From NCBI GenBank assembly GCA_051294905.1, contig CM119371.1, forward strand, positions 7,752,001 to 7,816,000: a DNA stretch of 64,000 bases. Reading direction: 5' to 3'. This document shows positions 1 through 64,000 of the stretch, in pieces; positions within the stretch are counted from its first letter, which is position 1; the number at the start of each line of letters is the position of its first letter. Source of the DNA: Botryllus schlosseri (taxonomy: Eukaryota). A program made the translations under genes and the position numbers. A model generated the notes under the pieces. It was given only the letters and a program-made list of their open reading frames with translations. It was not told the DNA's origin and searched no databases.

Positions 1-364
1 TTCGCCATACATTTGCAATTTAGTATTTTGTTATTAGTGATGCAAATTAGCAACAATTGACTGTGTATAGCGGCATACGATCTGAGGTTACTGACATCTC
101 TTGCAGCTCAAGTGCTACTATCGACTGTGTGTGGTGTGGGGCAGGCCTGATACGCAGTAGGCTGGTGCGCCTGCTATCATCGCTGATCTGAATTACCGCT
201 TCTGCAGCAGTAACTTTACCTACTCTCTCCCCAATACTGTTACATTTAGGTTGATTCGTTCGTAATGCCATGCTGTTTTTGGGCTGACACGAAATAAATT
301 CCAATTTGCGTGGTGGGCGGCTTAACTGGCGGCAAATAGACTCTGTGACCAAATACTATTTTAT

Positions 365-656
365 TCAAATCCAAATTTTTTGACGGCAATAACTCCGCTT
401 CTACTGGTTGGAATTGAACCAAATTTGAAGAACATCGTTTTTATAGACAACCTTCTAATACTTTCATGGGTGAACAGAAAAATTTCAAATTTTTCGTTAT
501 TTTATATAATAAATAGAAACTTTTTTCTCCCGTAGAAATGCGGCTACTGGTTGGAATTGAACCAAATTTGGTGTGTAGGCTTAAGTTAGGTAACCTAACA
601 ATTTTATCAAGTAGCCAGTACGATTTGAGAAAAAAGGTCATTTTTGAAGACCCCTA
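365..656. mobile_element. Right arm of the foldback TAGGG-ended MITE family (see 42162-42780)
   Basis: aataactccgcttctactggttggaattgaaccaaattt and the end aaaaaggtcatttttgaagaccccta match the 42162-42780 arm. Confidence 0.75.
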
Positions 657-661
657 ATGAA

Positions 662-729
662 CAGGGGTGTACGAGTTTTAAGCAAACGGTAAAAGGGTGT
701 ACCACGTCCAAAAAGGTTGAAGAGCACTG
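662..729. mobile_element. Right end of a CAGTG-type hAT MITE
   Basis: ggttgaagagcactg end; reverse complement matches 39946-40012 (cggtgctcttcaacc...gtacacccct). Confidence 0.6.
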
Positions 730-1064
730 CACTAGTGCATGCGCGGGACCAGCACAGATTCATATATTCCCAAAAGCTTGCAAAGCTAATGCAAAACAAC
801 TGCAAGGACTTTTGTGAAAAAATATATCAGATCCTAGAAAAAAAGTTCTGGACATCGTGCGATTTGCTTATCGGGATTGTCTTGTTACAATTCCAAAACA
901 TTCCACTCCAGATCAGCGTACAGAATTTTGCTTTTGCAACAAATCGTTTGTCCCAAACTGATCTCCGCACTATTTACTTGTGATCAAGATCGAATAGTGG
1001 CCTTCAGCACTTTCAAGCAAGTAGCCTTTGTTGGGGTCGATATAACGAGGTGGTACATGAGCTC

Positions 1065-1480
1065 TAGTGCGGAGCGGATCGACAAATTCTCTGGTCCGGC
1101 TCCGATCCGGTTTGTCAATTCTCTGGTCCGGCTCCGGCCGTATCAGGAAAAAGTATTGATCCGGCTCCGATCCGGCTCCGGTCAAAAATAAAAAAATCCT
1201 GCTGGAAATTAGGCCCAACACGGTACGGTGGCTCCGTGAATTTAAAAATGTGGCTCGTTTCTTTTCGCACTGGCTTGGCGGTTACCTGCGAGTTGTTCGT
1301 TAGTAGTTATTTAGTTACAAACGTCATGCTTATCCATAAAGATTCTGGCCCTATCAAAAAAGTACCGATCCGGCTCCGGCCGTATCAGAAGAAGTACTGA
1401 TCCGGCTCCAATCCGGTCCGGCTGAAATTGAAAAAATCCGGCCGGATATCCAATCCGACTCTGGTCTATGCTCCGCACTA
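1065..1480. mobile_element. hAT MITE with GATCCGGCTCCG subterminal repeats
   Basis: TIR TAGTGCGGAGC/GCTCCGCACTA; TSD atgagctc/atgagccc. Confidence 0.9.
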
Positions 1481-2199
1481 ATGAGCCCGGTAAAATGCTC
1501 GAAATGGCATGCACAAAGAAAAAGTTTGGGAAGCACTAGATTAATGCACATCCGCTGATCCGCTATCGTAATCATAAAATCCTATTCCGCAGATCAAGAT
1601 TCCATTTAAACGCATAAGTATATGCTATAGGATATTACCTGGGGACCTCCATGTCAAACTTTGATCTGCGTATGGCCGAATGACGCCTTGAAATCTGAGA
1701 TTCAATTCCCGAAATCCCCTTTCGGTAGGTGGCGCGTGCATTCTTGCCTTTCACTGTCTTTCAGAAGTTTTTGGACATCGCCGTGCCATCCTTCAAACTT
1801 TTTGGTTCTTGAGATTTCAAGTTATGTTATCTCCCTTATATTCCAAATAGGCATATCAAATTTGGAATCCTTTCTCTGTGCACTACCATTGCACAATCGT
1901 GTATCCTGATGCCATTCGCAAATTGCTATGGAATGGAATTGAATGACATTGTTGCCGGGGTTACGTCGTTGTGATGCAACTCTGGTAACAAAGATTCAAT
2001 ATCACACTAAGTAACTAGTTTCAACCATTCTGTTTTAGTTTATGCCTGAACTAACACGCGGGGAATTTATAATCTTGTGGTGGCACAGTCGATATTAGTT
2101 GCATAATAATATATACAATAATCATTCGTAATGCTGCTCATCCAATCAAGACACACAATGAACAACGTGATATATCATGGCCACGGACACACTTACATA

Positions 2200-3562
2200 C
2201 AGGGCCGTAACTGCCGCACCCCAAACCCCCAATTGGGGGGGGGGGGGGGGCGAGCTCGAAGGGGGCCCAAAATTATTTCGTGAATTAGCATAAATTATAG
2301 AGTGTTTTTTGAAAATGTATGCAACTTTATCAAAAAAATTTCGCGCTGGGCGCGATTCCAAGTTGCCAAGTATCTTGATTATTGAGTACTCTTCCCCTAA
2401 GACAAAATACGCAAGATTTATAGAAATGGGCAAATAGGCGTTGGCCATTACCTCGCCACGACGCACCAAAACATATAAAGTTTTAGACCATGTAACATGC
2501 GACTGCAAGAAGTGTGCCAGAACGTTCGGCAGCTAGAAAACCTTGGCCGACAAAGACTGCCCTTATGCTGACCGAAAACTTCGTTATATATACAAAATAC
2601 ATGTAGGTTTAATAGTTCTTAGGCGCCTAAATGACTGGCGCCTAAATGTTCCTGCCATGGCAATCAGTAACTCACAAGACTAATACCACCCCGCAGGGAA
2701 AAATTATATGCCAGTGAAGAAACACCTATTTGAAATCATGTGATCTTTTAGTTTAGTACGTTTGGGCGATTCTATATTTTTGATATAGCAGACAGGAGGT
2801 CACGAAATAACATCATTTAACGAAGTCATACCAACGGGTCCACCCGCCCGAAGATGTTTAATTATTATCTACGGGCTCTACATTATCCAAGACAACACCT
2901 ATTTCAGCTCTACCGGTAAATCTGATTAGCTGAGCAAGTGAGCATAGAGGACAAGAAATTGATAGCAATAGCTATGCAATTCCCGATGTTATTGACTGAT
3001 TTTATCATGAATTATCGAAAATTTTCACGCTTCGCTCTGGCTAACTAAGCAGTACAATTTCGTGGCAAAAGTGAACAACGTGATGGCGGGTCGGTTGGGA
3101 GCCTTATGTTGGGAGCCCAAGACTCCAGTCTTTTTTGGGCCCTGACAGAGTGCTGTTTCGTTCCTGCCAACGGGTATACAATACACCCGGAGATGTTTAA
3201 TTATTTATTGAGGGGTCCTACCACTTCAAACACACCTCACTCAGCCCTACCGGTAAATCTGACTACCTGAGCAAAGAAAGGATAAAAATTGATAGTATTA
3301 TATATGCAATTCCCGATCATATTGGCCGATTCAGTCATGAATTACAGAAATTTCTCGCGCTTCGCGCGTTTTTAGGGGATAAAATCTGACTCACTAAACG
3401 GACACCCAATATAGATGATAAGCAGCGGTAAATAGCGTATAGCCCGAGGGGGGTATGGGGGGCGAAGCCCCCCAGAAGTTCACCTTATCACCCTATTGGG
3501 GGCACAGGATCAACGTGTTTTTTTTTGGGGGGGGGGGCTGACGAAGTGCTGTTACGGCCCTG
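2200..3562. mobile_element. hAT-type non-autonomous element (family A), full length
   Basis: TIR CAGGGCCGTAAC/GTTACGGCCCTG; perfect TSD cttacata; poly-G tracts; internal duplicated block (~2853-3040 and ~3192-3370). Confidence 0.92.
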
Positions 3563-3825
3563 CTTACATATTACATGTATCTCCCGACTGGTACCTAATA
3601 CCCACGTTTCTCGTAGCCTGGTAATATCAGCGCAGCCGTAGATATTCCAGTTTGCCACTCATCCGACGCTGACCAAACTACAGGCCACGTATGATAGTGA
3701 GTCGAAAATACTAAGCCCAACAGAAATGCAGCTGCGCTAATGACGGGCGACATAATTTTTCGACGTAGTAATCGGTGGTTAATTGCATCCTTGGTCGTGA
3801 TTATTCTCCACTTCGTTTGCTTGTC

Positions 3826-3940
3826 TATATATTGTGACGCGTCCCGCACGCGCGCCTAGACATCATTAAGTTTTTGTAGGTAGGTTTGGCATGCGATAGC
3901 CGTTGCTCGGTCACAGGTCTTGTGCTATGTATTTTTGTAG
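3826..3940 (+). promoter_or_regulatory. Putative core promoter, short non-coding first exon and 61-nt first intron of gene 1
   Basis: TATATA at 3826-3831, GC-rich CGCGCC, Inr-like TCATT 3863-3867, donor AG|GTAGGT after 3879, acceptor at 3940. The same order of elements recurs at 52563-52677. Confidence 0.45.
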
Positions 3941-4099
3941 AGATTTCGTCGACGTTCATTGTGTTGGAAATTACTACTCCATCTGGAGCGAAAGAGATGA
4001 CAATCAGCCCCAAGAAGCAATCTGATAGCGAGCTTTCCCCAGGCAAAATGGAGCCAGGCCCAAACGAGACTACTGTCATTGCTACGGATGACACCGACG
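3941..4099 (+). CDS. Gene 1 ATG-bearing exon (ATG at 3997)
   Basis: Acceptor atttttgtag ends 3940; donor GACG|gtaaga at 4099. The ATG and KQSDSE motif are conserved in the paralogous exon at 52678-52829. Confidence 0.75.
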
Positions 4100-7000
4100 G
4101 TAAGACCTTGCATAGATATGATATCTGCAAGTTGAATTATAGACTAGAAAACGTAGGTATCCCACGTATTCGTAAAAGGTAGGGGTTGAGTTACTCCGTT
4201 ATCCCTCCGTGAGCACGAGACAGCAAAACGTACAGTCGTACACACCTTTCGGATGGATACTTAGTTCCTCTTTACGTTGCGTACCGTTTCCACTATGTTC
4301 AGTGTTATTCTCGAAGCTGGGAAAAATCAGGCATCTGAGTCAGAGGTCTCAAACTCAAATGTGCTCGCGGGCAAACTTCCCAGATTTTGATGACGCCGCG
4401 GGCCGCAGCATCAATAATATAGAGGTATTCAATGTCTTCGAAGTGGGCCTTATTTGACGGGATGGAATTAACCGACAGAAAGCGAGTCGACCCAGCAGAC
4501 TGACATTCCACACGCGCATCGCGAAAATTTGATTTAACATTATAACATTTTACGCCAGGCCTGAAAAAAATCACATTAATAAGTATTTGAAAAAAATTGT
4601 TGTACTTGGTAGAGAGTGAGCCTGATTTGTCAAAAATATGAGATATAGAGACCATTCGAGAGGACTACAGCTTCTTGCCATCATCAAAACTGTCGCGTTA
4701 AGATTATGCAGTTAGCGGACGTTTGACGTGCCACAACTATAGCTAGAATAATTTAGAATTAACAAATGATTGATCTGATGTCACAGCATTTGAGCAGTAT
4801 AGTCTGATCCAGGTATTAGGTATACTCCTGATAATTAGGCTATTGATCATGTCATTCCCTTAGTTGCGATGATGCAAGATTGACCTTCGAACGTTAGAAC
4901 AGATCAATAACAACAAATGTCCAATTGTCGAACAATACATTGGTGTTACAGCGGTGGAGCGTACCATTACGTTGCTCTCCACCAGTAAGTGACGGTAATA
5001 ACATGAATAAAAGGGGTCCAAGTTTTATTAAAAAATTTCTGAATTATTACTAAATCACACGACACGCGATTAGTTTGCTGCTTGCATTGCTTGTAACCAA
5101 GTCACTCGGTGTCAAGTCGAATCATATTCATTTGGTCACCAAGTCAGTACGAGTTCGAGCGAAAGGTCGAGTCTAAGTCACGATATTCTGTCACGATTCA
5201 GTGTTTTATCATGTAAATAGGCAATGTGACCTATCCGATCTTCCACCGCATGGTTGCTTTCGAAACTGATGTGTTAGTGAAGTTGAATGCGTAGTCTTTC
5301 GGATTTTGAAGCAATTTAAGAGTGAATTACAAGTTTTCAAATGAGAAAAAAGATATATGGCACCTAAATATTGTCATATAATTGAACATCCAAAATGTCG
5401 GCGCGGGCCGCGTGTTTGAGACTTCTGATCTGAGTGATGCGTAACCGCGTCGTGGCATGAGGATTGGAGTCTAATATAGTATCAACAGTTACCACATAAG
5501 GATGTGGATGATTGGGAAGTTCAAATATCTATTTTCGATGGAAATATGAATATTTTCGATGGAAATATGAAATATCATGCTAGTTACACATCACAGCAAA
5601 CTAAATTAGGTATCCTTCCGACCATGCCAATTTCATTGCGCTTCGTGGCACTGGTGTGAATTAATAACTTCGCGGAAATGTCTTTTGTACTACTGTGCGT
5701 AGCATATCAGCTTTTTGCAATATGTTTGGGTGTTGCAATAGGGCAGGGCTGGCCAACCTTTTCAGCCAAAGGGCCACATTCGAACGACGAAATATTGCGC
5801 GGGCCACTAGCCGCGCCAAGCGCGAAAATTTTTCGAAGTTCATAGCTCAATAATATTGTCACTTGACTATATTGCAGGCCTGCAGTATATCGCTAGGTTC
5901 AGTTCGCCAGGGCTAGACTATTCAGCGCCTGGACATATCAATTTCGAAAGCTTCGGCCAACATGCGTCAATCATTTTGTGCCTAGGTTTCATAGTCGACG
6001 GTCTTTCTGCGAGCGCAAACGCTAGGTCGCATATGTTTAACAACACTTTGTATCGTAATCGAGAATATAGTTAGACTCAATCTGATACATTAGGCGTTCT
6101 TTCATCTTCACAAAGGGGTAACAACATTAAAAGCAAAATATCGAATGACTACATGTTGCGCGAAGGCTGTGGAAATATTTACTTTTGATAACTTTATCGC
6201 AAATTCTTCTTCTTTGTAGTGTACGAAGATCTACCACCGATCACCAAAGTGTGACTGGCTCATGGAAATGCCAATGAGTAGTAACTGATATTTTGATCAT
6301 CACATCTTAAGTGTTGCGGCGAGACTATTCAATTTTTTGGTTGGCCTTGCAAGGTCACAATCTGCAATTCATTTTTTTATAACATTACCAAGTTCGTATA
6401 TTACCTCGCGGGCCACTCAAAACCTTCTCGCGGGCCACATGTGGCCCGCGGGCCACGGGTTAGCCGGCCCTGCAATAGGTGTAGAAAGTAACGACACGGC
6501 ACTGTAATTTCAGTACTCGATAATTTCGCCTGTCATTAAGTCCGCCTTGCATCAATAAAATCAATGCTCGCTAAGGATTTGCTCGATTCAGAGTATTCCA
6601 AGCATGATGCACAGCCCTGGTTACACGTTGAACATATTCCCATGCGAAATGTTTTCCCGAGTGTATTTCCATAAGCTAGAATGCTCGATTGTGATATTGA
6701 TGTCGCAAAAGTAGACTGCAGGACCCCACTGGGCTGGCTTTAATCACGCGGTATCAGTCGTGAAATCCGCACCAACTGTACAGACGCATGCGTAGTAGTG
6801 TTCTTGCATATCCGCATACACAGCGTCACTTCATCGATCAATGAGTTTCGACAGGTCCCAATTTCATCCTTGACTGCATATAGTACAGAAATTCTCGCCG
6901 CTGTGGATTAGCACTTTATATCATCCACATCATCTTGAATTGTCAGGGAAAAACTCCTGCGAGCTGAATGACCCAGAAGCCGTTGAGCTAGCCGTTGAAT

Positions 7001-10000
7001 TTGAGATGAAAGGCGACTCAGGGCCGCAAGACGTAACCTACGAAGTCTCGGCCGCACCGAAGGAAGAAGCTGGTAATGTGAATTAGTTGCTGGACTGAAA
7101 ATTGTTCAAGTAGGCTACTAAATCTGTTCAATTATTAAAACTGTTCCAACTATACTAACAATGCGCTCTTCCCCTTTTCTCGGTGTGGTGAATCTTAAAG
7201 TCGTTTCTGCGAACTCGTGCACCACGTATGTGTAATTGTGTATACCTGATGGAATTCAATAAAGTTAGTAGCGGATAACTAATACGTCCGCATCTTAACG
7301 CAGAGCTGCTCACGGCCAATTTAGAAAGCTGATCAGGAAAAATGTCAGCATCTTCGAACGTCACCCGCTGATGTAAATCGACGCCTTTGCGTAACAAGTT
7401 TGTTGTGAACTCTAGTTGTGAATTGTGCAGTGTGAACCCCTTGCATAGTTGGTTGAACAGTGCACAGCGGCTGGTGAGTATTGTATTAGTGGCACTGCGA
7501 TGTGTGTACACAAATATAGATGCGTTTACACTGCCAATCGTATCTACAAATCGGGACTGACGTTGCAGTTACCGAGTACTTTAACCGCGACCATGGACCT
7601 TCCTTTCTAGATACTATTCCTAATGAACCAAGAATGGATCAAATGGTTTCAGAGGGCGAGCTTGAACCCGTGGACACTGGGACAGATTGCGACGAAGAAT
7701 ATTTGAAATCGCAAAGTATTGACAGAGCCGAGCCGGCAGAGTACGGTATGACTGTGATTAACTGGCTTGTTCTAATCGGTTGCCGGTGAACTCGGCACTT
7801 GGTGAGTTCGGCCGCACAAACTCGGCAATTGATGATCTCGGCACTTGGTGAATTCGGCCCTCGGGAAATTTTGTAATGAAGTGTATTAACAGCTATTAAT
7901 ATGAATTAATAAACTAATAATAGTATTATCAAGTGATTCCTCAATCTTGTAAGGAGGTCAGGGCATCCGTTGATCACGCAGTTACGGCATGATTAGATCA
8001 CGGATTGCGTAGCCGCGGGAAATAACGCAGCGCTCATATACCGACCACGACCACGCGCGGTCTGCTTGGAATCGATGGCGTGAGTGACGGGCGTGTGTCG
8101 TACTGTCGTGTAAGTTTAGAGAAGATGGATCTTGGCGTTGTATGTGAGATGGGAGCTGTGGAAGATCAAGCGGCGCTTCTTCGTTTATCGATCACGACAA
8201 GCCAGTGTTCCTCATCAACAAATGTTTCGCATGACCACGTCAAAATAAATTAATTTTTGCATTTGGAGAGACGATTCCACTCTGGGGTTAGGGTGTCTCG
8301 ATAACAGGGTTGAGGGATGCCAAGATTACGAAATCTACCGCGAGTCACGACACGTTTAAATTTCCTTTTTGATACTGTTCATTAATATTAAATGCATTTC
8401 TAATGCGAAGGTGTTCTAGTGCCAATTCCTCCAAGGGACGAGTTCACCAAGTGAAGAGCGTCGCGTTATTTCCCGCGGTTACGCAATCTGTGATCTAATC
8501 ACGCCGTGACTGTGTGATCTACGCATGCCCTAACCCCCGTACAACATTGACAACCACTCAAAGTGCCAAGTTCCCCGGCAAACATTCCAGTAACCAATCA
8601 TGGCTACAAGATCTACCACGGCCGAATTCACCAAGTGCCGAGTTTGTGTGGCCGAATTCACCAAGTGCCGAGTTCACTGGTAATCGTTCTAATCTACGTG
8701 CACTAATCGGCTTCGTGATCGTGATATTGCCTCCCATGATAGCAAAATGAATAGAACGACGTGTTGGCCCGACGTCAAGAAACACTACGAACACTAAACT
8801 ATATCCGTTATACGCCTAAGCATATATATCGGTCAAGTCAGGCTAAAAACCAATTGACAAAATATTCGGCCATATCACGTGAATTTCCATTTGACTCGTA
8901 GTACAAAGATTGCAGTTCGTCAATTTTTAGGGGTGAGGAAGTATTGTCATTGAACGGTGGTATCCAGGAAAAGGTTCTATCACTTATTCCAGAAGCAGGA
9001 ATAACATTTTTGGTGGGGACTGGACTGAGTTGTGAACCGCTGGTTTACGCGAACGCTAAAACGGGTCGGATTGAGTAATCATGTCGACACTTTGCTCATA
9101 TCTTCAAAACCAAAACCAAAACCATACTGGTATAAGCGACATTTTTAGTAGTAGCGGAGGAAGGGGTGTGTCATGTGTTCTTGGATTCTGTATTAAATTG
9201 TGTGAACACATCTATTTACCGTGTTACATTGTTAGACACGATATAAAGAGCGTCTACACATTATCAACATGTTTGAGTGTTGCAATACGTCCAATTGACT
9301 TGAGATTTCAAGGCTTCCCATGGTGTAAAAAGTAACGACACGGCACTACAATTTCAGTACTCCATAATATCGCCCGTCATTACTCCGCCTCGAATCAATA
9401 AAATCAATGCCCGCTACGGATTTCGATTCAGAGTATTCCAAGCATGATGGGCAGCCCTAGTTACACTTCGAACTCATTTCCCTGTGAAATGTTTTCCGGG
9501 TGAATTTCTTTAAGCTAGAATGGTTGCTTGTGATATTGATGTCGTAAAAGTAGACTGCAGGACCCCACTTGGCTAGCTCTAATCACGCAGTATCAGTCGT
9601 CTAATCCGCACCACACCAACATTTGCTGACATTCGTAGCATAGTGTGCTTGCATAGCCGCATGAGCGGTGTCACTTTATTGATCAATGAGTCGCGATGTC
9701 CCTACATTGATCAATGAGTCGCGACAGGTCCCAATTGGATCCTGACTACGCCAATGTACGTGCGATGTACATAAGTACAGTAATTCTCGCCGCAATAGAC
9801 GTGAATTTGCAGTTTATATAATCCACCTAATCTTGGCTTGTCAGGGAAAGCCTGCGAGCTGAATGACGCAGAAGGCGTTCAGCTACCCGTTGAATTTGGG
9901 ATGAACGGCGGTTCAGGGCCGCCTGACGTAACCTACGAAGTCTCGGCTGCACCGAAGGAAAAACCTAGTAATGTGAAATTTAGTGAACGAAGTTGGTTGC

Positions 10001-13000
10001 TGGACAGCAAATTGTTGAAGTGGCTACTAAACCTGTTCAAGTATTAATGTTCCGAGTCCAAACTCTTCCATTTTTCTCGGTGTGGTGAATCCTGAAGTCG
10101 TTTTGGGCCAACTCGTGCACCATGTTTAAACGTAATGGCATTCAATAAAATTAGTAGCGGATAACAAAAATACGACAGCGTCTTAACGCAGAGCTGCTGC
10201 TCACGACCGAATTAGAAAGTTGATCAGTATATATGTCAGCATCTTCTAACGTCACTCGCTCGATGTAAATCGACGCTTTTGTGTAATAAGTTTATGAACC
10301 CTCGTATGCCATTGTGAACTGTGGACCCCATGCATAGTTTGGTGAACCGTGCACAGCGGCTATGAGCACCGTATTGCTGGCATTCAATGTGTGTCCATTA
10401 ATATAGATGCGTATACACTGCCAATCGTATCTGCGAATCCGTACTGACGTTGCAGTCACAGAGTGCTTTAACCTCTACCGCGGACCTTCCTTTCCAGAGA
10501 CTATTCCGAATGAACCAAGAAGGGATCAAATGGTTGCAGAGGGCGTGCTTGAACCCGAGGATACTGGGACAGATTGCGACGAAGAATCTGCGAAATCGCA
10601 AAGTATTGACAGAGTCGAACCGGCACCCAACGGTATGACTGTGATTAACTGGCTTGTTCTAATCAACGTGCGGTAAACAGCTTCGCGGTCGTGATATTGC
10701 CTCCATTATAGCAAAACGAATAGAACGACGTGTTGACCCGACGTTAAGAAACACTACGAACACCCAACTATCTCCCATATACGCCTAAGTATATCGGCCA
10801 AGTCAGGCAGGCTAAAAACCAATTGACATAATATTCCCGCCGTATGACGTGAATTTCCATTTGACGCGTAGTACAAAGATTGCAGTTCGTCAATTTTATT
10901 CGACGAAAGCCATATGGCTTACGTCAGAAAACTAGGGGCGGGAAGTATTTTCATTGAAGGGTGGTATCCAGGAAAACGTTCCGTCACATGTTCCAGAAGC
11001 GGGAATAACATTTTTAGTGCGGGCTGTTAGTTGTGGACCGCTGGTTTACGCGAAAGCGGGTCGGATTGAGTAATCAACGTTAGCACTTTGCTCACGTCTT
11101 CAAAACCAAAACCATACTGGTATAAGCGACATTTGTAGTTGTAGCGGATGGAGGGGTGTGTAATGTGTTCTTGGATTCTATATTAAATTTGGGTGAACAA
11201 ATCTATGTACCGTGTTGTATTGCTAGACAGGATATAATAGAGCGTCTACACCAGGGGTTCTCAGCCTTTTCTTGGCCGTGGCCCATTTTCCGGTCTTATA
11301 ATGTGCTGTGGCCCACCTCTTATCTTGGAGTCATAATCCTGTTCAATGCGTGGTAATCGACGGCGCCGATATGCCTATTTCTCTAAATTATGCGCATTTT
11401 TCTCTAAATTTGCTGATGATATTCAAATGTAGACCTTTCGGCTCATGAAATCGCTAAGCGTGACGAAAACTTTCAAGTCGAATAAATATCCTCCAACAAA
11501 CGACCAACGAAATAATCTTGATCCATTTCGAGTTCCCGCAATTGGGGGTTTGGGTGCAGCAGTTACGGCCCTGGTAGATCATAGGCCAGGCCTGGGCAAA
11601 GTGCGGCCCGCGGGCCAAATGCGGCCCGCGAAGCCATTCTGTGCGGTCCGCGAAAGGTTGCTTGGAATTCATAACATTAAACCTGCTCTTTGAATGTTGA
11701 TACGTGGACTAAAACCATAGGCTGTATCAACTAAACAGGAAATTCGTTTACTTTGAAGCCTGTTCGTGTTCATTAATATGCCACGATTACGCTGCCTACG
11801 TACCTCGCATCCGTAATCCAGATTCAAAATAAAGGCAATGTGGCAAAGTATGAGTAACAATTAAATTCACAAGAAATCACTATTTCCATATAGTTTACGT
11901 CAAACCTTCTTTGTTTCCATTGTCACATTATGCATTTTACGGGTACACGTATTTAAATTGTTACGTAAGGCGTTTCCAAATCCGTAATTCGAAAAACAAA
12001 TCAATCAGAGAGCGCGATTACTATATGACCCATAAAAGATGAACGGGCATGTCAAAAAGAGAAAGCCGAGAGCTGAAATTCAAAGATGGTTTAGAGCACT
12101 AAATTGTATACTGGAGTAAACTGGGTAAACCCACCCTGTTAGTTTTTGCCGGTACGATTCGGCGAATTCACACATGCACGGTCCCCGGCCACGATGTTTG
12201 GCCAGTAAGATTTTAATTATGACAAAAACACGAAACAATCGGTCAAGGGAGGGCGAATTTCAGAAAAACGTCAAACTTCGCTCAACATCAAGGCTATTTG
12301 AGCTGCACACTGCTCGGAATACAGCAACCAAGACTAGCTTTGTACTATCCCATATACATTTCAGTGCAGTGGTTCTCGAACTGAGGGGCGTGAATGCATC
12401 AGAAAGGTTAGGCGCGAAGCTGAAGTAAATGATATTGTTTTCGCGCTCCGCGAGATTTAACCTCAGAGTATGCTTTATTGCTCCGTGTATTCTCTGACTT
12501 AGATATTACAGAATTCTCTCGTCAACAACCATAACCTGCCATGCCGTCAAACTATCCGTCGGGATTGCTAGCATGCTGGTTGCTCTTGTTAATATGTTGT
12601 GATATCATGATATCCCTTTTAGACACGTGTCTAAAAAAAAGTTTGAGAACCACTGTTTTAGGATTGGGGTTTAAAGAAAGTTAAAATGTATCATGTTTAA
12701 CATTGTTTCAAATCATGAAGGCAAATAGATATTTTTTAAATTAATCACCACTTTCTCATTACCTAACATCAACACATTCACTGAGCAGCACTTATTATTT
12801 AATATGTTATTTAGAGATAAAATTAAAATTCGCTGGAGAATACAGCTCAAATTTTTCACTCGGCCCGCCAACGTATTTTCTACTTCTCATTTGGCCCGTG
12901 GAGGAAAATAATTGCCCACCCCTGTCATAGGCTAAAACTACTGTGTAAATTATGATTGTCCGTTGCTCCATTCGGGACGCGAAACACAATGATCAAATCA

Positions 13001-16000
13001 ACGCATCCACTTCCGTGATTGGGATTTTAGTTCCACTATTGTGGTGAATAATATATTCATGCTGGGCCAGCTTCAAACAATTCATTGGTGAATGGGGTAC
13101 TACAGAGAAGTGGAGAAAGATTTTATTATATGTATGCTGTACAATGCACGTTACATGTCTTGTACCAAACCAACTGAAGTTGCGATGTCAGAATATTCAA
13201 TCCAATGATACAATCAATTCATGTGACTCTTACATTGTGTACAATGATTTTCAGGGCGGACATTTTAAACCGACTCCAAAGATTGATGCGTTCCGCTAAA
13301 TCCTCAATCCATTACGATTCGTTGCGGTGGTGCAGTATACCTACACCAGAAGTTGCTAATAATTTGCCATTATAGCTATTTTTATCATACAATAATACGA
13401 CTCGCCTAAGAACAGTAAATCTATACATCGATTACACTTCATTCCGAGTTTATTGCACACCCTTTCAACGGCATACGACTTATGACTAGGGCTGGGCACA
13501 ATGATTCGAGTACTCGAATCTGAATCTAGTATTCATTTTATTGATTCGTGTCGAGTAGTAAAAGACGATGGTTTCGAGTACTGAAATCATACGCTCCTCG
13601 CCACTGAAAGTTAATCTATCAACGAGAATTATAGTTTCGATACTCATTTTCACTGTTGAAGACGTGAAACCTTGATTGGCCGTATCGTAACATACGAAAC
13701 ATATAGTACAAAGCTACAAACGCTACTGGAAATAGCACAGTTCCGAAATCATGATTATCCCAGAACATTGTCACCAAGTGCAATGAGATCGGTTTGGTTG
13801 AAAAAATACCAAAGTATCTTCAACGTGATGGATAAGAGGCATTATATTCTTTGTGGTCGCATAAAAGATACATGTTTGAACTTTAACATATTACAGTCTG
13901 TTATGACGTCATAATGAGTGATACTCGATTACTCGACTCGATTCGAAGCATAATACGTGATTCAGAATCGAATCACTCAGGTACTCGATTCTGCCCAGCC
14001 CTACTTATGACCCCGCCGTAATACTTGGTTACTTCAGCATTACCTTCCAGTTATTATATACTCGAAATTATTTTAGTTGCTGTTAGCCGTAGGTTGTCAT
14101 AGCCAGTGGAAAAAGCCGCCGTTTCTCCCTCCCGTTTTCGGCTAGTACATGCTGACTCCAAACGTGCTACTACATCTCATCAGAGTCGGATGCAAAGCTT
14201 CACGTAGCCTACGTATAATTAGATAATATGAATATATTTCTAGTGATTAACATAATAAATATAACTAAACTTACATTAATTCTATAATTTTCGAAATGAC
14301 TTTGTGACCCACCTCAAATGCTCCTGCGGCATACCCATCGAGAATCCCTGGTCTACACATTATAAACATGTTTGGGTGTTGCAATACGTCCGATTGACTA
14401 AGATTTCAAGACCTCCATATTGTAAAAAGTAACGACACGGCACTACAATTTCAGTACTCCATAATATCGCCTGTCATTACTACGCCTCGAATCAATAAAA
14501 TCAATGCCCTCTACGGATTTCGATTCAGAGTATTCCAAGCATGATGGGCAGCCCTAGTTACACTTCGAACTCATTTCCCTGCGAAATGTATTCCGAGTGG
14601 ATTTCCATAAGCTAGAATGCCTGATTGTGATATTGGTGTCGCGAAAGTAGACTGCAGGACTCCACTTGGCTGGCTCTAATCACGCGGTATCAGTCGTCAA
14701 ATCCGCACCAACTGTACAGACGCATGCGTAGCATAGTGTGCTTACATATCCTCATGCGCGGCGTCAGTTAATTGATCAATGAGTTTCGACAGGTCCCAAT
14801 TTCTTCCTTGACTACACATAGTAAAGAAATTCTCGCCGCTGTGGATTAGCACTTTATATGATCAACCTAATCTTGGATTGTCAGGGAAAAACTCCTGCGA
14901 GCTGAATGACGCAGAAGGCGTTGAGCTAGCCGTTGAATTTGATATGAAAGGCGACGCAGGGCCGCAAGACGTAACCTACGAAGTCTCGGCTGCACCGAAG
15001 GAAGAAGCTGGTAATGTGAAGTTAGTTGCTGGACAGAAATATGTTCAAATAGGCTACTAAACCTATTCAATTATTAAACCTGTTCCAACTACTAAATCCG
15101 CGCTCTTCCAATTTTCTCGGTGTGGTGAATCCTAAAGTCGTTTCTACGAACTCGTGCACTATGTATGTGTACGTAATGACATTCAGTAAAGTTAGTAGAG
15201 GATAACTAATACGTCAGCATCGTAACGCAGAACTGCTCACGACCGATTTAGAAAGCTGATCAGTAAAAAGGTCAGCATCTCCGAACGTCACTCGCTGAAT
15301 GTAAATCGACGCCTTTTCGTAAAAAGTTTGTTATGAACCCTCGCTGTGAACTGTGCATTCAGTGTGCACCCTATGCAGAGTAGGGTGAACCTTGCACAGC
15401 GGCTGATGAGTATTATATTCAGGGTTGCCATCGACGTGTCCCCAAAAATAAGGACAGTCGAGAAATTGGATTAGCATGAAAAAACGTTTTTGTACATACT
15501 TTGTATTTATAGGAGCCGTGGCATATCACATTCCATACTTTTCGCCAGAAACAATCTGCTACAGCAAGTCCTTGTTATTATATAGTGCTTCATGGATCTC
15601 ACGACAGCTCAGGTCTAGGTTCACCTTTACTTAGGGCATAAGCAGCACTTCGTCAGCCCCCCCCCCCAAAAAAAAAATGTTGGTCTTGGGCCTGCCCATA
15701 GGGTGATAAACCAAACTTCTTCAAATCGTTGTGATTAGAAGCGTCAACTAAGATGGAAAAGGCCATCAACCAAGTTTAGACAACATCATTTTTGAGCGCG
15801 TGGAGCAAGAACTCCAGTAACAATGCTTGAAGTCTTGGTCCTGGCCGAAGAAAACGTATTTGCGATGTTGGAATCGGGGAATATTGCTTTGAACAATTGT
15901 GATGTGCAATCGTTGGTGAGGAATGATTGCTGGTGTTTGACAGTATGGAATGCCCAGGTACCCTCAGCAGCAGCTGCCTTGTAGTCTGTGGTCGTTGATG

Positions 16001-19000
16001 CCGATCGACTTGTGAAAAGATTATCAATGTGAGTTGAAATAGCGGGCTTTGCCCATAGCCTCCAGGTTAATGTCACAATTGCAGATATCGCAATGTGCGT
16101 AACACTCGTCTTTACGCATGTTCATTTTAACTAATCAGAGTTAGCCTTATTAGTAGCTAAAACTATATGCGCGAGTGCAATATAATTTGGATAAATTTAT
16201 CAATGAATTAGCTTTATTACTTTTAACCAATGTGTAGACCGCGCCTTTTTCACTACGCAATAAATGTTGCCTTTCCCACAGCTTGAGCTTATTCTGCTGT
16301 AGATCAAACAGCATGAACCTGGTGGTACAGCTGTTTACTGCTAAAATGACGTCCGCTGCGGTAGCTTGGTACAGACGAAACTGCCCTAACTATATCACCA
16401 CATCGAAGACAAATCTTGTGGTGCATACGTCACGAGAGTTCCTTTCATTTATGATGTCATAAAATCTCAACGCAAAAGCATAATTTGAGAATATTTTGCA
16501 ACACAGATACCAGAGGAAAACGATCGAAGTTCGGTAGTGGTTGAAAATAAGACAAAATAAGGACGCAAGTCGAAAATAACGACATTTCTTAGAAATAAGG
16601 ACAGTTGAGTTTTCTAAGACGTAGCCCTTCAAAATAAGGACAAATCTTGGAAATAAGGACGGTATGGCAACCCTGATTATATTGGTGGCATTGCGATGTG
16701 TCTCCATCAATATAGATGCGTTTACACTGCCAATCGTATCTACAAACCTGTACTGACATTGCAGTTACCGAGTGCTTTAACCGCTACCATGGACCTTCCT
16801 TTGTAGATACTATTCCGAGTGAACCAAGAAAGGCTCGAATGAATTCAGAGGGCGTGCTTGAACCCGTGGATACTGGGACAGATTGCGACGAAGAATCTTC
16901 GAAATCGCAAAGTATTGACAGAGTCGAGCCGGCAGCGAACGGTATGACTGTGATTAACTGGCTTGTTCTAATCAACGTGTGCTTATGAGCTTCATGATCG
17001 TGATATTGCCCATCATTATAGCAAAATGAATAGGGCGACGTGTGGACCCTACGTTAAGAAACACGACGAAGACCAAATTATCTCCCATATACGCCCAAGT
17101 ATATCGGCCAAGTCAGGCTAAAAACCAATTGCCAAAATATTTCCGCCATATGTCGTGAATTTCCATTTGACGCGTAGTACAAAGATTTCAGTTCGTCAAT
17201 TTTATACGATGAAAACCATGGCTTACGTCAGCAAACTGGGGTGGGAAGTATTGTCATTGATGGATGGTATCCAGGAAAACGTTCTATCACAAATCCCAAA
17301 AGCAGGAATAGCATTTTTGGTGGGGGCCATTAGTTGTGGACCGCTGGTTTACGCGAAAGCGGGTCGGATTGAGTAATCAATGTCAGCACTTTGCTCACGT
17401 CTTCAAAACCAAAACCATACTGGTATACGCGGCATTTGTAGTTGTAGCGGATGGAGGGGGGGTGTGTCATGTGTTCTTGGATTTTATATTAAATTCGGGT
17501 GAACACATCTATGTGCCGTGTTGCCTTGATAGACACGATATAATAGAGTGTCTACACATTATCGCGTGTAACATCATCCATGTTTATTAGTTGGCTCCGG
17601 CGTAATCGCAGTGATGTTACAAACATTAAGTCACATTTATCAAATTTAAATTCTGTTACAGACGAATCGCCTCCTGAAAACGAGGACGTCAGGGAATCTG
17701 AATTCCAGGAACTTCCAGGCGACTGCAAGACAGATTTCAAGGAACCCAACGACAGCAGACCGGACACGCCGAAGGAAACTTATAGCGAAGTTGCTGCGGC
17801 GAGAGACCAAAGTAAGTTGTTACTCAATGTCAATCACGCTTCAGTAGCTAACGTAGGCTATATATGGAAGTTCCTCCAGGCTATTACCATGTAATAGTAA
17901 ACACTGCCGCTCCAGAAGGCCAGCTAGTAATGGGACGAAGGCCATCACAGTGGTTATCGAACGTTCTTCAGTGCTACTGAATTTTGTATTCACTACGCTC
18001 AAGCGGCCCGAGCGTCACAGATTGAAAAAATAGCATCCTGCGTTCTTTGGGATAGAAAAAGTCCTGACAACCAGTAGTAGCGCGATCCGTTGATTTATTA
18101 CAAAAACATCATTTAATCAGTGTCAATCTTGTCATCCAAACACCGAGTTCGCTATCTTCAACCCGTATCAATGCGCAATGCGTACATTAAAAGTGATTTT
18201 GAAGCCTTTTTTAGTCGCGTAAGAAATTTTCCAAGGTCTCGGATTCCTAAAATCTCGAACAGAAATGATTCTGCAAAAACCCCCATCAAACAAACCGTAC
18301 CGACGCCCTTAACATCAGAAAGATAGTCGTTACTTACACAACGCCTCTCACGTTTCCTACGTATGACCCCACGCTAGTGCTCCAATAGAAAAACCGAAGG
18401 CCAGGAAAACTTCACTTGGCATTGACCAAATTTCATAATACCAGGGTAGGCACAATTTCCATGGTTGACAAATATTCTAGTGAAAACATGTCTACGCCAG
18501 CCATTCCTTACGTAATACCTGACACAATGGCCTTGGAAACGTAAATACCAGGCGTAATAGTGACCCCGCATGAACAAATTTCTTATACTGCAAGAAATTC
18601 AGCTGATTTTAGCGCTGCAGATTTTATGCAAAGTTGGAGATCCCTGAGACGCGCGATTTCCTATTCTGCTCTTTATTATTATTATTATTATAAGTAAAAA
18701 TCGTGATAGTAGCGCTTATCACGGCACAGGTTTTGTGCGCCACTTCTATACTTGTTTTTACAATGCATTTGCATTATCCAAATATATATAGCATCGCTCA
18801 GTTCTATGGGTATACCAATATAATATATAAGGAGCTAGCCGACAATATACAAACACGACATTTGTTTATACAAATAATGAATATACAACATGTATTAGCT
18901 ATACTGTATAAGTCGTCCCGAAGATATCACGAACTGTACAACATTATCCAATATCCAACGTCTTTCAACTCCCAATTTATTCGGCTCACTCGCGCAGCAT

Positions 19001-22000
19001 GATGTAGTTGTATCCTTTGATGTTGACATCTCACACAATGTAACAAAAACTGCTCTACAGATTCTTCTGCATTACATTGCTGACATAGTGGAGTCTCAGA
19101 ACAACGGATCTTATGCAGATGTCGATTCAGTCTGCAATGGCCACTTCTTAATCTCAGTAGAATTACGTCCCTTCGCCATGTTCCAATTCTGTTCTTTAAT
19201 GAGTGCTGTTTTGACACAAATTTATACCCTCTGCAACCCATGTTTCGGTGGTGGCGACCTATACATTAAAAACTACTGCTTTATCTTTCCGGCGAAATGT
19301 ACAATGACAAAACGTAAGCGTGCATTTCTAGGTCAACGTAACGCTCATCCTTGTTACAGAGATTTCCGTAAATCGCCAATTCGCTGCATTCGCGAACTTT
19401 AGTATTATCTTTCCGGAACGTATCCACCCACATTTATTGGCTCGAAGAAATAGTACTTTGCTCCGCGATTTGACGAATATTCGACTTCATAATCCTAAGT
19501 TTTCGCGTGAACAGAGGTGGCCAAGCTCGCATTTGTGACAAGCATTTTGCCGAACCGGAAGAAGCACCGTTGTGAAACCAGTCAAAATATTTTTTAACTT
19601 TGGATTGTGACAGAGGTTTGCAAGATGTCTGATGCAAACAACGAGAAAACCGAGGCCAAACTAAAGAAGACGGTTGAAGACGAATCGGGAGGCACGCAGG
19701 ATGACCATGTTGATGATCCGACTAATTCTTGTGGTAAGTGGTGCGGCATCACCATCTGACATTGTACGGACGTACAGTCGTACACCCATTGGAATCCGTC
19801 GATATATACGCACCTGTTCAATGGTTTGAATTGCATATTCAAGTTAGGTATTTTGCAAATGCAAATTAGTGACCCTATGGATCCTAATAAAAGGCCTGGA
19901 GATTACTAAATAATTGAACTTTCCGAGGTATGATATGGATTCACGTGCCGAAGCTAATCTGTCTCTCAAATTTACATCAGTATTAGTCGAATTCGGATTT
20001 AGAGAAAGTCCGATTGTTCAAGTGCAAAGTTGTGGCATAGTAAGCTATATCATTTTCATTTTTAATCTGAACCATGCGTAGGGCCTATGCTACTTATGCG
20101 TGGTACATAAATAGACAGGCTTACAAACAGGCTTCACAGTAAACGGCTTTACCGTTTACTCCTTACAGCCTATGGTGCTGAGGTATTATGAATGAACGAT
20201 GGTATCCATTAAATCTAGTGATTGCAATTCTAACTGGAATAAAATATCATAACGAATTAATGCGGTCAATAATATCGGTTCTTGTTAATATTGCATGTAT
20301 TCCGACGCACATTTGTACCAGAGTGTTCGGCGCCTGTCGATCAGTTAGGGCCAACATGTCGTCGCTGACTATCCTCGGGTGCTCTCCTATTTGCCGACAA
20401 TGCATATGTCTGAGTGTCTATGGGCGTGCATTAGAAAACAGACGGTACTTTAAAACATGTAGGAAACAACGTTTAAACAATGCCTTTTGAAAAAACGATT
20501 ATTTCAAAACGTTGTGTTATGATGCCACAGTTGTTTGAATGCTTCCGAAAAACATGCATGCTCTAAGCCCAAGGACGATTTTCACCCAGTGTAGTCGACG
20601 TATACGGTGACAGTTGTTTGAATACTTTCGAAAAACATGCATGCTCCAAGCCCAAGGACGATTTTCACCCAGTGCAGTCGACGTATACAATATGGGGGTA
20701 GATATAGATCATTGGTACGGAAGGAGTGTGCGGATGATGACCAGATTGACTACCGAGCGCCCACGGGCCGTAAAAATGCTGCATATCGATGGTCTATTTA
20801 TGGCAGTGGTCGGAGGCTCTTCGTCGAAGCCATATTTACCTTATATTTTCAATTTTCAGTCGCGAACCACTGTGACGTCACAATTGAAAATTCGTTACCC
20901 ATGGCTAAAAAATCACAAACAAAATCAATAACAAACATGTTGAACTTGTCTGTTTAGACTTTAATTTTGTTGTAAATTAAATCCTATGTAGGTGCGTATA
21001 CACGGGCTAGGAGATAGCTGGGGCCTAAAAGCCAGCGCCGCGGGCTGCACACCACTATTGCCTTGGACATCCCAACGGCTATAATTGATACCGGGAATGT
21101 TCCGTTCTCCCATAATTGTTGATAAACTCAATACTGTATATTATAGGTGTATCTTTTAATTCGGGATGGCTACTAAAGCCCAAGAAATCTAGAGGTACAT
21201 AATCGTGAGAAGCGCGAAAACAGTTCCAAGTTGAATCAAACCGCATGGAAATAAATCTACTTGAGGATATGTGATTATTTCGGTTGTCAACATCCCAAAT
21301 TTCGCGGTCAGGCTATTCAACCGTTTCGTTGAGAATTTAGTGTGAACACATCTACGCAAAGTTTCGCACTGCCAGACACGTGCGACTTTGCTGTGACAAG
21401 AAACGGTGCGTCTACAAATCTTGCCATGTAACGTCTTCCGTGTTGACTATGGTAGCTCTGCAAACTGCGGTATCGCCGCTGTGATGCTGTAAACAATGAT
21501 TGACCTTTCATGAAATTTATTTTGTGTCACAGATGGATTGCATCATGTATATGAGGAGATCAGCGATTCTGGATCCCAGAAAATTCCGCATGACTGCAAG
21601 AAGCGATTGAAGAAATCCATCGAGCGCAAACCAGGAAAGCCACAGAAAATGAAAGGTTGCTATGGCTGAAGTCACGCCACTTCTCGATATTCATTTCTGT
21701 GGTCCACGCTAGAGCTCTCTAATGAAACAGCTGTCAACCAGACCTTACTAGATATAATACCCAATTTCTTAAGCTTCAAGTTCAAAAGCCACTGTCCACG
21801 AATACCTTGTGATTCGGCTCACTGATCGTATCCATTGTTCTTGTCGTATCCGCGAGACGAATTGTCGAGTTGCAATCCAAATTTTTTATGCAAAATATAA
21901 ACTGTTCAGCTGACATTTATGAAAACATTTACTCGTCTCTAAGAGAACCCCATTTGTGAAGCACGTTTAACTCTGTGATATTCAGTACTGTACTCAGTAC

Positions 22001-23491
22001 TGTACTCTTGCTGCACAGAGTTTTTCAAGATGTCTGAGATGTTCAAGTTGTCTTTAGACGCAAACCCGAAGAAAACCAAGGCGATCGAAGACAAACCAGG
22101 AAAGGACGACCATGGTCAGTGTTGATTTCATTTCCGTATCGTAACTCTTTATCTTGCATTGCCCACCAGCATTGTATATTGCATCGATTGAAATGCGTCA
22201 ATATGCACGCACAGAATAGATAGAATTGATATCCACATGCCCGGTATGTTCTAGAATCGACATCAAAGCTCACTTTAATAGTTATCATCTAATTCAGTGG
22301 TCAGTCAATCAGTGGTACATAACCTTTTTTGTCTTTGCCAGTCAAGACCTTACAGACCCCGAATAATTCTAGTTAAAATGTATCTTAATTATCCTACAAC
22401 CGTCATCAGTCATCAGTCTTCGTGCAAATGTTGACTTCAAGTTCATAACAGTAAGCGGAATCCGACGTTTGTCGTGCAAGGCAAAGGAGTCTGCATGTCT
22501 GAAGCAAGTATTATAATACATGGTCTTGTCTTGGAATACCGCGCCTTCGAAGGGATATGAACGAGAACCGAAAATGCCATTCAAAAATATAGGGGGAGGC
22601 GAAGGGAAGCGTAACAGTTCCCACAACGATTTTATGCATGATCGCAACACGAGACATGCATGACATTAAGAAACAGATTTTTCAATGAACATGTCCCGTC
22701 CAGCCTATCGATTTCTGGTCAACAGCCCATATCGAATCGTGAAATCGCGGTTACGTCTATAACAGCAAAATACGAATTCCTATGGCGCAGGTTTCAACAC
22801 CTGAGACCTACTAGGTAAATACTTCTGTGTAGAATCATTTTCAAGTGACGGAATGTTCACAAATATGAGACCGACAGCTTTAGATGCAGAAAAATTGTGC
22901 AAACATTACGGGGTTACAAGGTTATACCCTTTCTAAAGTAGAAAGTAGTTTGAGGATCGGATATGTTTGCGTTGCTTCCACGAGTAAAATTATTGCCGTA
23001 AAGGCGAGGGTTCATGTTTTCCGCAGTAGAAAATACTGTAGACCCTATAATTTTAATTGGTAGATCACCTTCCAGTGACTAGGGCCCCTGATCGGGCACC
23101 ACTGGAATAAATGGTAGAAGCGGCATCGATGGTGAAATTATACGTATCGCTCTCGATATTATGAATCTAAAGTGGCGTGCTTGAGTCCCGCCCGATAGGA
23201 CGTGGGATTCGCGAGTTCGACTGATTAGGCAACTGTTGTGTAGTCTTGCCGGTTTTAACAATCCCTTTGACGTCTGGACTGTCAATTTTAGATACTCGGA
23301 AGCCGAATCCGACCAATGCGAAGGCCGAGAAGAAGCCTAAAACCTGTATCGAGATAGTGTGGGCGAATATGAACGAAGAGGAAATAATATTGGCTTTTCT
23401 CACAATCTTCTTATTCGTGTTGTTGACGGGTTTTCTTATCTATGCCACGGTAATTGAAATCATGCGGGTGGAAACCGAAGAAAGTGGCTGA
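3997..23491 (+). CDS. Gene 1: unrecognised ~523-aa acidic, probably disordered protein with a single C-terminal transmembrane helix (tail-anchored topology); 12 coding exons
   Basis: Coding exons 3997-4099, 6947-7072, 7611-7745, 9845-9967, 10498-10632, 14885-15010, 16807-16941, 17662-17811, 19614-19733, 21533-21655, 22019-22114, 23292-23491. All have AG/GT boundaries and every intron is phase 1. All internal exon lengths are multiples of 3 (126,135,123,135,126,135,150,120,123,96), there are no stops, and the total is 1572 nt. Starts MTISPKKQSDSELSPG; ends EEEIILAFLTIFLFVLLTGFLIYATVIEIMRVETEESG*. No family recognised. Exon chaining is inferred without transcript data. Confidence 0.75.
4341..5427. 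mobile_element. hAT (Buster/Charlie-like) MITE
   Basis: TIR CAGAGGTCTCAAAC/GTTTGAGACTTCTG; GCGGGCC subterminal motifs; perfect TSD atctgagt. Confidence 0.9.
5744..6472. mobile_element. hAT (Buster/Charlie-like) MITE
   Basis: TIR CAGGGCTGGCCAACC/GGTTAGCCGGCCCTG; TSD caataggg/caataggt; absent from tandem units 2 and 3. Confidence 0.9.
6947..7072 (+). CDS. Gene 1 exon A1 (GKNSCELNDPEAVELAVEFEMKGDSGPQDVTYEVSAAPKEEA)
   Basis: ttgtcag| ... |gtaatg; 126 nt, phase 1-1; conserved in three tandem units. Confidence 0.8.
7611..7745 (+). CDS. Gene 1 exon B1 (DTIPNEPRMDQMVSEGELEPVDTGTDCDEEYLKSQSIDRAEPAEY)
   Basis: ccttcctttctag| ... |gtatga; 135 nt, phase 1-1. Confidence 0.8.
7778..8685. mobile_element. 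Mutator-like (MULE) non-autonomous element
   Basis: G-starting TIRs built of AACTCGGCACTTGGTGA repeats; second internal inverted pair (~7960-8030 / ~8464-8530); 9-bp TSD gttctaatc, present once at the empty sites in units 2 and 3. Confidence 0.85.
9845..9967 (+). CDS. Gene 1 exon A2
   Basis: ttgtcag| ... |gtaatg; 123 nt. Differs from A1/A3 by an in-frame 3-nt deletion, which supports coding status. Confidence 0.8.
10498..10632 (+). CDS. Gene 1 exon B2
   Basis: ccttcctttccag| ... |gtatga; 135 nt, phase 1-1. Confidence 0.8.
11587..12924. mobile_element. Nested hAT MITE (itself containing a CAGTGGTTCTC...GAGAACCACTG element at 12367-12655)
   Basis: TIR CAGGCCTGGGCAA/TTGCCCACCCCTG; perfect TSD tcataggc. 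Confidence 0.88.
13487..14003. mobile_element. Nested hAT MITE with ACTCGA/TTCGA subterminal repeats
   Basis: TIR TAGGGCTGGGCA/TGCCCAGCCCTA; perfect TSD cttatgac; related ends at ~26375-26455 and ~62730-62805. Confidence 0.9.
14885..15010 (+). CDS. Gene 1 exon A3
   Basis: ttgtcag| ... |gtaatg; 126 nt, phase 1-1. Confidence 0.8.
15420..16675 (-). mobile_element. Internally deleted hAT transposon with transposase relic
   Basis: TIR CAGGGTTGCCA/TGGCAACCCTG; AAATAAGGAC subterminal repeats; perfect TSD attatatt. Minus strand 16110-15720 reads YAHCDICNCDINL (BED-like finger), AAEGTWAFHTVKHQQSF...IFPDSNIANTFSSARTKT...VLAP, then FSILVDASNH (first catalytic Asp), broken by frameshifts. Confidence 0.9.
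16807..16941 (+). CDS. Gene 1 exon B3
   Basis: ccttcctttgtag| ... |gtatga; 135 nt, phase 1-1. Confidence 0.8.
17662..17811 (+). CDS. Gene 1 exon C (DESPPENEDVRESEFQELPGDCKTDFKEPNDSRPDTPKETYSEVAAARDQ)
   Basis: ttctgttacag| ... |gtaagt; 150 nt, phase 1-1. Confidence 0.8.
18673..19240 (-). mobile_element. 5'-truncated non-LTR retrotransposon (I-group LINE) 3' end
   Basis: ORF 18927..19241 has RLRSGHCRLNRHLHKI..SETPLCQQCNAEESVEQFLLHC, the C-terminal CCHC knuckle region of I-group ORF2, followed by a 3' UTR and (TAA)n tail at 18673-18691. Confidence 0.85.
19614..19733 (+). CDS. Gene 1 exon D (KVCKMSDANNEKTEAKLKKTVEDESGGTQDDHVDDPTNSC)
   Basis: ttgtgacag| ... |gtaagt; 120 nt, phase 1-1; homologous to 61859-61975. 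Confidence 0.8.
20528..20688. repeat. Local direct tandem duplication, 83-bp period, 2 copies
   Basis: cagttgtttgaat...gtcgacgtatac at 20528-20605 and 20611-20688 with few mismatches. Confidence 0.9.
21533..21655 (+). CDS. Gene 1 exon E (DGLHHVYEEISDSGSQKIPHDCKKRLKKSIERKPGKPQKMK)
   Basis: ttattttgtgtcacag| ... AAAG|gttgct (weaker donor); 123 nt, phase 1-1. Confidence 0.7.
22019..22114 (+). CDS. Gene 1 exon F (EFFKMSEMFKLSLDANPKKTKAIEDKPGKDDH)
   Basis: tcttgctgcacag| ... |gtcagt; 96 nt, phase 1-1; resembles exon D. Confidence 0.75.
23292..23491 (+). CDS. Gene 1 terminal exon with transmembrane helix and stop
   Basis: caattttag| acceptor, phase 1; ~25-residue hydrophobic run IILAFLTIFLFVLLTGFLIYATVI; TGA at 23489-23491. 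Confidence 0.75.
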
Positions 23492-23802
23492 TAACGCGGC
23501 CGTCATAAAATGTAATGAGCCGCTGTACAGCAACACAATGCGTCCTGTGATCTGTGTCGACGTGTGTATGTCAGATGTATACCATTGCCCAGACGTAAAT
23601 CTGTTCGAGATTGAGCGTTTGCTTCGTGTATTGATGATTTGATAAGTTGCAAACGCTGTCGATGAAATTCTGGATGTAGTGGTGTTGCAATATAATGTGC
23701 CGAATGCATTGGATCTGTATTTACGTCTGAGTTGAGCCGTAACCTAGTTTAAAGTGCGACACTGCGGTATCTCGGAACCTGCAGTCTGCTGCGGGGCTGG
23801 AA

Positions 23803-24149
23803 TAGGGCTGTTCAAAATAACTTTTTTTTCTTGGATTCCAGCCATTCACTGATTAAATTGTCAGGTTACCCGAAAAAACGCTGCACACCAAATTTGGTTC
23901 AATTCTGACAAGTATAGGACTCCGCAGATCCAATTAAAATTTTTAAATATAAAAAATTGAAAAAAAATATTCAAATTTTTTTGCTAACCCCATCAAATTG
24001 TTGAGCTGTCTTCAAAGACGATGCAAAACAAATTCGACTCAATTCCGATCAGTAGAAGCGGAGTTATGTGAGTTTTTCGATGATAATCCTCGGATTATCC
24101 TTGATCGGTGGCTGGAATCCGGAGAAAGAGTTATTTTTTAACAGCCCTA
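23803..24149. mobile_element. Short member of the foldback TAGGG MITE family
   Basis: TIR TAGGGCTGTT(C/A)AAATAAC; TSD ggctggaa/ggctggat; most of the right arm is deleted relative to 42162-42780. Confidence 0.88.
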
Positions 24150-27100
24150 GGCTGGATATGTTAGAGGAAAAGAAGTTCGAAAGCTGCAATGTAGCCCAGC
24201 GTTCAATTTACTGAGATGAGATGAGATGAGATGCATTACATAACGACCACATACCTATTCATAATTAACGGCCATGTCTAACTGGTAAAATGGTTTTAAC
24301 GTCATAGTAAATGTTGAACAACACTACTGCAGCCTACCTGGTACCATCGAGCTCGAAGGGGGCTCAAAATTACTTCGAAAATCAACCTATACAACTTGGC
24401 ATTCTTCGCACGATTTGAGTAATTTAATGTATACTTTTTCATGTGGGTATCCGCATAGCGATCCAAGAAAAAAATACGCATCACGTATAAAAAAAGCACC
24501 CACCATTACCTCTTCAAGACGCACAAGACTGTTGAATATCAGCCAACATGAGACTTCGTGAAGTGAGTTACCAAATATAACCTTAGCCGGAAACTACATC
24601 TCCATGTTGGCCGAAATATATACAGGCATGATTACCTTTGACATATCGGGAACCAATTACCAACACTTCCTAATATATGATTTTGAGAATGCCAAAAATA
24701 AGGCATTTTGAAAATATTCATTTAATGACCAATAGATACATACAGTATACAAAAATCGTGATCGAAAAATAGAAGTGTTTCGCTACTGACCAACTTCCGA
24801 CTATTAGCCTACCCAACTAACTGCGGGCCACAAAACGGTAGGCCTAACTAGCGGGACCTAGCATGGACGGACAAGCCTCCCGTAGATTATGGAATGTGAT
24901 TTGCTAACAGCCAGGTAAAATTCATTCAAATTCTTTTGAAAAAATAGCTTTGAATTTTAAATGAGGATTTTCGTCAATCAATTAGCTGCTCTTCTACATT
25001 AAAAATTGATGAGTTTATTCGGAATTGAATCTAGTTTGATGTGTTTCAGTTAGTTAGTTGCAGATTTATTTCTAGTTGTGGATCTCGTTGCGGATTTTAC
25101 AAAGGCAGTAGTGCTTAGTCCAGTTCTAGTTGCGCATTATGCAAATCCAGCGGTTTGTACAATGATTGATTGAGTGATCAGGGCAAGTACACAAAATCTA
25201 CTTGAATAATCCGAAAAGTAACGTACTTCGCTATTGACCTCCTCAGATTATATATAATGCTGAAATATTCGATTCGGAAGTATACTGGAATTTTACATGG
25301 TATAATGTTTCGTATATTTGATAACTGCTTCATTATACTGCGTATAATTCCATCCCTAGATAGGCTATACCATATGCCTATGCGTATGCGGTTAAAGGCG
25401 AATCTTATTCGACCAGGAACGCGACAGTATACCGTATCAATCACGTTCGAAGTTATTCATATCTTTTGTGTATTCGTCAGTATTGTCGTGTTTAGTTTGA
25501 AATGTGTGGAATATTTTCCGTGACAATGAACAGAAATATTTCATGCCAACTTGTCTGGCCGCGCTTCCTTCCTCTTCGAATATAGATATAACGCACGGCT
25601 TTATAGTCCTTTTAGGCCATGCGAGGATCGCAAAACCGCATTGTTTCCTTGCCGGTTGTTTTGAATGTGACCCGATATACATACCGGGAATACTAGCTAG
25701 ACTACTGTGTATCATGCATTACGGAATAATAATGCGAAATAAGCTTAAGTAGGCGAAGTCTTTGTGTGTTTTCTGAAGTATACGTTCGAAATGAGTTATA
25801 GTGACGTAATTGGTACTAACAGGGGCAGGGAAATTGTAACATACACTTTATTAGCAAGGTTACAACATTAATAGTGTACATTGACATATGCGCAAATTAA
25901 ATTTTATCTGAAACATGTTACTTGGTAATTAGAGATCGAATGGATAATCCTAGCCTGATGGTCGATATTTCCAATATGACATATACATGTAGCCTATAGC
26001 TGGTCAGTAGTCATAAGTAGGACTGTGCTACTGTGCATATGGACTTGAGTAGGCTAATCGAATCCGAATGGAGTATAATAGTTGTAAAGATATGTGTCTG
26101 GTAGTGAGAGACAATTTTTGTGCTAACTGAAATTAAATTTACGTATCCGCTGTCAGTTATTTTATCAGCGAGAATTATAATTTCGATACTTCCGTGGAAA
26201 CCAACCATCCAAGCATCCGAAACATGCAGCAAAATGCGACGGCGCAACTTAGCGGAGGTGACCTCTCTGTGACATGGAGATTGATCATCTGCGTTGTCGT
26301 AACTTGCGGTCGCGGGAATTTATATTTTAGAATATTCCAAACCATTCATGCTGTCATGAAGCAATAATGAGCAGTACTGGAATTCTTGAGTCGACTCGAA
26401 GCGTAGTCCTCGATTTGGAATCAACCCCTATAGTACTCGATTTTGCTGAGCCGTAATCAGAACGTATGGAGATATCAGCGAGATGAGTAGCCAATGTCGT
26501 TAAATGCGATTGCCCAAACAGTTTTTCCATCGAAATCTCTATAATTTAAACGCGTATCACATGGCCTATCACTATAAAATACTCAATCAGATTCGATGCG
26601 ATTTGAATCATATGAATACGCCGGAAAAAACATGCAATTCTGACCGCGCTGTAAGGCGTACTTTTGACGTGACCTTACTCATTTCAGTGCGTAGCTTAGG
26701 TCACCGTTCGTGAGCTTACGCTGTCATATCCGCGCAAGAAGGGTGTTGATACATTGCTGCAGTTTCAATTCACAGTTACAATTAGATTGGATGGCTGCCC
26801 TGATGTAGCCTACTAATCAGGCGTGGTCAAAATATTCAACTTTGATACCCAAAGAAATTGAAGTAATGTCCTAAATTCCTACTCAACTAAAAGTAGAAAT
26901 GGCAATTCCCGAAACATGCCCAAACTACTTCGAGAAGAAATAGAAAATGAGTACTTTATTTTAAAAGAGTAGATTTGGTCGATTAGTGTCAAACTGTTAG
27001 CAATAAATCGTCGGTGGCCACTCTGAAAATTACAGGGTGCATCCACTCGACTAACGCAAATGAACTGATGACACGATAAACAGGCACAGTTTTCGATAGT

Positions 27101-28615
27101 ATATTCAGTTACCGTGATACGGGCTATTTCGCTTACTTGATATGAAACTTTGACTCATAAAAACGATACGGACATATCGCGAAACTACTCTTCCCCTTAC
27201 AAATCCAAACTGCGAAAATCAATTAGTTTTTTTCCAAAAAAACTGTTGCAGTAGATTTTGAAAGTGTCTAAATCATGAAGACAATATATGACTTGCCAGG
27301 ATTGTGTACGGAAAGTAGCCTAACATTAGAAAACTCTCGCGACGCGACTAAAAGAGATAATAGCACCTGTCGCCGCCTGCCAAAACGACAGACACTAGAG
27401 CTTCATTATCTTCCCTGGAACACCGATTTATGGACGCTACCATACAAAGTCTCTGTAGGCCTAAGGAAAATTCGGATGGATAAAAATCGCATTGTTGACA
27501 CTGATTGTCGGAATTAGCATGCATCCAGAAGGTTTTATAGGGTTCTCTGCTATTTTAATTACCAGTCCTGTTACATAGCAGTATTAAATTGCACCCTTTG
27601 CCTTTTAGTCTACGCCCCCGTCTGCATAGGATATTTTCAGAACAGCAATCACGATTCCGATCAGGCTTGAAGCTATATATAACATGTCACTCGTGACTAA
27701 AAAAAATCAACAATAACTCAAATCATACGAGTCGTGACGATGTGACTGGAGCGAAATGTATATTTTAATAAAGTATTTTATAACAACATGAATGCTTGAA
27801 ATAAAATAAGTACTTGATACTAGTAGTCGTTCAGGGACAGAAAACATGCGTTTGAATGGCAAGATATTTATACTCGTGTAGTAAAAACGTTAAAAATAGT
27901 CTTCCGACAATTCATCGAAGCAGTAGGCCTACTAAATTCCATAGCAGACTAGGGAGAAAAAGAAGATACTGAGAATGCCTTCAGGATACATTCGACCACA
28001 GATTCTAATCCGCATGATGGTCAGGCAGTCCATGAAATCGATGCAGTTTATATTTAGATGAGAGCGACCAGCAAAATTTAGTTAACGACGCAACAAAGCC
28101 AGAGCACTTTAGGCAGAAAATAAACTAACTGGATTGGAGAGGGGAGTTGAGAGCGAGAGTGGTTGGACGAGGAGAAAAATGAATGACGGAAGGAAGAGTT
28201 TCGATTGCAAATCAGATATTTCAAGTTGAATTGATCCAAGGAGAATAGGATCAATCCAGAATGATATAAACATATAAATTTCAACGAAATTTGATGTTTT
28301 TCCAATTATCGAAATCGACTAAACCACTGTGGTCCTTTTACATCAATGCGATATTCTTTTTTGTTCCGCCTCTGCATACTTGTAACACGGCCGTAAATCA
28401 GTAGCTGTAGTTTGAGAAATGTTTTACTTGAATGTGATAACCATTTACTGTTGTAAAACTGTGCAAATCCCCAGCTCTTCTTTTTGCGTTTTCGACTTGG
28501 CTTTGACTAGTTGACAGTGACCTGTCAACTTGGAACTATGCTTGCTTTGCTTAATATTCACATTCTCATTGCAGCCATAGCGTCGTGTTGCATATATTCG
28601 TTAGGCATTTTCACA

Positions 28616-28653
28616 ATGGCAACCACGTTCGTAACGCAGATGTTATTATCAAC
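28616..28653 (+). CDS. GPCR exon 1 (MATTFVTQMLLST)
   Basis: ATG in acaATGG context; AC|gtaagt donor, phase 2, matches the next exon. Confidence 0.65.
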
Positions 28654-31600
28654 GTAAGTTACATTGCCGTGTGTGTCGCAGGTCTAGGTGCTATGCTACA
28701 CGCAGAATTGTCGATCTGAACCCTCCATTTGGTTGTTGTTGATAGTGTACTATGACTCTTATACCTTATCGCCACGTTTACAGGGATGATTGGGATGGTT
28801 ACTGCCAGGTTTTGCGTATTTTGGTTCTTGAATATCATTGTTACTGTCTTGATAGCTTGATAAACATCCACCTTTGTTCTGCAAAAGGTTGTGTCTTAGG
28901 AGTTTTACCGTAAACCGCACCGTCCTGAATAATCTGGAAGCTACGTAACCTTAATACATACAAAATACTGGTTGTTGTTTGTTGTTTCTTTCAAGCTCAT
29001 CTCTTATGACTACAGGTTGGAAAATACAGCTTCCAACGAAACCACACTGTCTTGGCGACGTCCGTTTGACGACGTCAGAGTGGGCGCTGTGGCTGGACTT
29101 CTGATTTCTTTAATGATCTTGGGATTTTTCGGTAATCTATTGACGATATGCGTTATTTTGACATCCAAAAAGCTCAGGTGGGTGTTATTTGGAAACCACT
29201 GTAGGATATTCAACTGATTCTCGGATTATCTCTGAACAACTATCTCCGATGATTTGCGAGAAAAATATAAACAGTGAAGGTCGAAGTGGAAGTAGTCTTA
29301 AATAATAACCACTTCATTCTGTAATGCAAGTAAGAAAAAAACTACTTAATTAGTTTGAAAAGTTGTTGCTCAAGTTGTCCTCCTTGGTACTCAAATACAA
29401 GTAGCGATTTTCAAAGTAACTATTAGAAACCTACTTTTGCCTGTAGAAATAGAAGTGGAAATAGATTACAAAGGTTCCCCTCTTCTTCGAATCTAAGAAT
29501 ATGGCAACCTTACTCTACCTGCAAGCATCATATGAATTAAAATGCTTTATGAGGTAATCCGCGCTTTCTCCGTTTAGAAACATTTTCAACCAATTCATTC
29601 TAAGTCTGTGTTTCTCCGATCTCATATCTGCCTGCATCAGTTGGGTCAATCTATACAGGTGGACGTGGGGTTTTGACGACTTCGCCCTGCCCAATTTCTT
29701 TTGCTGGGTGAGTAGCAACGGTCGACCTTCCAGTGAAAGAGAGACGATGAGAACTAATTTGTCAACCGTGCCAATCAATAACATACATAACATAAATGCA
29801 ACTGAGAAAAATGTGGTATGCAGATCAGAGTTTGATCAATTACAATAATTCAGTTCAATTACAATTACAATTACAATTACTCATTTGCATGTTTCAATAA
29901 CATTACAATTACAATTACACTAAATAGAAATGCTTCAATCAAATTACAATTACAATTACATGAAAAAATATAACTAATTATATTCAGCTCAAATACAAAT
30001 TACAATTGATCCAACTCTGATGAAGATAAGCGACATATAGGCGGAAGGCTCGATATAACAGGATAATCTAAGCCGAGCGATGTACTGCTGTATTCATTAG
30101 ACGTCTGTGGATATATGGGCATGTGACAAAATATATTGCAGCACTTCAGCATGCGACACTTTAGCATGTGGGTTAAAGTTTCGTTTAGGGTTTAGTTTGC
30201 ATAAACGTTAATTTCTGGGTTGAAATTGGGGTTATAAAGTCGCATGCCCAAGTGCTGTTTTCAACTGTATTTCATGCTCAGAAATTGGGCAGTATACCGG
30301 TTTTCGTCCGTCGAATTTTTCGAGAAAATGATAAAACATAAATTATATTCATATGGATAGAAACCCGAATATTTTCGACTGAAGCTCGTTAGTGATAATC
30401 GCCAGCAAATATCACATGATTGACTGAGAAGAACATTGCATACGAACTGTCGCATCACCAAATATGACATCACCTGCATGAAAATTCCAGTAATCGAGGC
30501 GAGGAGATGGCACAATGTATGCTACTACTATCTTTAGGTTATTTCCGATCTCCTTCTGTTGGCACAGACTAGGTAGGTAGATTTTGATAAAACTCGACTA
30601 CAATTCAATGGCATAGGGCCTACTCAGTTTCTGTACCTCCAAGAATATCCTCATAAATAAAATATTTCACCGTTTACAGTTCTACTGGGGAGCCGACGTC
30701 TGCACGTCGTACGTGACCGCAATGCATATCTTGAGCTTTGCGATTCTTCGCCTCATATCGGTCTGGAAACCGTTCGTCTTTACTCGAATTACCGTGGTTC
30801 ACGGACGGGTGAGTCACGAATTCGTATCTTTACTACTGGGCCCAGTGTGACCGTTGTGATAAATTGTATACCGCGGTACAAATACTGTGGCCCTTTCACT
30901 GATTTTAGAGCCTATGAAGCAGTGTATTTGCTTGCAAAAGAGCAGGTCAGTAACAGCACTTTGCTTTCTCCCCCAAAGAAAACACTGGTTGTGGGCCGTA
31001 ATAGGGCTTTCAACCCAACTTATTGAGTACTACACGCCCCGACCCACATTTTCGACACGTGATTGTCTCGTCACTGCACTTTACACATACGATTCACAAG
31101 CACAAACACTCTTTTCGTAGCGATCGAGTCCGGTATTACGCGATTCCCGAATAGGTAACGGTGGACGCACGACTCATCTCTTTAGTTGTATTAGCTTGGC
31201 ATTTGCTTTCTAATCACGCGATACGCGAATATCGTTAAAATAAATTGAGGAATCTTGTCAATAATATCGGTAGTTGTTATTGGCATGCATTACTGCTGGT
31301 TTCTCATCCTCTTTCCGCCCAAGTGATTAGATTTGCCGATAAAACTGGTGGTTGTAACACATAATTATGCATCTTATTTTCTCATAATTGCGAATTTCCT
31401 AAAATCATGCATGTTTTTATTATTAACAGTCATTTAGGGAGGGAGGTACCTTATTAAAACCAAGACATCTAACTACACCAAATCCTGTAAAGCGCAAAAT
31501 ATTCAAGTTGAATATATATATCCTTTTTATTGAATTGTTACGTCATACTTTGCCAATTTGGTTTTCGATTGAATCTGTTTCTGTAAGCTTGTTATTGTGC

Positions 31601-34600
31601 CGTTATCTCTTGATAAGGGTGGCACGAAAAGTCTTTGATTTTATATATTCTTTAATGCAATGAATGTAGTTTTGAGAGCCATACTCAAGTTCAGTACCGT
31701 CAGCCATATATTCAAATATGTATGCATAAACGTATTCTATTCTATGTTGATTTGCGAAAATATCATGTCACATTTCCCTGCGTGCCCCCGCTCGAATGGA
31801 TGGTTTGGAGCAGGGCATAGTATGGTATGGTATGGAACGAGAATTTTCCATACTCCATACTTGCCTTACTCTCTCCATACCATACTTGCAATTTTCCATA
31901 CCATACCAACATTGTTCCATACCATACTTGATACGTATTCCATACTTTCAAATACTTGAATATCATAAGTATATTTCCTTTTCTAGCACCTATATTATTG
32001 ATATTTCGGATGTCATTATTGCTTAAACTAACCATGATGCGTATCTAATTCCTGGTAATAGTTTTACATAGTCTGTTTTGGTGAGGTTTAGTCCACGGTG
32101 GTGCGGTGCCGTGTAAGTCTACTCTACAGCTTCCGCGAGCGAAATGAGATAGTCAGCAGATTGTTATCTAGGACCGTCCATAAACAGGACGGGTAACATA
32201 CTGCCCGCGGGCCGAGATTTTGTCCGGCCCGCGGACAGTTTCCCGTCTTACATGATAATGTGACCCGCGGCCCCAGTCAGCCGAGATCCCCACCACTTGC
32301 TTAAACGTAAAATTTTAGTGACTGCGTATGTAATTATGGGTGTGCGCACTGCGCAGCGTGCGAGAGTGGAGCTTACGCGTAAGTTCGTCGAAGCGAGAAG
32401 ACTTGCATTATCGGCATTTATGATGTACTCAACCCTAATGAATTTATATCTTGGTAAATTTTGGGTACCGGACTTATGAAACGCTTTGAAATCCTAATTA
32501 AGGATTGTATCGTGAGTTAGTTGATTAGAGAGAAGCAGACATGGCCGCGCCTGTATGACAATGCTGTTCTGAAATCCACATTGTATTGTCATTATCGGCG
32601 AGAAATGGCTTGGAAGTGACATTGCTGTCGATAAAATACATTCATTAACTACGATTTATTCCTTGAATATATGCGCGAATAATGTATACATTCAGCAATC
32701 CGGCTTGTCAAGTACTTACTTTTCCTATATCCTGCCCACCGACTGGCGAAGTTGCCCGCCCCTGCTCCTTAAGAATGTAATCGCATTTCCGGTACATTGG
32801 CATGATGCACATGCAAGTTTGAAGTTAATACTCGCAAAATAGTTTATAATATAGGCGCACCCATAAAATATCCCAGCTACAGGCGATCAATACTGCAGCG
32901 ATCTGCCTGATTATTAGTACAGCATCTGGTTGGGGTTAGCGTGGCGAGAATTTCAAATCATGACTACCCCACTCCCTAATTTATAATCCTAATGCGAGAG
33001 CGTTTGAAATATGACCAATAAGATATCTCGGTATGCAAATAGTATAAATGTGCGGAGCGGACAATGTTTCAGAAGAAATGTAATTATCAATCGCATTGAG
33101 CAATTAGTACGTTGCATCATGATTGCTTGTGAGCTGTCGTCACCAGACTTGGACAACTAGAAAATTTTCAGCTTTTCTGAATTAGATTAGAATTAGAATT
33201 AGAGCTTCACGGTTTTTTCAAACTAGATTAGAATTAGAATTAGTGCTGCACAGTTTTTCCAAATAAGATTAGAATTAGAATTAGAGCTACTAAGCTTTTT
33301 TCAGATTAGATTAGAATTAGAATTAGAGCTATACTTAGTTCGCAAAAACTTGGAAATTAAATGAAATTGTATATGGGAAAGGAATATAGCAAAATGCAGT
33401 TCACATCAAATCACAGTGCGTGGTGCAAAAGGCGGTGAGGCGATAAGCGCCTCATATTTTTGTTTAATAAACAACAAGAACAAAAGTGCATTCCCATAAA
33501 CATGAGAAAGGTTAACTTCTGTAAACCAAGCTTGGCTCGATTTTTACTATACTTTAATAAAATATTACTTCTTTTATGGTAACCGTGGGCATCGTCCATG
33601 TTAGTCAGAATGGCGATGTACTAACGTAAAGTTTTAGAAACTAGAATGTTGTTCGCAGACTACAAGCTACTCTAGCAGGCTATATTCGTCATAATATCTA
33701 CTATATGACTGCACGGTGTAAGTTAGGCGATGGCGGGTTGGAACTGGATTTCCCTGCGCAAGCGGGATATTCTTTTTAAATCACTGCAATAGTGCAATAT
33801 GCCTCGGACAAAGAGGCATTTTCAGGAAAACAATAATTAGTTTAGAACTAGAATTAGAGAATACGGACATTTCACAAATTAGATTAGAATTAGAGCATAA
33901 GAACATTTCACAAATTAGATTAGAATTAGAATTAGAGCATGGAAGCATTTGACAAATTAGATTAGAATTAGATTACTGGCATTTCGCTCTAATTTAGTGA
34001 AATTAGACAACTAGATTTATCTAGTTGTCCAAGTCTGGTCGTCACTCAAGGAATGAGGTATAGTTGGAGTTGCCTACATTACCAATTATTGCGTCACATG
34101 ATAGACTATGCTCGGAGACGTCGTGTCTAGACTCAATAGAATATCAGATCAACATTACTGTTGTCATTATTATATCACAAAATCATGTTATTCCAAGTGC
34201 TCCTAAAACCGTTGCACTAGCGCAGGGGCGGGCAATATACCGCCCGCGGGCCGGATCCGGCCCGCGAAGGGATTTTGTCCGGCCCGCGGACAATTTTCCG
34301 TCTTACATGATAATGTGGCCCGCGGCCCCAGTCTGCCGAGACTCTCTTGCTACGTCAAATTTCAGTGACTGTATGTTATTATATGCGTGTATGCGCAGCG
34401 TTGCGAGGGTGGAGCTTACGCGTAAGTTCGTCGAAGCGAGAAGACTTACATTATCGGCATTAACGATGCACTCAACCCTATTGTCGTCTGTGGTAATCAT
34501 GATTTTTGTTGACTACAATGGTCATTTACACCAGGCTGATATTTCATATTTTTAATTCCGTGACCGCCGACTTGTAGCACGGCTTGATTCTAGCCTTTTT

Positions 34601-37600
34601 GCACCGCATATGCCAGGGGTCGCTAACTCAAAACGGGTCGCAGGCCACCTTTCAAATTTCGTAGAGGACGCGGGCCGCATGAATTCAATATCGAGATCAA
34701 TTAGGTCACACAGTTGAACAACAACGCTATCCCGTCACCTACTCAACCCTAATGAATTGATATCTTGGTAAGTTAAGGTTACCGGGCTTATCGAACGCCT
34801 TGAAATCTTAATTAGGGATTGCACCGTGTGTTGATTGATCAGATAGAAGCAGACATGGCGGCGCCTGTATGACAATGTTATTCTCAAATACACATTGTCG
34901 TCGCCATTAGGTGCGAGAAATGACTTTGAAGTGACATTGCTGTCGTTAAAATACATTCATTAAATACGATTTATTCCTTGCATATGCGGATAAATGGGCG
35001 AATAATGTATCGATACATCAATCCGGCCCGCCAAGTACTTAATTTTCCTAAATCCGGCCCGCCGACTGGAGAAGTTGCCCGCCCCTGCACTAGCGCGTAT
35101 TTGTACCTACACAGCGTTCAATAGTTCAATTTCACACATAACAAAAGCGATCGTATTCCGTGAGCAGCGATCAACGTACGCTTCAAGATGCTTGCACACA
35201 TCACGATAAAATGTATGAAACAGCAAAGTATGGAAGTATGGAAATGTCGTTCCATACCATAGATTAAAATCTTCCATTCCATACCATACTTCCATACCAT
35301 ACCATACCATACCATGCCCTGGTTTGGAGTGAGGCAGGTCCTCGAAATGAGTCAATTATTACATCACATTTATAATATTTATACTCTCGCATGGGCACCA
35401 TCACTAAATGCACTTGGATGTAACCGACATGTGCGCTAAAGTTGCTCCGTCTAATTCTACAGATATGGATTCTTGTCATGTGGATGATCGGCTTTATGTG
35501 CGGGTTTATCCCGTTCGCGTATCTCAGCGGCGCGTCTACACCAGATAGAAGCGATTTGTTGAGTGCAACTGCGGGATGGCCCGCTTGCACGCAAAAGTTG
35601 GAGACGTAAGTGTCTGGCTATAGGGTGTCGACATTGAGTGGTCTGTGTTAGTGATAATAACCCCGATATATTAAGCGGATATTCATAAGATATGAATCTA
35701 GCTCGAAGTGCGTCTCCTGAATTGCATATCATTCATCACAACATATATACAGCCAATTGCTATTCTTGGCCACGCAATAAATTAAAAAGGCCACATATTG
35801 ACACCTGTAAGCTATGGGAAATATTTCAACATTCCTAGTCAATCTTGAACACATATTATAGTTCTCTGACTTTTATTACCATGTTCCGAGTGAGCAGTTG
35901 CTACTAGTGGCAGCCTACATTCTCAAATTGAGATGTGATGTTAGAAGGTATCGTCGAATGACATGCATTTTCGATTGTGAATTATGAGATGATACACATG
36001 AGATGATTACACGTGTCGGATTCGCGACGAAATAAAAATCGACATGCTAGAGTACCGCGCTCTACAAACTGATCATTATAATCGAATATACCCCAGTGTT
36101 GAGATGACTCGAGTCATGACTTGACTCGAGTCAGACTCGAGTCAACTTTTTCGTATGACTTGACTTGACTCGAGTCACTTTGGGAAAATGACTTGACTTG
36201 ACTTGACTCGGAGCTTCAAAAATGGGCATTGACTCGTGACTCGGAGTAAAATTTACGAGTCAATTTCATGTCATCAAGTAAACACTGTCGAATAAATCAC
36301 TGTATCTTGTGCATGTTCGGATTGATCGAGATACGCCGGTGTCACTTGGGAGAGTAACCAGTCATTAACTGATTCTATGTTACACTGATCCTCCATTCTT
36401 ACATCACAAATAAACTGACCGAAAACTAAACGATCACAGCTTACGTTGTCGAAGTAGTAGGAGAAGATTAATCTAAATAGAAATGTGCCTCTGTTTCTTA
36501 GACGGCTCAATGCTTACCTTGCGCAGTGCTCATATTTACCAACCCTTTTATATGATTTAAATCGAACAAATATATATAGTTTGTGCGTTCATATTCTCAC
36601 GGATGTGTAGACGGGTAGTGTAGGCTATTGTACCATATCAATTTGTTTCAACTTCTCGAAGCTTCGCATTAGGTCCTATATTTTGGATGATAATAACTGA
36701 CTGTATCATGTAGCTGTACAACTCCCGTATTTTATTAGCAGTTCTACGTGTGCGTGAGGGATACAGCGTCTTTTTGCATGCATATTTAGCCAGATATTCG
36801 TTATTTGATTCAAGATAAATGATCAATTAATCTGTCTTTCACACAGCTAGCAAAATGTAATGACTTTGATTCATCACTCGTACGTCAAAAACTCAATTTG
36901 ACTTGAATTGTGACTTGACTCGTGACTTGACTTGACTTGACTCGACTTGACTCGAGTCACCTCCAAAAAACGAGTGACTTGACCTGACTCGAGTCACCTT
37001 TAAAAATCGGTTGACTTGACTTGACTCGAGTCAAAATCTGCAATGACTCGAGATGACTCGTGACTCGAAGGTAGTGACTTGATCCCAACACTGATATGCC
37101 CATCATCTCGAGGTCTTAGTCTATACTTGGACCAATTTGGGCGAATACCTCTGTCTTCAACGGGTTAAGATTCATTGATTCGCTATAAAAATAGCGCTTT
37201 CCCTCATCCATCTATATGAAGTTCAGCTGGGTAGGCATGCATGTCGCGGCTATTTTCTTCTCCCGAACAATCGGGGTGTCATCTTTATTATACTTTCCGG
37301 GGTTTGCCCAAAACGACATAATCTGAGTTTTCCGGACTAGAATCCTTCAGTACAAATTGATGATCCACATCACGTACCCTCTCTTCCTGTACGCGCCCTG
37401 CATCGGCATACTCCTCGTGTCAATCGCCACCATGACCGGGCTGCTAAGCAAGAGGCGCGAGAAAACCAAGAAGCGCACGATCTCAGTGGCTAGCGACGCC
37501 TGGAAACAGGAAAAGAAAGCTAAAAAGGAGAGGCAGGCAATCCTCCAACTTGTACTCATCGTAGGATCGTTCATGATTGGATACATTCCGTTTACAAGTA

Positions 37601-40600
37601 CGTACCAGTCTTCTATCGTTGTATAGATGAGTGGTATACATGGGTGCTGTAACCTTTCAAAGAAAGCACCAGCCGATGGCTCCCAAAGTAAGCGATATTT
37701 CGAGAGTCATGAAGGCGGTAAAGCAGTGATTCCCAAGTGCGGCCCCGAGGGCCGCATGCGGCCCCCAGATAGTCTTCTTGCGGCCCCCAAAAGATATTAA
37801 GAAATCGATTTATAACGAAAAATAAAATTTATATTTATAAAATACTCTTGCTTGGCTTGGCCTCTGTAATTTTTAATTATAGAATTGCAGGAAGGTTGTG
37901 AGTATAGACTGCTAACGTTACGCCACTGCTGTTTCAATGCAATGTGACCTAACTTTCCAGTTGAACGAGCAGTTGCTATAGATATAAATAGGTATTGATA
38001 ACTTTCAAAACCGGAGGAAAATCCTGAAAATGGTAAATTTTTCCCACTTCGTGGTCGCTCGACTAAAAAAGAAAAAGAGGCTAAACTCCCGGAAAATACG
38101 GTTTTTCTTTCACATTAACAGGTGGTTGACTGGAAAAAAATTTGCACCCCACTGCCGCTCCCCAAACCCCCAATTGAGGGGGGCCGAGCTCGAAGGGGGC
38201 CCAAAATTATTTCGTGAATTAGCATAAATTAGAGAGTGTATTTTGAAAATTTATGCAACTTTTTCAAAAATTTTCCGCGCTGCGTGCGATTTCAATTCAC
38301 CACATATATTGATTACTCTTCCCGCAAGAAAAAATACGCAAGATTTATAGAAATGGGAATATCAGCGTTGGCAATGACCGCACCACAACGCACCAAGAGA
38401 TATAATGCTTTAGGCCATGTGACATGGAACTCCACGAAGTGTGTCAGAACGATCGGCAGCGAGAAAGCCTTGGCCGTAAAGGACTGCTTTTATGATGACC
38501 AAAAACTTCGAAATACCAAAAACTTCGTTTTATAAACAAAATACATATAGGTTTGATTGTCCATATAGGCGCCTAAATGACTGGCGCCGAATGTTCTTGT
38601 CTTGGCAATCTGAACCTCACAAGACAAATATCATCCCGCAAGAAGGAAAATTATACGCCAGTGAAGAAATACCAATTTGAAATCGTGATCTTTAAGTTTA
38701 GTAGGTTTGGGCAATCATACATTTTTTGATATAGCAGACAGGAGGTTACGAAATAAATCATGTAAAGAAGTCATACCAAGGAGTTCACCCGCCCGAAAAT
38801 GTTTAATTTTACGGGGTCTGCAGTTTCAAAGACACCTCTCACTCTGCTCTACCGTTAAATCTGATTAACTGGGCAAAGAGGACAACCATGCAATTCCCGA
38901 TCTTATTCACCGATTTTATCATGAATTATCGAAATATTCGCGCGTCGCGCTGTCTCACTAAACAGTACAACTTTAATTTCGTGGCAAAAGCGAACAACGT
39001 GATGCGGTGTCAGTTTATTACCCTATGGGAGCCCGGGGTCCTGACGAAGTGCTGTTACGTTCCTGCCAACGGGTATACCCCTGGAGATGTTTAATTACTA
39101 GTGAGGGGTCCTATACCTTTTCAAACCCACCTCACTCAGCTCTACCGGTAAATCAGATTACGTGAACAGAGACAGGATGAAAATTGATAGCAATACATGC
39201 AATTCCCGATCATATTGACCGATTCAGTGATGAAGCTAAAGAAATTTCTCGCGCTTCGCGCGTTTAGGCGAGAAAAGCCGATTCACTCAACGGACACCCA
39301 ATGCAGCAGATAAGTAGCTGTGAATACTTTTGAAATCTCGCCTGGGCAATAAAACTACTCCGAAATAGCCATGATGACTGTTTTGGGTCCGTTTCATAGC
39401 CGTAGTATTCGTGCGGCCTCGACCATACTCGGAAATTCTCAATTTGGCCCTAACACCGAAAAGGTTTGGGAACCACTGCGGTAAAGTATGAATCGGCGAT
39501 ACGGGTCAAAGATATTAGAACGTTCGATCAGTTTGATTTAATTAGCGATCTGCTTTCTTGTCAAGTTCAATATGTAATCGATGAATATTGATGGAAAAGG
39601 GAATCATTACCCTACTCATCCCAGCCCGCGAATAGTGAAAAAGGTCAAATCTGGAAAATTTGCTTCTAATTACACCAAATCAACTTATTTATGAATTTTG
39701 TCAACTTCACAGCAACGCGTTGTGAATACGTGAATCCAAAAGATACTTTCACTTGACAATAATTAGTAGGTAAGACTAGTATTTTAGCAGTAGTAAGTGA
39801 TATTGCCCAGTAATTGTTAAGTAGAAGTTGAAGTACTTAACAACACAAAGTCGTGCAAGCAGGTAAAATATACTTTTGTACTCCGCAAAATAGAAGTACT
39901 TCGGTAAAATGTCCGCTTCAGGTCACTGACTATAAGACTATATGGCGGTGCTCTTCAACCTTTTTCGTCGTGTTACACCCTTCTACCGTTCACTCAATAC
40001 TCGTACACCCCTAGCAACATAATACACCGATTCCATAGTAAGCGGCCTTTCGATTACTTATAGCATACGGCCGCATTCCAGCGGAGAGTCGTGATGTGAA
40101 ATTGGCTACAGTGAACTTTGCGCCGCGGAGAGCCGTTATGGAGTTCTGAGTTCTTTGTCGTCGCCGATTTCTTGATTTTTGAAAGGTTCTGTATGAACGC
40201 GAACGTGAACCTATGACGTCACGTTATGTAATATTGCCAATTCCAACCCTACATTTCAGCCCACATGAGCCACGGTGCTTAATTACGTGCTTGCTGATGT
40301 TTTAAACGTCACCAAATGTATCAGTCTGAGAAATCAAATGTTATAATAAAATCAATATCTTTCGTCGATTTGCCAACAATTTCGACGAGGACTTACATCT
40401 GACCATTGCTACATTGGTATTGAGCAGAGTGTAGCCAACACCCCAATCGCACGGATTAGGTTTTTATGATACAATGAAAATATCAAATCAAGATGGGTCC
40501 CGAACACCTGCTAGTTTTTTTTACATTAGACAAGATGATGTATTCTTGATATCAATTTCGCTGATTGTTTGAATAAGCATCATTCGCCGACTTCCCAAAT

Positions 40601-43600
40601 GTGGTGTATTTCATTCTTGTTGTTGTGTTATTGCGGGTCAAGCTCACAGCAGAGGGTCAATAAATATCCACAAACGGTAAGCCGAATATTTCGAGCTAAT
40701 TTTTGCATCGAAGCAAGTAAAATACTTGAGATTGGCAGGGTGCATGCTCGTTTAGTGTTGATATTTTTATGCTGTCAGCGCCATGCATAGAGTCTTCCGA
40801 AGTTGAAATGCAAAGAATTGGAACCAAAGATGTTATAGTGACGTGAAAAATTAGAATGTATAAAAAAGCTTTACAGTGGAGAACCTACCAAGGTTCGTTT
40901 GTGAATGTGAGCCTCTAAATTTCTGAGGTTCACACACAGAACGCGAACGTGAACCTCACGTTCACACCATTCCTAAACCAAACCAATAAGTCCGTTATCA
41001 ACTATTAAATGACCAAGAGAAACATTTGCTTATGACATCACAAAAGGAATGTAGCAGTTGCCGCATACAGCTGATTTGAACCAGACATGGGGTGATTACT
41101 TTGTGAATGTAATCGATTGCGATTACGATTACTTTTGCATCACGCGATTACGATTACGATTACGATTACAGCAAAATCAGGAAGTAATCGATTACGATTA
41201 CGATTAGAACTAATCTCAGAAGATATTGCTAGACAATATAATGATTGCGATGAAAAGACGTAATGAGATAACGACTTTCTTCATAGATAATACATTATTT
41301 GCTTGTTACGTCATGATATGTCCAACTCAGGAATATCCAACTTTATAGGGGACGATTTATCGCACCCACCCATTTGCGTTCTTGCCATGTCCGTGACTAC
41401 CGCACCCTAAACTCCCTAATAGGGTGGGGAGCAGGGTTGTAATGACTGGAGTCGCGATTTTGGTGACCCGACTCGAGTCATTTTTTCAAATGCGTAAAAT
41501 GACTCGACTCGAGTCAATTTCTGCATTGACACGACTTGTACTCGAGTCATTGTGCATGACTCGAACCAAGTCATACGACTCGAGACTCGGGCGGCCAAAA
41601 CAGAAATTTCATTGTAACTTCGAAGAATAGTAAAGTTAACACAATATTGATATTTCGTCTATCAGTTCTGATACTTGGAAAATAGGGCCACAAAGTGTTA
41701 AGACTGAGGAAAATCACTATATTATGAATGCGAGTCTTCTATATCACTCTAGCAGAGTTGAAAAAGCGGGTTGAAAGGAATTGAACTGAAAACTGAACAG
41801 TGAACATATAATGACTTGGTGGTGAATTGAAAATGACTCGACTCGACTTGACTCAAGTCAAAACTAAAAAAGTTAGATTGACTTGTGACTCGAAACCTGG
41901 TGACTTGGTTACAACCCTCGTAGGGAGGGAATGATTTTCGAGAAATGTAATTAACTTGAAAATGTTCCTCGAGCTTTGCAATTTACTGTCTCTAAATAAC
42001 TTGATTTTGAAATGCAAACATCACTCCCTCAAGAATAAAAGCATGCCTAAGGTATAGGAATAGGCATTTCGGCGCAACAGCAAAAGACATATGCAATTTC
42101 AGTCAACATGCGACTCCACGAAGTGTGCTAACAAGGCCGAAGCTTTTGAGTGTGTGTCCATTAGGGCTGTTCAAAAATAACTTTTTTTCCTGAATCTTGC
42201 TGGTTACTTGATTAAATCGTTAGGTTGCCTTGAAAAACGACGCATACCAAATTTGAATTCATTCCGACAAATATTCGCGGGTTACGTAGAGTTTGAAAAT
42301 TTTGGATTTGCCCAGAAACGCAAAAAAAAATTTTTCTCAAATTTTTTTGCCAACCCCATGAAATTGTTGGGCTGTCTTCAAAAACTATGCAAAACAAATT
42401 TGACTCAATTCCAAGCTGTAGAACCGGAGTTATTTCAGTTTTTATTCGATAATTCTGGGATTATCCTTGATTGGTGGATAATCCAAGAATTCACACCGTA
42501 AAACTGGAATAACTCCGCTTCTACGGCTTGGAATTGAGTCAAATTTGTTTTGCATAGTTTTTGAAGACAGCCCAACAATTTCATGGGGTTGGCAAAAAAA
42601 TTTGAGAAAAATTTTTTTTTGCGTTTTTGGGCAAATCCAAAATTTTCAAACTCTACGTAACCCGCGAATATTTGTCGGAATGAATTCAAATTTGGTATGC
42701 GTCGTTTTTTAAGGCAACCTAACGATTTAATCAAGTAACCAGCAAGATTCAGGAAAAAAAGTTATTTTTGAACAGCCCTAGTGTCCATTGTCAATAGCCT
42801 CACTGGATGGACGTAACGAATCGTCCTGACGTTTCAATCTGAGTCCCCCAATACAAATGCTACCGGGGGCACCCACGGAAGGATGAAGACATGAGAATTT
42901 GTGTGTGGGCCTCGCGAAAGTTTAGTCTGCTACGTTTGAGTGACGACACTATATTTTGATTATATAACAGATGGCAGGTCACGAATTAACAACATAGGCC
43001 TACAATAAAGCAATTAAAACAACATATCACACGTTAGTATTATGAATTACTTGCCCCCAGTTCTACCGATAAATCTGACCATCGGGGGCTGAGAGGATTA
43101 AAAATGAATAGTAATATAATGTAAATACCAATATTTTGACGAAATCTGGTGTTTAACCTGAACACCGTATGGGACCCAAGACTTACGTTTGGAGTTGGGG
43201 TACGACTTGTTGTTTAGGTCCTGATTCTAGCTACACCCATAACCCAAGCTAACACGGTGTATTAGCGGGTGACTATGGCGGCGTAATTACGATTGGAGAC
43301 CATTTCAAGTAGAGTCATAGGAGAAAAAGATAAAGTGAACATAAAATTTTGTCTTCCACTTGATACAGATACTGCAAGCTGCTGTTACGAGAAACAGGAA
43401 ACAACGGCTCGGTTACGATATATATCAGCAGTTTCATTGTGGAAATCGTAATGTTTCTTTCATTTGACGAGTACAAAATTTCAAATCTTTGTTCGGTGTA
43501 CATAAGTAGGCCTACATAGGCATACTGCCCGACAAGCAACAATGGTCAAGCCACGTTTAACTAAGCAAAACCAGATATCAATACGTAAGTTTCTATTGGA

Positions 43601-46575
43601 AACTAGGCAGAGTAGTGATTATTATCCTGCTGCAAGGTAGTGGCGTCTAGTGTGTATTGATAACCTAATATACAGCATGACAGGTGTTTTTACAATCGCA
43701 CTACAATGAACATCGAATGTCTATTTCATATGTATGGCTGTGGAGCAGTTGTTCCCAACCTTTTTCGGTGTCAGGGCCAACTTTAGAATTTCAGAGTACG
43801 GTCGGGGCCGCACGAATACCAGGACAATGAAACGGACCCAAAATATTCATCAACATATGAAAATTGGCATTGTTCCGATCAATCACTTGACGCCATTGGC
43901 CATTGTTATGGTCATTGTGTTGCTGCGCTCTAATTGTTCAGAACAATCGACCTTTGGTGGCTATTTCGGAGTAGTTTTGTTGCCCTGGCGAGATTTCAAT
44001 TAGTCTTTTTGAAACAGCTTTTGATAAAGACCGGACCCATCAAATAATTCGGAACCTTCGGTCGAGAGCTATAAGACTACCAATTATGCTGCTTTCGGGG
44101 CGGTTTAGTAAGTCAGCTTTTATCGCCTATAGACGCGCTAAGCGCGAAAATTTTCTGTAATTCGTGATTGAATCTGTCAATATGATCGGGAATTGCATAT
44201 GTATTGCCATCAATTTTTATCCTCTCTCTGCTCACGTAATCAGTTTTACAGGTCGAACCGATGTAGGTGTGTTTGAAAAGGTAGGGCCCCTCAATAATAA
44301 TTTAACATCTTCAGGCGTATACCCGTTGGCAGGAACGAAACAGCACTTCGTCAGCCCCTCCTAAAAACATAAAAATAAAAATAAACATGGGTCTTGGGCT
44401 CCCATAGGGTGATAAACATACCCCAATCACCTTGTTCGCTTTTGCCACGAAACTAGATGCACCGTCCAGCGAGTCAGCGCGAAGCGCGAAAATGTTCGAT
44501 AATTCATGATAAAATCGGTCAATATGATCGGGAATTGCATATTGCTATCAATTTCTTGTCCTGGCTGCTCACTTAATCAGATTTACCGGTAGAGCTGAGG
44601 GAGGTGTCTTGGAAACTGTATGGCCCGTTAGCATGATTTCGTAACATGTTATTTCGTGACCTCCTGTCTGCTATATCAAAAAAATATAGAATCGCCCAAA
44701 CGTAGGCTTCTAAACTAAAAAACGCACACGATTTCAAGTTGGTAATTCTTCACTGGAATATATTTTTTTCCCTGCGGTATGGTATTTGTCTCGTGAGGCT
44801 CCGATTGCAAAGACAGTATTCGGTAAGAAGTTTTCGGTCAGCATAACGGCAGTCCTGTTCGGCCAAGGTTTTCTCGCTGCCGATCGTTATGACAAACTTC
44901 TTGGAGTCGCAAACATGGAGGAAAACTTAATATGCTCATTATATAAATCTTGCGCATATTGCCTTGGGGATGAGTACCCAAAAATCAAGATATTTGGCAG
45001 CATGAAATCACCCCTAGAGCAAAAAAATTGAAAAAGATGCATAAATTTTCAAAAAATACTCTTTCGAGCTCGCCCTCCCCCCTATATCTATAGCTACTGC
45101 TCGTTCAACTGGGAAGTAATGCCACATTGCATTGAAACAATAGTGACGTAACCATAGCAGTCTACTCACGACTTTCCTGCAATCCTAATTAAAAACTCCA
45201 GACTCCAAGCCAAGCAAGTGTATTTCATAAATATAAATATTATTTTTTGTCATAACTCGATTTCTTAATATTTTTGGGGGGCCGCAAGAAGGATAACTGG
45301 GGACCGCATGCGGCCCTCGGGGTCGCGGTTGGGAATCACTGCTGTGGAGTGTGGATAGTTCTTAAGCAATGACGAGCAAAGCTAATACTTGTGACGTAAT
45401 AATGAGCAGTGGCGTTTAAAAATCAGACTGTGCTGTCAATAAACCTGATATAATATCTCCTTGTTCACGAATGTTTTATTTATGTCATAGTCATTGTGCA
45501 AATAAAAAGTAATCGTTCATGCACAAAGAAATCGATTAGATGTGTGAAGTAGTCGATTACGATTACGATTACTTCGGTATTTTATCGAATGTAATCGATT
45601 GCGATTACGATTACTCGAAAATGATGTAATCGTCGTAATCGATTACGATTACTAATCGCGATTACCCCATGTCTGATTTGAACATTGTACGATTATAGAG
45701 ACAATAAGTGTCTCTATAGTTCGATACTGCACATCCTGTCAACCCGTTCTGAAGCATAAACTATCTGCCTATTTATTGTGATAGCTAGTCAGCGGTCCAT
45801 TGTAATACGGATCTGGTCCACCCAAGTACACCTCATCCGAGTGGTACACCCTTTATAAATTAGGGTACGATACACTCGGTTGAAAAGGCCTGCTATATGG
45901 TAAATGTATTTTGGACAGGATCGCTCCCAAGTCGTTCCCTCTGTTTCAGTTTTCGAATTCTGGACTGTGGCCAACACCGATCAGTCATTCTCTGGCAGGC
46001 GAACGGAATGGATGTTCGGGGTGGTACAAAACATCTTCCTGAGATTTTCCGAGTGCTTAAATCCGATGTTCTACAATCTCGCCTCAGCGTAAGTTGGTGA
46101 CTTGAAATTGCTTTTCAGGATCCAATTGGAGGTGGACTGGACATGAGATTCACATCTTCCAGATTATTGTTCCACAACTATTTTCCGTTACAGTGCTGGT
46201 CAAAGACAGCCTAATATTCTTTCATTCTTTATACTACAACATGCTACCCTGCTTATGACCGCTCATCGTCCGCAGCTTGTCCGGCGAATATTGCGTTGTT
46301 GTAACCGATTCATTCATTATTTGTTCACTCTGAATTGACAATTCTAGTTGCTATTATCAATAATATCTGTTTTAGTTACTTCTTGTTACTATCGTATATT
46401 AGATTCTATCTTATTCCTTGTAAACAGTAATTACTCATCTTTCCTTTTCAGAAAGATGCGAAGCGAAACGTTGCATTTCTTGACGCAAAAATTGTACAAA
46501 AGTTGTTTTCGAACCAAAGAATTGAATCGGACCGACACCTCGTCGGCGATGTCTAATAAAGGATTACAACTGTGA
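28616..46575 (+). CDS. Rhodopsin-like (class A) GPCR, 373 aa, 8 coding exons; TM7/helix 8 resembles peptide receptors of the GHSR/TRHR/NMUR group
   Basis: Exons 28616-28653, 29016-29177, 29578-29707, 30680-30808, 35463-35605, 37341-37597, 45950-46088, 46452-46575 join in frame (intron phases 2,2,0,0,2,1,2; 1122 nt). Motifs: N-glycosylation NETT, TM1 GFFGNLLT, TM2 LSLCFSDL, Cys at the top of TM3, TM3 SFAILRLISVWKP, TM4 Trp, ECL2 Cys (WPAC), TM5 YPLFLYAP, basic ICL3, TM6 SFMIGYIPF, TM7 CLNPMFYNLAS. Confidence 0.92.
29016..29177 (+). CDS. GPCR exon 2 (N-terminus, TM1)
   Basis: gactacag| ... AG|gtgggt; GFFGNLLTICVILTSKKLR. Confidence 0.92.
29578..29707 (+). CDS. GPCR exon 3 (TM2, ECL1)
   Basis: tttctccgtttag| ... 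|gtgagt; NIFNQFILSLCFSDLISACISWVNLYRWTWGFDDFALPNFFCW. Confidence 0.92.
29826..30019. mobile_element. hAT MITE with (AATTAC)n arrays
   Basis: TIR CAGAGTT(T/G)GATCAATT; TSD atgcagat/atgaagat. Confidence 0.85.
30139..30257. mobile_element. 119-bp mini-element with inverted ends and degenerate TTAGGG-like core
   Basis: cagcacttcagcatgcgac / gtcgcatgcccaagtgctg inverted repeat; no clear TSD. Confidence 0.5.
30680..30808 (+). CDS. GPCR exon 4 (TM3, ICL2)
   Basis: cgtttacag| ... |gtgagt; FYWGADVCTSYVTAMHILSFAILRLISVWKPFVFTRITVVHGR. Confidence 0.92.
32185..32764. mobile_element. Nested, degenerate copy of the CAGGGGCGGGCAA MITE family
   Basis: Aligns with 34223-35087; ends GTTGCCCGCCCCTG; TSD degenerate. 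Confidence 0.8.
33144..34037. mobile_element. Nested hAT MITE with (AATTAG)n arrays
   Basis: TIR CAGACTTGGACAACTAGA/TCTAGTTGTCCAAGTCTG; perfect TSD gtcgtcac. Confidence 0.93.
34223..35087. mobile_element. Nested hAT (Buster/Charlie-like) MITE
   Basis: TIR CAGGGGCGGGCAA/TTGCCCGCCCCTG; perfect TSD cactagcg. Confidence 0.93.
35463..35605 (+). CDS. GPCR exon 5 (TM4, ECL2)
   Basis: ctaattctacag| ... |gtaagt; IWILVMWMIGFMCGFIPFAYLSGASTPDRSDLLSATAGWPACTQKLE. Confidence 0.9.
36094..37093. mobile_element. hAT MITE with (GACTT)n/GACTCGAGTC arrays
   Basis: TIR CAGTGTTG(A/G)GAT; TSD atataccc/atatgccc; inverted relative at ~51045-52131. Confidence 0.9.
37341..37597 (+). CDS. GPCR exon 6 (TM5, ICL3, TM6)
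   Basis: ttttccggactag| ... A|gtacgt; corresponds to ORF 37357..37626. Confidence 0.92.
37724..39478 (+). mobile_element. Composite hAT MITE carrying family A interior
   Basis: TIR CAGTGATTCCCAA/TTGGGAACCACTG; perfect TSD cggtaaag; ~38150-39320 aligns with 2212-3430. Confidence 0.9.
41432..41919. mobile_element. Nested hAT MITE with GACTC/GACTT arrays
   Basis: TIR CAGGGTTGTAA/TTACAACCCT; TSD gtggggag/gtagggag; second copy ~53703-56236 interrupted by 53850-55840. Confidence 0.85.
42162..42780. mobile_element. 619-bp foldback MITE (near-perfect palindrome)
   Basis: ~275-bp inverted arms starting TAGGGCTGTTCAAAAATAAC with only a few mismatches, ~60-bp spacer, perfect TSD gtgtccat; explains the mirror ORFs 42208..42501(+) and 42435..42734(-). 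Confidence 0.95.
43746..45341 (-). mobile_element. Inverted copy of the 37724-39478 composite MITE
   Basis: CAGTTGTTCCCAACC ... TTGGGAATCACTG; perfect TSD ctgtggag; family A interior on the minus strand. Confidence 0.9.
45950..46088 (+). CDS. GPCR exon 7 (ECL3, TM7)
   Basis: ctctgtttcag| ... |gtaagt; contains NPMFY. Confidence 0.92.
46452..46575 (+). CDS. GPCR exon 8 (helix 8, C-tail, stop)
   Basis: tttccttttcag| acceptor, phase 2; KMRSETLHFLTQKLYKSCFRTKELNRTDTSSAMSNKGLQL*; AATAAA near 46801. Confidence 0.88.
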
Positions 46576-47930
46576 TGCGGTGTAGTCCTGTCAAAATTGG
46601 TGCAGCCCGTGCGCGCTAATATATCCCAATACTTCGGGCACGTAGCCAGCTGCTTTTTGTCTGCGCTGGCCAAGCGCGAATCGCTTCGGGCATACCAACT
46701 GACTAATTACAACGAGTATGTCCAGTCCACGGTCGCAAGTATACCTTAGGCGTATGAAACCAGAGTTTGCCAACGTTGCCAGAGTTGCTTACTCGTGTAA
46801 AATAAAAGTAACTGCGTAAATGTCTACTCCAATACGAGCAGAAGTAATAATTTATCAGACGTGTCAACACTATTTCAAGTGAAATTGGAAAAAAACGAAA
46901 TCTCTGAGTAATACTCAAGTATCGAAAAGTAGATTCAGTCGAATCCGAGATTTTGACAGCTCATCGGGGTTGATACGTTCTAAATAACACTTGAGAACGG
47001 CGTTTTACGCAAAATGACCAATGACAATACAAATCGGCCCAATCTTCGGATATATCTTCAGTTACCGAGATTCGGGGATTATATCACATGGATCATGTGA
47101 CGATTTCACTCATAACAATGACGCAAACTCATCACAAATCCACTTTATACTTATACAATCTTTACAAAGTAAGTAGTGTTTCATGTAGGCATTGCTCAAA
47201 TAGAAGTGACGGAAGTCGTCTAAAACATGACGTGGATTAAGTAGTTGAAGTATGCGAAACTAGTTTGACTAACACCTCCGGCTAAACTAACTCTAGCTAA
47301 ACTAGCACCTTTGTTGAATTCAAAAGTCCAGCCTTCAAATTCGGTGATGGGCATTGCGTATGCCCCCGTGCATATAAAACATATCAAGTTGTGTTATCGG
47401 GAATAACAGCTACGGCGGAAGGCATGGAACTTTCTTATCCTCAAATGGATGTTCACAATGCTCCCCTCCTACTTTCGTCTCGTGTACCCCGTTCAATATT
47501 ATATTAACTCTTCTTGGTTATCTGGAAGTGGTTTCCAACCATTTCCGACTCACCGCCCCCTTATCAATATCGGCGGGAATTTTCGTCCCCCATATTTCCG
47601 ATCCAAAACTGACGACATCTAAACGGGAAATTTATTCTCCTAACTCTGATCGCCGTTGTGAATAGACTAAAAAACGTCCATTTTCCGAGATGCTGCTCGG
47701 AAAACCGGCTTCCGCGGCTACTTTCTGTTGGATTAACCTATATTTAGTTAACTTTCGCGTAATATACTGAGTGAACCGTATTCACGTGGCATTTTTAGCC
47801 GTGTTTATTGAATATGTCTCACTTGACGCTCCAACATTTTCGCCTCCCATCGCCCCCATTCACCCCCTTTGGCATTTTCGCCCCATTATTCTAAAAATCA
47901 TCGCCCACGCTGGAAACCATTGGTCTAGAT

Positions 47931-48789
47931 CAGGGGGAGGCAAACTTTTGAGCTCGCGGGCCGCATTCAACATCTGAATTCAGCTGCGGGCCACACTATA
48001 TAAAATTGGGATTATGTACCAAAACGCAATATTGTTATTTGATTATATTGCGAGGACATGGAGGTAATATATATGCTTATTTAGAACAAACGAAACATTG
48101 CTTTGATGATATCGTACACGTGTCAGAAACAGTGGCGAGATTTCATAGTCTAGTCGACCTCAAAAACCATTTTGTCAAAACTATGGAGATGAATGTCGGC
48201 TGTCCCGATTCTTACAACAGGATTGAAATTTAAATCTGTGAGCATTGATCTGTTCTTAGATTTACTAATTCCACATTTGGCTCAGTTCCAGGACACACAA
48301 TGCTGAAAGCATCACTAACCATGTTGGCTGCAAACACGCTTCTACTATGTGTAGATAAAATATAAATACCGTAATTCTACGCAGACAGAGAACGAATCTA
48401 CCTAAGACACGCACATCACCTAAATAATCAAAACTGGATTGGTCAATCTGACATCACACTCGTGATCCGAATTATGTGAATCTCGTTTAGGAGTTCTGCG
48501 ATGTTTAGCAGTTGAAACCTTTCAAACTGCGTGGGCCTTGAGAATTTTCAGCTGAGCTCAGCTTCGCACCCCCCTTCCGACGCTTTCACGCCCGCAAGGG
48601 GGGCGAGCCCCCAGTTTGAGAACCACTGCCTTTGAATAATCATCAAATTTCATCAAATCCCTGCATTAATTCTATTTTTAGTACGAATTTTGTCAATATG
48701 TTTAATTAGTTTCTTTAGATACTCGCGGGCCGCACAGAGCGGTGTTGCGGGCCGCATGCGGCCCGCGGGGCGTAGTTTGCCCACCCCTG
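47931..48789. mobile_element. hAT (Buster/Charlie-like) MITE; abuts an older CAGTGG-type element at ~47526-47922
   Basis: TIR CAGGGG(G/T)(A/G)GGCAAAC; perfect TSD gtctagat; second copy starts at 62923. Confidence 0.92.
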
Positions 48790-49758
48790 GTCTAGATTCT
48801 AGAACCAGACTATCTATATAATTGTAGGCGTAAGCTGTTAGTCAATTCCTTTTTAATATTTGTGTTTAATGACTGCTATTTGTTCTCTGAGGAATTTCAT
48901 TCTGTAATTCTGATGGTGTTAGGATATAAACAAGCATGAGACATAATGGCACGCGTCATATCAGTATGCGGCATGTGGTTAATAATAAGAATTGGTTTTG
49001 CGCTAGGGTTAGGATATGCGGTTGTAAGGCGCATGCTCAAATGCCTTCATTAATTTTGTCGCATTGTCAAATAGTTGGCATTCATTTATGATATGATTAT
49101 TCATTTTTGCTACTTCGTCTAAAGTCGCTAAGATATGGTTTGGAAAATAAAGAATATTACACGCCGAAGTCTTGCCTTGAATTGAGCAGGATTGGTGGTA
49201 ACGAGGTTTCAGCAATCTTCTGGCCGTGGATATAGGCTTCTGGCTGCATTTTATCTTTGTGCTATGTATGTAGTAGGCTAGGCTACCAAAGAAGGCCTTG
49301 TAGGTGATGTAGGCGTTCATCTAATTATTCCTAGTTTAGTTTGCGAAAAGACTCATATAATCATTCCAGTCATAAGAATTTCACCTATTGCTCGAATCAA
49401 CATGTACCCCGGCCATTGGAAACGTTTATAATGTAATGCTTCGCATAACCCAGAATGATGCGGTGAAGAACTAGAAACTCAAATTTTTGTGGTAACCTCG
49501 CAGACACATCTCTCAATACCTCAGTGTGATATTTTCAACTAGTACATAGCACCTTAATCCTTGGATACGCTGGCCATGACCACGAATACACATATCGTAT
49601 CGCGGAAGAGACAGACAGTGGCGTATGGTGGCATTTTTATCAACGTGGCAATCAAATGTAGGTATACAGCAGTACACTGAAGCATCCAGATTGTGACAGT
49701 TTAATGGGAAGCCCACCTTGTCTGTAATTTGAAATGGAGAAGAATGTATGGATTAGGG

Positions 49759-50673
49759 CAGGGGCGGGCAACATACGGCCCGCGGGCCGGATCCGGGCCG
49801 CGACGGGATTTTGTGCGACCTGCCGACTGTTTTCGGTCTTACGTGATGATGAGGCCCGCGTCGCCGTCTACAGGCATTTAGACGCAATCATTTTCGAGCA
49901 TGAACATCAGCAAGACAACGTGACGTTCTAATACAACTGATGTTCACCGCATTGAAGTATAGCCAGGGGCGAATGTGGCCATTTCATTGCCAGATTTTAG
50001 AGGATATTCGTGATATTTATAAATAGTGGATTGTTTTGGGCAGATGGATTCAAACTAAAAACATTTCGCCCGATTCAGTGTCTCTACGTCGGCTACGTGT
50101 CTTGATTATGGAAATACAGTATCATATAGATACACTATAGAATAGCCCGAGGCCGTGGGGTAGCAGGAGTTTTCAACAAAGTAATTAATAAAGAATGAAC
50201 CCGCCCGAAGTGAATAATCTGCGATAAGCTCATGAATGTATATTCTTATGCCATGATCAATGTTCAAAATTATAATTATACGTGTTGTCAGTTTTCGAAG
50301 AAACCACTTGCTCATACACTCACCAATATCATTGATCAAATTCATTCATTTATAATGCTAAAATTTTCGTGCTTCTCGCGACCAGAGGCAAAATTTACTG
50401 ATTTTTGATCACATTCATATCACCGATTTGGGTTCGCCCGTGAATCGATCACCCAAACTAGACATAGTTCGCAACTGCTGGAATGTGTGCGTCTCTGAAT
50501 TGTATGTACAAACTTTGTACTACAAAGGGTAGTGCAGGGTACGATGGACGGATCTGTGGCGCGTTCCCCCGGAAGAGAGCTCCCCTAAACTCATAAAAAA
50601 TTCAGGAATCCGACCCGCCTCGTGTTCATATTCCTCTATCCGGCCCGCCGGATGAAGAAGTGGTTCGGCCCTG
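49759..50673. mobile_element. hAT MITE, CAGGGGCGGGCAA family ends
   Basis: Left end matches the 34223 element; perfect TSD gattaggg. Confidence 0.85.
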
Positions 50674-51044
50674 GATTAGGGCGAGATAGGGATGGTCCAT
50701 GAACTGCATATCCGCCGGATTTTTTGTTTATTTTTTGGTCGGAACCGCTATTCTTCACTTATGCACTTCCTCGACGCGACTTTTGACTTCAGTCCCATCT
50801 CTTTATAGTAATTACGCGGCGAATCTGATTCGTCACCCATGTTACTTTGACTCTATGCAACTGCACAGGCTTTCATCGTTCAGTGGTCGCGCTAGAAAAT
50901 GATTAAGGCAAATAAATCTACCCCAAACACTCCACTTGATGTTGCTTTACGAAAAAAATTTGGTCTCCTTTCGAACTTGGGTTCGGGGTGCACCAGTTAC
51001 GGTCCTGGAGTGGTACTGATGTTTGACAATAAATGAGTATATAG

Positions 51045-52131
51045 CAGTGTTGGCATCAAGTCACGACTGTCGAGTTTAGAGTCATTTCAAGTCATTGCAA
51101 TTTTTGACACGAATCAAGTCAAGTCAATCGATTTTCGAAAGTGACTCGAGTCAAGTCAAGTCAAGTCAAGTCAAGTCAAAACAAATTTGAGTCAATTCCG
51201 ACTTGTAGAAGCGGAACTATTTGAGTTTTTCGTTGATAATCCCCGGATCAAGGATAATCCGACAATTATCAACGAAAAACGCGAATAACTCCGCTTCTAC
51301 AAGTCGGAATTGACTCAAATTTGTTTTGCATCGTCTTTGAAGACAGCTCAACAATTTCACGGGGTTGACAGAAAAATTTAGGAATTTTTTTTTAAATTTT
51401 CATTAATAAATTAAAAATTTTAATTCAAGATTGCACGGCCTTGACTGGTTGGAATTGAGTCAAATTTGGTGTGCATCGTTTCCTTGGACAACCTGCCGAT
51501 TTAGTCAGTAGGCGAGTGAGATTTGGAAAAAAAAGTTTTTTTTTTAACAACCTAATATATAGTTAAATATACACCAAGAAGGCGATGTATCGCTCACATA
51601 TACGTAGAACTGATAGCTTCAGTTTATAGGTACCAGCCAAAATAGAGAATACAGAAACGAATTGATAAGATGCAATATATTACGGTTTTATAAATTGATA
51701 TGATACAATTCGAACCTGCGCCAATGGTTGAGAACTATATAAGTTCAATTTCAATAAAACAAGAGGTTTGGTTAAGGTAAGAACAGAGAAGACAAATATA
51801 CATTTGCTGTTAGATTACTTTACTATACTAGTTTACGACAACGTAAGCTGTAAGCTTTGATCACTTCGTTGACTCTCAATTTATTTGTGAGAGAACAATG
51901 GATGCTCAGTAAAACGCACGATCATTGAATGATTATGGTCGCTCGCACCAGTGTTTCGTGAATAATCAGAACATATGCAAGAGACAGTGATATTTACCGA
52001 CACCGATTACTTAATGACTTGAAATTGACACGTGAAATTTGCTCCAAGTCACGAGTCAATCCACATTTCTGATAAGCCGAGTCAAGTCAAGTCAAGTCGT
52101 TTTAGTAAAATGACTCGAGTCAAGTCAAGTC
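51045..52131 (-). mobile_element. Degenerate inverted copy of the 36094-37093 family, with a truncated foldback element at ~51178-51554
   Basis: CAGTGTTGGCATCAAGTCAC start; (AAGTC)n arrays; foldback centre and right arm ending ttttaacaaccta. Confidence 0.75.
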
Positions 52132-52562
52132 TAGCCTAGTCTCGCCTAGCGTATATAGACGAAGCCGTAGATAGGCGATACCCGACTCCAAAATCCGTAG
52201 CTAATTATTGGAGGTTTATCTAGGCTCCTCCTCGCCATGCCATACGTGTAAACGGTGTCTTATAAAAAGTCTAGAACTGGGCTGTGCTACAAGTCAGCAG
52301 CTACGGAATAAAAATGAAGAAAATTGGCCAGGGGTAATTGACCATACTAGTCGACACAGTCGACAAACACCATGGATACCTCAAAAAACAAACCTGCTTG
52401 ACATTTTGCCAGGGGAGACCAAAGTTAAGGCATCTCATAATGGTGAGACGAGAATACTAAGTTCAACAGAATTCAGCAGCGTCACTAACGGGAGACTACT
52501 ACTGCCTAGCGCAGTAATAATCATTGGTCAACTGCTCGCCTATTCGTGATTACACCGTTGAC

Positions 52563-52677
52563 TATATATTTCAAAGCATGTTGCGCCCGCGCCTTCTCGT
52601 TTTCAAGTCAGTTTAAGGTAGGTTCGGGTTCTCGGATGCTCACTGAAACTTGTCTTAGTTATGGCGTAATCCTACAG
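52563..52677 (+). promoter_or_regulatory. Putative core promoter, short non-coding exon and 60-nt first intron of gene 3
   Basis: TATATA 52563-52568, CGCGCC, Inr-like TCAGTT 52608-52613, AG|GTAGGT donor after 52617, acceptor cctacag at 52677; mirrors 3826-3940. Confidence 0.45.
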
Positions 52678-52729
52678 TTTTACGACGTTGATCGTGTTGG
52701 AAAAGACTAGTCCGACAGAAGCAGAAGAG

Positions 52730-55700
52730 ATGGCAAGCCGCTTCCAGAAGCAATCTGATAGCGAGCGTTTTATAGCGACTAGGAGGAAAGGCACCAACGA
52801 GGCTCGTAACGTTACTACTGGCGATGACGGTAAGGTATAGCATAGATTTGCGATCGAAAAAAATAAGTATGACAGCTGTACCTGAACGTGGACTCGCTGT
52901 TTAGCAGGTTATGACAATCTGTTATCTACCGACTAGCTGATAGTCTGGAACCCGGTGTTTATCGTTTCACTTTTTGTCGCGAATACCCCATACGAGCTGA
53001 ACGTTTTGGAAAGTATTGAAGTGTCCCGTATAGTCGAATTACCCAAGTATACGCGTTCACAACACATGTGACTACCGCTACTTAACGGCTGACTGGAATT
53101 AGCGCCATATTGAACTGGTTCGTGTCGTAGTAGGCTCATGAAGACGACCGTACGGTTTTATAGTGTGCAGATGAAGACTGATTCACCTTCTTGCATTATA
53201 TTATATAAACTTGCACCACCAACTGTTATCACATCATATTTCATTATGCTCGTGTATATCGGAATTAGCATTTCGAATAGTTTGACTGGTTGGTTGCGAT
53301 GTAAATCCCGAAAAGGTATATGACAGGGGTTCTCAACCTGTCGTCTGGTCCGTAGGGGCCCGTCAGCCTTTCTCAGGGAGCGATTAAAATTGATCAGGTC
53401 CACGTCTACTCCGCTATAGCAAAAAGCGATGTATAAACATTACATGAAAATACTAGTACAGGATTAGTGCCGAAATTTGTCATTTCATTGCTGTGGTCTT
53501 TCCCACGAACATATTGTTGTCAATGTGCGTTTTCTACAATATAACCTCTTAAGAAGAAGCAGGGCAATGTCTTGGATATTTAGAATGACATGCGTCTGAC
53601 TCTTACCGCCATCAATCAAGCATCGAAGACATTGTCAGAAAAAAAAAACAAGTTCCACCATCATTCACTGAATATGTAGTAACGAAATATTGTAACCTAC
53701 CACATGGTTGTTATGACTTTGATCATGACTCTACTCGAGTCATTTTCTCAAAATACGGAAATGACTCGACTCGAGTTAATCTGTGTATTGACTCGAATTG
53801 GACTCGGGTCATTACGCATGGCTATAGAACCAGGTCATATGACTCGAGTCAGTGGCGGCTCGTGACAATATCGTGTGGTGGGGCAAGGGGTGTACGCGAT
53901 TTTAATTGTCTAAATGACGTCACAATAGTGTATTGCGACGTGAAAATGTGACTTCGTGATGGCCACACACAATTTGAATGGGGTATAGACATTAGACATG
54001 GTTAACAATGATTACGCATTTCAAATCATAGTTGATAAATGTTCAACGACGAGGTCATTGAAATCTGGAATACCCAGAATGAGAGCGTAAGAATCGTGAG
54101 CACATCTAACGCATCGAGCCTTATCACTGCAGCAAAGTTGATAAAAAGCGATTTTTCAACTATAGGAATTTTACAAGTTCACTAGTGGTTACTACTACGG
54201 AAAAAGATGTATTGGAATATAAACAAGTCAACTCGAGTTGAGCAATGTCGACCATCGGGTAATATCGAGACACCGTTTGCAATAGCCCGCATGGTTCAGA
54301 TCACGTTATCCAATTTCGGTCGCACTAGAGACACTGTCCCCTTGTACCAGCAGTGTAAAAGTGTATAACAAGGCGTCCTTATCCTCGCTTATACGTCAGC
54401 CTTTCATTTTTTTATCGAAGTACGTTGGGAAAAGGGTAAGAGTGCGCTTTCCTTCCGTGTACGGTTAGATCAATGGATAATTTCCAGGCTGATAATGGCC
54501 GAGTCTTGCGTAAAAACACCGAATTTAGCGTAAAATATACTGAGGAATAGACTGATCAAGCGATCAGCTGTTAGCCGTCATCGAAAACGAACTATAGCTA
54601 ACGCGCTTGACATAGGGATGTCAGCAAATGGCTTGAAGGCCACAATTTCACGGTAAAATTTACATTGGAGAATATAAAATAAAGTAAAGATTTGAATGCA
54701 AACCGCGAATCTTAGTAACCTCTTTTATGAGATCATCATCTCTTCACCTATCTCAGTATGAAACACAGTTAAAATTAGCACAGACCAACACAGGCTTTTG
54801 CGTGAAATCCGCAATGCGGTAATTAGTATTAGGCCATGTGTCAGATCGGCACCCATCTCTACTACACTTGACCTCGATGACGAAATTAGTGCCCAAATCA
54901 TTGAGTGTCAACCTCGGGACTTGGCACAACGTTCGATACTGAAATCAAGACATACCGTTCAAAAGCTCAAGACCGATCTAGGTATGGAGCATCGTTAAAA
55001 TCGATAGAGACCAATACCGGTTTTGCGTAAAATCTGTTAGTGATAAATGGCGAGTCAGCTCTCACTCGACTTAGGAGACGAAATTACCACCCACATAGTT
55101 CCGTGATAAACTTAAAACTTGGTACGGCGTTCGATACTAACACTATGAATAACTATGCCAAATGTCATGACCGATCTGGGTATGAAACATCGTCAAAATC
55201 AATGGACACCAATGCCCGCTTTTAAGTTAAATCTGTTTGCGATACATGATGGATTAGCACACTGTCAACGTTGGAAACGAAATTACTACCCTACACTTTA
55301 ATTAACAACCCTGAAACTTGGAGCGGTGTTAAATACTACCTTCACGACATAACATACCAAGTTTCAACAATTTTCAATGTGCGAAACATCGCAAAAATCG
55401 TCCAATACCAGCTAAGGTCGACTCAACGCGTGTGCCGGTAACCGAGTTGAGATATAGATACGATTGTTACATCACACCTTAAGGGCAACCAGGCAAGTTG
55501 CCCTACTTGCTCGGTAATTTTATGAATAGGAGAGAGTAAATCACCGTTTCTTTATTGTGCGCGGATTTCAGAGAATAGACAGTGAAAGCTTGTTATGAGC
55601 GCTACCGGGGCAAGCCCCGGCTAGGCATTCACAAAGCGAAAACACAGAAGAGAATTCGATTTTCGCAGAGACTGCGCTAGCTATGGGCATTTACAAGCGA

Positions 55701-58700
55701 AAGCACAAGAAGAATGCGGGCTTCGCTGTGATATCGGTATATATTGTTTGCTGTGCGTCTATAAATGGTAAATGATTGTTATTGAACAGAATTTTAGGTG
55801 GGGCAATGCCCCAGTTGCCATATAGGACGAGCCGCCACTGACTCGAGTCTCAGACGACCAAGGCCTACATTTCATTGTCATTTCGAAGAATAGTGAAGTA
55901 ACCACACTGTTGTTATTTCGCCTATTGGTACTGGTACTTGCAAATGCGATTAGAAACTGTTAAAAGTGAGAAATATTTGCATGCGTTAAGTGCGAACAAT
56001 TCGCTATCACAAAACAGAGTTAGAAAAAGTGGTTTTAACAAGACTTTGACTCGAAACTGATCCGTCAACGTAATGACTTGGACTCGGACTCGACTCATAA
56101 TACCATGACTTGGACTCGACCCTCTTCTCACTAACTTGGACTCGGACTTCAGTTCGTGATGAACTAAAAATCACTCGACTTGACTCGAGTCCAAACTATA
56201 AAAGTGATATTGACTGGTGACTTGGTTACAACACTGGCCGACAGCATCATACCCATATTACCTTTAAATTCGCTTCTGAAATGTGTAAAGACTATAAATA
56301 TAAATACTTCTACACATACAAAGAATGAATTTATCTAACACACTCGCGAATCGGTTTTTACAAGTACAGCACTAAAAGTAGCAAACCGGCTGTTGTTGCC
56401 AATCTAAAATCACACTAGCAATTCAAATCTTTGAAAATGCATGGGCCGGGCGGTCGGGCTATCGCGCCATCAATACAGTAAAAACAATACTATAGCACAG
56501 TGGTTCTTAACTTTTTTCACCCCGCCGACCGGTAAAATTTCAAAATATATTTGGCGGACCGGTGGATGTTCAAAAATTGAAATCAACCCAAAATGTAACA
56601 ACGTATACAACCGTTTTTGCTAGCAAATGGTGCTAGCGAGTGACATTTTAAAAGGTTTTGATCGTACTTTCATGATCGTATCCATATGATTTTATGGTTG
56701 GTGTTGTTGTTTTTAGGTAGGCTATTCAATGTGTTAGTCGAATACTATGGTCATTTACACCAGGCCGATATTCTTCATTTTGATTTCGTAACTGCCCACT
56801 TCTAGGCTTTGTGTAAGACACGGCTGACGCGTATGAGGCGGCAAGGTGGAGCCTAAATTAACTCTCGCAACACTTGGGTACAGGAATTCTGAAGTCCACC
56901 ACCGTCGGACTCGGACCCGCAACCCATTGGTGTTGTAGTCACGGATTATACCACTGACCACACTAACTCGGCAATAGTGAGAGAAGAAGTGTTACGGAGT
57001 CGAACCAAGCACCTTGGCGTGCTACCTTTCTCACTGCCCACTACCACCAGGCGTAGGCTATACTCTGGCTACTACGAATACAATGCACCGCACGAAAACA
57101 TCTGACAACAGCTATACCTGGCCATCCGTAAAATTAGGGCCAGAAAACCACTTCACCACTTCATCACCCCCTCACCCCAAAATAATGTTGATCCTTGGCC
57201 ACACATAGGGTTCTGGAGGTTCTTCTCCCCCACAAGACCCGCAGTACGATTGATATTTTCACCAGTAGTTGTGAGCACATATATTCACATCAGTGTAGGC
57301 AGAGAGTTATGTCACATACTACTACCGAGCGGGAAAATTTTCCATAAATCTTGACAATAATATTGATAATTTTGAATTGCATATATATTGATATAATTTT
57401 ATTTATTTTCTCAGAATTATCAGATTTCCCGGTAGAGCTGGTTGAGGTGTTGTCTTGGAAAATTTACGGCGTGCAATTATTCATTAAACATAATCGGGCG
57501 GGCCTATTGGTATAATTACTTCGTTGCATGTTATTATTTCGTGACTTACTATCTGTAATATTGTAAATAGATATTGAAATCGCCCAAGCCTTCCAAACTA
57601 AAAGGCAAACACGATTCCAAATTCCTATTTCATCACTGGAAAAGATTTTATCTCTGTAGTATGGCATTTATCCTGCGGGGCACAGATTGCCAGGACTGCG
57701 TGATTCGGAGCCAGCCATTTAGGCGCAGATGGACAATTAGACATATATATATCGAGGTTTTCGGCCAATAAAGGGCAGTCGCTTTCGGCCAAGGTTTTCT
57801 CGCGACCGAATTTTTAGCACATGATTCCGAGTCCCATGTTAGCTTAAACTTAATTGATTTGCTGGGTCGTGGGGAGGTATTGGCTGACGCCGAAATGCCT
57901 GTTTCTATAAAACATGTGTACGTCTCAGGGTTAGGGCACCCAATAATGAAGACATTTTGTCATACTAAATCGCGCAAAGCGCGAATTTTATATTTAAAAA
58001 GTTGGTTAAAGTTTCAAAGATTACTTTATAATTTATATTCATTCACAAAATAATGTTGGACCCCTTCAAGCTCGGTCCAGCTCCAATTGGGGGGATTGGG
58101 GTGCGGCAGTTAGTTGTCCCACACAAAATGTATTATTCGAAAACGAATGATTGAACAAATTAGTGAATCAGCTTATACTGGTCGCTTGCACGTCGTCAAA
58201 TGAAACAGCTTGAGCTTGAAGTAAAATCGACCATGTTTCCAGACCTAATGTTACGTCACGAAAATCTGAATCAGTTTGAGATTTTATGTTGTATTTATTT
58301 TTTCAATGGACAAGCCTTCAACATATTGCACCATGAAATTAAGGTATAAAATTGTATTATACCTGGCTGACCTACAGAAAAGTAGTTTCGAACCGGTGTT
58401 TGAGAACCACTGCTCTAGTAAGAATGTAGCTTATCATTATTATGTTGGAATGTATTATGAAACAGTTAAACAAGTACATACAGTAATTTGATTTCTAGTA
58501 GTCATTTTATCTATATTTTCACATTTTTCCTCGACGCTGTCACGGGCCGCATAAAACAGTGTAGTTTTCCCACCTCTAGTATTGGATGTAGCAGGTCGTT
58601 GACGGTTTGGCAGGCGTTGCTACGCGATGTATGTTGGTAACCGGTAGATGAATATCACAGGCCCATCGTAACAATGACAATGGTGAATCCCGTTGGAATA

Positions 58701-61700
58701 TGTTAAGTTATTGATTTGAACTTGCTGCTACCACTTTTAAAATGTCTGGTGTTGTATAGGCTACTATTAATTTGCTGATATGTTCTTGATATAGCTGGTT
58801 TTGAAATGCCTATCGATACACACGAAAAGGAGGCGAAACTGAAAAAGATTAGAGATCAGGTGATAATCGAGAAGATTATGGATGAGGTGATACTGGAGAC
58901 GGTCAAATTCGTGGATGGCAAACGAGGAAGCTCGAAGGTTGAATGTGCCGCTGTTAAGACCGGTTGGAACAGTAAGTTAGTGTTTCTAAAATCATAGGAT
59001 GTATAAACTGAACTGACATTCGTTCACGCTGAAGCTTGTTTATTTATGCCCGCAATTGTGTAGCCTGCGCATGTCATGCGAGTAATACAGATTAAAAATA
59101 AATTAGGGTTGCCATACGTCCGGAATTTCCCGGACATGTCCGGAATTTCACTGTTCAAACTAGCGTCCGGGAGGAATTTCCAAAATATGCCAAATGTCCG
59201 GAATTTTCAAGACTTGATGCAGGCTCATAATTTTTTCGTAAATCTACTTGAAAAAAATATTTTTGCGAATATTTATGCTGATGCAGGATATTTTTCTTCG
59301 CGCTGAGCGCGATTTACTATCACATTTATTGATTTTACACCACCCTCGCAAAAATTGCAATAGAATATAAATAAAATCAACCTTCATTTACTGAAATAAG
59401 CCTACTTGTAATCGAAATTATAGGAGAACGGTATATATTCCTAGAGATCACCAAGTCCGTTTAAATGCTTCATTCAAAGATAGTGCTTCCAAACGTGGGG
59501 GTGGTTTGCCATCATTCTGGGGTTCGCGAATTTGTTGAACGAAATCACCTTCCAAAATAGCCCGTGGGTAAGTCTGGGCAAAGGTGCTGACTTCTTTTAG
59601 TAATCAGCTCGTCAAATTTCGATCTGGGCCACGGAACATTTTGAAATTGGAGATGGAGTCGCTACCATAAAAGGTTAGAAAACACTGCATGTGGGGCGTT
59701 TATAAAGCTCCGTGATGCGCACCGGCATAAGACTGATAAACGATCTTATCGGTGGGGCGTGAACATAGCTTAACGATGTACAATTACGCTCGCTGTATTT
59801 CCGAACTCATCATCCTCCAGCAGTTCTACCGCTAACTCTGATCATATGGGCGGAGAGTAGTAAATATCTAGTAACATATGGAACAACTAATTATTGACAG
59901 AGTTCATTCAAATAATTTAATGACCAGATGCTTATAGAAATCAGATTCATATTGCAAGCCCCCACCCCAGAAGTTGCATCGCTTACCCTATGGTGGGCTC
60001 ATTTGGGCGGAAAGGGGCTGAAAACATGTGCTTTCGGTCCAGGTTATACAACACACAGCCACATACTCATGAACCGGATCGTGACCACCTCTGGTCTATG
60101 ACCAATGCTTCGCTAGTGTGACGTCATAACTCATATTGGAATTTATTAGCGGACGCTAAAGAGTGTCCGGAATTTGGGTTACAGAAATATGGTAACCCTA
60201 AAATAAATCAAATGCAGCACAGTGTGCAATAACAATTAAAGTCTTAGCAATTTATGGTTTCCATATAGTTTCGTTCAAACCTGTCTGTGGTTGAAAAATA
60301 GGGTAGAATTCATCATGTTTACCATTGTTTTGAATTTGGACGGCGAATAAATAATGTTTCGGTCAAATAACAGCCCCCTTTTCATTACGTAATACCAATA
60401 CATCCACGACGCAGCATGTATCAACATGTACTTCAGTGCTTCCAGTTTCTAAGTACAAATAATACGCCGCAAAATATAGGCAACATTTATGGCTCGGCCC
60501 GCCAACGTTTTATCTGCTTTTCCTTTCGTTTCACATGCACAGATTTACCGTGTAAGTTGATGTATATGCGGTATCTTAGATAATGTAGATGGTACAACAA
60601 GCTATCATTATGGGATGCGTCATGTTATTGGCACAAGGTGTAGAGTGTAGGCCAGTTGTACTCGACCTTTGAGACCTCCCGCACCGGTAAAACTTCAAAA
60701 CAAACTCTGCGGACCGGTGAACATTCAAAAATGAAAAATTAACACCTAGTTTCATTACTTCGAATGTAATGTATGCACGTAAAATGTACAATTGGAAACG
60801 CCATTTAGCGCTGCCTTTATGATAATAGATATTTATACGTGCTTCTCTTATAATTTCTGCACTACTAAGCTCGCGAAGTCCTTTTATAGGCCATTACCTG
60901 CAATCAAATTGTTCGGTATCCTTTGAAAGAAAGGAGATTGAGTTTGCTGTAGCCTCTATATTATACTGCCACAATGTCGATCAATTTCACCATCATAATT
61001 TAACGAAGTTTGTTTAAAAGTCTCCGCAGCTTGCTCAAATAACTTGTACGAAACGAGTTATAGGCTAATTTTAAACAGTTTCGTACAAAACTTGAAACAT
61101 TGTGACGTACAAGCACATCAGAAGCAGAATAATACACACCGCAGAGGAAACTACGCACCGAACTTTTAGATCAATTCAAAATTTGATTTTTTAGTTCTGT
61201 AATTAACAGACGACCGTCCAACTTCTTACTCTTTGGAAAAGAGATATAAATTCTAAAATATTTGGCGGACCGGCAAGAATCACTGGTGTAGACAATGCAT
61301 GAGGTTCTCGTGCGTTTGCTTCGAGCCTTGCTATTAAATACTTTATTAAATGTTGTCGCTACTCAGAAGATATTGGAATAGCTCACATCAAATATACCGA
61401 ACTAACAGGAGACGTGCCATTTGGGAGACGCACGTGATTTCCCATTCTCCTTACATCACTGGTGATTTTTCTCTTTGGGTCGAATGTGTAGCGCGGAGCT
61501 CCAGTTTCAATGTCATGACTATTCACCGACCGCACTTAAAAGCCAGGTAGGTTTTGGCCAACATGAGGTGGTCATTTTATGCTGATGTTTTGTCGCCGCC
61601 GATCATTTTTGTAGCTCGCTTCGCACAATCCCATATTGGTTAAAACGATTTTCATAATTGTGAACAAAGTGAAATTTGCTTTGTCCCAGAACCCGCTGAA

Positions 61701-61975
61701 GAATTGAATCCTACCACCGTTAGTGCACTGTACTGTAATGTGCGTCCATGGTCGGCACATTTTGGCACGATGCCATATCTCAAACAAGCTCGACCACTTT
61801 CGTATATCAAGTAAATTTCTTTCGCAACAGTGAAATTTATGGATTTTCACATATGCAGAGCGATATGCGATGTCTGGTGATCCATACGAGAATGAGGCAA
61901 TGCAGAAATGGCTGAGGGAAAACAATCAAGGAGGGTCAAAAGTCAAATATATCTTTGATCTGACCGATCGCAATA
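52730..61975 (+). CDS. Gene 3: diverged paralogue of gene 1, 5' part only (continues beyond the window)
   Basis: Exons 52730-52829 (MASRFQKQSDSERFIATRRKGTNEARNVTTGDD, donor gtaagg), 58795-58971 (177 nt, AGFEMPIDTHEKEAKLKKIRDQVIIEKIMDEVILETVKFVDGKRGSSKVECAAVKTGWN) and 61859-61975 (117 nt, KRYAMSGDPYENEAMQKWLRENNQGGSKVKYIFDLTDRN). All junctions are phase 1. The first and third exons align at DNA and protein level with gene 1 exons 3941-4099 and 19614-19733. Confidence 0.72.
53850..55840 (-). mobile_element. Internally deleted hAT (Tip100/TTF-zinc-finger type) transposon relic
   Basis: TIR CAGTGGCGGCTCGT/ACGAGCCGCCACTG; perfect TSD actcgagt. Minus strand has decayed RLGHYQP...LTY-EDKDAL (N-terminal, ~54510-54300) and RLDALDVLTI...LILGIPDFNDLVVEH (dimerisation domain, ~54155-54030). 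Confidence 0.82.
54879..55400. repeat. Diverged ~198-bp tandem repeat, ~2.6 copies
   Basis: acgaaatta...acttgg...atact...catcg..aaaatc recurs at 54879, 55077 and 55276. Confidence 0.75.
56498..58412. mobile_element. Old composite hAT MITE carrying family A interior (minus strand, ~57320-58112)
   Basis: CAGTGGTTCTTAAC/GTTTGAGAACCACTG; degenerate TSD ctatagca/ctctagta. Confidence 0.65.
56895..57060 (-). mobile_element. Possible tRNA-derived SINE heads (two A-box/B-box pairs in tandem)
   Basis: Minus strand: TGGTGGTAGTGG (57049-57038) then GGTTCGACTCC (57006-56996); TGGTCAGTGG (56960-56951) then GGTCCGAGTCC (~56917-56907). No clean cloverleaf. Confidence 0.35.
59104..60200. mobile_element. hAT MITE with TCCGGAA subterminal repeats
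   Basis: TIR TAGGGTT(G/A)CCATA; perfect TSD aaataaat. Confidence 0.9.
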
Positions 61976-62922
61976 GTAAGTAAATATTTCCTTATAGTAT
62001 ACTTGATGCTACAATCACCGCCGCTCAACTCGGCGTAGATAAACTGCAGAACCCTGTCAAAATAAGCGCATCTAGATCAGTGGTTCCTAAAATGTACGAC
62101 TTTGCCATAAAGCGGGGCCAAAGCGTATGAATGGGGCGTTGTATGGCGGCGAAAATATCGGTACGTTCAGTTGATATTGTTTAGTTTCTTGTTAAGGTCA
62201 ATATGTTATCGATAGATGTTAATATATAAGCGGTTAGATGCAAGGATCTCATGAATAAAAAATACATTGAAGCCGTTGATGTGCACCATGTGAACAAAAG
62301 TCCAGAATGACAAATTCTTGAAATGAGAAATTTCGGTGACATCCGCCTCGCTGTAGCGATGACATGTCATGTTTCATAGAACTGCGTAGCGTGTGTACTG
62401 TGTATAACTGGTTGCGCGCACATTTCTTTCATCATAGCATACTATCGTGGATGTGAGAGTCTGAGGTCTGGCGATGTTAATAAAACTCAGATTTGGGTTG
62501 CGTTCTAAAAAGTCTTGAGAGTCGTTGCATTACATAAATTGAGGTAATTTATGCATTCCGGAATGATGGCGCTATAATCCTGTGCGGGTCTCCCACGATT
62601 CGCCGATTCCCATCATAGTATTGCGTACAACGGACGGATGGGACAAGCTGGGCTCGTAAGTCGGTTGGGATTCGAATCGCGAAATTTTTTATGGAAATTC
62701 AAGGCTGGTTAGTCATAGTGCGTGGCAGCGAGTGATGGGCACAATGATACACGAGTACTCTGATCTGAATCCAGTTTCAGTTCTAAAGATTCGAGTTTGA
62801 GTACCGTAAATATATGGTCCCTGCCATGAGCGAAAATTATATCTGCCATGGTGTTTTTGTTTTCGTGGGAGAGTCTTAACCGCGATTTGTTGCATAGGAG
62901 CATATAAAATTATTATCTACAC

Positions 62923-64000
62923 CAGGGGTGGGCAAACTTTTGAGCTCGCGGGCCGCATTCAATATCCGAATCTATTGGCGGGCAGCACTATATAAAATTG
63001 GGATTATAAACCAAACGGCATATTGGTATTTGATTATATAGTGAGGACAAGGACATAATATATAAGCTTATTAAAAACAATCCAAACATTGCTTTGATGA
63101 TATCATACACGTGTCACAAACAGTGGCGAGATATCATAGGCTGGTCGACCTCAATAACCAATTTGTCAAAACTATAGAGATGGATGTCGGTTGTCCCGAT
63201 TCTTGGAAAAGGATTGAAATTTAAATCTGTAAGCAGCGATCCGTTAATTTTGCGCAGAGAACGAATCTACCTAAGGCACGCGCGAATCGTTTTTTATAAG
63301 CACATCACTGAAATAATTTAAACTGGAGTGGCCAATCTGAAATCACACTAGTGATCCAAATTATGTCAATCTCGTTCAGGATTTTTGTGATGTTTAGCAG
63401 TTGAAACTTTTCAAACTGAGGAGGCCTTGGGATCGGGATGTCGCGCCAGTAATTAAACATAAATGTGATATATATATATAGAGAGAGTCTTTGTTTTCAT
63501 CCAACCAAAATACATAACAAATGGCAGTGATGGTGGTACAGAAAATATGCATGCGCAGTATTCGGTATTAGATAGGAATGATCGATAAGACCGTGAAGGT
63601 CATCTAGTCTGATCACACCAGCATCAAACAGGTAAACTTGACTCTGAACAGTCAGGCTGTAAAAAATATTTAGTTAAAAAAGGAAAATAGAAGAAAAATT
63701 GAACGATGGTAGCAAATGATCAATGAAGCAATGTCTGGGCGAGGTCGGGCAACAGTGTTAGTATAACGACAGGAGGTTTCCAAGTATGATTGTAAAAGAG
63801 TTCGCCCCACCCCCCTTATCGTCACAAAACGCAACCAGGATGCTAGCAAACCTAGCAGATAGTTATATGGCATGGAAGGTTGCGACTTTAGATGATAGAC
63901 TTTCAAATATGAAATGCAGACTAAAAAGACAGAGCAAGAAGTATGAATGGGATATTGATAGCGCGAAGCGCGGAAGTTTTTTCAGTTGAGCTCAGCTTCG
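62923..64000. mobile_element. Second copy of the 47931-48789 MITE, running off the window
   Basis: CAGGGGTGGGCAAACTTTTGAGCTCGCGGGCCGC start; aligns with 47931-48540, then ~545 bp extra, and resumes at ttttcagttgagctcagcttcg. Confidence 0.88.

Follow-up and report, generated by a model that had tools for sequence, protein, structure and literature searches.

Transmembrane adaptor proteins of vertebrate lymphocytes, namely LAT, PAG/Cbp and NTAL, have a transmembrane (TM) helix close to the N-terminus, a short extracellular segment ahead of it and, on the cytosolic side, a long C-terminal tail, together with several conserved tyrosine docking motifs. KASH proteins carry a C-terminal TM helix and, in the lumen, roughly 30 further residues that end in a conserved PPPX. 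At the level of gene structure, Patthy's exon-shuffling rules associate symmetric class 1-1 exons, combined with an intron in phase 1 behind the first coding exon, with modular proteins of the extracellular type; these also have a signal peptide and modules that fold on their own, usually with disulfide bonds. Tail-anchored proteins lack an N-terminal signal peptide or signal anchor, expose the N-terminal domain to the cytosol and the C-terminus to the lumen, and are inserted after translation and independently of SRP, through TRC40/GET, EMC or a related route. They are defined, in PMC2854689, by a single TM helix at or near the C-terminus and a short hydrophilic tail, and the helix exits the ribosome after termination. 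According to PMC12393879, very hydrophobic TM domains are clients of TRC40/GET, and the length and hydrophobicity of the TM domain sort proteins with a tail anchor along the secretory pathway. Here, we analysed a gene, W1, at positions 3826-23491 of a 64-kb window (the whole stretch of DNA under analysis). The reading that we favour, with somewhat better than even confidence, is that W1 is one gene of a clustered family, grown by exon-pair duplication, and that its product is tail-anchored with a disordered docking or spacer chain.

W1 is a real, weakly expressed protein-coding gene. The model, rebuilt from the sequence alone, has 12 coding exons on the + strand that run from the ATG at 3997 to the stop codon at 23489-23491 (Table 1). 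Each acceptor is a pyrimidine-rich ..AG and each donor is GT, each of the 11 coding introns splits its codon after base one (phase 1), and each of the ten internal exons has a length divisible by 3. With the donor at 19733 and the acceptor at 22019, the exons sum to 1572 nt (523 codons and a stop). Thus, the rebuilt model bore out the first-pass annotation, which had described a 523-aa multi-exon gene invisible as a single open reading frame, with ten symmetric phase 1-1 internal exons and with its coding exons scattered among transposons; the introns do hold the repeats at 13480-14010 and 15430-16682. The product is 510 aa long with the exon 11 acceptor at 22058 that is used in RNA. Only about five of the introns are independent, because a two-exon unit present three times accounts for six internal exons, and E10/E11 are an older copy of E8/E9. 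Phase-1 introns make up about 30% of introns, and with this share finding phase 1 at all five independent introns would be an unlikely chance result (roughly 0.3^5).

Table 1. Positions of the features of W1 and its surroundings in the window.
Feature	Positions	Strand	Remarks
TATA-like box TATATATT	3826..3833	+	within promoter block conserved among paralogs
Putative 61-nt 5'-leader intron	3880..3940	+	would follow short non-coding leader exon ending 3879
Exon E1	3941..4099	+	coding from ATG 3997, 34 codons + 1 base; phase-1 donor G/gtaaga
Tandem unit copy 1, with 1A and 1B	6478..9317	+	repeat families in register
Exon 1A, A-type cassette	6947..7072	+	126 nt, phase 1-1
Exon 1B, B-type cassette	7611..7745	+	135 nt, phase 1-1
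Tandem unit copy 2, with 2A and 2B	9322..11251	+	repeat families in register
Exon 2A, A-type	9845..9967	+	123 nt; alternative acceptor 9851 in one contig
Exon 2B, B-type	10498..10632	+	135 nt; donor RNA-confirmed, X1 joint 10632>14885
Dispersed repeat, about 520 bp	13480..14010		spacer between unit copies 2 and 3; 7861 first-look genome candidates
Tandem unit copy 3, with 3A and 3B	14419..17557	+	split by 1.25-kb dispersed repeat 15430-16682
Exon 3A, A-type	14885..15010	+	126 nt; acceptor RNA-confirmed, joint 10632>14885
Exon 3B, B-type	16807..16941	+	135 nt; donor RNA-confirmed, joint 16941>17662
Exon E8, C-type cassette	17662..17811	+	150 nt; acceptor RNA-confirmed; donor joint 2 nt off
Exon E9, D-type cassette	19614..19733	+	120 nt; 19730 a further possible donor
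Exon E10, second C-type cassette, old E8 copy	21533..21655	+	123 nt; donor RNA-confirmed
Exon E11, second D-type cassette	22058..22114 in RNA	+	57 nt; 22019 in earlier model
Last exon T (E12)	23292..23491	+	TM helix 23384-23455; 11-residue tail 23456-23488; TGA 23489-23491
W2, second family member, first coding exon	52730..52829	+	E1 profile match E 1.2e-4

The predicted junctions were compared with public RNA data, consisting of three raw-read runs and one contig set (X1 contigs; X6 and X8 reads), for which 15 of 24 joints were listed. Among these 15, at least five of the 11 W1 junctions were found, two of them in altered form. Exact matches were 10632>14885, 16941>17662 (an X1 contig and two X6 reads) and 22114>23292 (one X1 contig and five X6 reads). 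The junction 17811>19614 was reported with a displacement of 2 nt, as 17809>19612, and the donor at 21655 was joined to 22058 rather than 22019 (one X1 contig and 12 X8 reads). The X8 reads came from a stranded run with the first mate on the - strand, which agrees with a + strand gene. The RNA check thus upheld part of the proposed splicing and corrected the exon 11 acceptor to 22058; the acceptor at 22019, a homologue of the E9 acceptor, is still intact. The other six predicted junctions, including those of 1A, were not among the 15 of 24 joints listed. A 534-nt X1 contig with a single depth of 5.57 bears the E8>E9, E10>E11 and E11>E12 joints, and its length implies the E9>E10 junction as well. 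Among the RNA contigs and reads compared, none covered all W1 exons, and a search of public RNA runs listed no run as covering 13700-23600.

Exon skipping had also been anticipated, and one X1 contig does skip 1A and 1B in frame: its joint 4108>9851, the only E1-linked joint listed, connects the E1 region to exon 2A, but the intron is TG..AG with a donor that is non-canonical in this reference. Another X1 contig (7610-7772), which has no mismatch, extends 27 nt beyond the 1B donor into the intron. RNA depth over W1 was low: no bin of the three raw-read runs exceeded 5.4, and the deepest bins were intronic repeats. An X1 contig over the last exon showed six allele differences, of which three in the helix are swaps between hydrophobic residues (F>I, F>V and L>I). 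Another two are synonymous, and the sixth is an E>Q change immediately N-terminal of the helix. In E8, the RNA contig data contained one allele indel, of 3 nt.

The 5' end of the gene was compared among paralogs. An alignment of six paralog 5' regions revealed the conserved blocks GTGGTTAATTGCA, CGTGATTA and CTATATATT, and placed a conserved TATA promoter about 170 nt upstream of a conserved ATG. A donor-like site, AAG/GTAGGTT, and a pyrimidine tract with an AG acceptor are conserved in W1, W2, P1a and P1b, and a short spliced leader exon probably lies ahead of E1. No RNA read was seen across this putative leader intron. Splicing out 3880-3940 would remove the upstream ATGs at 3891 and 3926, and 3941-3996 is free of any ATG. 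The start codon and the N-terminus MxxSPKKQSD are conserved in the paralogs. In-frame stop codons lie upstream of the ATG in W1, W2, P1a, P1b and P1d, the interval contains no in-frame ATG, and in P1d the stop codon is immediately 5' of the ATG.

The W1 product has a pI of 4.36, with 120 D+E versus 60 K+R and a net charge of -60. The only hydrophobic stretch is formed by residues 476-499 of 510 (24 residues), after which an 11-residue tail remains. The best 19-residue hydropathy was 2.96 at residues 476-494, compared to -0.01 for the next best, before residue 440. The first 30 residues had a mean hydropathy of -0.78, and judged by hydropathy and the conserved start the product is without an N-terminal signal peptide or signal anchor. 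The absence of a hydrophobic N-terminus, the single C-terminal TM helix and the short tail agree with the tail-anchored topology proposed earlier and with the definition in PMC2854689. In a charge-hydropathy plot, the product fell on the disordered side, and the stretch 1-475, which is acidic and of low hydrophobicity, is probably disordered. AlphaFold, when given the A module alone, returned a low-confidence model with no secondary structure (mean pLDDT 66, pTM 0.17). The A and B cassettes have one cysteine each.

The orientation in the membrane was approached through the paralogs, whose C-terminal tails are 22-40 residues long. N-glycosylation sequons gather in these tails: four of five in P1a and three of four in P1b lie within a tail of 27-31 residues, versus an expected 0.007-0.008 per residue. 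Read from the translations, there is one further sequon in the P1d tail, two in P2 and one in P3; the W1 tail has none. The sequon-rich paralog tails fit a lumenal C-terminus. Basic residues flank several paralog TM helices on both sides, so the positive-inside rule leaves the orientation undecided. We infer that the N-terminus of the W1 product is cytosolic and the C-terminus lumenal.

The first-pass annotation had regarded W1 as an orphan. As a lone gene this does not hold, since W1 belongs to a clustered family with at least seven loci within about 0.85 Mb of the same contig, and an A-type exon also occurs in two open reading frames (ORFs) of other assemblies. The family shares a plan of six exons, E1-A-B-C-D-T, with phase-1 introns and AG/GT sites, and paralog genes with this order are compact (10-11 kb). 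The second member in the window, W2, has a first exon translation beginning MASRFQKQSDSE, a phase-1 donor G/gtaagg, a promoter that aligns with other members and at least four D-type exons. By the predicted exon content, W1 is the expanded and longest member, and W2 has instead amplified the D cassette. TM-terminal exons ending in ...ESG/SG are present in P1a, P1b and P1d; for P2 and P3, the T exon was assigned by hydropathy and position only. The T exon of W1 is only 22% identical to paralog T exons. In P1a and P1b, a cysteine takes the place of the A-cassette tyrosine; at the C-type position, W1 E8 has Asn and P1a has Cys instead of tyrosine. The family is lineage-specific, fast-evolving and clustered on one chromosome.

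Growth through exon duplication, as suggested previously, can be read directly from the layout of W1, which is (A-B)x3, from a tandem genomic unit of 2-3 kb, followed by (C-D)x2, with E8/E9 giving E10/E11. The 300-bp B segment occurs three times genome-wide and no more. The dispersed repeat at 15430-16682 gave 1767 first-look candidates in the genome; the one at 13480-14010 has numerous copies, 89-92% identical, spread over many contigs, and RNA/contig depth there is very high. The A-B triplication is recent, with a Ks of 0.06-0.12. E10 matched the C-type profile at E 2.3e-5, the DNA at 17607-17761 and 21477-21632 (the E8 and E10 regions) is 70% identical, and 19610-19632 and 22015-22037 (the E9 and E11 acceptor regions) are 91% identical. 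The C-D duplication is older than the A-B triplication. Since the cassettes are all phase 1-1 with lengths divisible by 3, each duplication preserved the frame. A comparison of the A and B profiles by hhalign gave a probability of 85.7%, which is suggestive only, and the C-type profile matched neither of them.

No match to a known family, fold or function was found for the W1 product with Pfam, profile searches and AlphaFold on the A module. Pfam gave no match for the translations of six of the 12 W1 exons and the P1a T exon, with only sub-threshold TM noise (Ferlin_C, DUF4405 and DUF6737), and Rfam gave no match over the whole window. When 1.84 billion representatives were searched by HMMER with the A profile, two of the nine matches were real, both unnamed ORFs of 46-48 aa. 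These ORFs (P0002 and P0004) are from other public assemblies and contain an A-type exon at 55-66% identity with the tyrosine kept; the other seven matches (P0001, P0003 and P0005-P0009) were judged by eye to be repetitive, unrelated proteins. A word-seeded search with the A profile in 'near' mode found P0002 and P0004 and no others. In 'longer' mode, exon 1B found nothing, and the B profile gave 5538 candidates with none at E <= 1. Apart from the two single-exon ORFs, no family protein was found among about 15 billion predicted proteins, and the ESM Atlas had no usable match to the last exon. This agrees with the earlier view of an acidic product that lacks a recognisable fold, and neither Pfam on the exons nor the A-profile HMMER search returned a full-length match to a known one. 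No report of such a family was among the full-text literature matches listed, which is weak evidence of its absence from print. FFAT, LIR, ITIM/ITSM and PPxY motifs were considered by eye and dropped; they were without conservation across paralogs. A KASH identity was also rejected, as the family tails end in ...EESG, ...QESG, ...TQSG, ...QEND and ...EEIE, and there was no Pfam KASH match.

Between P1a and P1b, exons were 80-93% identical compared to 44-88% for intron flanks, all exon gaps were multiples of 3, and the coding Ka/Ks was 0.76, with Ka > Ks in the T exon. W1 and P1b gave a Ka/Ks of 0.66 (Fisher p = 0.036). A comparison of the three A-B units of W1 gave 1.1-1.6, so the extra copies show no purifying selection on residues. 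With Ka/Ks values of 0.66-1.6, selection is weak. It is conceivable, but unlikely, that W1 is transcribed and near-neutral, as a decaying or young gene in which the cassettes are tolerated and the anchor is inherited from functional paralogs. The high values among the units, the low RNA depth, the loss in W1 of the long sequon-rich paralog tail, the odd non-canonical E1 joint and the read-through at the 1B donor would all fit such a gene. However, open frames and canonical sites are kept in 12 of 12 exons, the unit exons have 0-1 indel (3 nt) and none that breaks the frame versus 2-8 in 300-nt flanks, the TM-helix alleles stay hydrophobic, the sole E8 indel is 3 nt, and the Ka/Ks against P1b is 0.66. 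That the exons are split over at least two transcripts, such as one from a 5' gene with E1-3B and one from a 3' gene with E8-E12, would explain why no contig or read covers them all, but is hardly credible given the joints that connect 2B to 3A (10632>14885) and 3B to E8 (16941>17662), and given that the E1-A-B-C-D-T order is kept in the compact paralog genes.

Two other readings concern the long acidic region. A missing upstream signal-peptide exon would turn the product into a type I protein with an extracellular acidic class 1-1 region and a very short cytoplasmic tail. The phase 1-1 exons with a phase-1 intron after the first coding exon, the single cysteines of the A and B cassettes, a hydrophobic translated leader and an upstream in-frame Met in P2 point that way. 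Nevertheless, this is very improbable, since the conserved TATA promoter adjoins the conserved start at a distance of about 170 nt, five members have in-frame stops upstream of it, the P1a and P1b sequons gather in the C-terminal tail and not in the N-terminal region, and the A module alone lacks a confident fold. Alternatively, the cytosolic region could be a tyrosine-phosphorylated docking platform in which the cassette number sets the count of SH2-binding YE(V/E/N)x motifs. YEEI and YxN are SH2 motifs, and tyrosines in an acidic context are found in three cassette types: DVTYEVS three times in the A cassette, VYEEI in E10, IYEDV in P1b and RYEEA in P1d in the C type, and DPYENE and DPYENV in the D type of W2. 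Both foreign A-type ORFs retain the tyrosine. In contrast, it is replaced in the A cassettes of P1a and P1b and in the C-type exons of W1 E8 and P1a, and the motif copies are not independent because most are duplicates, which makes this specific role rather doubtful. A broader form, which we also regard as a long shot, is that the family consists of chordate-lineage tail-anchored signalling adaptors with phosphotyrosine and acidic docking motifs on a disordered cytosolic chain, whose valency is reset by phase-1 exon-pair duplication and skipping, with the small glycosylated tail in the lumen or outside. If so, valency would be reset quickly in evolution, perhaps between individuals or isoforms, and the topology would be a mirror image of the vertebrate LAT/PAG adaptors.

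Under the favoured reading of a tail-anchored product with a duplicated disordered chain, W1 is one gene of a tunicate-type genome, with a TATA promoter, probably a spliced short leader exon and a coding region in 12 exons, and it grew by tandem duplication of genomic segments with two exons each. The TM helix, 11 residues from the C-terminus, would exit the ribosome after termination, so that insertion of the product would be post-translational, as for other tail-anchored proteins. From its position and hydrophobicity, insertion would most likely be into the ER via TRC40/GET, and the product may later travel along the secretory pathway. The cytosolic part may then serve as a multivalent region for docking or spacing, tethered to the membrane, in which the number of short motifs follows the number of cassettes, which would make the product a membrane-tethered disordered scaffold.

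As it stands, this is a lineage-specific family under weak constraint, and of moderate, not extraordinary, interest. The W1 locus is a clean and datable case of protein growth via exon-pair tandem duplication with introns of one phase, and it defines an unannotated gene family that was clearly missed by gene finders. What is unusual is that the duplicated region is predicted to be an intracellular disordered chain and not extracellular folded modules. If the family members are membrane-tethered docking scaffolds, the differences in cassette number among paralogs would be a simple natural change of valency.

Compared with the class 1-1 shuffled modules described by Patthy, the W1 cassettes are likewise symmetric in phase 1-1, so that duplicating or skipping them keeps the frame, but they are low-complexity acidic segments of about 40-50 residues with no predicted fold, and there is no signal peptide. 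The W1 product resembles LAT, PAG and NTAL in being a membrane-tethered, acidic, probably disordered and putatively cytosolic chain with several tyrosine motifs, and some paralogs share TM-adjacent cysteines with them. In contrast to these adaptors, its topology is reversed, with a C-terminal anchor (residues 476-499 of 510); moreover, the motifs lack conservation among the paralogs, and there is no homology. Like emerin and LAP2beta, discussed in PMC12393879 and examples of tail-anchored proteins with a disordered cytosolic region and a hydrophobic anchor of the TRC40/GET type, it has no signal peptide, a very hydrophobic TM helix of about 24 residues at the extreme C-terminus and a short tail. 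It differs from both in showing no sequence similarity to a named family and no LEM or other folded domain, and in paralog tails that are 22-40 residues long and rich in sequons.

The 12 coding exons of W1, the gene studied, were rebuilt on the forward strand at 3997-23491 of the window from stop-to-stop frames and splice-site positions alone. All 11 acceptors are a pyrimidine tract ending in AG, all donors are GT (GTAAG or GTATG in most), all 11 introns are in phase 1, with the codon split after its first base, and every one of the 10 internal exons is a multiple of three. With donor 19733 and acceptor 22019, the exons summed to 1572 nt, which makes 523 codons and a stop, the figure given in the first-pass annotation; its model was thus recovered. 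Its proposal of a multi-exon gene with phase-1 symmetric exons was thereby confirmed. The exons are called, in order, E1, 1A, 1B, 2A, 2B, 3A, 3B and E8 to E12; A, B, C and D denote cassette types, and T the last exon, which encodes the transmembrane (TM) helix and tail.

Contigs of an older set (X1) and raw reads from three RNA runs (X6, X8 and X10) were aligned to 3700-23600, and 15 of the 24 joints were listed. Three of these were exact predicted junctions, written as donor>acceptor: 10632>14885 (X1), 16941>17662 (X1 and two X6 reads) and 22114>23292 (X1 and five X6 reads). The joint 17809>19612 corresponded to E8>E9 with a displacement of 2 nt, as would result from one differing base at the end of the exon. 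The predicted E10 donor at 21655 was joined to an acceptor at 22058 instead of 22019, in X1 and in 12 X8 reads with four start points; all 12 had their first mate on the reverse strand, as expected for forward-strand RNA in the usual stranded libraries. The exon model therefore held overall, but this one boundary was corrected, giving a 57-nt exon 11 and a product of 510 residues. Acceptor 22019, still intact, is homologous to the E9 acceptor and corresponds to it in position (19610-19632 versus 22015-22037, 91% identity). Both 22019 and 22058 may be in use. The E8>E9, E10>E11 and E11>E12 joints shared one depth, 5.57, which is also that of a 534-nt X1 contig covering E12; they were therefore taken as one contig, which implies the E9>E10 junction. 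Among the 15 joints listed, E1>1A, 1A>1B, 1B>2A, 2A>2B, 3A>3B and E9>E10 were absent. Mapping of the junctions with RNA thus met five of the 11 predicted ones among the joints listed (one 2 nt off and one with the other acceptor), but no record among the X1 contigs and the X6, X8 and X10 reads at 3700-23600 spanned the whole gene. The depth of the raw runs was low, at most 5.4 in each of 30 bins, with intronic repeats as the highest bins.

Two further X1 contigs were observed in the 5′ half of the gene. One joined 4108 to 9851, covering E1 from 4081, extending 9 nt beyond its GT donor and continuing at a site 6 nt inside 2A. The reading frame is kept across this joint, 1A and 1B are left out, and the first two bases of the intron would be TG in this reference; an allele-specific donor, an artefact or a rare isoform may lie behind it. 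The other (7610-7772, without mismatches to the reference) started one base before 1B and ran 27 nt beyond the 1B donor, a hint that splicing sometimes bypasses this donor, or else that the piece derives from pre-mRNA or DNA.

The exon order of W1 reflects duplication. Repeat analysis revealed a 2-3 kb genomic unit in three copies (see table), and a 300-bp B segment occurred exactly three times in the 495-Mb assembly searched, always within W1. Furthermore, E10 matched the E8-type exon profile (E 2.3e-5), E11 matched the E9-type exons, and 17607-17761 was 70% identical in DNA to 21477-21632, including about 55 nt of upstream intron. The three A-B units together with the likeness of E10 to E8 and of E11 to E9 give the layout E1, (A-B)x3, (C-D)x2, T. 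The A and B profiles matched each other in hhalign (probability 85.7%, E 5e-6, 27 columns), so these cassettes may be old copies of one another as judged from their sequences, and the C profile matched neither A nor B in hhalign. Because the exons are duplicates, only about five introns are independent. Phase 1 accounts for near 30% of introns, and five of five in this phase would be unlikely by chance (about 0.3^5).

The W1 introns are full of dispersed repeats. The repeat at 13480-14010 gave 7861 first-look candidates genome-wide and that at 15430-16682 gave 1767; the latter has copies of nearly full length on other contigs. Within the former type, an abundant repeat of about 520 bp, 60 nt at 13511-13572 were replaced by the same 15 letters in reads of two RNA runs and in one contig; the variant is common in this repeat family and is no feature of W1. 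An intronic open frame on the reverse strand (18927-19265) had a weak match to zf-RVT, the reverse transcriptase zinc-binding region (14.8 bits, below cutoff), and is probably a non-LTR retrotransposon remnant.

Related loci were sought with six-frame genome searches using the exon translations, after which 180 kb were fetched around the matches and analyzed with tblastn and exon HMMs. The genome matches were weak and all lay on the same contig (C1), 0.27-0.83 Mb downstream. The family loci are co-linear and share both their exon order and the phase-1 AG/GT sites. Around the A exon of P1c, neither E1 nor a B, C or T exon was detected; this locus may be a fragment of a gene or a strongly diverged member. 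W2, the second member starting in the window, has at least four tandem D-type exons of phase 1-1, at 61.8 kb (61834-61975), 64.6, 67.8 and 73.7 kb, of which only the first lies inside the window; it extends to about 73.9 kb on the window scale, and the 20 kb that follow the window did not reveal its last exon. It shares the conserved promoter and the N-terminus MASRFQKQSDSE, and its D-type exons carry DPYEN motifs. The P1a and P1b products have 284 and 281 residues, respectively, with a pI of 4.43. Since W1 has (A-B)x3 and (C-D)x2, W2 at least four D-type exons and P1a and P1b six exons each, different members amplified different cassettes. Between W1 and W2, an open frame at 37327-37626 on the forward strand resembled TM5-loop-TM6 of a rhodopsin-type receptor (Pfam 7tm_1, 21.1 bits, not reaching the cutoff of 30.5), and a GPCR gene may lie there.

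Loci related to W1 on contig CM119371.1 (C1) and duplicated units within W1. W2 and the unit copies are in window positions, the other loci in contig coordinates.
Feature	Position	Strand	Content	Basis
P1a	C1:8071126-8081557		six exons	tblastn + exon HMMs
P1b	about C1:8085823-8097195		six exons	tblastn + exon HMMs
P1c	C1:8114817-8114951	+	lone A exon, intact phase-1 sites	
P1d	E1 at C1:8126396; T exon C1:8131498-8131740		E1, C-type exon, T exon	tblastn + exon HMMs
P3	B exon C1:8195972-8196076	-	B exon and candidate T exon	
P2	near C1:8579000	-	E1-like, A, B and C-like exons and candidate T exon	
W2	first exon 52730-52829	+	second member, in window	
Unit copy 1	6478-9317		one A and one B exon	repeat analysis
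Unit copy 2	9322-11251		one A and one B exon	repeat analysis
Unit copy 3	14419-17557		one A and one B exon; split by 1.25-kb repeat	repeat analysis

Searches outside the genome gave no annotated full-length family protein, whether with Pfam (nothing above threshold for the exon translations tested), with the word-seeded protein search (nothing found among longer proteins) or with the A profile in a full HMMER search. The latter, against 1.84 billion representatives, returned nine matches at E <= 0.001. Seven were judged by eye to be unrelated repeat proteins and were dropped. The two that remain, P0002 (48 aa) and P0004 (46 aa), are each clearly an A-type exon translated on into its flanks; both stem from Logan assemblies, and each is the sole member of its cluster. 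Their best matches in the B. schlosseri genome were the W1 A exons at only 55-66% identity, so their source must be a different organism or a strongly diverged haplotype. The description of W1 as an orphan was consequently wrong for the gene, which has relatives on C1, but right for the family, which has no name and no annotated member.

An alignment of the regions upstream of the start codons in six members showed a conserved promoter block ending in CTATATATT, a TATA-like box at 3826-3833, where the first-pass annotation had placed the gene start. About 45 nt downstream is a conserved AAG|GTAGGTT site, followed by a pyrimidine tract and AG (3940|3941 in W1). This pattern suggests that the leader has a short exon, followed by an intron of 61 nt at 3880-3940. 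Removal of this putative intron deletes both upstream ATGs; no RNA read for splicing of the leader was seen among the joints listed at 3700-23600. An in-frame stop lies upstream of the start codon at 3997, with no other in-frame ATG in between, and this start codon is homologous in W1, W2, P1a and P1b; the ATG of P1d comes immediately after a stop codon. The homologous ATG, the in-frame stop before it and the conserved promoter block leave little room for a missing signal-peptide exon.

The 510-residue RNA-supported product is acidic (pI 4.36, 120 D+E versus 60 K+R) and hydrophilic (GRAVY -0.99), and falls on the disordered side of the charge-hydropathy plot. The A module alone was predicted with a mean pLDDT of 66, a pTM of 0.17 and no secondary structure, a weak test given the shallow alignment and the short piece. 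There is a single hydrophobic stretch, with a 19-residue hydropathy of 2.96 at 476-494 compared to -0.01 for the next best before residue 440; it forms a 24-residue helix (IILAF...ATVI) followed by EIMRVETEESG. The TM-terminal exons of P1a, P1b and P1d end in ...QTQESG, ...QTQSG and ...QSQESG, and the candidate T exons of P2 and P3 were assigned by hydropathy and position only. The proposed tail anchor is thus well supported, both by sequence logic (one C-terminal helix and a short tail) and by the paralogs. According to PMC12393879, very hydrophobic TM domains are clients of TRC40/GET, and sorting along the secretory pathway depends on how long and how hydrophobic the TM domain is; on this basis, ER insertion and possibly onward traffic are predicted for the W1 product. 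The paralog tails have 22-40 residues and carry N-x-S/T sequons: 4 of 5 sequons in P1a and 3 of 4 in P1b fall within the tail, against an expectation of about 0.2 there at a rate of 0.007-0.008 per residue, and the translations show one in the P1d tail, two in P2 and one in P3. The 11-residue W1 tail has none. This enrichment is compatible with a lumenal C-terminus (N-in/C-out), and basic residues on both sides of several paralog helices leave the orientation undecided by flanking charges.

Comparison of P1a and P1b showed 80-93% identity in the exons and 44-88% in 200-nt intron flanks, with all exon gaps in multiples of three and a Ka/Ks of 0.76. For W1 and P1b (E1+A+B+C), Ka/Ks was 0.66 (pS 0.48, pN 0.37, Fisher p = 0.036). 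Among the three W1 A-B units it was 1.1-1.6 at a Ks of 0.06-0.12, which suggests that these young copies lack residue constraint; their exons had at most one indel (3 nt), and their 300-nt flanks two to eight. The one indel seen in E8, between an X1 contig and the reference, was also 3 nt. In the last exon (23291-23488), 15 of 198 positions differed between an X1 contig and the reference, compared to 0-5 per 163-222 in the listed intron pieces, so the anchor exon seems unusually polymorphic or converted from another copy. The six differences shown are F>I, F>V, L>I and two synonymous changes in the helix, and E>Q just before it. We read the family as real coding sequence under weak purifying selection, which acts chiefly to keep the frame, a hydrophobic anchor and a small number of positions within the motifs.

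The conserved positions form short linear patterns: DAEGV..VEF.M..G.GP.D..Y.V..AP.E in A, DEE.SKS(Q/H).(I/V)D(R/Q)V.PA.N in B and P.YE(E/D)(V/I)..S.F...P.D in C. Tyrosines in an acidic context recur, as YEV in A, YEEI/YEDV/YEEA in C-type and YENE/YENV in W2 D-type exons, and are Cys or Asn in some members. Our best guess is that the W1 product would act as a membrane-tethered, disordered, multivalent docking or spacer chain, with a number of motifs that would vary through duplication, and possibly skipping, of cassettes. A role as a phosphotyrosine adaptor, suggested by these motifs, is the boldest version of the docking-chain idea and is improbable. We regard W1 and its relatives as a nameless family of predicted tail-anchored membrane proteins, a kind already known, in which duplication of exon pairs can be traced with textbook clarity.

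What the first reader, a model, noticed from the sequence alone, without database searches (positions are those of the whole stretch)
5722..17562. Triplicated two-exon cassette whose copies differ almost only by amino-acid-changing substitutions
Hand count excluding split codons. Unit 2 vs unit 3: exon A has 10 changed codons, all non-synonymous, plus an in-frame codon deletion; exon B has 9 non-synonymous and 1 synonymous. Unit 1 vs unit 3: exon A 4:1, exon B 11:2. Splice sites and frame are preserved in all six exons, while the introns accumulate arbitrary indels. Invariant cores DVTYEVSAAPKE and DTGTDCDEE stand out. Inference: diversifying selection or fully relaxed sequence constraint with the frame retained, as seen in gamete-recognition and immune/allorecognition proteins.
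Basis: partly seen in the sequence, partly recalled or inferred. Interest (0 to 1): 0.7.

Follow-up and report, generated by a model that had tools for sequence, protein, structure and literature searches.

The report
Recently triplicated exon pair, drifting neutrally
A pair of small coding exons in an expressed sea-squirt-type gene for an acidic, apparently unstructured protein has recently been copied three times in a row, and the copies change at the same pace as the surrounding non-coding DNA, so this is drift with the reading frame kept, not an arms race.

Summary
Three tandem units (6478-9265, 9252-11251, 14351-17563) each hold exon A (126/123/126 nt) and exon B (135 nt). All six have AG/GT sites and are phase 1-1.

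The diversifying-selection reading is not supported.
- Pairwise dN/dS is 1.2-1.7 but rests on only 3-6 synonymous changes.
- Against the aligned introns, non-synonymous changes are 33 observed versus 33.2 expected. Synonymous changes are 6 versus 11.4, P=0.06.
- What selection does show is frame retention: 1 in-frame indel versus 6.1 expected (P=0.016), and 0 frameshifts versus 4.9 expected (P=0.008).

The exons belong to a real gene.
- RNA reads splice B3 to a downstream exon at 16941|17662.
- Two paralogs about 320 kb away have the same exon order with a single A-B pair.
- The inferred product is 470 aa, pI 4.35, hydrophilic throughout, with one C-terminal membrane segment.
- No Pfam family and no relative in the public protein sets searched.

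Verdict: an ordinary recent exon-pair triplication in a lineage-restricted gene. The scan has not noted this sequence on other DNA.

The parts
3941..4099 (+). Exon U: probable first coding exon (ATG at 3997, phase-1 donor at 4099), preceded by sequence conserved with the paralogs
   Evidence: DNA and protein similarity to the U-like exons of the paralogs. The donor is GTAAGA. Its splice to A1 was not seen in reads.
6478..9265 (+). Cassette unit 1
   Evidence: Self-BLAST and repeat families.
6947..7072 (+). Exon A1, 126 nt, phase 1-1
   Evidence: Alignment, splice sites and translation. Run X7 has RNA depth 0.35/0.40 in the bin 6502-7168.
7611..7745 (+). Exon B1, 135 nt, phase 1-1
   Evidence: An X1 contig covers 7610-7772 with 0 mismatches.
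7831..8685 (.). 855-bp dispersed repeat inserted in unit 1 only
   Evidence: About 93% identity to many copies; 1271 first-look candidates. Internal inverted arms.
9252..11251 (+). Cassette unit 2 (no large insertion; about 2.0 kb, the basic unit length)
9845..9967 (+). Exon A2, 123 nt (one codon shorter), phase 1-1
   Evidence: Closest of the three A exons to the paralog A exons. X7 depth is near zero in its bin.
10498..10632 (+). Exon B2, 135 nt, phase 1-1
   Evidence: X7 depth is 0.61/0.55 in the bin 10504-11170.
11252..14350 (.). Nested transposon block between units 2 and 3, flanked by the 8-bp direct repeat GTCTACAC
   Evidence: The pieces match separate dispersed families. The flanking repeat is read from the alignments.
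14351..17563 (+). Cassette unit 3
14885..15010 (+). Exon A3, 126 nt, phase 1-1
15420..16680 (.). Two dispersed repeats of about 600 bp each, inserted in the A-B intron of unit 3 only
16807..16941 (+). Exon B3, 135 nt, phase 1-1; spliced to exon C in RNA
   Evidence: Joint 16940->17661, GT..AG (cut +1): one X1 contig (depth 11.1) and 2 X7 reads.
17662..17811 (+). Exon C, 150 nt, phase 1-1 (acidic; ends ...ETYSEVAAARDQ)
   Evidence: A C-like exon is colinear in paralog L007 at 6718-6864.
21533..21655 (+). Exon D, 123 nt, phase 1-1 (contains HHVYEEI)
   Evidence: Sequence. Joint 21653->22056, GT..AG (cut +2): 12 X9 reads, 2 X7 reads and one X1 contig. Its link to exon C is inferred from phase only.
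22058..22114 (+). Exon E, 57 nt, phase 1-1
23292..23491 (+). Inferred terminal exon: phase-1 acceptor, one hydrophobic segment, ends ...ESG then stop
   Evidence: Sequence. The homologous exon in the paralog is L008 819-1060. Hydropathy peaks at 2.96 at residues 436-454 of 470. Not covered by the reads laid.

Best explanation
A segment of about 2 kb holding two symmetrical (phase 1-1) exons, together 261 nt or 87 codons, was recently duplicated twice in tandem inside an expressed, lineage-restricted gene. Intron divergence between the units is about 12-14% raw (13-18% K2P by block).

The inferred gene runs U - (A-B)x3 - C - D - E - terminal exon. Its product is about 470 aa, acidic (pI 4.35) and hydrophilic throughout, with a single hydrophobic segment 16 residues from the C-terminus. 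That is the build of a tail-anchored membrane protein with a long, probably disordered cytosolic arm. The triplication supplies 260 of the 470 residues.

Because every internal exon is phase 1-1, any number of copies stays in frame. After the duplication the copies changed at the neutral rate at amino-acid-changing sites. Selection removed frame-breaking indels and kept the splice sites. In other words, length, frame and general acidic character are kept and most individual residues are not, as is usual for disordered repeat regions.

Shown: the triplication, the intact frames and splice sites, the rates, the B3->C and D->E splices, and the paralog architecture.
Inferred: inclusion of all six exons in one mRNA, the U->A1, C->D and E->terminal joins, disorder, tail-anchoring, and any function.
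For: Structure.

Rates:
- Raw divergence, exon vs intron: 0.120 vs 0.141 (units 1-2), 0.073 vs 0.118 (1-3), 0.105 vs 0.129 (2-3).
- Variable columns: 38 of 258 in exons versus 283 of 1529 in introns.
- Using the intron substitution spectrum on the exon codons, non-synonymous changes are 33 observed versus 33.2 expected. Synonymous changes are 6 versus 11.4. About 2.1 stop gains are expected and none is seen (P=0.12).

Frame retention: 40 intron indel events in 1718 columns against 1 in 261 exon columns. Expected 6.1, P(<=1)=0.016. Expected frameshifts 4.9, P(0)=0.008.

Real coding exons:
- The B3->C joint is at exactly the predicted bases, and the D->E joint is also seen.
- Ten, then eleven, exons join with no stop.
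- Paralogs L007 and L008 keep U, A, B and C (and one the terminal exon) in the same order and phase. Outside these exons and a short stretch upstream of U, the matches between the loci were dispersed repeats.

Relaxation after copying: the two paralogs differ with dN/dS 0.54 (Sd 15, Nd 28). The cassette N:S of 33:6 departs from that value (P=0.0013) but not from 1 (P=0.097).

Character of the protein: pI 4.35. D+E is 24.5% and the charge-hydropathy point lies on the disordered side (computed on the first ten exons). No hydrophobic window occurs outside residues 436-454.
Against: - The point estimates of dN/dS are all above 1 (1.18, 1.50, 1.74). With three short sequences the power to detect modest positive selection at a few sites is very low.
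- Only one junction touching the cassette (B3->C) was seen. One search lists 15 joints and says 23 more are not shown.
- X7 depth is about 0.75-1.2 in the bins holding A1, B1 and B2, but 0.06 and 0.09 in the bins holding A2 and A3. Some copies may therefore be skipped.
- An X1 contig runs from B1 27 nt into the intron, so part of the signal is unspliced RNA or DNA.
- Similarity between units is mosaic: the 5' half of unit 3 is closest to unit 1 and its 3' half is closest to unit 2. Gene conversion could therefore distort the exon/intron comparisons.
- Constraint is not uniform. The A1 and A3 lineages have 5 changes against 13.4 expected (P=0.0085).
- Disorder and tail-anchoring rest on composition and hydropathy only.
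Confidence: 0.65

Rival explanations
1. Diversifying (positive) selection drives amino-acid change between the cassette copies, as in recognition proteins.
For: Pairwise dN/dS is 1.18-1.74. Changed codons run 21:4, 15:3 and 20:1 non-synonymous to synonymous. Synonymous changes are about half the neutral expectation, 6 versus 11.4. A transcript contig from another individual carries three differences in A3, and an in-frame 3-nt deletion plus a substitution in exon C.
Against: Non-synonymous change equals the intron rate: 33 versus 33.2. The excess over 1 comes from few synonymous changes and is not significant (P about 0.10). About 78% of sites are non-synonymous, so a ratio of roughly 3:1 is the neutral expectation. 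The product has no signal peptide-like segment or extracellular-type domain. Family-level dN/dS is 0.54 between the two paralogs, and about 0.5-0.9 between the window gene and the paralogs.
Confidence: 0.1
2. Only part of the array is used. One or more of the copies (A2 and A3 are the candidates) are skipped or alternatively spliced exons that drift as non-coding DNA, and their open frames are partly luck.
For: X7 depth is 0.06 and 0.09 in the bins holding A2 and A3, against 0.75-1.2 for the bins holding A1, B1 and B2. The branch separating A2 from A1 and A3 has 12 changes versus 8.4 expected. The chance of no stop arising is 0.12 even under neutrality. All exons are phase 1-1, so skipping any of them keeps the frame.
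Against: Zero frameshifting indels in all six exons against 4.9 expected (P=0.008). All twelve splice dinucleotides are intact. A2 is the copy closest to the paralog exons, so most of that branch's change probably fell on the ancestor of A1 and A3. The read depth is only a few reads per exon.
Confidence: 0.2
3. The cassette multiplies a functional short motif. This could be the Tyr-containing DVTYEVSAAPKE or the acidic DTGTDCDEE. The arm would then work as a membrane-tethered adaptor whose number of docking sites was tripled.
For: Both cores are identical in the three copies. The downstream exons carry ETYSEV and VYEEI. A review of Botryllus histocompatibility describes BHF as a membrane-associated disordered protein with Y-x-x-I/L motifs (PMC12065747, passages seen).
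Against: Invariant runs of the same length occur in the introns. The Tyr is Cys in both paralogs (DAVCEV, AVVCEV), and DTGTDCDEE corresponds to ITEAVSDEG and ITGAVSDEE there. YEVS does not fit Y-x-x-I/L/V.
Confidence: 0.1

Closest known systems
Tandem exon duplication that makes internal protein repeats (general phenomenon; the literature is recalled, not read here)
   Same: Adjacent homologous exons lie in homologous intron context. They have the same phase, a length that is a multiple of three and intact splice sites, and the product is an in-frame repeat.
   Different: A pair of exons is copied, not one. The copies show no detectable constraint on most residues. Inclusion of every copy in the mRNA is not shown.
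The gene's own paralogs at G000:C1:8070501-8090500 (loci L007, L008), unannotated
   Same: Same exon order U-A-B-C (and a terminal membrane-segment exon), same phases and the same acidic character.
   Different: Each paralog has a single A-B pair. Amino-acid identity is about 40-58% over the aligned exon parts. The Tyr of the cassette core is Cys in both.
Rapidly evolving repeat-bearing recognition proteins (e.g. abalone VERL; ascidian self-sterility and allorecognition genes; recalled)
   Same: Repeated modules whose differences are mostly amino-acid changes.
   Different: dN does not exceed the neutral rate. The inferred topology is cytosolic and tail-anchored, with no extracellular domain. 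No polymorphism survey was possible.
BHF of Botryllus schlosseri and LAT-type adaptors (PMC12065747, passages)
   Same: The product is largely disordered by composition, membrane-associated, lacks a signal peptide and carries a few Tyr motifs.
   Different: No sequence relation could be tested. BHF is described as anchored through three Cys in its first 50 residues, whereas this protein has one Cys there (residue 39) and instead a C-terminal hydrophobic segment. BHF is itself reported as showing no strong positive selection.

Membership tests
Tandem (intragenic) exon duplication | Two or more adjacent exons that are homologous, with homologous flanking intron | tested here: met
   Three units share 79-91% identity by BLAST, including the introns.
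Tandem (intragenic) exon duplication | Copies keep splice sites and a frame-neutral phase and length | tested here: met
   All six exons have AG/GT, are phase 1-1, and are 126/135/123/135/126/135 nt long.
Tandem (intragenic) exon duplication | Copies are included in mature mRNA | tested here: inconclusive
   Only the B3->C joint was seen. Depth is low over A1, B1 and B2 and near zero over A2 and A3. 23 joints were not displayed.
Positively selected recognition protein | dN significantly greater than dS | tested here: not met
   dN/dS is 1.18-1.74 with Sd of 3-6. The N:S of 33:6 against neutrality gives P=0.097.
Positively selected recognition protein | dN above the local neutral (intron) rate | tested here: not met
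   33 observed versus 33.2 expected.
Positively selected recognition protein | Secreted or surface-exposed variable domain; high allelic polymorphism | tested here: inconclusive
   There is no hydrophobic N-terminal segment and the only hydrophobic window is at residues 436-454 of 470, which argues against exposure of the cassette. Polymorphism could not be surveyed.
Tail-anchored membrane protein | A single transmembrane segment near the C-terminus and no signal peptide | tested here: met
   The 19-residue hydropathy window peaks at 2.96 at residues 436-454 of 470, and elsewhere reaches at most -0.01. This rests on an inferred E->terminal exon join.
Tail-anchored membrane protein | Post-translational membrane insertion with a cytosolic N-terminus | not testable with these tools
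   Needs expression and localisation experiments.
Any named protein family | Significant match to a curated profile or to a known protein | tested here: not met
   Pfam: nothing above cut-off for 136 window ORFs or for 8 exon peptides (6 from this gene, 2 from its paralogs). Three word-based searches found no hit at E<=10. A profile of the B-type exons found 0 hits in 1.84 billion representatives.

The most novel reading that the evidence does not exclude
The gene belongs to a so far undescribed, lineage-restricted family of membrane-tethered, acidic disordered proteins clustered on one chromosome. In this family exon-pair copy number is the evolving trait. The triplication would triple a Tyr-containing and an acidic docking motif on a cytosolic arm. 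The family would then be a tunable signalling scaffold, comparable in logic to BHF or LAT, with copy number or isoform choice differing between individuals.
Probability: 0.1. Interest if true: 0.6.

Novelty: new member of a known kind. Interest (0 to 1): 0.27.

Why it matters
The main value is as a calibrated negative. A striking ratio of amino-acid-changing to silent differences between exon copies is what neutrality predicts when about 78% of sites are non-synonymous. The adjacent introns give the yardstick that shows it here.

The case is also a clean, datable example of how a phase 1-1 exon pair can more than double the length of a disordered protein arm without breaking the gene.

It also brings to light an unannotated gene family with no detectable relatives. 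That family could be followed up if its members prove polymorphic in copy number.

Tried and rejected
- Public RNA holders: no RNA holder was listed for the stretch. Raw RNA runs of the same species label were laid instead.
- Pfam scan of 136 window ORFs of 75 aa or more: only two sub-threshold hits, DUF4387 (838-1188) and 7tm_1 (37327-37623).
- Pfam scan of 60 ORFs in the 30 kb upstream: nothing above cut-off.
- A 155-aa upstream ORF (L005:3797-4261) looked like a candidate extracellular exon. Its C-terminal two thirds match about 20 degenerate dispersed copies full of stops, so it was dropped as repeat-derived.
- Word-based protein searches with exon B3, exon A3 and a five-sequence A alignment, 'longer' proteins only: no hit at E<=10.
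- Profile search of the B-type exons against 1.84 billion representatives: 0 hits. These queries are only 41-44 residues long, so distant relatives could be missed.
- Searching the window's genome with an alignment was not accepted. Single paralog exons found only each other, so the family size is a lower bound.
- Earlier scan notes hold nothing near this place or like this sequence.
- The idea that the locus is one of the Botryllus allorecognition genes was considered. FcoR proteins are type I Ig-superfamily receptors (PMC12582321, passages), and BHF differs in its anchoring. No link was found.
- A simple unequal-crossover history does not fit the mosaic similarities, so the order of the duplications is left open.
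Full report
WHAT IS THERE

The window lies in a 495-Mb, 219-contig eukaryotic assembly. Earlier notes of this scan on the same genome describe tunicate-type genes.

A self-comparison of 4000-20000 shows three head-to-tail units: 6478-9265, 9252-11251 and 14351-17563. Nothing between 5722 and 6477 is repeated. Unit 2 is about 2.0 kb, which is the basic unit length.

The other sizes come from insertions.
- An 855-bp dispersed repeat lies at 7831-8685 in unit 1.
- Two repeats of about 600 bp each lie at 15420-16680 in unit 3.
- A 3.1-kb block of nested repeats lies between units 2 and 3 at 11252-14350. It is flanked by the direct repeat GTCTACAC (read).
- Each insertion is private to one unit and belongs to a family with more than a thousand first-look candidates. 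The array is therefore real and older than these insertions.
- The cassette is found nowhere else in the assembly.

THE EXONS

Alignment of the units and translation define six exons.
- A1 6947-7072, B1 7611-7745.
- A2 9845-9967, B2 10498-10632.
- A3 14885-15010, B3 16807-16941.

All six have AG acceptors and GT donors (gtaatg after A, gtatga after B) and are phase 1-1.
- Units 2 vs 3: exon A 10:0 plus a deleted codon; exon B 9:1.
- Units 1 vs 3: exon A 4:1; exon B 11:2.

IS IT A GENE?

Four lines of evidence say yes.

(1) Splicing.
- Reads of one public RNA run (X7, 2 reads) and one contig of an older run (X1, depth 11.1) join 16941 to 17662 across a GT..AG intron.
- That is exactly the B3 donor and the acceptor of a 150-nt phase 1-1 exon C, which I had predicted from the sequence.
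- A second GT..AG joint, 21655|22058, links two more phase 1-1 exons, D and E. It is seen in 12 X9 reads, 2 X7 reads and one X1 contig.
- All 12 X9 reads have the first mate on the minus strand, which fits a plus-strand RNA in the usual stranded library.

(2) Paralogs.
- Two paralogs about 320 kb away on the same contig (L007, L008) carry, in the same order and phase, a U-like first coding exon, one A-like exon, one B-like exon and a C-like exon.
- Between the window gene and these paralogs, the matches outside these exons and a short stretch upstream of U were dispersed repeats.
- The exons have therefore been kept as coding sequence over a synonymous distance of about 0.5-0.9.

(3) Open frame.
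- Joining ATG 3997 through U, the six cassette exons, C, D, E and a terminal exon (23292-23491) gives 470 codons with no internal stop.
- The terminal exon is inferred. It has a phase-1 acceptor, a hydrophobic segment and an ESG-stop ending, and a homolog sits at the matching place in the paralog.

(4) Another individual.
- The X1 transcript contig has an in-frame 3-nt deletion in exon C.

Not shown are the joins U->A1, those inside the array, C->D and E->terminal.
- One search lists 15 joints and states that 23 more are not displayed.
- X7 depth is about 0.75-1.2 in the bins holding A1, B1 and B2, 0.76 for the exon C bin, and zero in unique intron bins.
- It is only 0.06 and 0.09 in the bins holding A2 and A3.
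- An X1 contig runs from B1 27 nt into its intron.
- Some copies may therefore be skipped or retained. Because all exons are phase 1-1, any combination stays in frame.

THE SELECTION QUESTION

Nei-Gojobori dN/dS is 1.18 (units 1-2), 1.50 (1-3) and 1.74 (2-3), with only 6, 3 and 4 synonymous differences.

The aligned introns serve as the yardstick.
- They give 1529 ungapped three-way columns.
- Raw divergence, exon vs intron, is 0.120 vs 0.141, 0.073 vs 0.118 and 0.105 vs 0.129.
- Variable columns are 38 of 258 in exons against 283 of 1529 in introns.

I polarised changes by majority and applied the intron substitution spectrum to the exon codons.
- Non-synonymous: 33.2 expected, 33 observed.
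- Synonymous: 11.4 expected, 6 observed (P=0.064).
- Stop gains: 2.1 expected, 0 observed (P=0.12).

Amino-acid-changing sites therefore evolve at the intron rate. dN/dS exceeds 1 only because a few synonymous changes are missing, and that is not significant (P about 0.10).

What does depart from neutrality is frame retention.
- There are 40 indel events in 1718 intron columns (sizes 1-28 nt, 8 of them multiples of three).
- There is one 3-nt event in 261 exon columns.
- Expected 6.1, P(<=1)=0.016. Expected frameshifts 4.9, P(0)=0.008.

Constraint is uneven.
- The A1 and A3 lineages carry 5 changes where 13.4 are expected (P=0.0085).
- A1 vs A3 differ at 5/126 positions against 100/865 in their flanking intron (Fisher P=0.008).
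- The three B lineages are near neutral (20 versus 24 expected).
- The branch separating A2 from A1 and A3 has 12 versus 8.4 expected.
- A2 is the copy closest to the paralogs, so much of that change probably fell on the common ancestor of A1 and A3.

The two paralogs differ from each other with dN/dS 0.54 (Sd 15, Nd 28).
- The cassette N:S of 33:6 differs from that value (P=0.0013) but not from 1.
- That is what relaxed constraint after internal duplication would give.

THE 'INVARIANT CORES'

Both cores are present in all three copies, but they are not exceptional.
- Invariant nucleotide runs in the exons are 25, 23, 23 and 17 nt.
- Intron runs are 27, 24, 20 and 19 nt, and the longest run (35 nt) covers the exon B donor and 32 nt of intron.
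- In the paralogs the first core reads DAVCEVPIAPDE or AVVCEVPTAPNE, with Tyr replaced by Cys. The second reads ITEAVSDEG or ITGAVSDEE.

WHAT THE PROTEIN LOOKS LIKE

- 470 aa, pI 4.35.
- On the first ten exons (404 aa): D+E 24.5%, Pro 9.4%, GRAVY -1.13. The charge-hydropathy point lies on the disordered side.
- No hydrophobic window occurs anywhere except residues 436-454, where the 19-residue mean is 2.96. That segment is 16 residues from the end.
- This is the build of a tail-anchored protein with a long cytosolic disordered arm. The cassette supplies 260 of its residues.
- No Pfam model reaches its cut-off.
- Three word-based searches of 5.8 billion clusters gave nothing, and a profile search of 1.84 billion representatives gave nothing.
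- The queries were single exons of 41-44 residues, so this shows no close relative, not that none exists.

HISTORY

- Intron distances put the triplication (about 0.12-0.18 K2P by block) after the split of the two paralogs (dS 0.23) and long after the split from them (dS 0.5-0.9).
- Unit 3 resembles unit 1 in its 5' half. In its 3' half it resembles unit 2, mainly through shared indels.
- A single unequal crossover does not produce this pattern, so recombination or gene conversion between units is likely. The order of events is open.

COMPARISON WITH KNOWN THINGS

- The phenomenon is ordinary tandem exon duplication producing an internal repeat, followed by relaxed constraint in a disordered region. 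This is general knowledge, recalled.
- I read passages of two Botryllus papers.
 - BHF is a membrane-associated disordered protein with Y-x-x-I/L motifs. It is anchored through N-terminal cysteines and is reported as not under strong positive selection (PMC12065747).
 - FcoR proteins are type I Ig-superfamily receptors (PMC12582321).
 - Neither matches this gene's build. No sequence comparison was possible.
- Another note of this scan on the same genome reports a protein built by repeated copying of an exon pair (e1-7804093). I did not check it.

VERDICT

- This is a recent, ordinary exon-pair triplication in a real, weakly expressed, lineage-restricted gene.
- Interest is low to moderate.

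Noticed in passing
G000:C1:8070501-8090500 (L007 580-728, 1820-1927, 5406-5528, 6718-6864; L008 819-1060, 5271-5425, 6473-6580, 8689-8823): Two tandem paralogs of the cassette gene lie about 14.7 kb apart. Each has a single A-B pair, and they differ from each other with dS 0.23, dN 0.12.
   Followed up: yes
window 52682-52825 (+); also G000:C1:8694850-8694911 (-): Further U-like first exons (...EEMASRFQKQSDSE...) suggest more family members, one of them starting inside this window. No A/B/C-like exons were recognised downstream of it.
   Followed up: partly
window 7743-7777, 10630-10664, 16939-16973: A 35-nt stretch identical in all three units covers the exon B donor and 32 nt of intron. If the donor is not used, the frame reads on as GMTVINWLVLI... 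and then stops. In the paralogs the same read-through frame stays open for 65-75 codons and is similar between them. This could be an alternative hydrophobic C-terminus or a splicing element. By length alone it is not significant.
   Followed up: partly
window 17718 and 17780; 14943, 14955, 14956: A transcript contig of run X1 (another individual) differs from the assembly by a substitution and an in-frame 3-nt deletion in exon C. It also differs by three substitutions in exon A3.
   Followed up: no
window 11252-14350: One dispersed element (pieces 11252-11586, 12925-13486 and 14003-14350) is interrupted by two other repeats. The whole block is flanked by the 8-bp direct repeat GTCTACAC, as a hAT-type insertion would leave.
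   Followed up: partly
window 3515-3537 and 15657-15677: Many RNA reads join these two places on opposite strands and carry poly-G, poly-C or poly-A loose ends. This is probably a library artefact on a short repeat shared by both places.
   Followed up: no
L005:3797-4261 and L006:652-1119 (about 9-16 kb upstream of the window): A tandem duplication about 6.85 kb apart holds a 155-codon open frame (86% identical copy, one stop). Its C-terminal part matches degenerate dispersed copies.
   Followed up: partly
window 37327-37623 (+): A sub-threshold match to the rhodopsin-family 7TM profile (21.1 bits, cut-off 30.5). This may be an exon of a neighbouring receptor gene.
   Followed up: no

Follow-up and report, generated by a model that had tools for sequence, protein, structure and literature searches.

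Near its right end, the window (the whole 64,000-nucleotide stretch of Botryllus schlosseri DNA analysed) carries what the original prediction described as a diverged paralogue of an orphan gene lying on the other side of a receptor gene. This locus raises two questions: whether the likeness reflects a second gene at all and, if so, what kind of product that gene would make and whether it is still in use. The orphan gene is called gene A here and the second copy gene B. All features of both genes lie on the forward strand, and coordinates above 64,000 continue the numbering of the window past its end.

Promoter and start-codon exon

The start-codon exon of gene A lies at 3997-4099 (34 codons plus 1 nt), and its promoter and 5' intron are at 3671-3942. 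The corresponding exon of gene B occupies 52678-52829 and, from the ATG at 52730, contains 33 codons plus 1 nt (phase 1) before the donor gacg/gtaagg, with a product that begins MASRFQKQSDSE... (splice sites are marked by a slash). The alignment originally drawn between 52690-52846 and 3955-4116 is real. Its local score is 73, whereas dinucleotide-shuffled sequences score 16.0 +/- 2.2 (maximum 30), and none of the 1000 shuffles reaches 73; blastn matches 52683-52769 to 3950-4036 at 79% over 87 nt (E 2.4e-15). The strings gtgttggaaa, gagATG, agaagcaatctgatagcgagc, gacg/gtaag and gcatagat, all listed at the outset, are present in both copies.

The segment upstream is also homologous. Positions 52417-52689 align with 3671-3954 at a score of 60 (shuffles 17.7 +/- 2.3, with 0 of 1000 reaching 60), and blastn matches 52417-52496 to 3671-3751 at 74% (E 1e-6). 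The upstream region of gene B proper, homologous to 3671-3825 of gene A by blastn, the shuffle test and a four-way alignment that includes the paralogues C1 and C2, spans 52417-52561. Mean column identity in the four-way promoter alignment is 76%, and a near-invariant block (..TGGTCAACTGC...TCGTGATTA) lies at about 52523-52552 in gene B. All four genes have a TATA box, which in gene B is CTATATATT, followed by TCAAAGCAT, at 52562-52570 and which would act as a promoter element. The TATATATT-TCAAGCAT core is also found upstream of paralogues E and F1, both of which are retrieved by the promoter profile (E 1e-10 and E 4e-12, respectively).

A short non-coding first exon is predicted at 52595-52617; its start is a guess of about 30 nt past the TATA box, and its end is the AG/GTAGGT donor, which is invariant in the four-way alignment and places the exon end at 52617. 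The acceptor is 60 nt past the donor, at 52676-52677, and the resulting putative 5' UTR intron (gt...cctacag) occupies 52618-52677. These 5' splice sites of genes A and B are placed by sequence alignment, and four RNA runs show no joint at them, nor any read in support of the short exon. A layout of TATA box, CGCGCC, short exon and 60-nt intron had been proposed as common to the two genes. The layout is homologous, and the TATA box and the donor are indeed common, but the gene A intron would measure 61-63 nt. CGCGCC is found in A and B only within the four-way alignment.

It had also been claimed that DNA homology can still be read in non-coding parts. This holds for the promoter and 5' intron, but elsewhere part of the matching DNA is transposon. 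The collinear match of 62736-62810 with 13493-13562 falls in a 520-nt element at 13484-14003, an abundant interspersed repeat for which there are 6275 first-look candidates in the genome, so that collinear intron matches through this element were rejected as family homology. Repeats also cause the matches of 57328-58112 with 3031-2208 and of 51246-51509 with 24106-23848. With a window so rich in the interspersed repeats that lie behind several A/B matches, the likeness of 52.4-52.85 kb to 3.67-4.12 kb might itself be chance or a common transposon, with no second gene. This is extremely improbable and is rejected, since no shuffle did as well and the segment 52400-52900 occurs at just 4 places across the 495-Mb genome, which means that it is no repeat; at each of the 4 places a collinear gene follows, with downstream exons that match and a terminal exon. 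The 52.7-kb copy is therefore a true paralogue. It has the head of the local family, namely a homologous promoter, an approximately 60-nt 5' intron and a start-codon exon with ..KQS.. that leaves phase 1 at G/gtaag.

Cassette exons

Downstream of the start-codon exon (1), members of the family carry differing strings of cassette exons before a terminal exon (T), as had been proposed. Gene A has the structure 1,(A,B)x3,C,D,C,T, and C1 and C2 have 1,A,B,C,D,T, while E, I and F2 have 1,C,T. Gene B has the structure 1, D x10, T'; only type D is represented among its phase 1-1 internal cassettes, with 10 intact copies. Cassettes A, B and C were found neither in nor past the window in gene B by nhmmer or by protein HMMs (8299 ORFs), in agreement with the earlier observation for A and B. 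The search covered the known cassette types, and an exon unlike these in 52830-58794 would escape it. Because all cassettes start and end in phase 1, any number of them joins in frame.

The exon on which the original prediction relied, D1, lies at 61859-61975 (117 nt, phase 1-1, tgcag/.../gtaagt) and had been aligned with the sole D exon of gene A at 19614-19733 (120 nt, phase 1-1). At the level of pairwise DNA the match is weak, with 40 of 1000 shuffles reaching its score, and tblastn gives E 0.079-0.72; it is unconvincing as proof, and the relationship is carried by the profile test alone. A D profile built without gene A has its sole match in 26 kb at 19611-19735 (E 3.4e-7), and a profile from gene B's D copies alone matches exon D of gene A at E 6.7e-6.

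In gene B, nhmmer identifies 11 D-like loci. Ten of them have ag/../gt sites, lengths of 117, 144, 165 or 177 nt (multiples of 3) and open phase-1 frames. The first, D0, is a diverged D-type cassette exon at 58795-58971 (177 nt, phase 1-1, tatag/.../gtaagt, open frame; protein HMM E 6.8e-16). The remaining exons of the copy, for which a search in the adjacent DNA had been suggested, were located there. Besides D0 and D1, the intact D exons lie past the window at 64628-64744, 66139-66255, 67799-67963, 69924-70088, 71543-71707, 73688-73852, 79218-79334 and 80855-80998, along with an incomplete copy at 67200-67275. D exons over all genes measure 105, 117, 120, 144, 165 or 177 nt, with differences that are all multiples of 3, and an internal 48-nt duplication is present in four of those of gene B.

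D1 to D7 are 74-94% identical as exons, and their flanking 200 nt align in short patches only. Of their 21 pairs, 20 have a dN/dS below 1 (0.12-0.70), and the remaining pair has 1.13. D8 differs from the consensus at 39 of 117 positions and has a dN/dS of 0.8-1.6 against the other copies. The chance that all 8 tested D cores stay open under random substitution is about 0.0035 with copies treated as independent, a figure that overstates the case because the copies share ancestry. AlphaFold on the D alignment predicts, with low confidence (pLDDT 58.5), a helix at residues 8-23.

Alternative splicing is known to arise from tandem exon duplicates, and gene B's D exons could be a menu of alternative cassettes from which many isoforms differing in D number and kind are made. 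Because each D exon is phase 1-1 and a multiple of 3 in length, the frame would survive any choice among them, and sequence differences between the copies amount to 6-41%. However, the four RNA runs contain no joints showing inclusion or skipping, and nothing in the sequence enforces an exclusive choice, and such a menu is considered unlikely.

Terminal exon and conceptual product

The terminal exon of gene B, T', lies at 83086-83294, so that the gene would span 52595 to about 83300, with approximately 19 kb outside the window. The terminal-exon profile matches 83041-83292 with an nhmmer E of 1.5e-64 (the profile included gene B's own copy), and a 3' UTR match that is independent of the profile pairs 83316-83453 with 23514-23636 of gene A. 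Gene B has the homologous terminal exon, with its ..(Q)ESG end before the stop and the conserved 3' UTR stretch, and lacks the transmembrane (TM) segment. The terminal exon of gene A (23292-23491) also ends in ..ESG before the stop and encodes a TM segment (19 residues, Kyte-Doolittle mean 2.96) 16 residues before it. Of the 7 terminal exons examined, 6 encode a hydrophobic segment that lies 16-31 residues ahead of the stop, and only that of B lacks one.

Two deletions, of 8 nt and 7 nt, destroy the anchor in the last exon of gene B. After the 8-nt deletion the TM stretch is out of frame, and stops flank it in its own frame; none of the other acceptors that would put the hydrophobic stretch in frame fits phase 1. 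This exon has lost the ancestral acceptor AG; 12 nt downstream of that site there is an AG in frame. Together the deletions remove 15 nt, so the ORF still reaches the family's normal ..ESG stop. Poly(A) signals after the stops were uninformative.

When exons are joined by coordinates, a single ATG-to-stop ORF results in A (491 aa), B (585 aa), C1 (284 aa) and C2 (280 aa). The best 19-residue hydropathy is 0.91 in B versus 2.2-3.0 in A, C1 and C2. The conceptual product of gene B is acidic and tyrosine-rich (36 Tyr, 9 YxN), has no membrane segment and contains 10-14 copies of a short motif (..GYAMSGDPYENEAILKWMRENNQGG..) that is predicted to form a helix.

Size, evolution and relatives of the family

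The family had been described as small. It is not so small; the genome search found further copies, and at least nine same-strand exon-1 loci (A, B, E, I, H, C1, C2, F1 and F2) lie within about 370 kb of one chromosome-scale contig. The census was made with single peptides, and copies between the end of the first cluster (contig position 7,866,000) and locus I (from 8,022,001) could escape it. C1 and C2 are about 77% identical over their whole length. The proposed fast evolution is roughly borne out by Nei-Gojobori dN/dS values from small and noisy samples: for exon 1, comparison of B with A, C1 and C2 gives 1.0-1.9 (33 codons), which looks neutral, and other exons give about 0.4-0.9 between paralogues.

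The description of the genes as orphans is supported by the searches of Pfam and of representative proteins. None of 12 exon peptides reaches any Pfam family's cut-off. A GYF domain match (PF02213) to 14 residues of D1 scored 14.1 bits versus the gathering cut-off of 25.7, and matches to Ago_N_3, DUF6737, DUF4405, Ferlin_C and other Pfam families were all sub-threshold. A search of 1.84 billion representative proteins with the D-exon profile yielded one credible relative, a 65-aa unnamed ORF on a 1155-nt contig of a different organism. This ORF is nearest to D1 and D4 of gene B (56-57% identity, score 83-86 versus 34-42 for the C1, C2 and A exons). Two other matches from the representative library were rejected as spurious, being low-complexity or cysteine-repeat proteins aligned to short pieces of the profile only. 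ESM Atlas gave no usable match with D4, and a literature search found nothing on such a family. That gene B is a genuine paralogue of A in a lineage-restricted family forms part of the best explanation given below and, jointly with it, is rated slightly above even.

Expression and the state of gene B

An RNA index had no entry covering 52400-62399. Expression was assessed in four bulk RNA runs with the same species label, with about 7-13 million reads sampled from each (about 6-13% of the run). No splice joints of gene B were reported in these runs. In three of the four, depth is zero on the exon-1 and D1 bins. Run X6 alone has a depth of 0.32 in the exon-1 bin (approximately 1 read) and of 0.73 and 0.31 in the D1 bin (approximately 3 reads), with no reads in the unique intron bins between the two exons, and so few reads could be stray.

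With approximately four reads and no joints, a decaying pseudogene stays a serious rival. With its anchor exon broken, gene B would then have become an unprocessed pseudogene, or would be in the course of being lost, and would no longer be usefully expressed; its D exons would seem intact only as the array is young or has been homogenised by unequal exchange and gene conversion. The lost terminal acceptor AG, the two frame-shifting deletions that remove a TM segment kept in the other terminal exons, the dN/dS of exon 1, the near-absence of reads and the incomplete D copy all point in this direction. However, 10 of 11 D copies keep their splice sites, a length that is a multiple of 3 and an open frame, even the diverged D0, D8 and D9, and dN/dS among D1 to D7 is almost always below 1. 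The start codon, donor and near-invariant promoter block are also kept, the deletions leave the normal stop in frame, and a D-like ORF closest to the B type is present in another organism. Decay is a real possibility but is held to be the less probable outcome.

The best explanation as a whole, favored by a modest degree and built on the observed homology, exon anatomy, open frames and missing anchor, is that gene B is a structurally intact paralogue with an amplified D cassette, a lost anchor and a soluble product. At their head, members of the family would share a TATA promoter and, behind a very short non-coding exon, a 5' intron of roughly 60 nt; a start-codon exon and a string of small phase-1 cassettes follow. 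Their usual product looks like an acidic, disordered cytosolic chain anchored by its C-terminal tail, because it has a C-terminal hydrophobic segment and no N-terminal signal-like sequence. Gene B would have lost cassettes A, B and C, and tandem duplication of exon-plus-intron units of roughly 1.5-5.5 kb would have brought its D cassette to 10 intact exons. Its anchor would have been destroyed by the 8-nt and 7-nt deletions, with the frame regained up to the ..ESG stop. Spliced as drawn, it would yield a soluble product of 585 residues. Multivalent and free in the cytosol, this product may be a counterpart of the D module of the anchored A, C1 and C2 proteins or may compete with it. Its expression may be low or confined to a tissue or stage outside the sampled runs.

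Comparison with known systems

In exon shuffling, genes become longer as symmetrical (phase 1-1) exons are duplicated in tandem. As in such genes, the module here is one exon with phase-1 borders and a length that is a multiple of 3, copy number varies between paralogues ((A,B)x3 and Cx2 in gene A, Dx10 in gene B), and exon-plus-intron units stand head to tail. Unlike the folded extracellular domains of those genes, the modules here have 35-59 residues, are mostly disordered according to a low-confidence prediction and belong to no Pfam family.

Tail-anchored proteins such as SNAREs and cytochrome b5 have one C-terminal hydrophobic segment and no signal peptide. The products of A, C1, C2, E, I and F2 resemble them in having a hydrophilic N-terminus and one hydrophobic 19-residue window (Kyte-Doolittle 2.2-3.4) located 16-31 residues before the stop. 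They differ in that the tails of C1, C2, E, I and F2 are 23-31 residues long, at or beyond the usual length, and contain N-x-S/T sites. Judged from the predicted proteins, A, C1 and C2 would have a hydrophobic segment near the C-terminus and no signal peptide, whereas B would lack this defining feature because it has no hydrophobic segment.

The transmembrane adaptors LAT, NTAL and PAG carry repeated YxN or YxxV/I motifs and Grb2 SH2 sites. The tyrosines and YxN motifs of the conceptual product of gene B similarly lie in acidic surroundings (DPYENE), and exon C copies carry VYEEI and IYEDV. By this analogy, the B product could work like a multivalent docking chain. In contrast to these adaptors, in which the membrane segment is N-terminal, the segment of this family is C-terminal with no juxtamembrane CxxC seen, and Pfam indicates no sequence similarity to any such family. 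Gene B has neither the N-terminal membrane segment nor the conserved tyrosine motifs of a LAT-type adaptor. In the D exons of A, C1 and C2, the tyrosines of gene B's copies are not retained; paralogous exons have C, H or N in their place. Since the tyrosines differ between paralogues, a phosphotyrosine role is no family feature, and a phosphotyrosine adaptor was rejected as a family trait and kept as a possibility specific to gene B. A broader proposal, which is speculative and improbable, is that the family consists of hitherto undescribed tail-anchored modular cytosolic scaffolds with valency set by cassette number. Gene B would then be a newly arisen member, encoding a 10-14-valent, tyrosine-rich, phosphorylated soluble chain (DPYENE, YxN) that recruits SH2-type partners or titrates a D-module partner from the anchored paralogues, as the free decoy of an anchored scaffold beside the receptor gene.

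Implications

Gene B does not touch a long-standing open question and is an ordinary but tidy example of change in a young animal gene family. If it is a pseudogene, its interest is descriptive only. Because no tested exon peptide matches a known family, domain-based pipelines would probably miss or split the roughly nine genes, and methods for tracing exon homology could be tried on the family as a small, clean test set. If gene B is expressed, this one locus would record the loss of cassettes, a tenfold amplification of an exon and the change of a membrane-anchored protein into a soluble one by frame-restoring deletions.

Homology of the 5' End of Gene B

Gene B begins with a promoter at ~52.5 kb and ends with the terminal exon 83086-83294, placing ~19 kb of the gene beyond the window. 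Positions beyond 64000 are numbered on from the window into the adjoining loci L005-L007, L013, and L014, and C coordinates (loci L008-L012, L015, and L016) are counted from position 8,065,000 of contig CM119371.1. The window DNA is eukaryotic, ~41% G+C, with small exons and abundant interspersed repeats, and the assembly comprises 495 Mb in 219 contigs. The original prediction held that 52690-52846 in gene B aligns with 3955-4116 in gene A, and the quoted letters are present in both copies. Comparison of 50-64 kb against 1-26 kb (blastn) aligns 52683-52769 with 3950-4036 (79% over 87 nt, E 2.4e-15) and 52417-52496 with 3671-3751 (74%, E 1e-6). The homology withstands shuffled controls: the exon-1 pair scores 73 (dinucleotide shuffles 16.0 +/- 2.2) and the promoter pair 60 (17.7 +/- 2.3), with 0/1000 shuffles as high in each case. 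A whole-genome search with the 501-nt segment 52400-52900 finds just four places (itself, gene A, and genes C1 and C2, copies ~270 kb downstream), and therefore the segment is not a repeat. Chance and transposon origin are both excluded as explanations of the similarity.

The 5' regions of A, B, C1, and C2 have a mean column identity of 76% in a four-way alignment, which contains a near-invariant upstream block, a TATA box, an invariant AG|GTAGGT donor, an acceptor ~60 nt past the donor, and GAAGC.AAAGAGATG surrounding the start codon. The predicted common layout of TATA box, CGCGCC, putative short exon, and putative 60-nt intron is visible in the alignment; CGCGCC is common to A and B only. 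The promoter of B is 62% identical to that of A and 64-66% to those of C1 and C2, and between A and C1 or C2 the identity is 56-58%. Gene B is thus a branch of an A/B/C1/C2 subgroup rather than a direct copy of A.

A Gene Family with Variable Cassette Content

A census that combined exon-type profiles (nhmmer) with genome-wide single-peptide searches counted nine loci bearing a start-codon exon, each on the + strand of contig CM119371.1 between 7.756 and 8.127 Mb. The loci comprise A, B, and E close to the window, I (8.0245 Mb), H (8.055 Mb), the tandem pair C1 and C2, ~77% identical over their entire length, and F1 and F2. Eight aligned start exons (all loci except I) have in common a ..S..KQS.. 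motif and a G|gt end, and each internal exon that could be delimited is bounded by ag/gt, measures a multiple of 3 nt, and is open in phase 1. The predicted variation in cassette content among members is borne out. With 1 the start-codon exon, A-D internal cassettes, and T the terminal exon, gene A reads 1,(A,B)x3,C,D,C,T, C1 and C2 read 1,A,B,C,D,T, and E, I, and F2 read 1,C,T; F1 has 1,A, its remaining exons not being found, and H has exon 1 only within the DNA examined.

The terminal exons of A, C1, C2, E, I, and F2 contain a strongly hydrophobic 19-residue window (Kyte-Doolittle 2.2-3.4) located 16-31 residues ahead of the stop, several terminal exons of the family end in ..ESG, and five of the six anchored ones (all but A) carry N-x-S/T sites in the tail. 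Since the N-termini are hydrophilic, the usual family product looks like a C-terminally anchored, acidic (pI 4.3-4.4), disordered chain. Pfam cut-offs were reached by 0/12 family exon peptides. Word-index protein searches with family exons returned nothing, and their GPCR control was blank too, making them uninformative.

In gene A the A-B exon pair is triplicated over 6947-16941 (6947-7072/7611-7745, 9845-9967/10498-10632, and 14885-15010/16807-16941), its copies being 72-90% identical in protein with dN/dS of 0.85-1.7, and exon C is duplicated, one copy each side of exon D. The protein start of H, F2, E, and F1 lies 8-9 codons further upstream, reading MSTPSAE.GD.I.S.KQS (L018:10, L016:1396, L007:3197). 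Homologous codons are still legible in A, B, C1, and C2 (..TTPSGAKE-M..; 3973-3996 in A, 52706-52729 in B), where the former ATG is gone and a new exon-internal ATG is used.

Repeats and Neighboring Genes

Transposon copies 70-81% identical lie around A and B (57328-58112 versus 2208-3031 on opposite strands, 51246-51509 versus 23848-24106) and are unrelated to the gene family. A 520-nt interspersed repeat at 13484-14003 has 6275 first-look candidates in the genome, and the 40 full-length copies scored are spread over many contigs and share 86-92% identity with the window copy. Its fragments occur at 62736-62810 and, in L005 and L006, beside several D exons; older, ~70%-identical fragments in gene B were apparently duplicated together with D exon units. 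ORFs at 42181-42501 (+) and 42435-42761 (-) encode nearly the same 106-108 residues, so 42181-42761 is a large inverted repeat, probably a foldback or MITE-type element, with related pieces at 51178-51249, 24025-24096, and 388-645.

The receptor gene between A and B (exons at 28933-29217, 29558-29848, and 37327-37626, + strand) seems divergent as well. Of these three exons only 37327-37626 matches 7tm_1, and at a sub-threshold level (E 2.5e-4, 21.1 bits versus a cut-off of 30.5), and a word-index protein search with that exon returned nothing. Outside the window, L014:5133-7712 (contig CM119371.1:7,861,133-7,863,712, +) holds an 860-codon open frame. In it a basic RGRRKR site precedes a hydrophobic stretch, the middle is long and helical-looking, and a further hydrophobic segment lies at the C-terminus. 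The frame resembles a fusion glycoprotein of a virus or retroelement in appearance; a Pfam search with it gave no match.

The D Exon Array of Gene B

Exon D1 of gene B (61859-61975; 117 nt, phase 1-1, canonical splice sites) had been aligned with exon D of gene A (19614-19733). The pairwise similarity is weak (tblastn E 0.079-0.72; 40/1000 shuffles as high at the DNA level), and the relationship is borne out by profiles: a D profile lacking A's copy has its sole match in 26 kb at 19611-19735 (E 3.4e-7), and a profile from gene B's copies alone finds A's exon D at E 6.7e-6.

The exons expected past the window edge were located up to 83294. Gene B has 11 D-like copies, ten intact and one truncated (67200-67275). 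Two intact exons are within the window (58795-58971 and 61859-61975) and the others are at 64628-64744, 66139-66255, 67799-67963, 69924-70088, 71543-71707, 73688-73852, 79218-79334, and 80855-80998; four of the ten carry an internal 48-nt duplication repeating the GYAMS.DPYE.E start. DNA and protein profiles found no A, B, or C cassettes in gene B, extending past the window the predicted lack of A and B cassettes. The C exon at 92.6 kb is part of the next gene, E, for which a separate start exon (87197) and a separate, anchored terminal exon (96064-96306) are present. All seven genome-wide matches to B-type D exons lie inside gene B. AlphaFold, given a 13-sequence D alignment, predicts with low confidence (pLDDT 58.5) a helix at residues 8-23 of the D unit (PYENEAMQKWLRENNQ) and unstructured ends.

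A D-profile search of 1.84 billion representative proteins gave three matches at E up to 0.001, two of which were rejected as low-complexity repeat proteins. The third, P0002, is an unnamed singleton ORF of 65 aa (..KGYAMSPD...TEAIWKWMAENEQEG..VDDLTG) on a 1155-nt contig in the assembly of a public run. Its best matches in this genome are gene B D exons (48-59% identity), with scores of 83-86 against D1/D4 and only 34-42 when compared with D exons from C1, C2, and A, and a B-type D module is therefore present in at least one other organism.

Anchor Loss and Coding Capacity of Gene B

Gene B has the only anchor-less terminal exon among the seven examined. The ancestral acceptor ttttag|G (A, C1) is now gttacg; the nearest AG is 12 nt downstream and preserves phase 1. 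Relative to C1, deletions of 8 and 7 nt flank the hydrophobic segment, which is therefore read out of frame (..AFDRRGRIFCLVGTRDL..) and in its own frame has stops on both sides; the frame is then restored and runs to the ..PESG stop of the family. The lost acceptor and broken anchor would fit a pseudogene, as would an exon 1 that looks neutral (dN/dS of 1.0-1.9 versus A, C1, and C2) and the near-total lack of RNA reads. For the majority of other paralogous exon pairs dN/dS is 0.4-0.9, and between the young copies of cassettes A and B within gene A it is ~0.9-1.7; these Nei-Gojobori estimates come from single exons of 29-47 codons and are noisy.

RNA was checked in four bulk runs of the same species label (6-13% of each) on 52001-64000. 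Nearly all placed reads are partial fits on repeats, and unique intron bins contain none. Only run X6 shows coverage of the exon bins, with a depth of 0.32 in 52401-52800 (~1 read) and of 0.73 and 0.31 in 61601-62000 (~3 reads). Expression of gene B in the sampled runs is thus very low at most, a result compatible with either a silent gene or restricted expression. The RNA index lists no run for the gene B stretch, nor are splice joints of gene B listed in the sampled fractions of the four runs. Combinatorial splicing of the D exons is considered improbable.

The D exons themselves bear marks of constraint. All 20 splice dinucleotides are intact, and length differences within B and versus A, C1, and C2 (105-177 nt) are all multiples of 3. 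Among D1-D7, dN/dS is below 1 in 20/21 pairs (0.12-0.70; remaining pair 1.13), and these exons are 74-94% identical with 200-nt flanks alignable in short patches only; the diverged D8 versus the other copies gives 0.8-1.6. Under number-matched random substitution, all eight tested D cores stay open with P ~0.0035, a value that takes the copies as independent and so overstates the case. Joined by coordinates, the 12 exons of gene B form a single conceptual ORF of 585 codons. On balance, gene B is judged a still-coding member of the family that was remade into a soluble D-repeat protein rich in tyrosine, and the pseudogene reading rather unlikely; long neutral decay would hardly have left the D array, start codon, promoter, and full-length ORF intact. 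Its conceptual product has a pI of 5.4, a best hydropathy of 0.91, nine YxN motifs, and 36 tyrosines (6.2%, versus 0.4-2.1% in A, C1, and C2), which are not conserved across paralogues. Going by composition only, such a protein may have a docking or decoy function.
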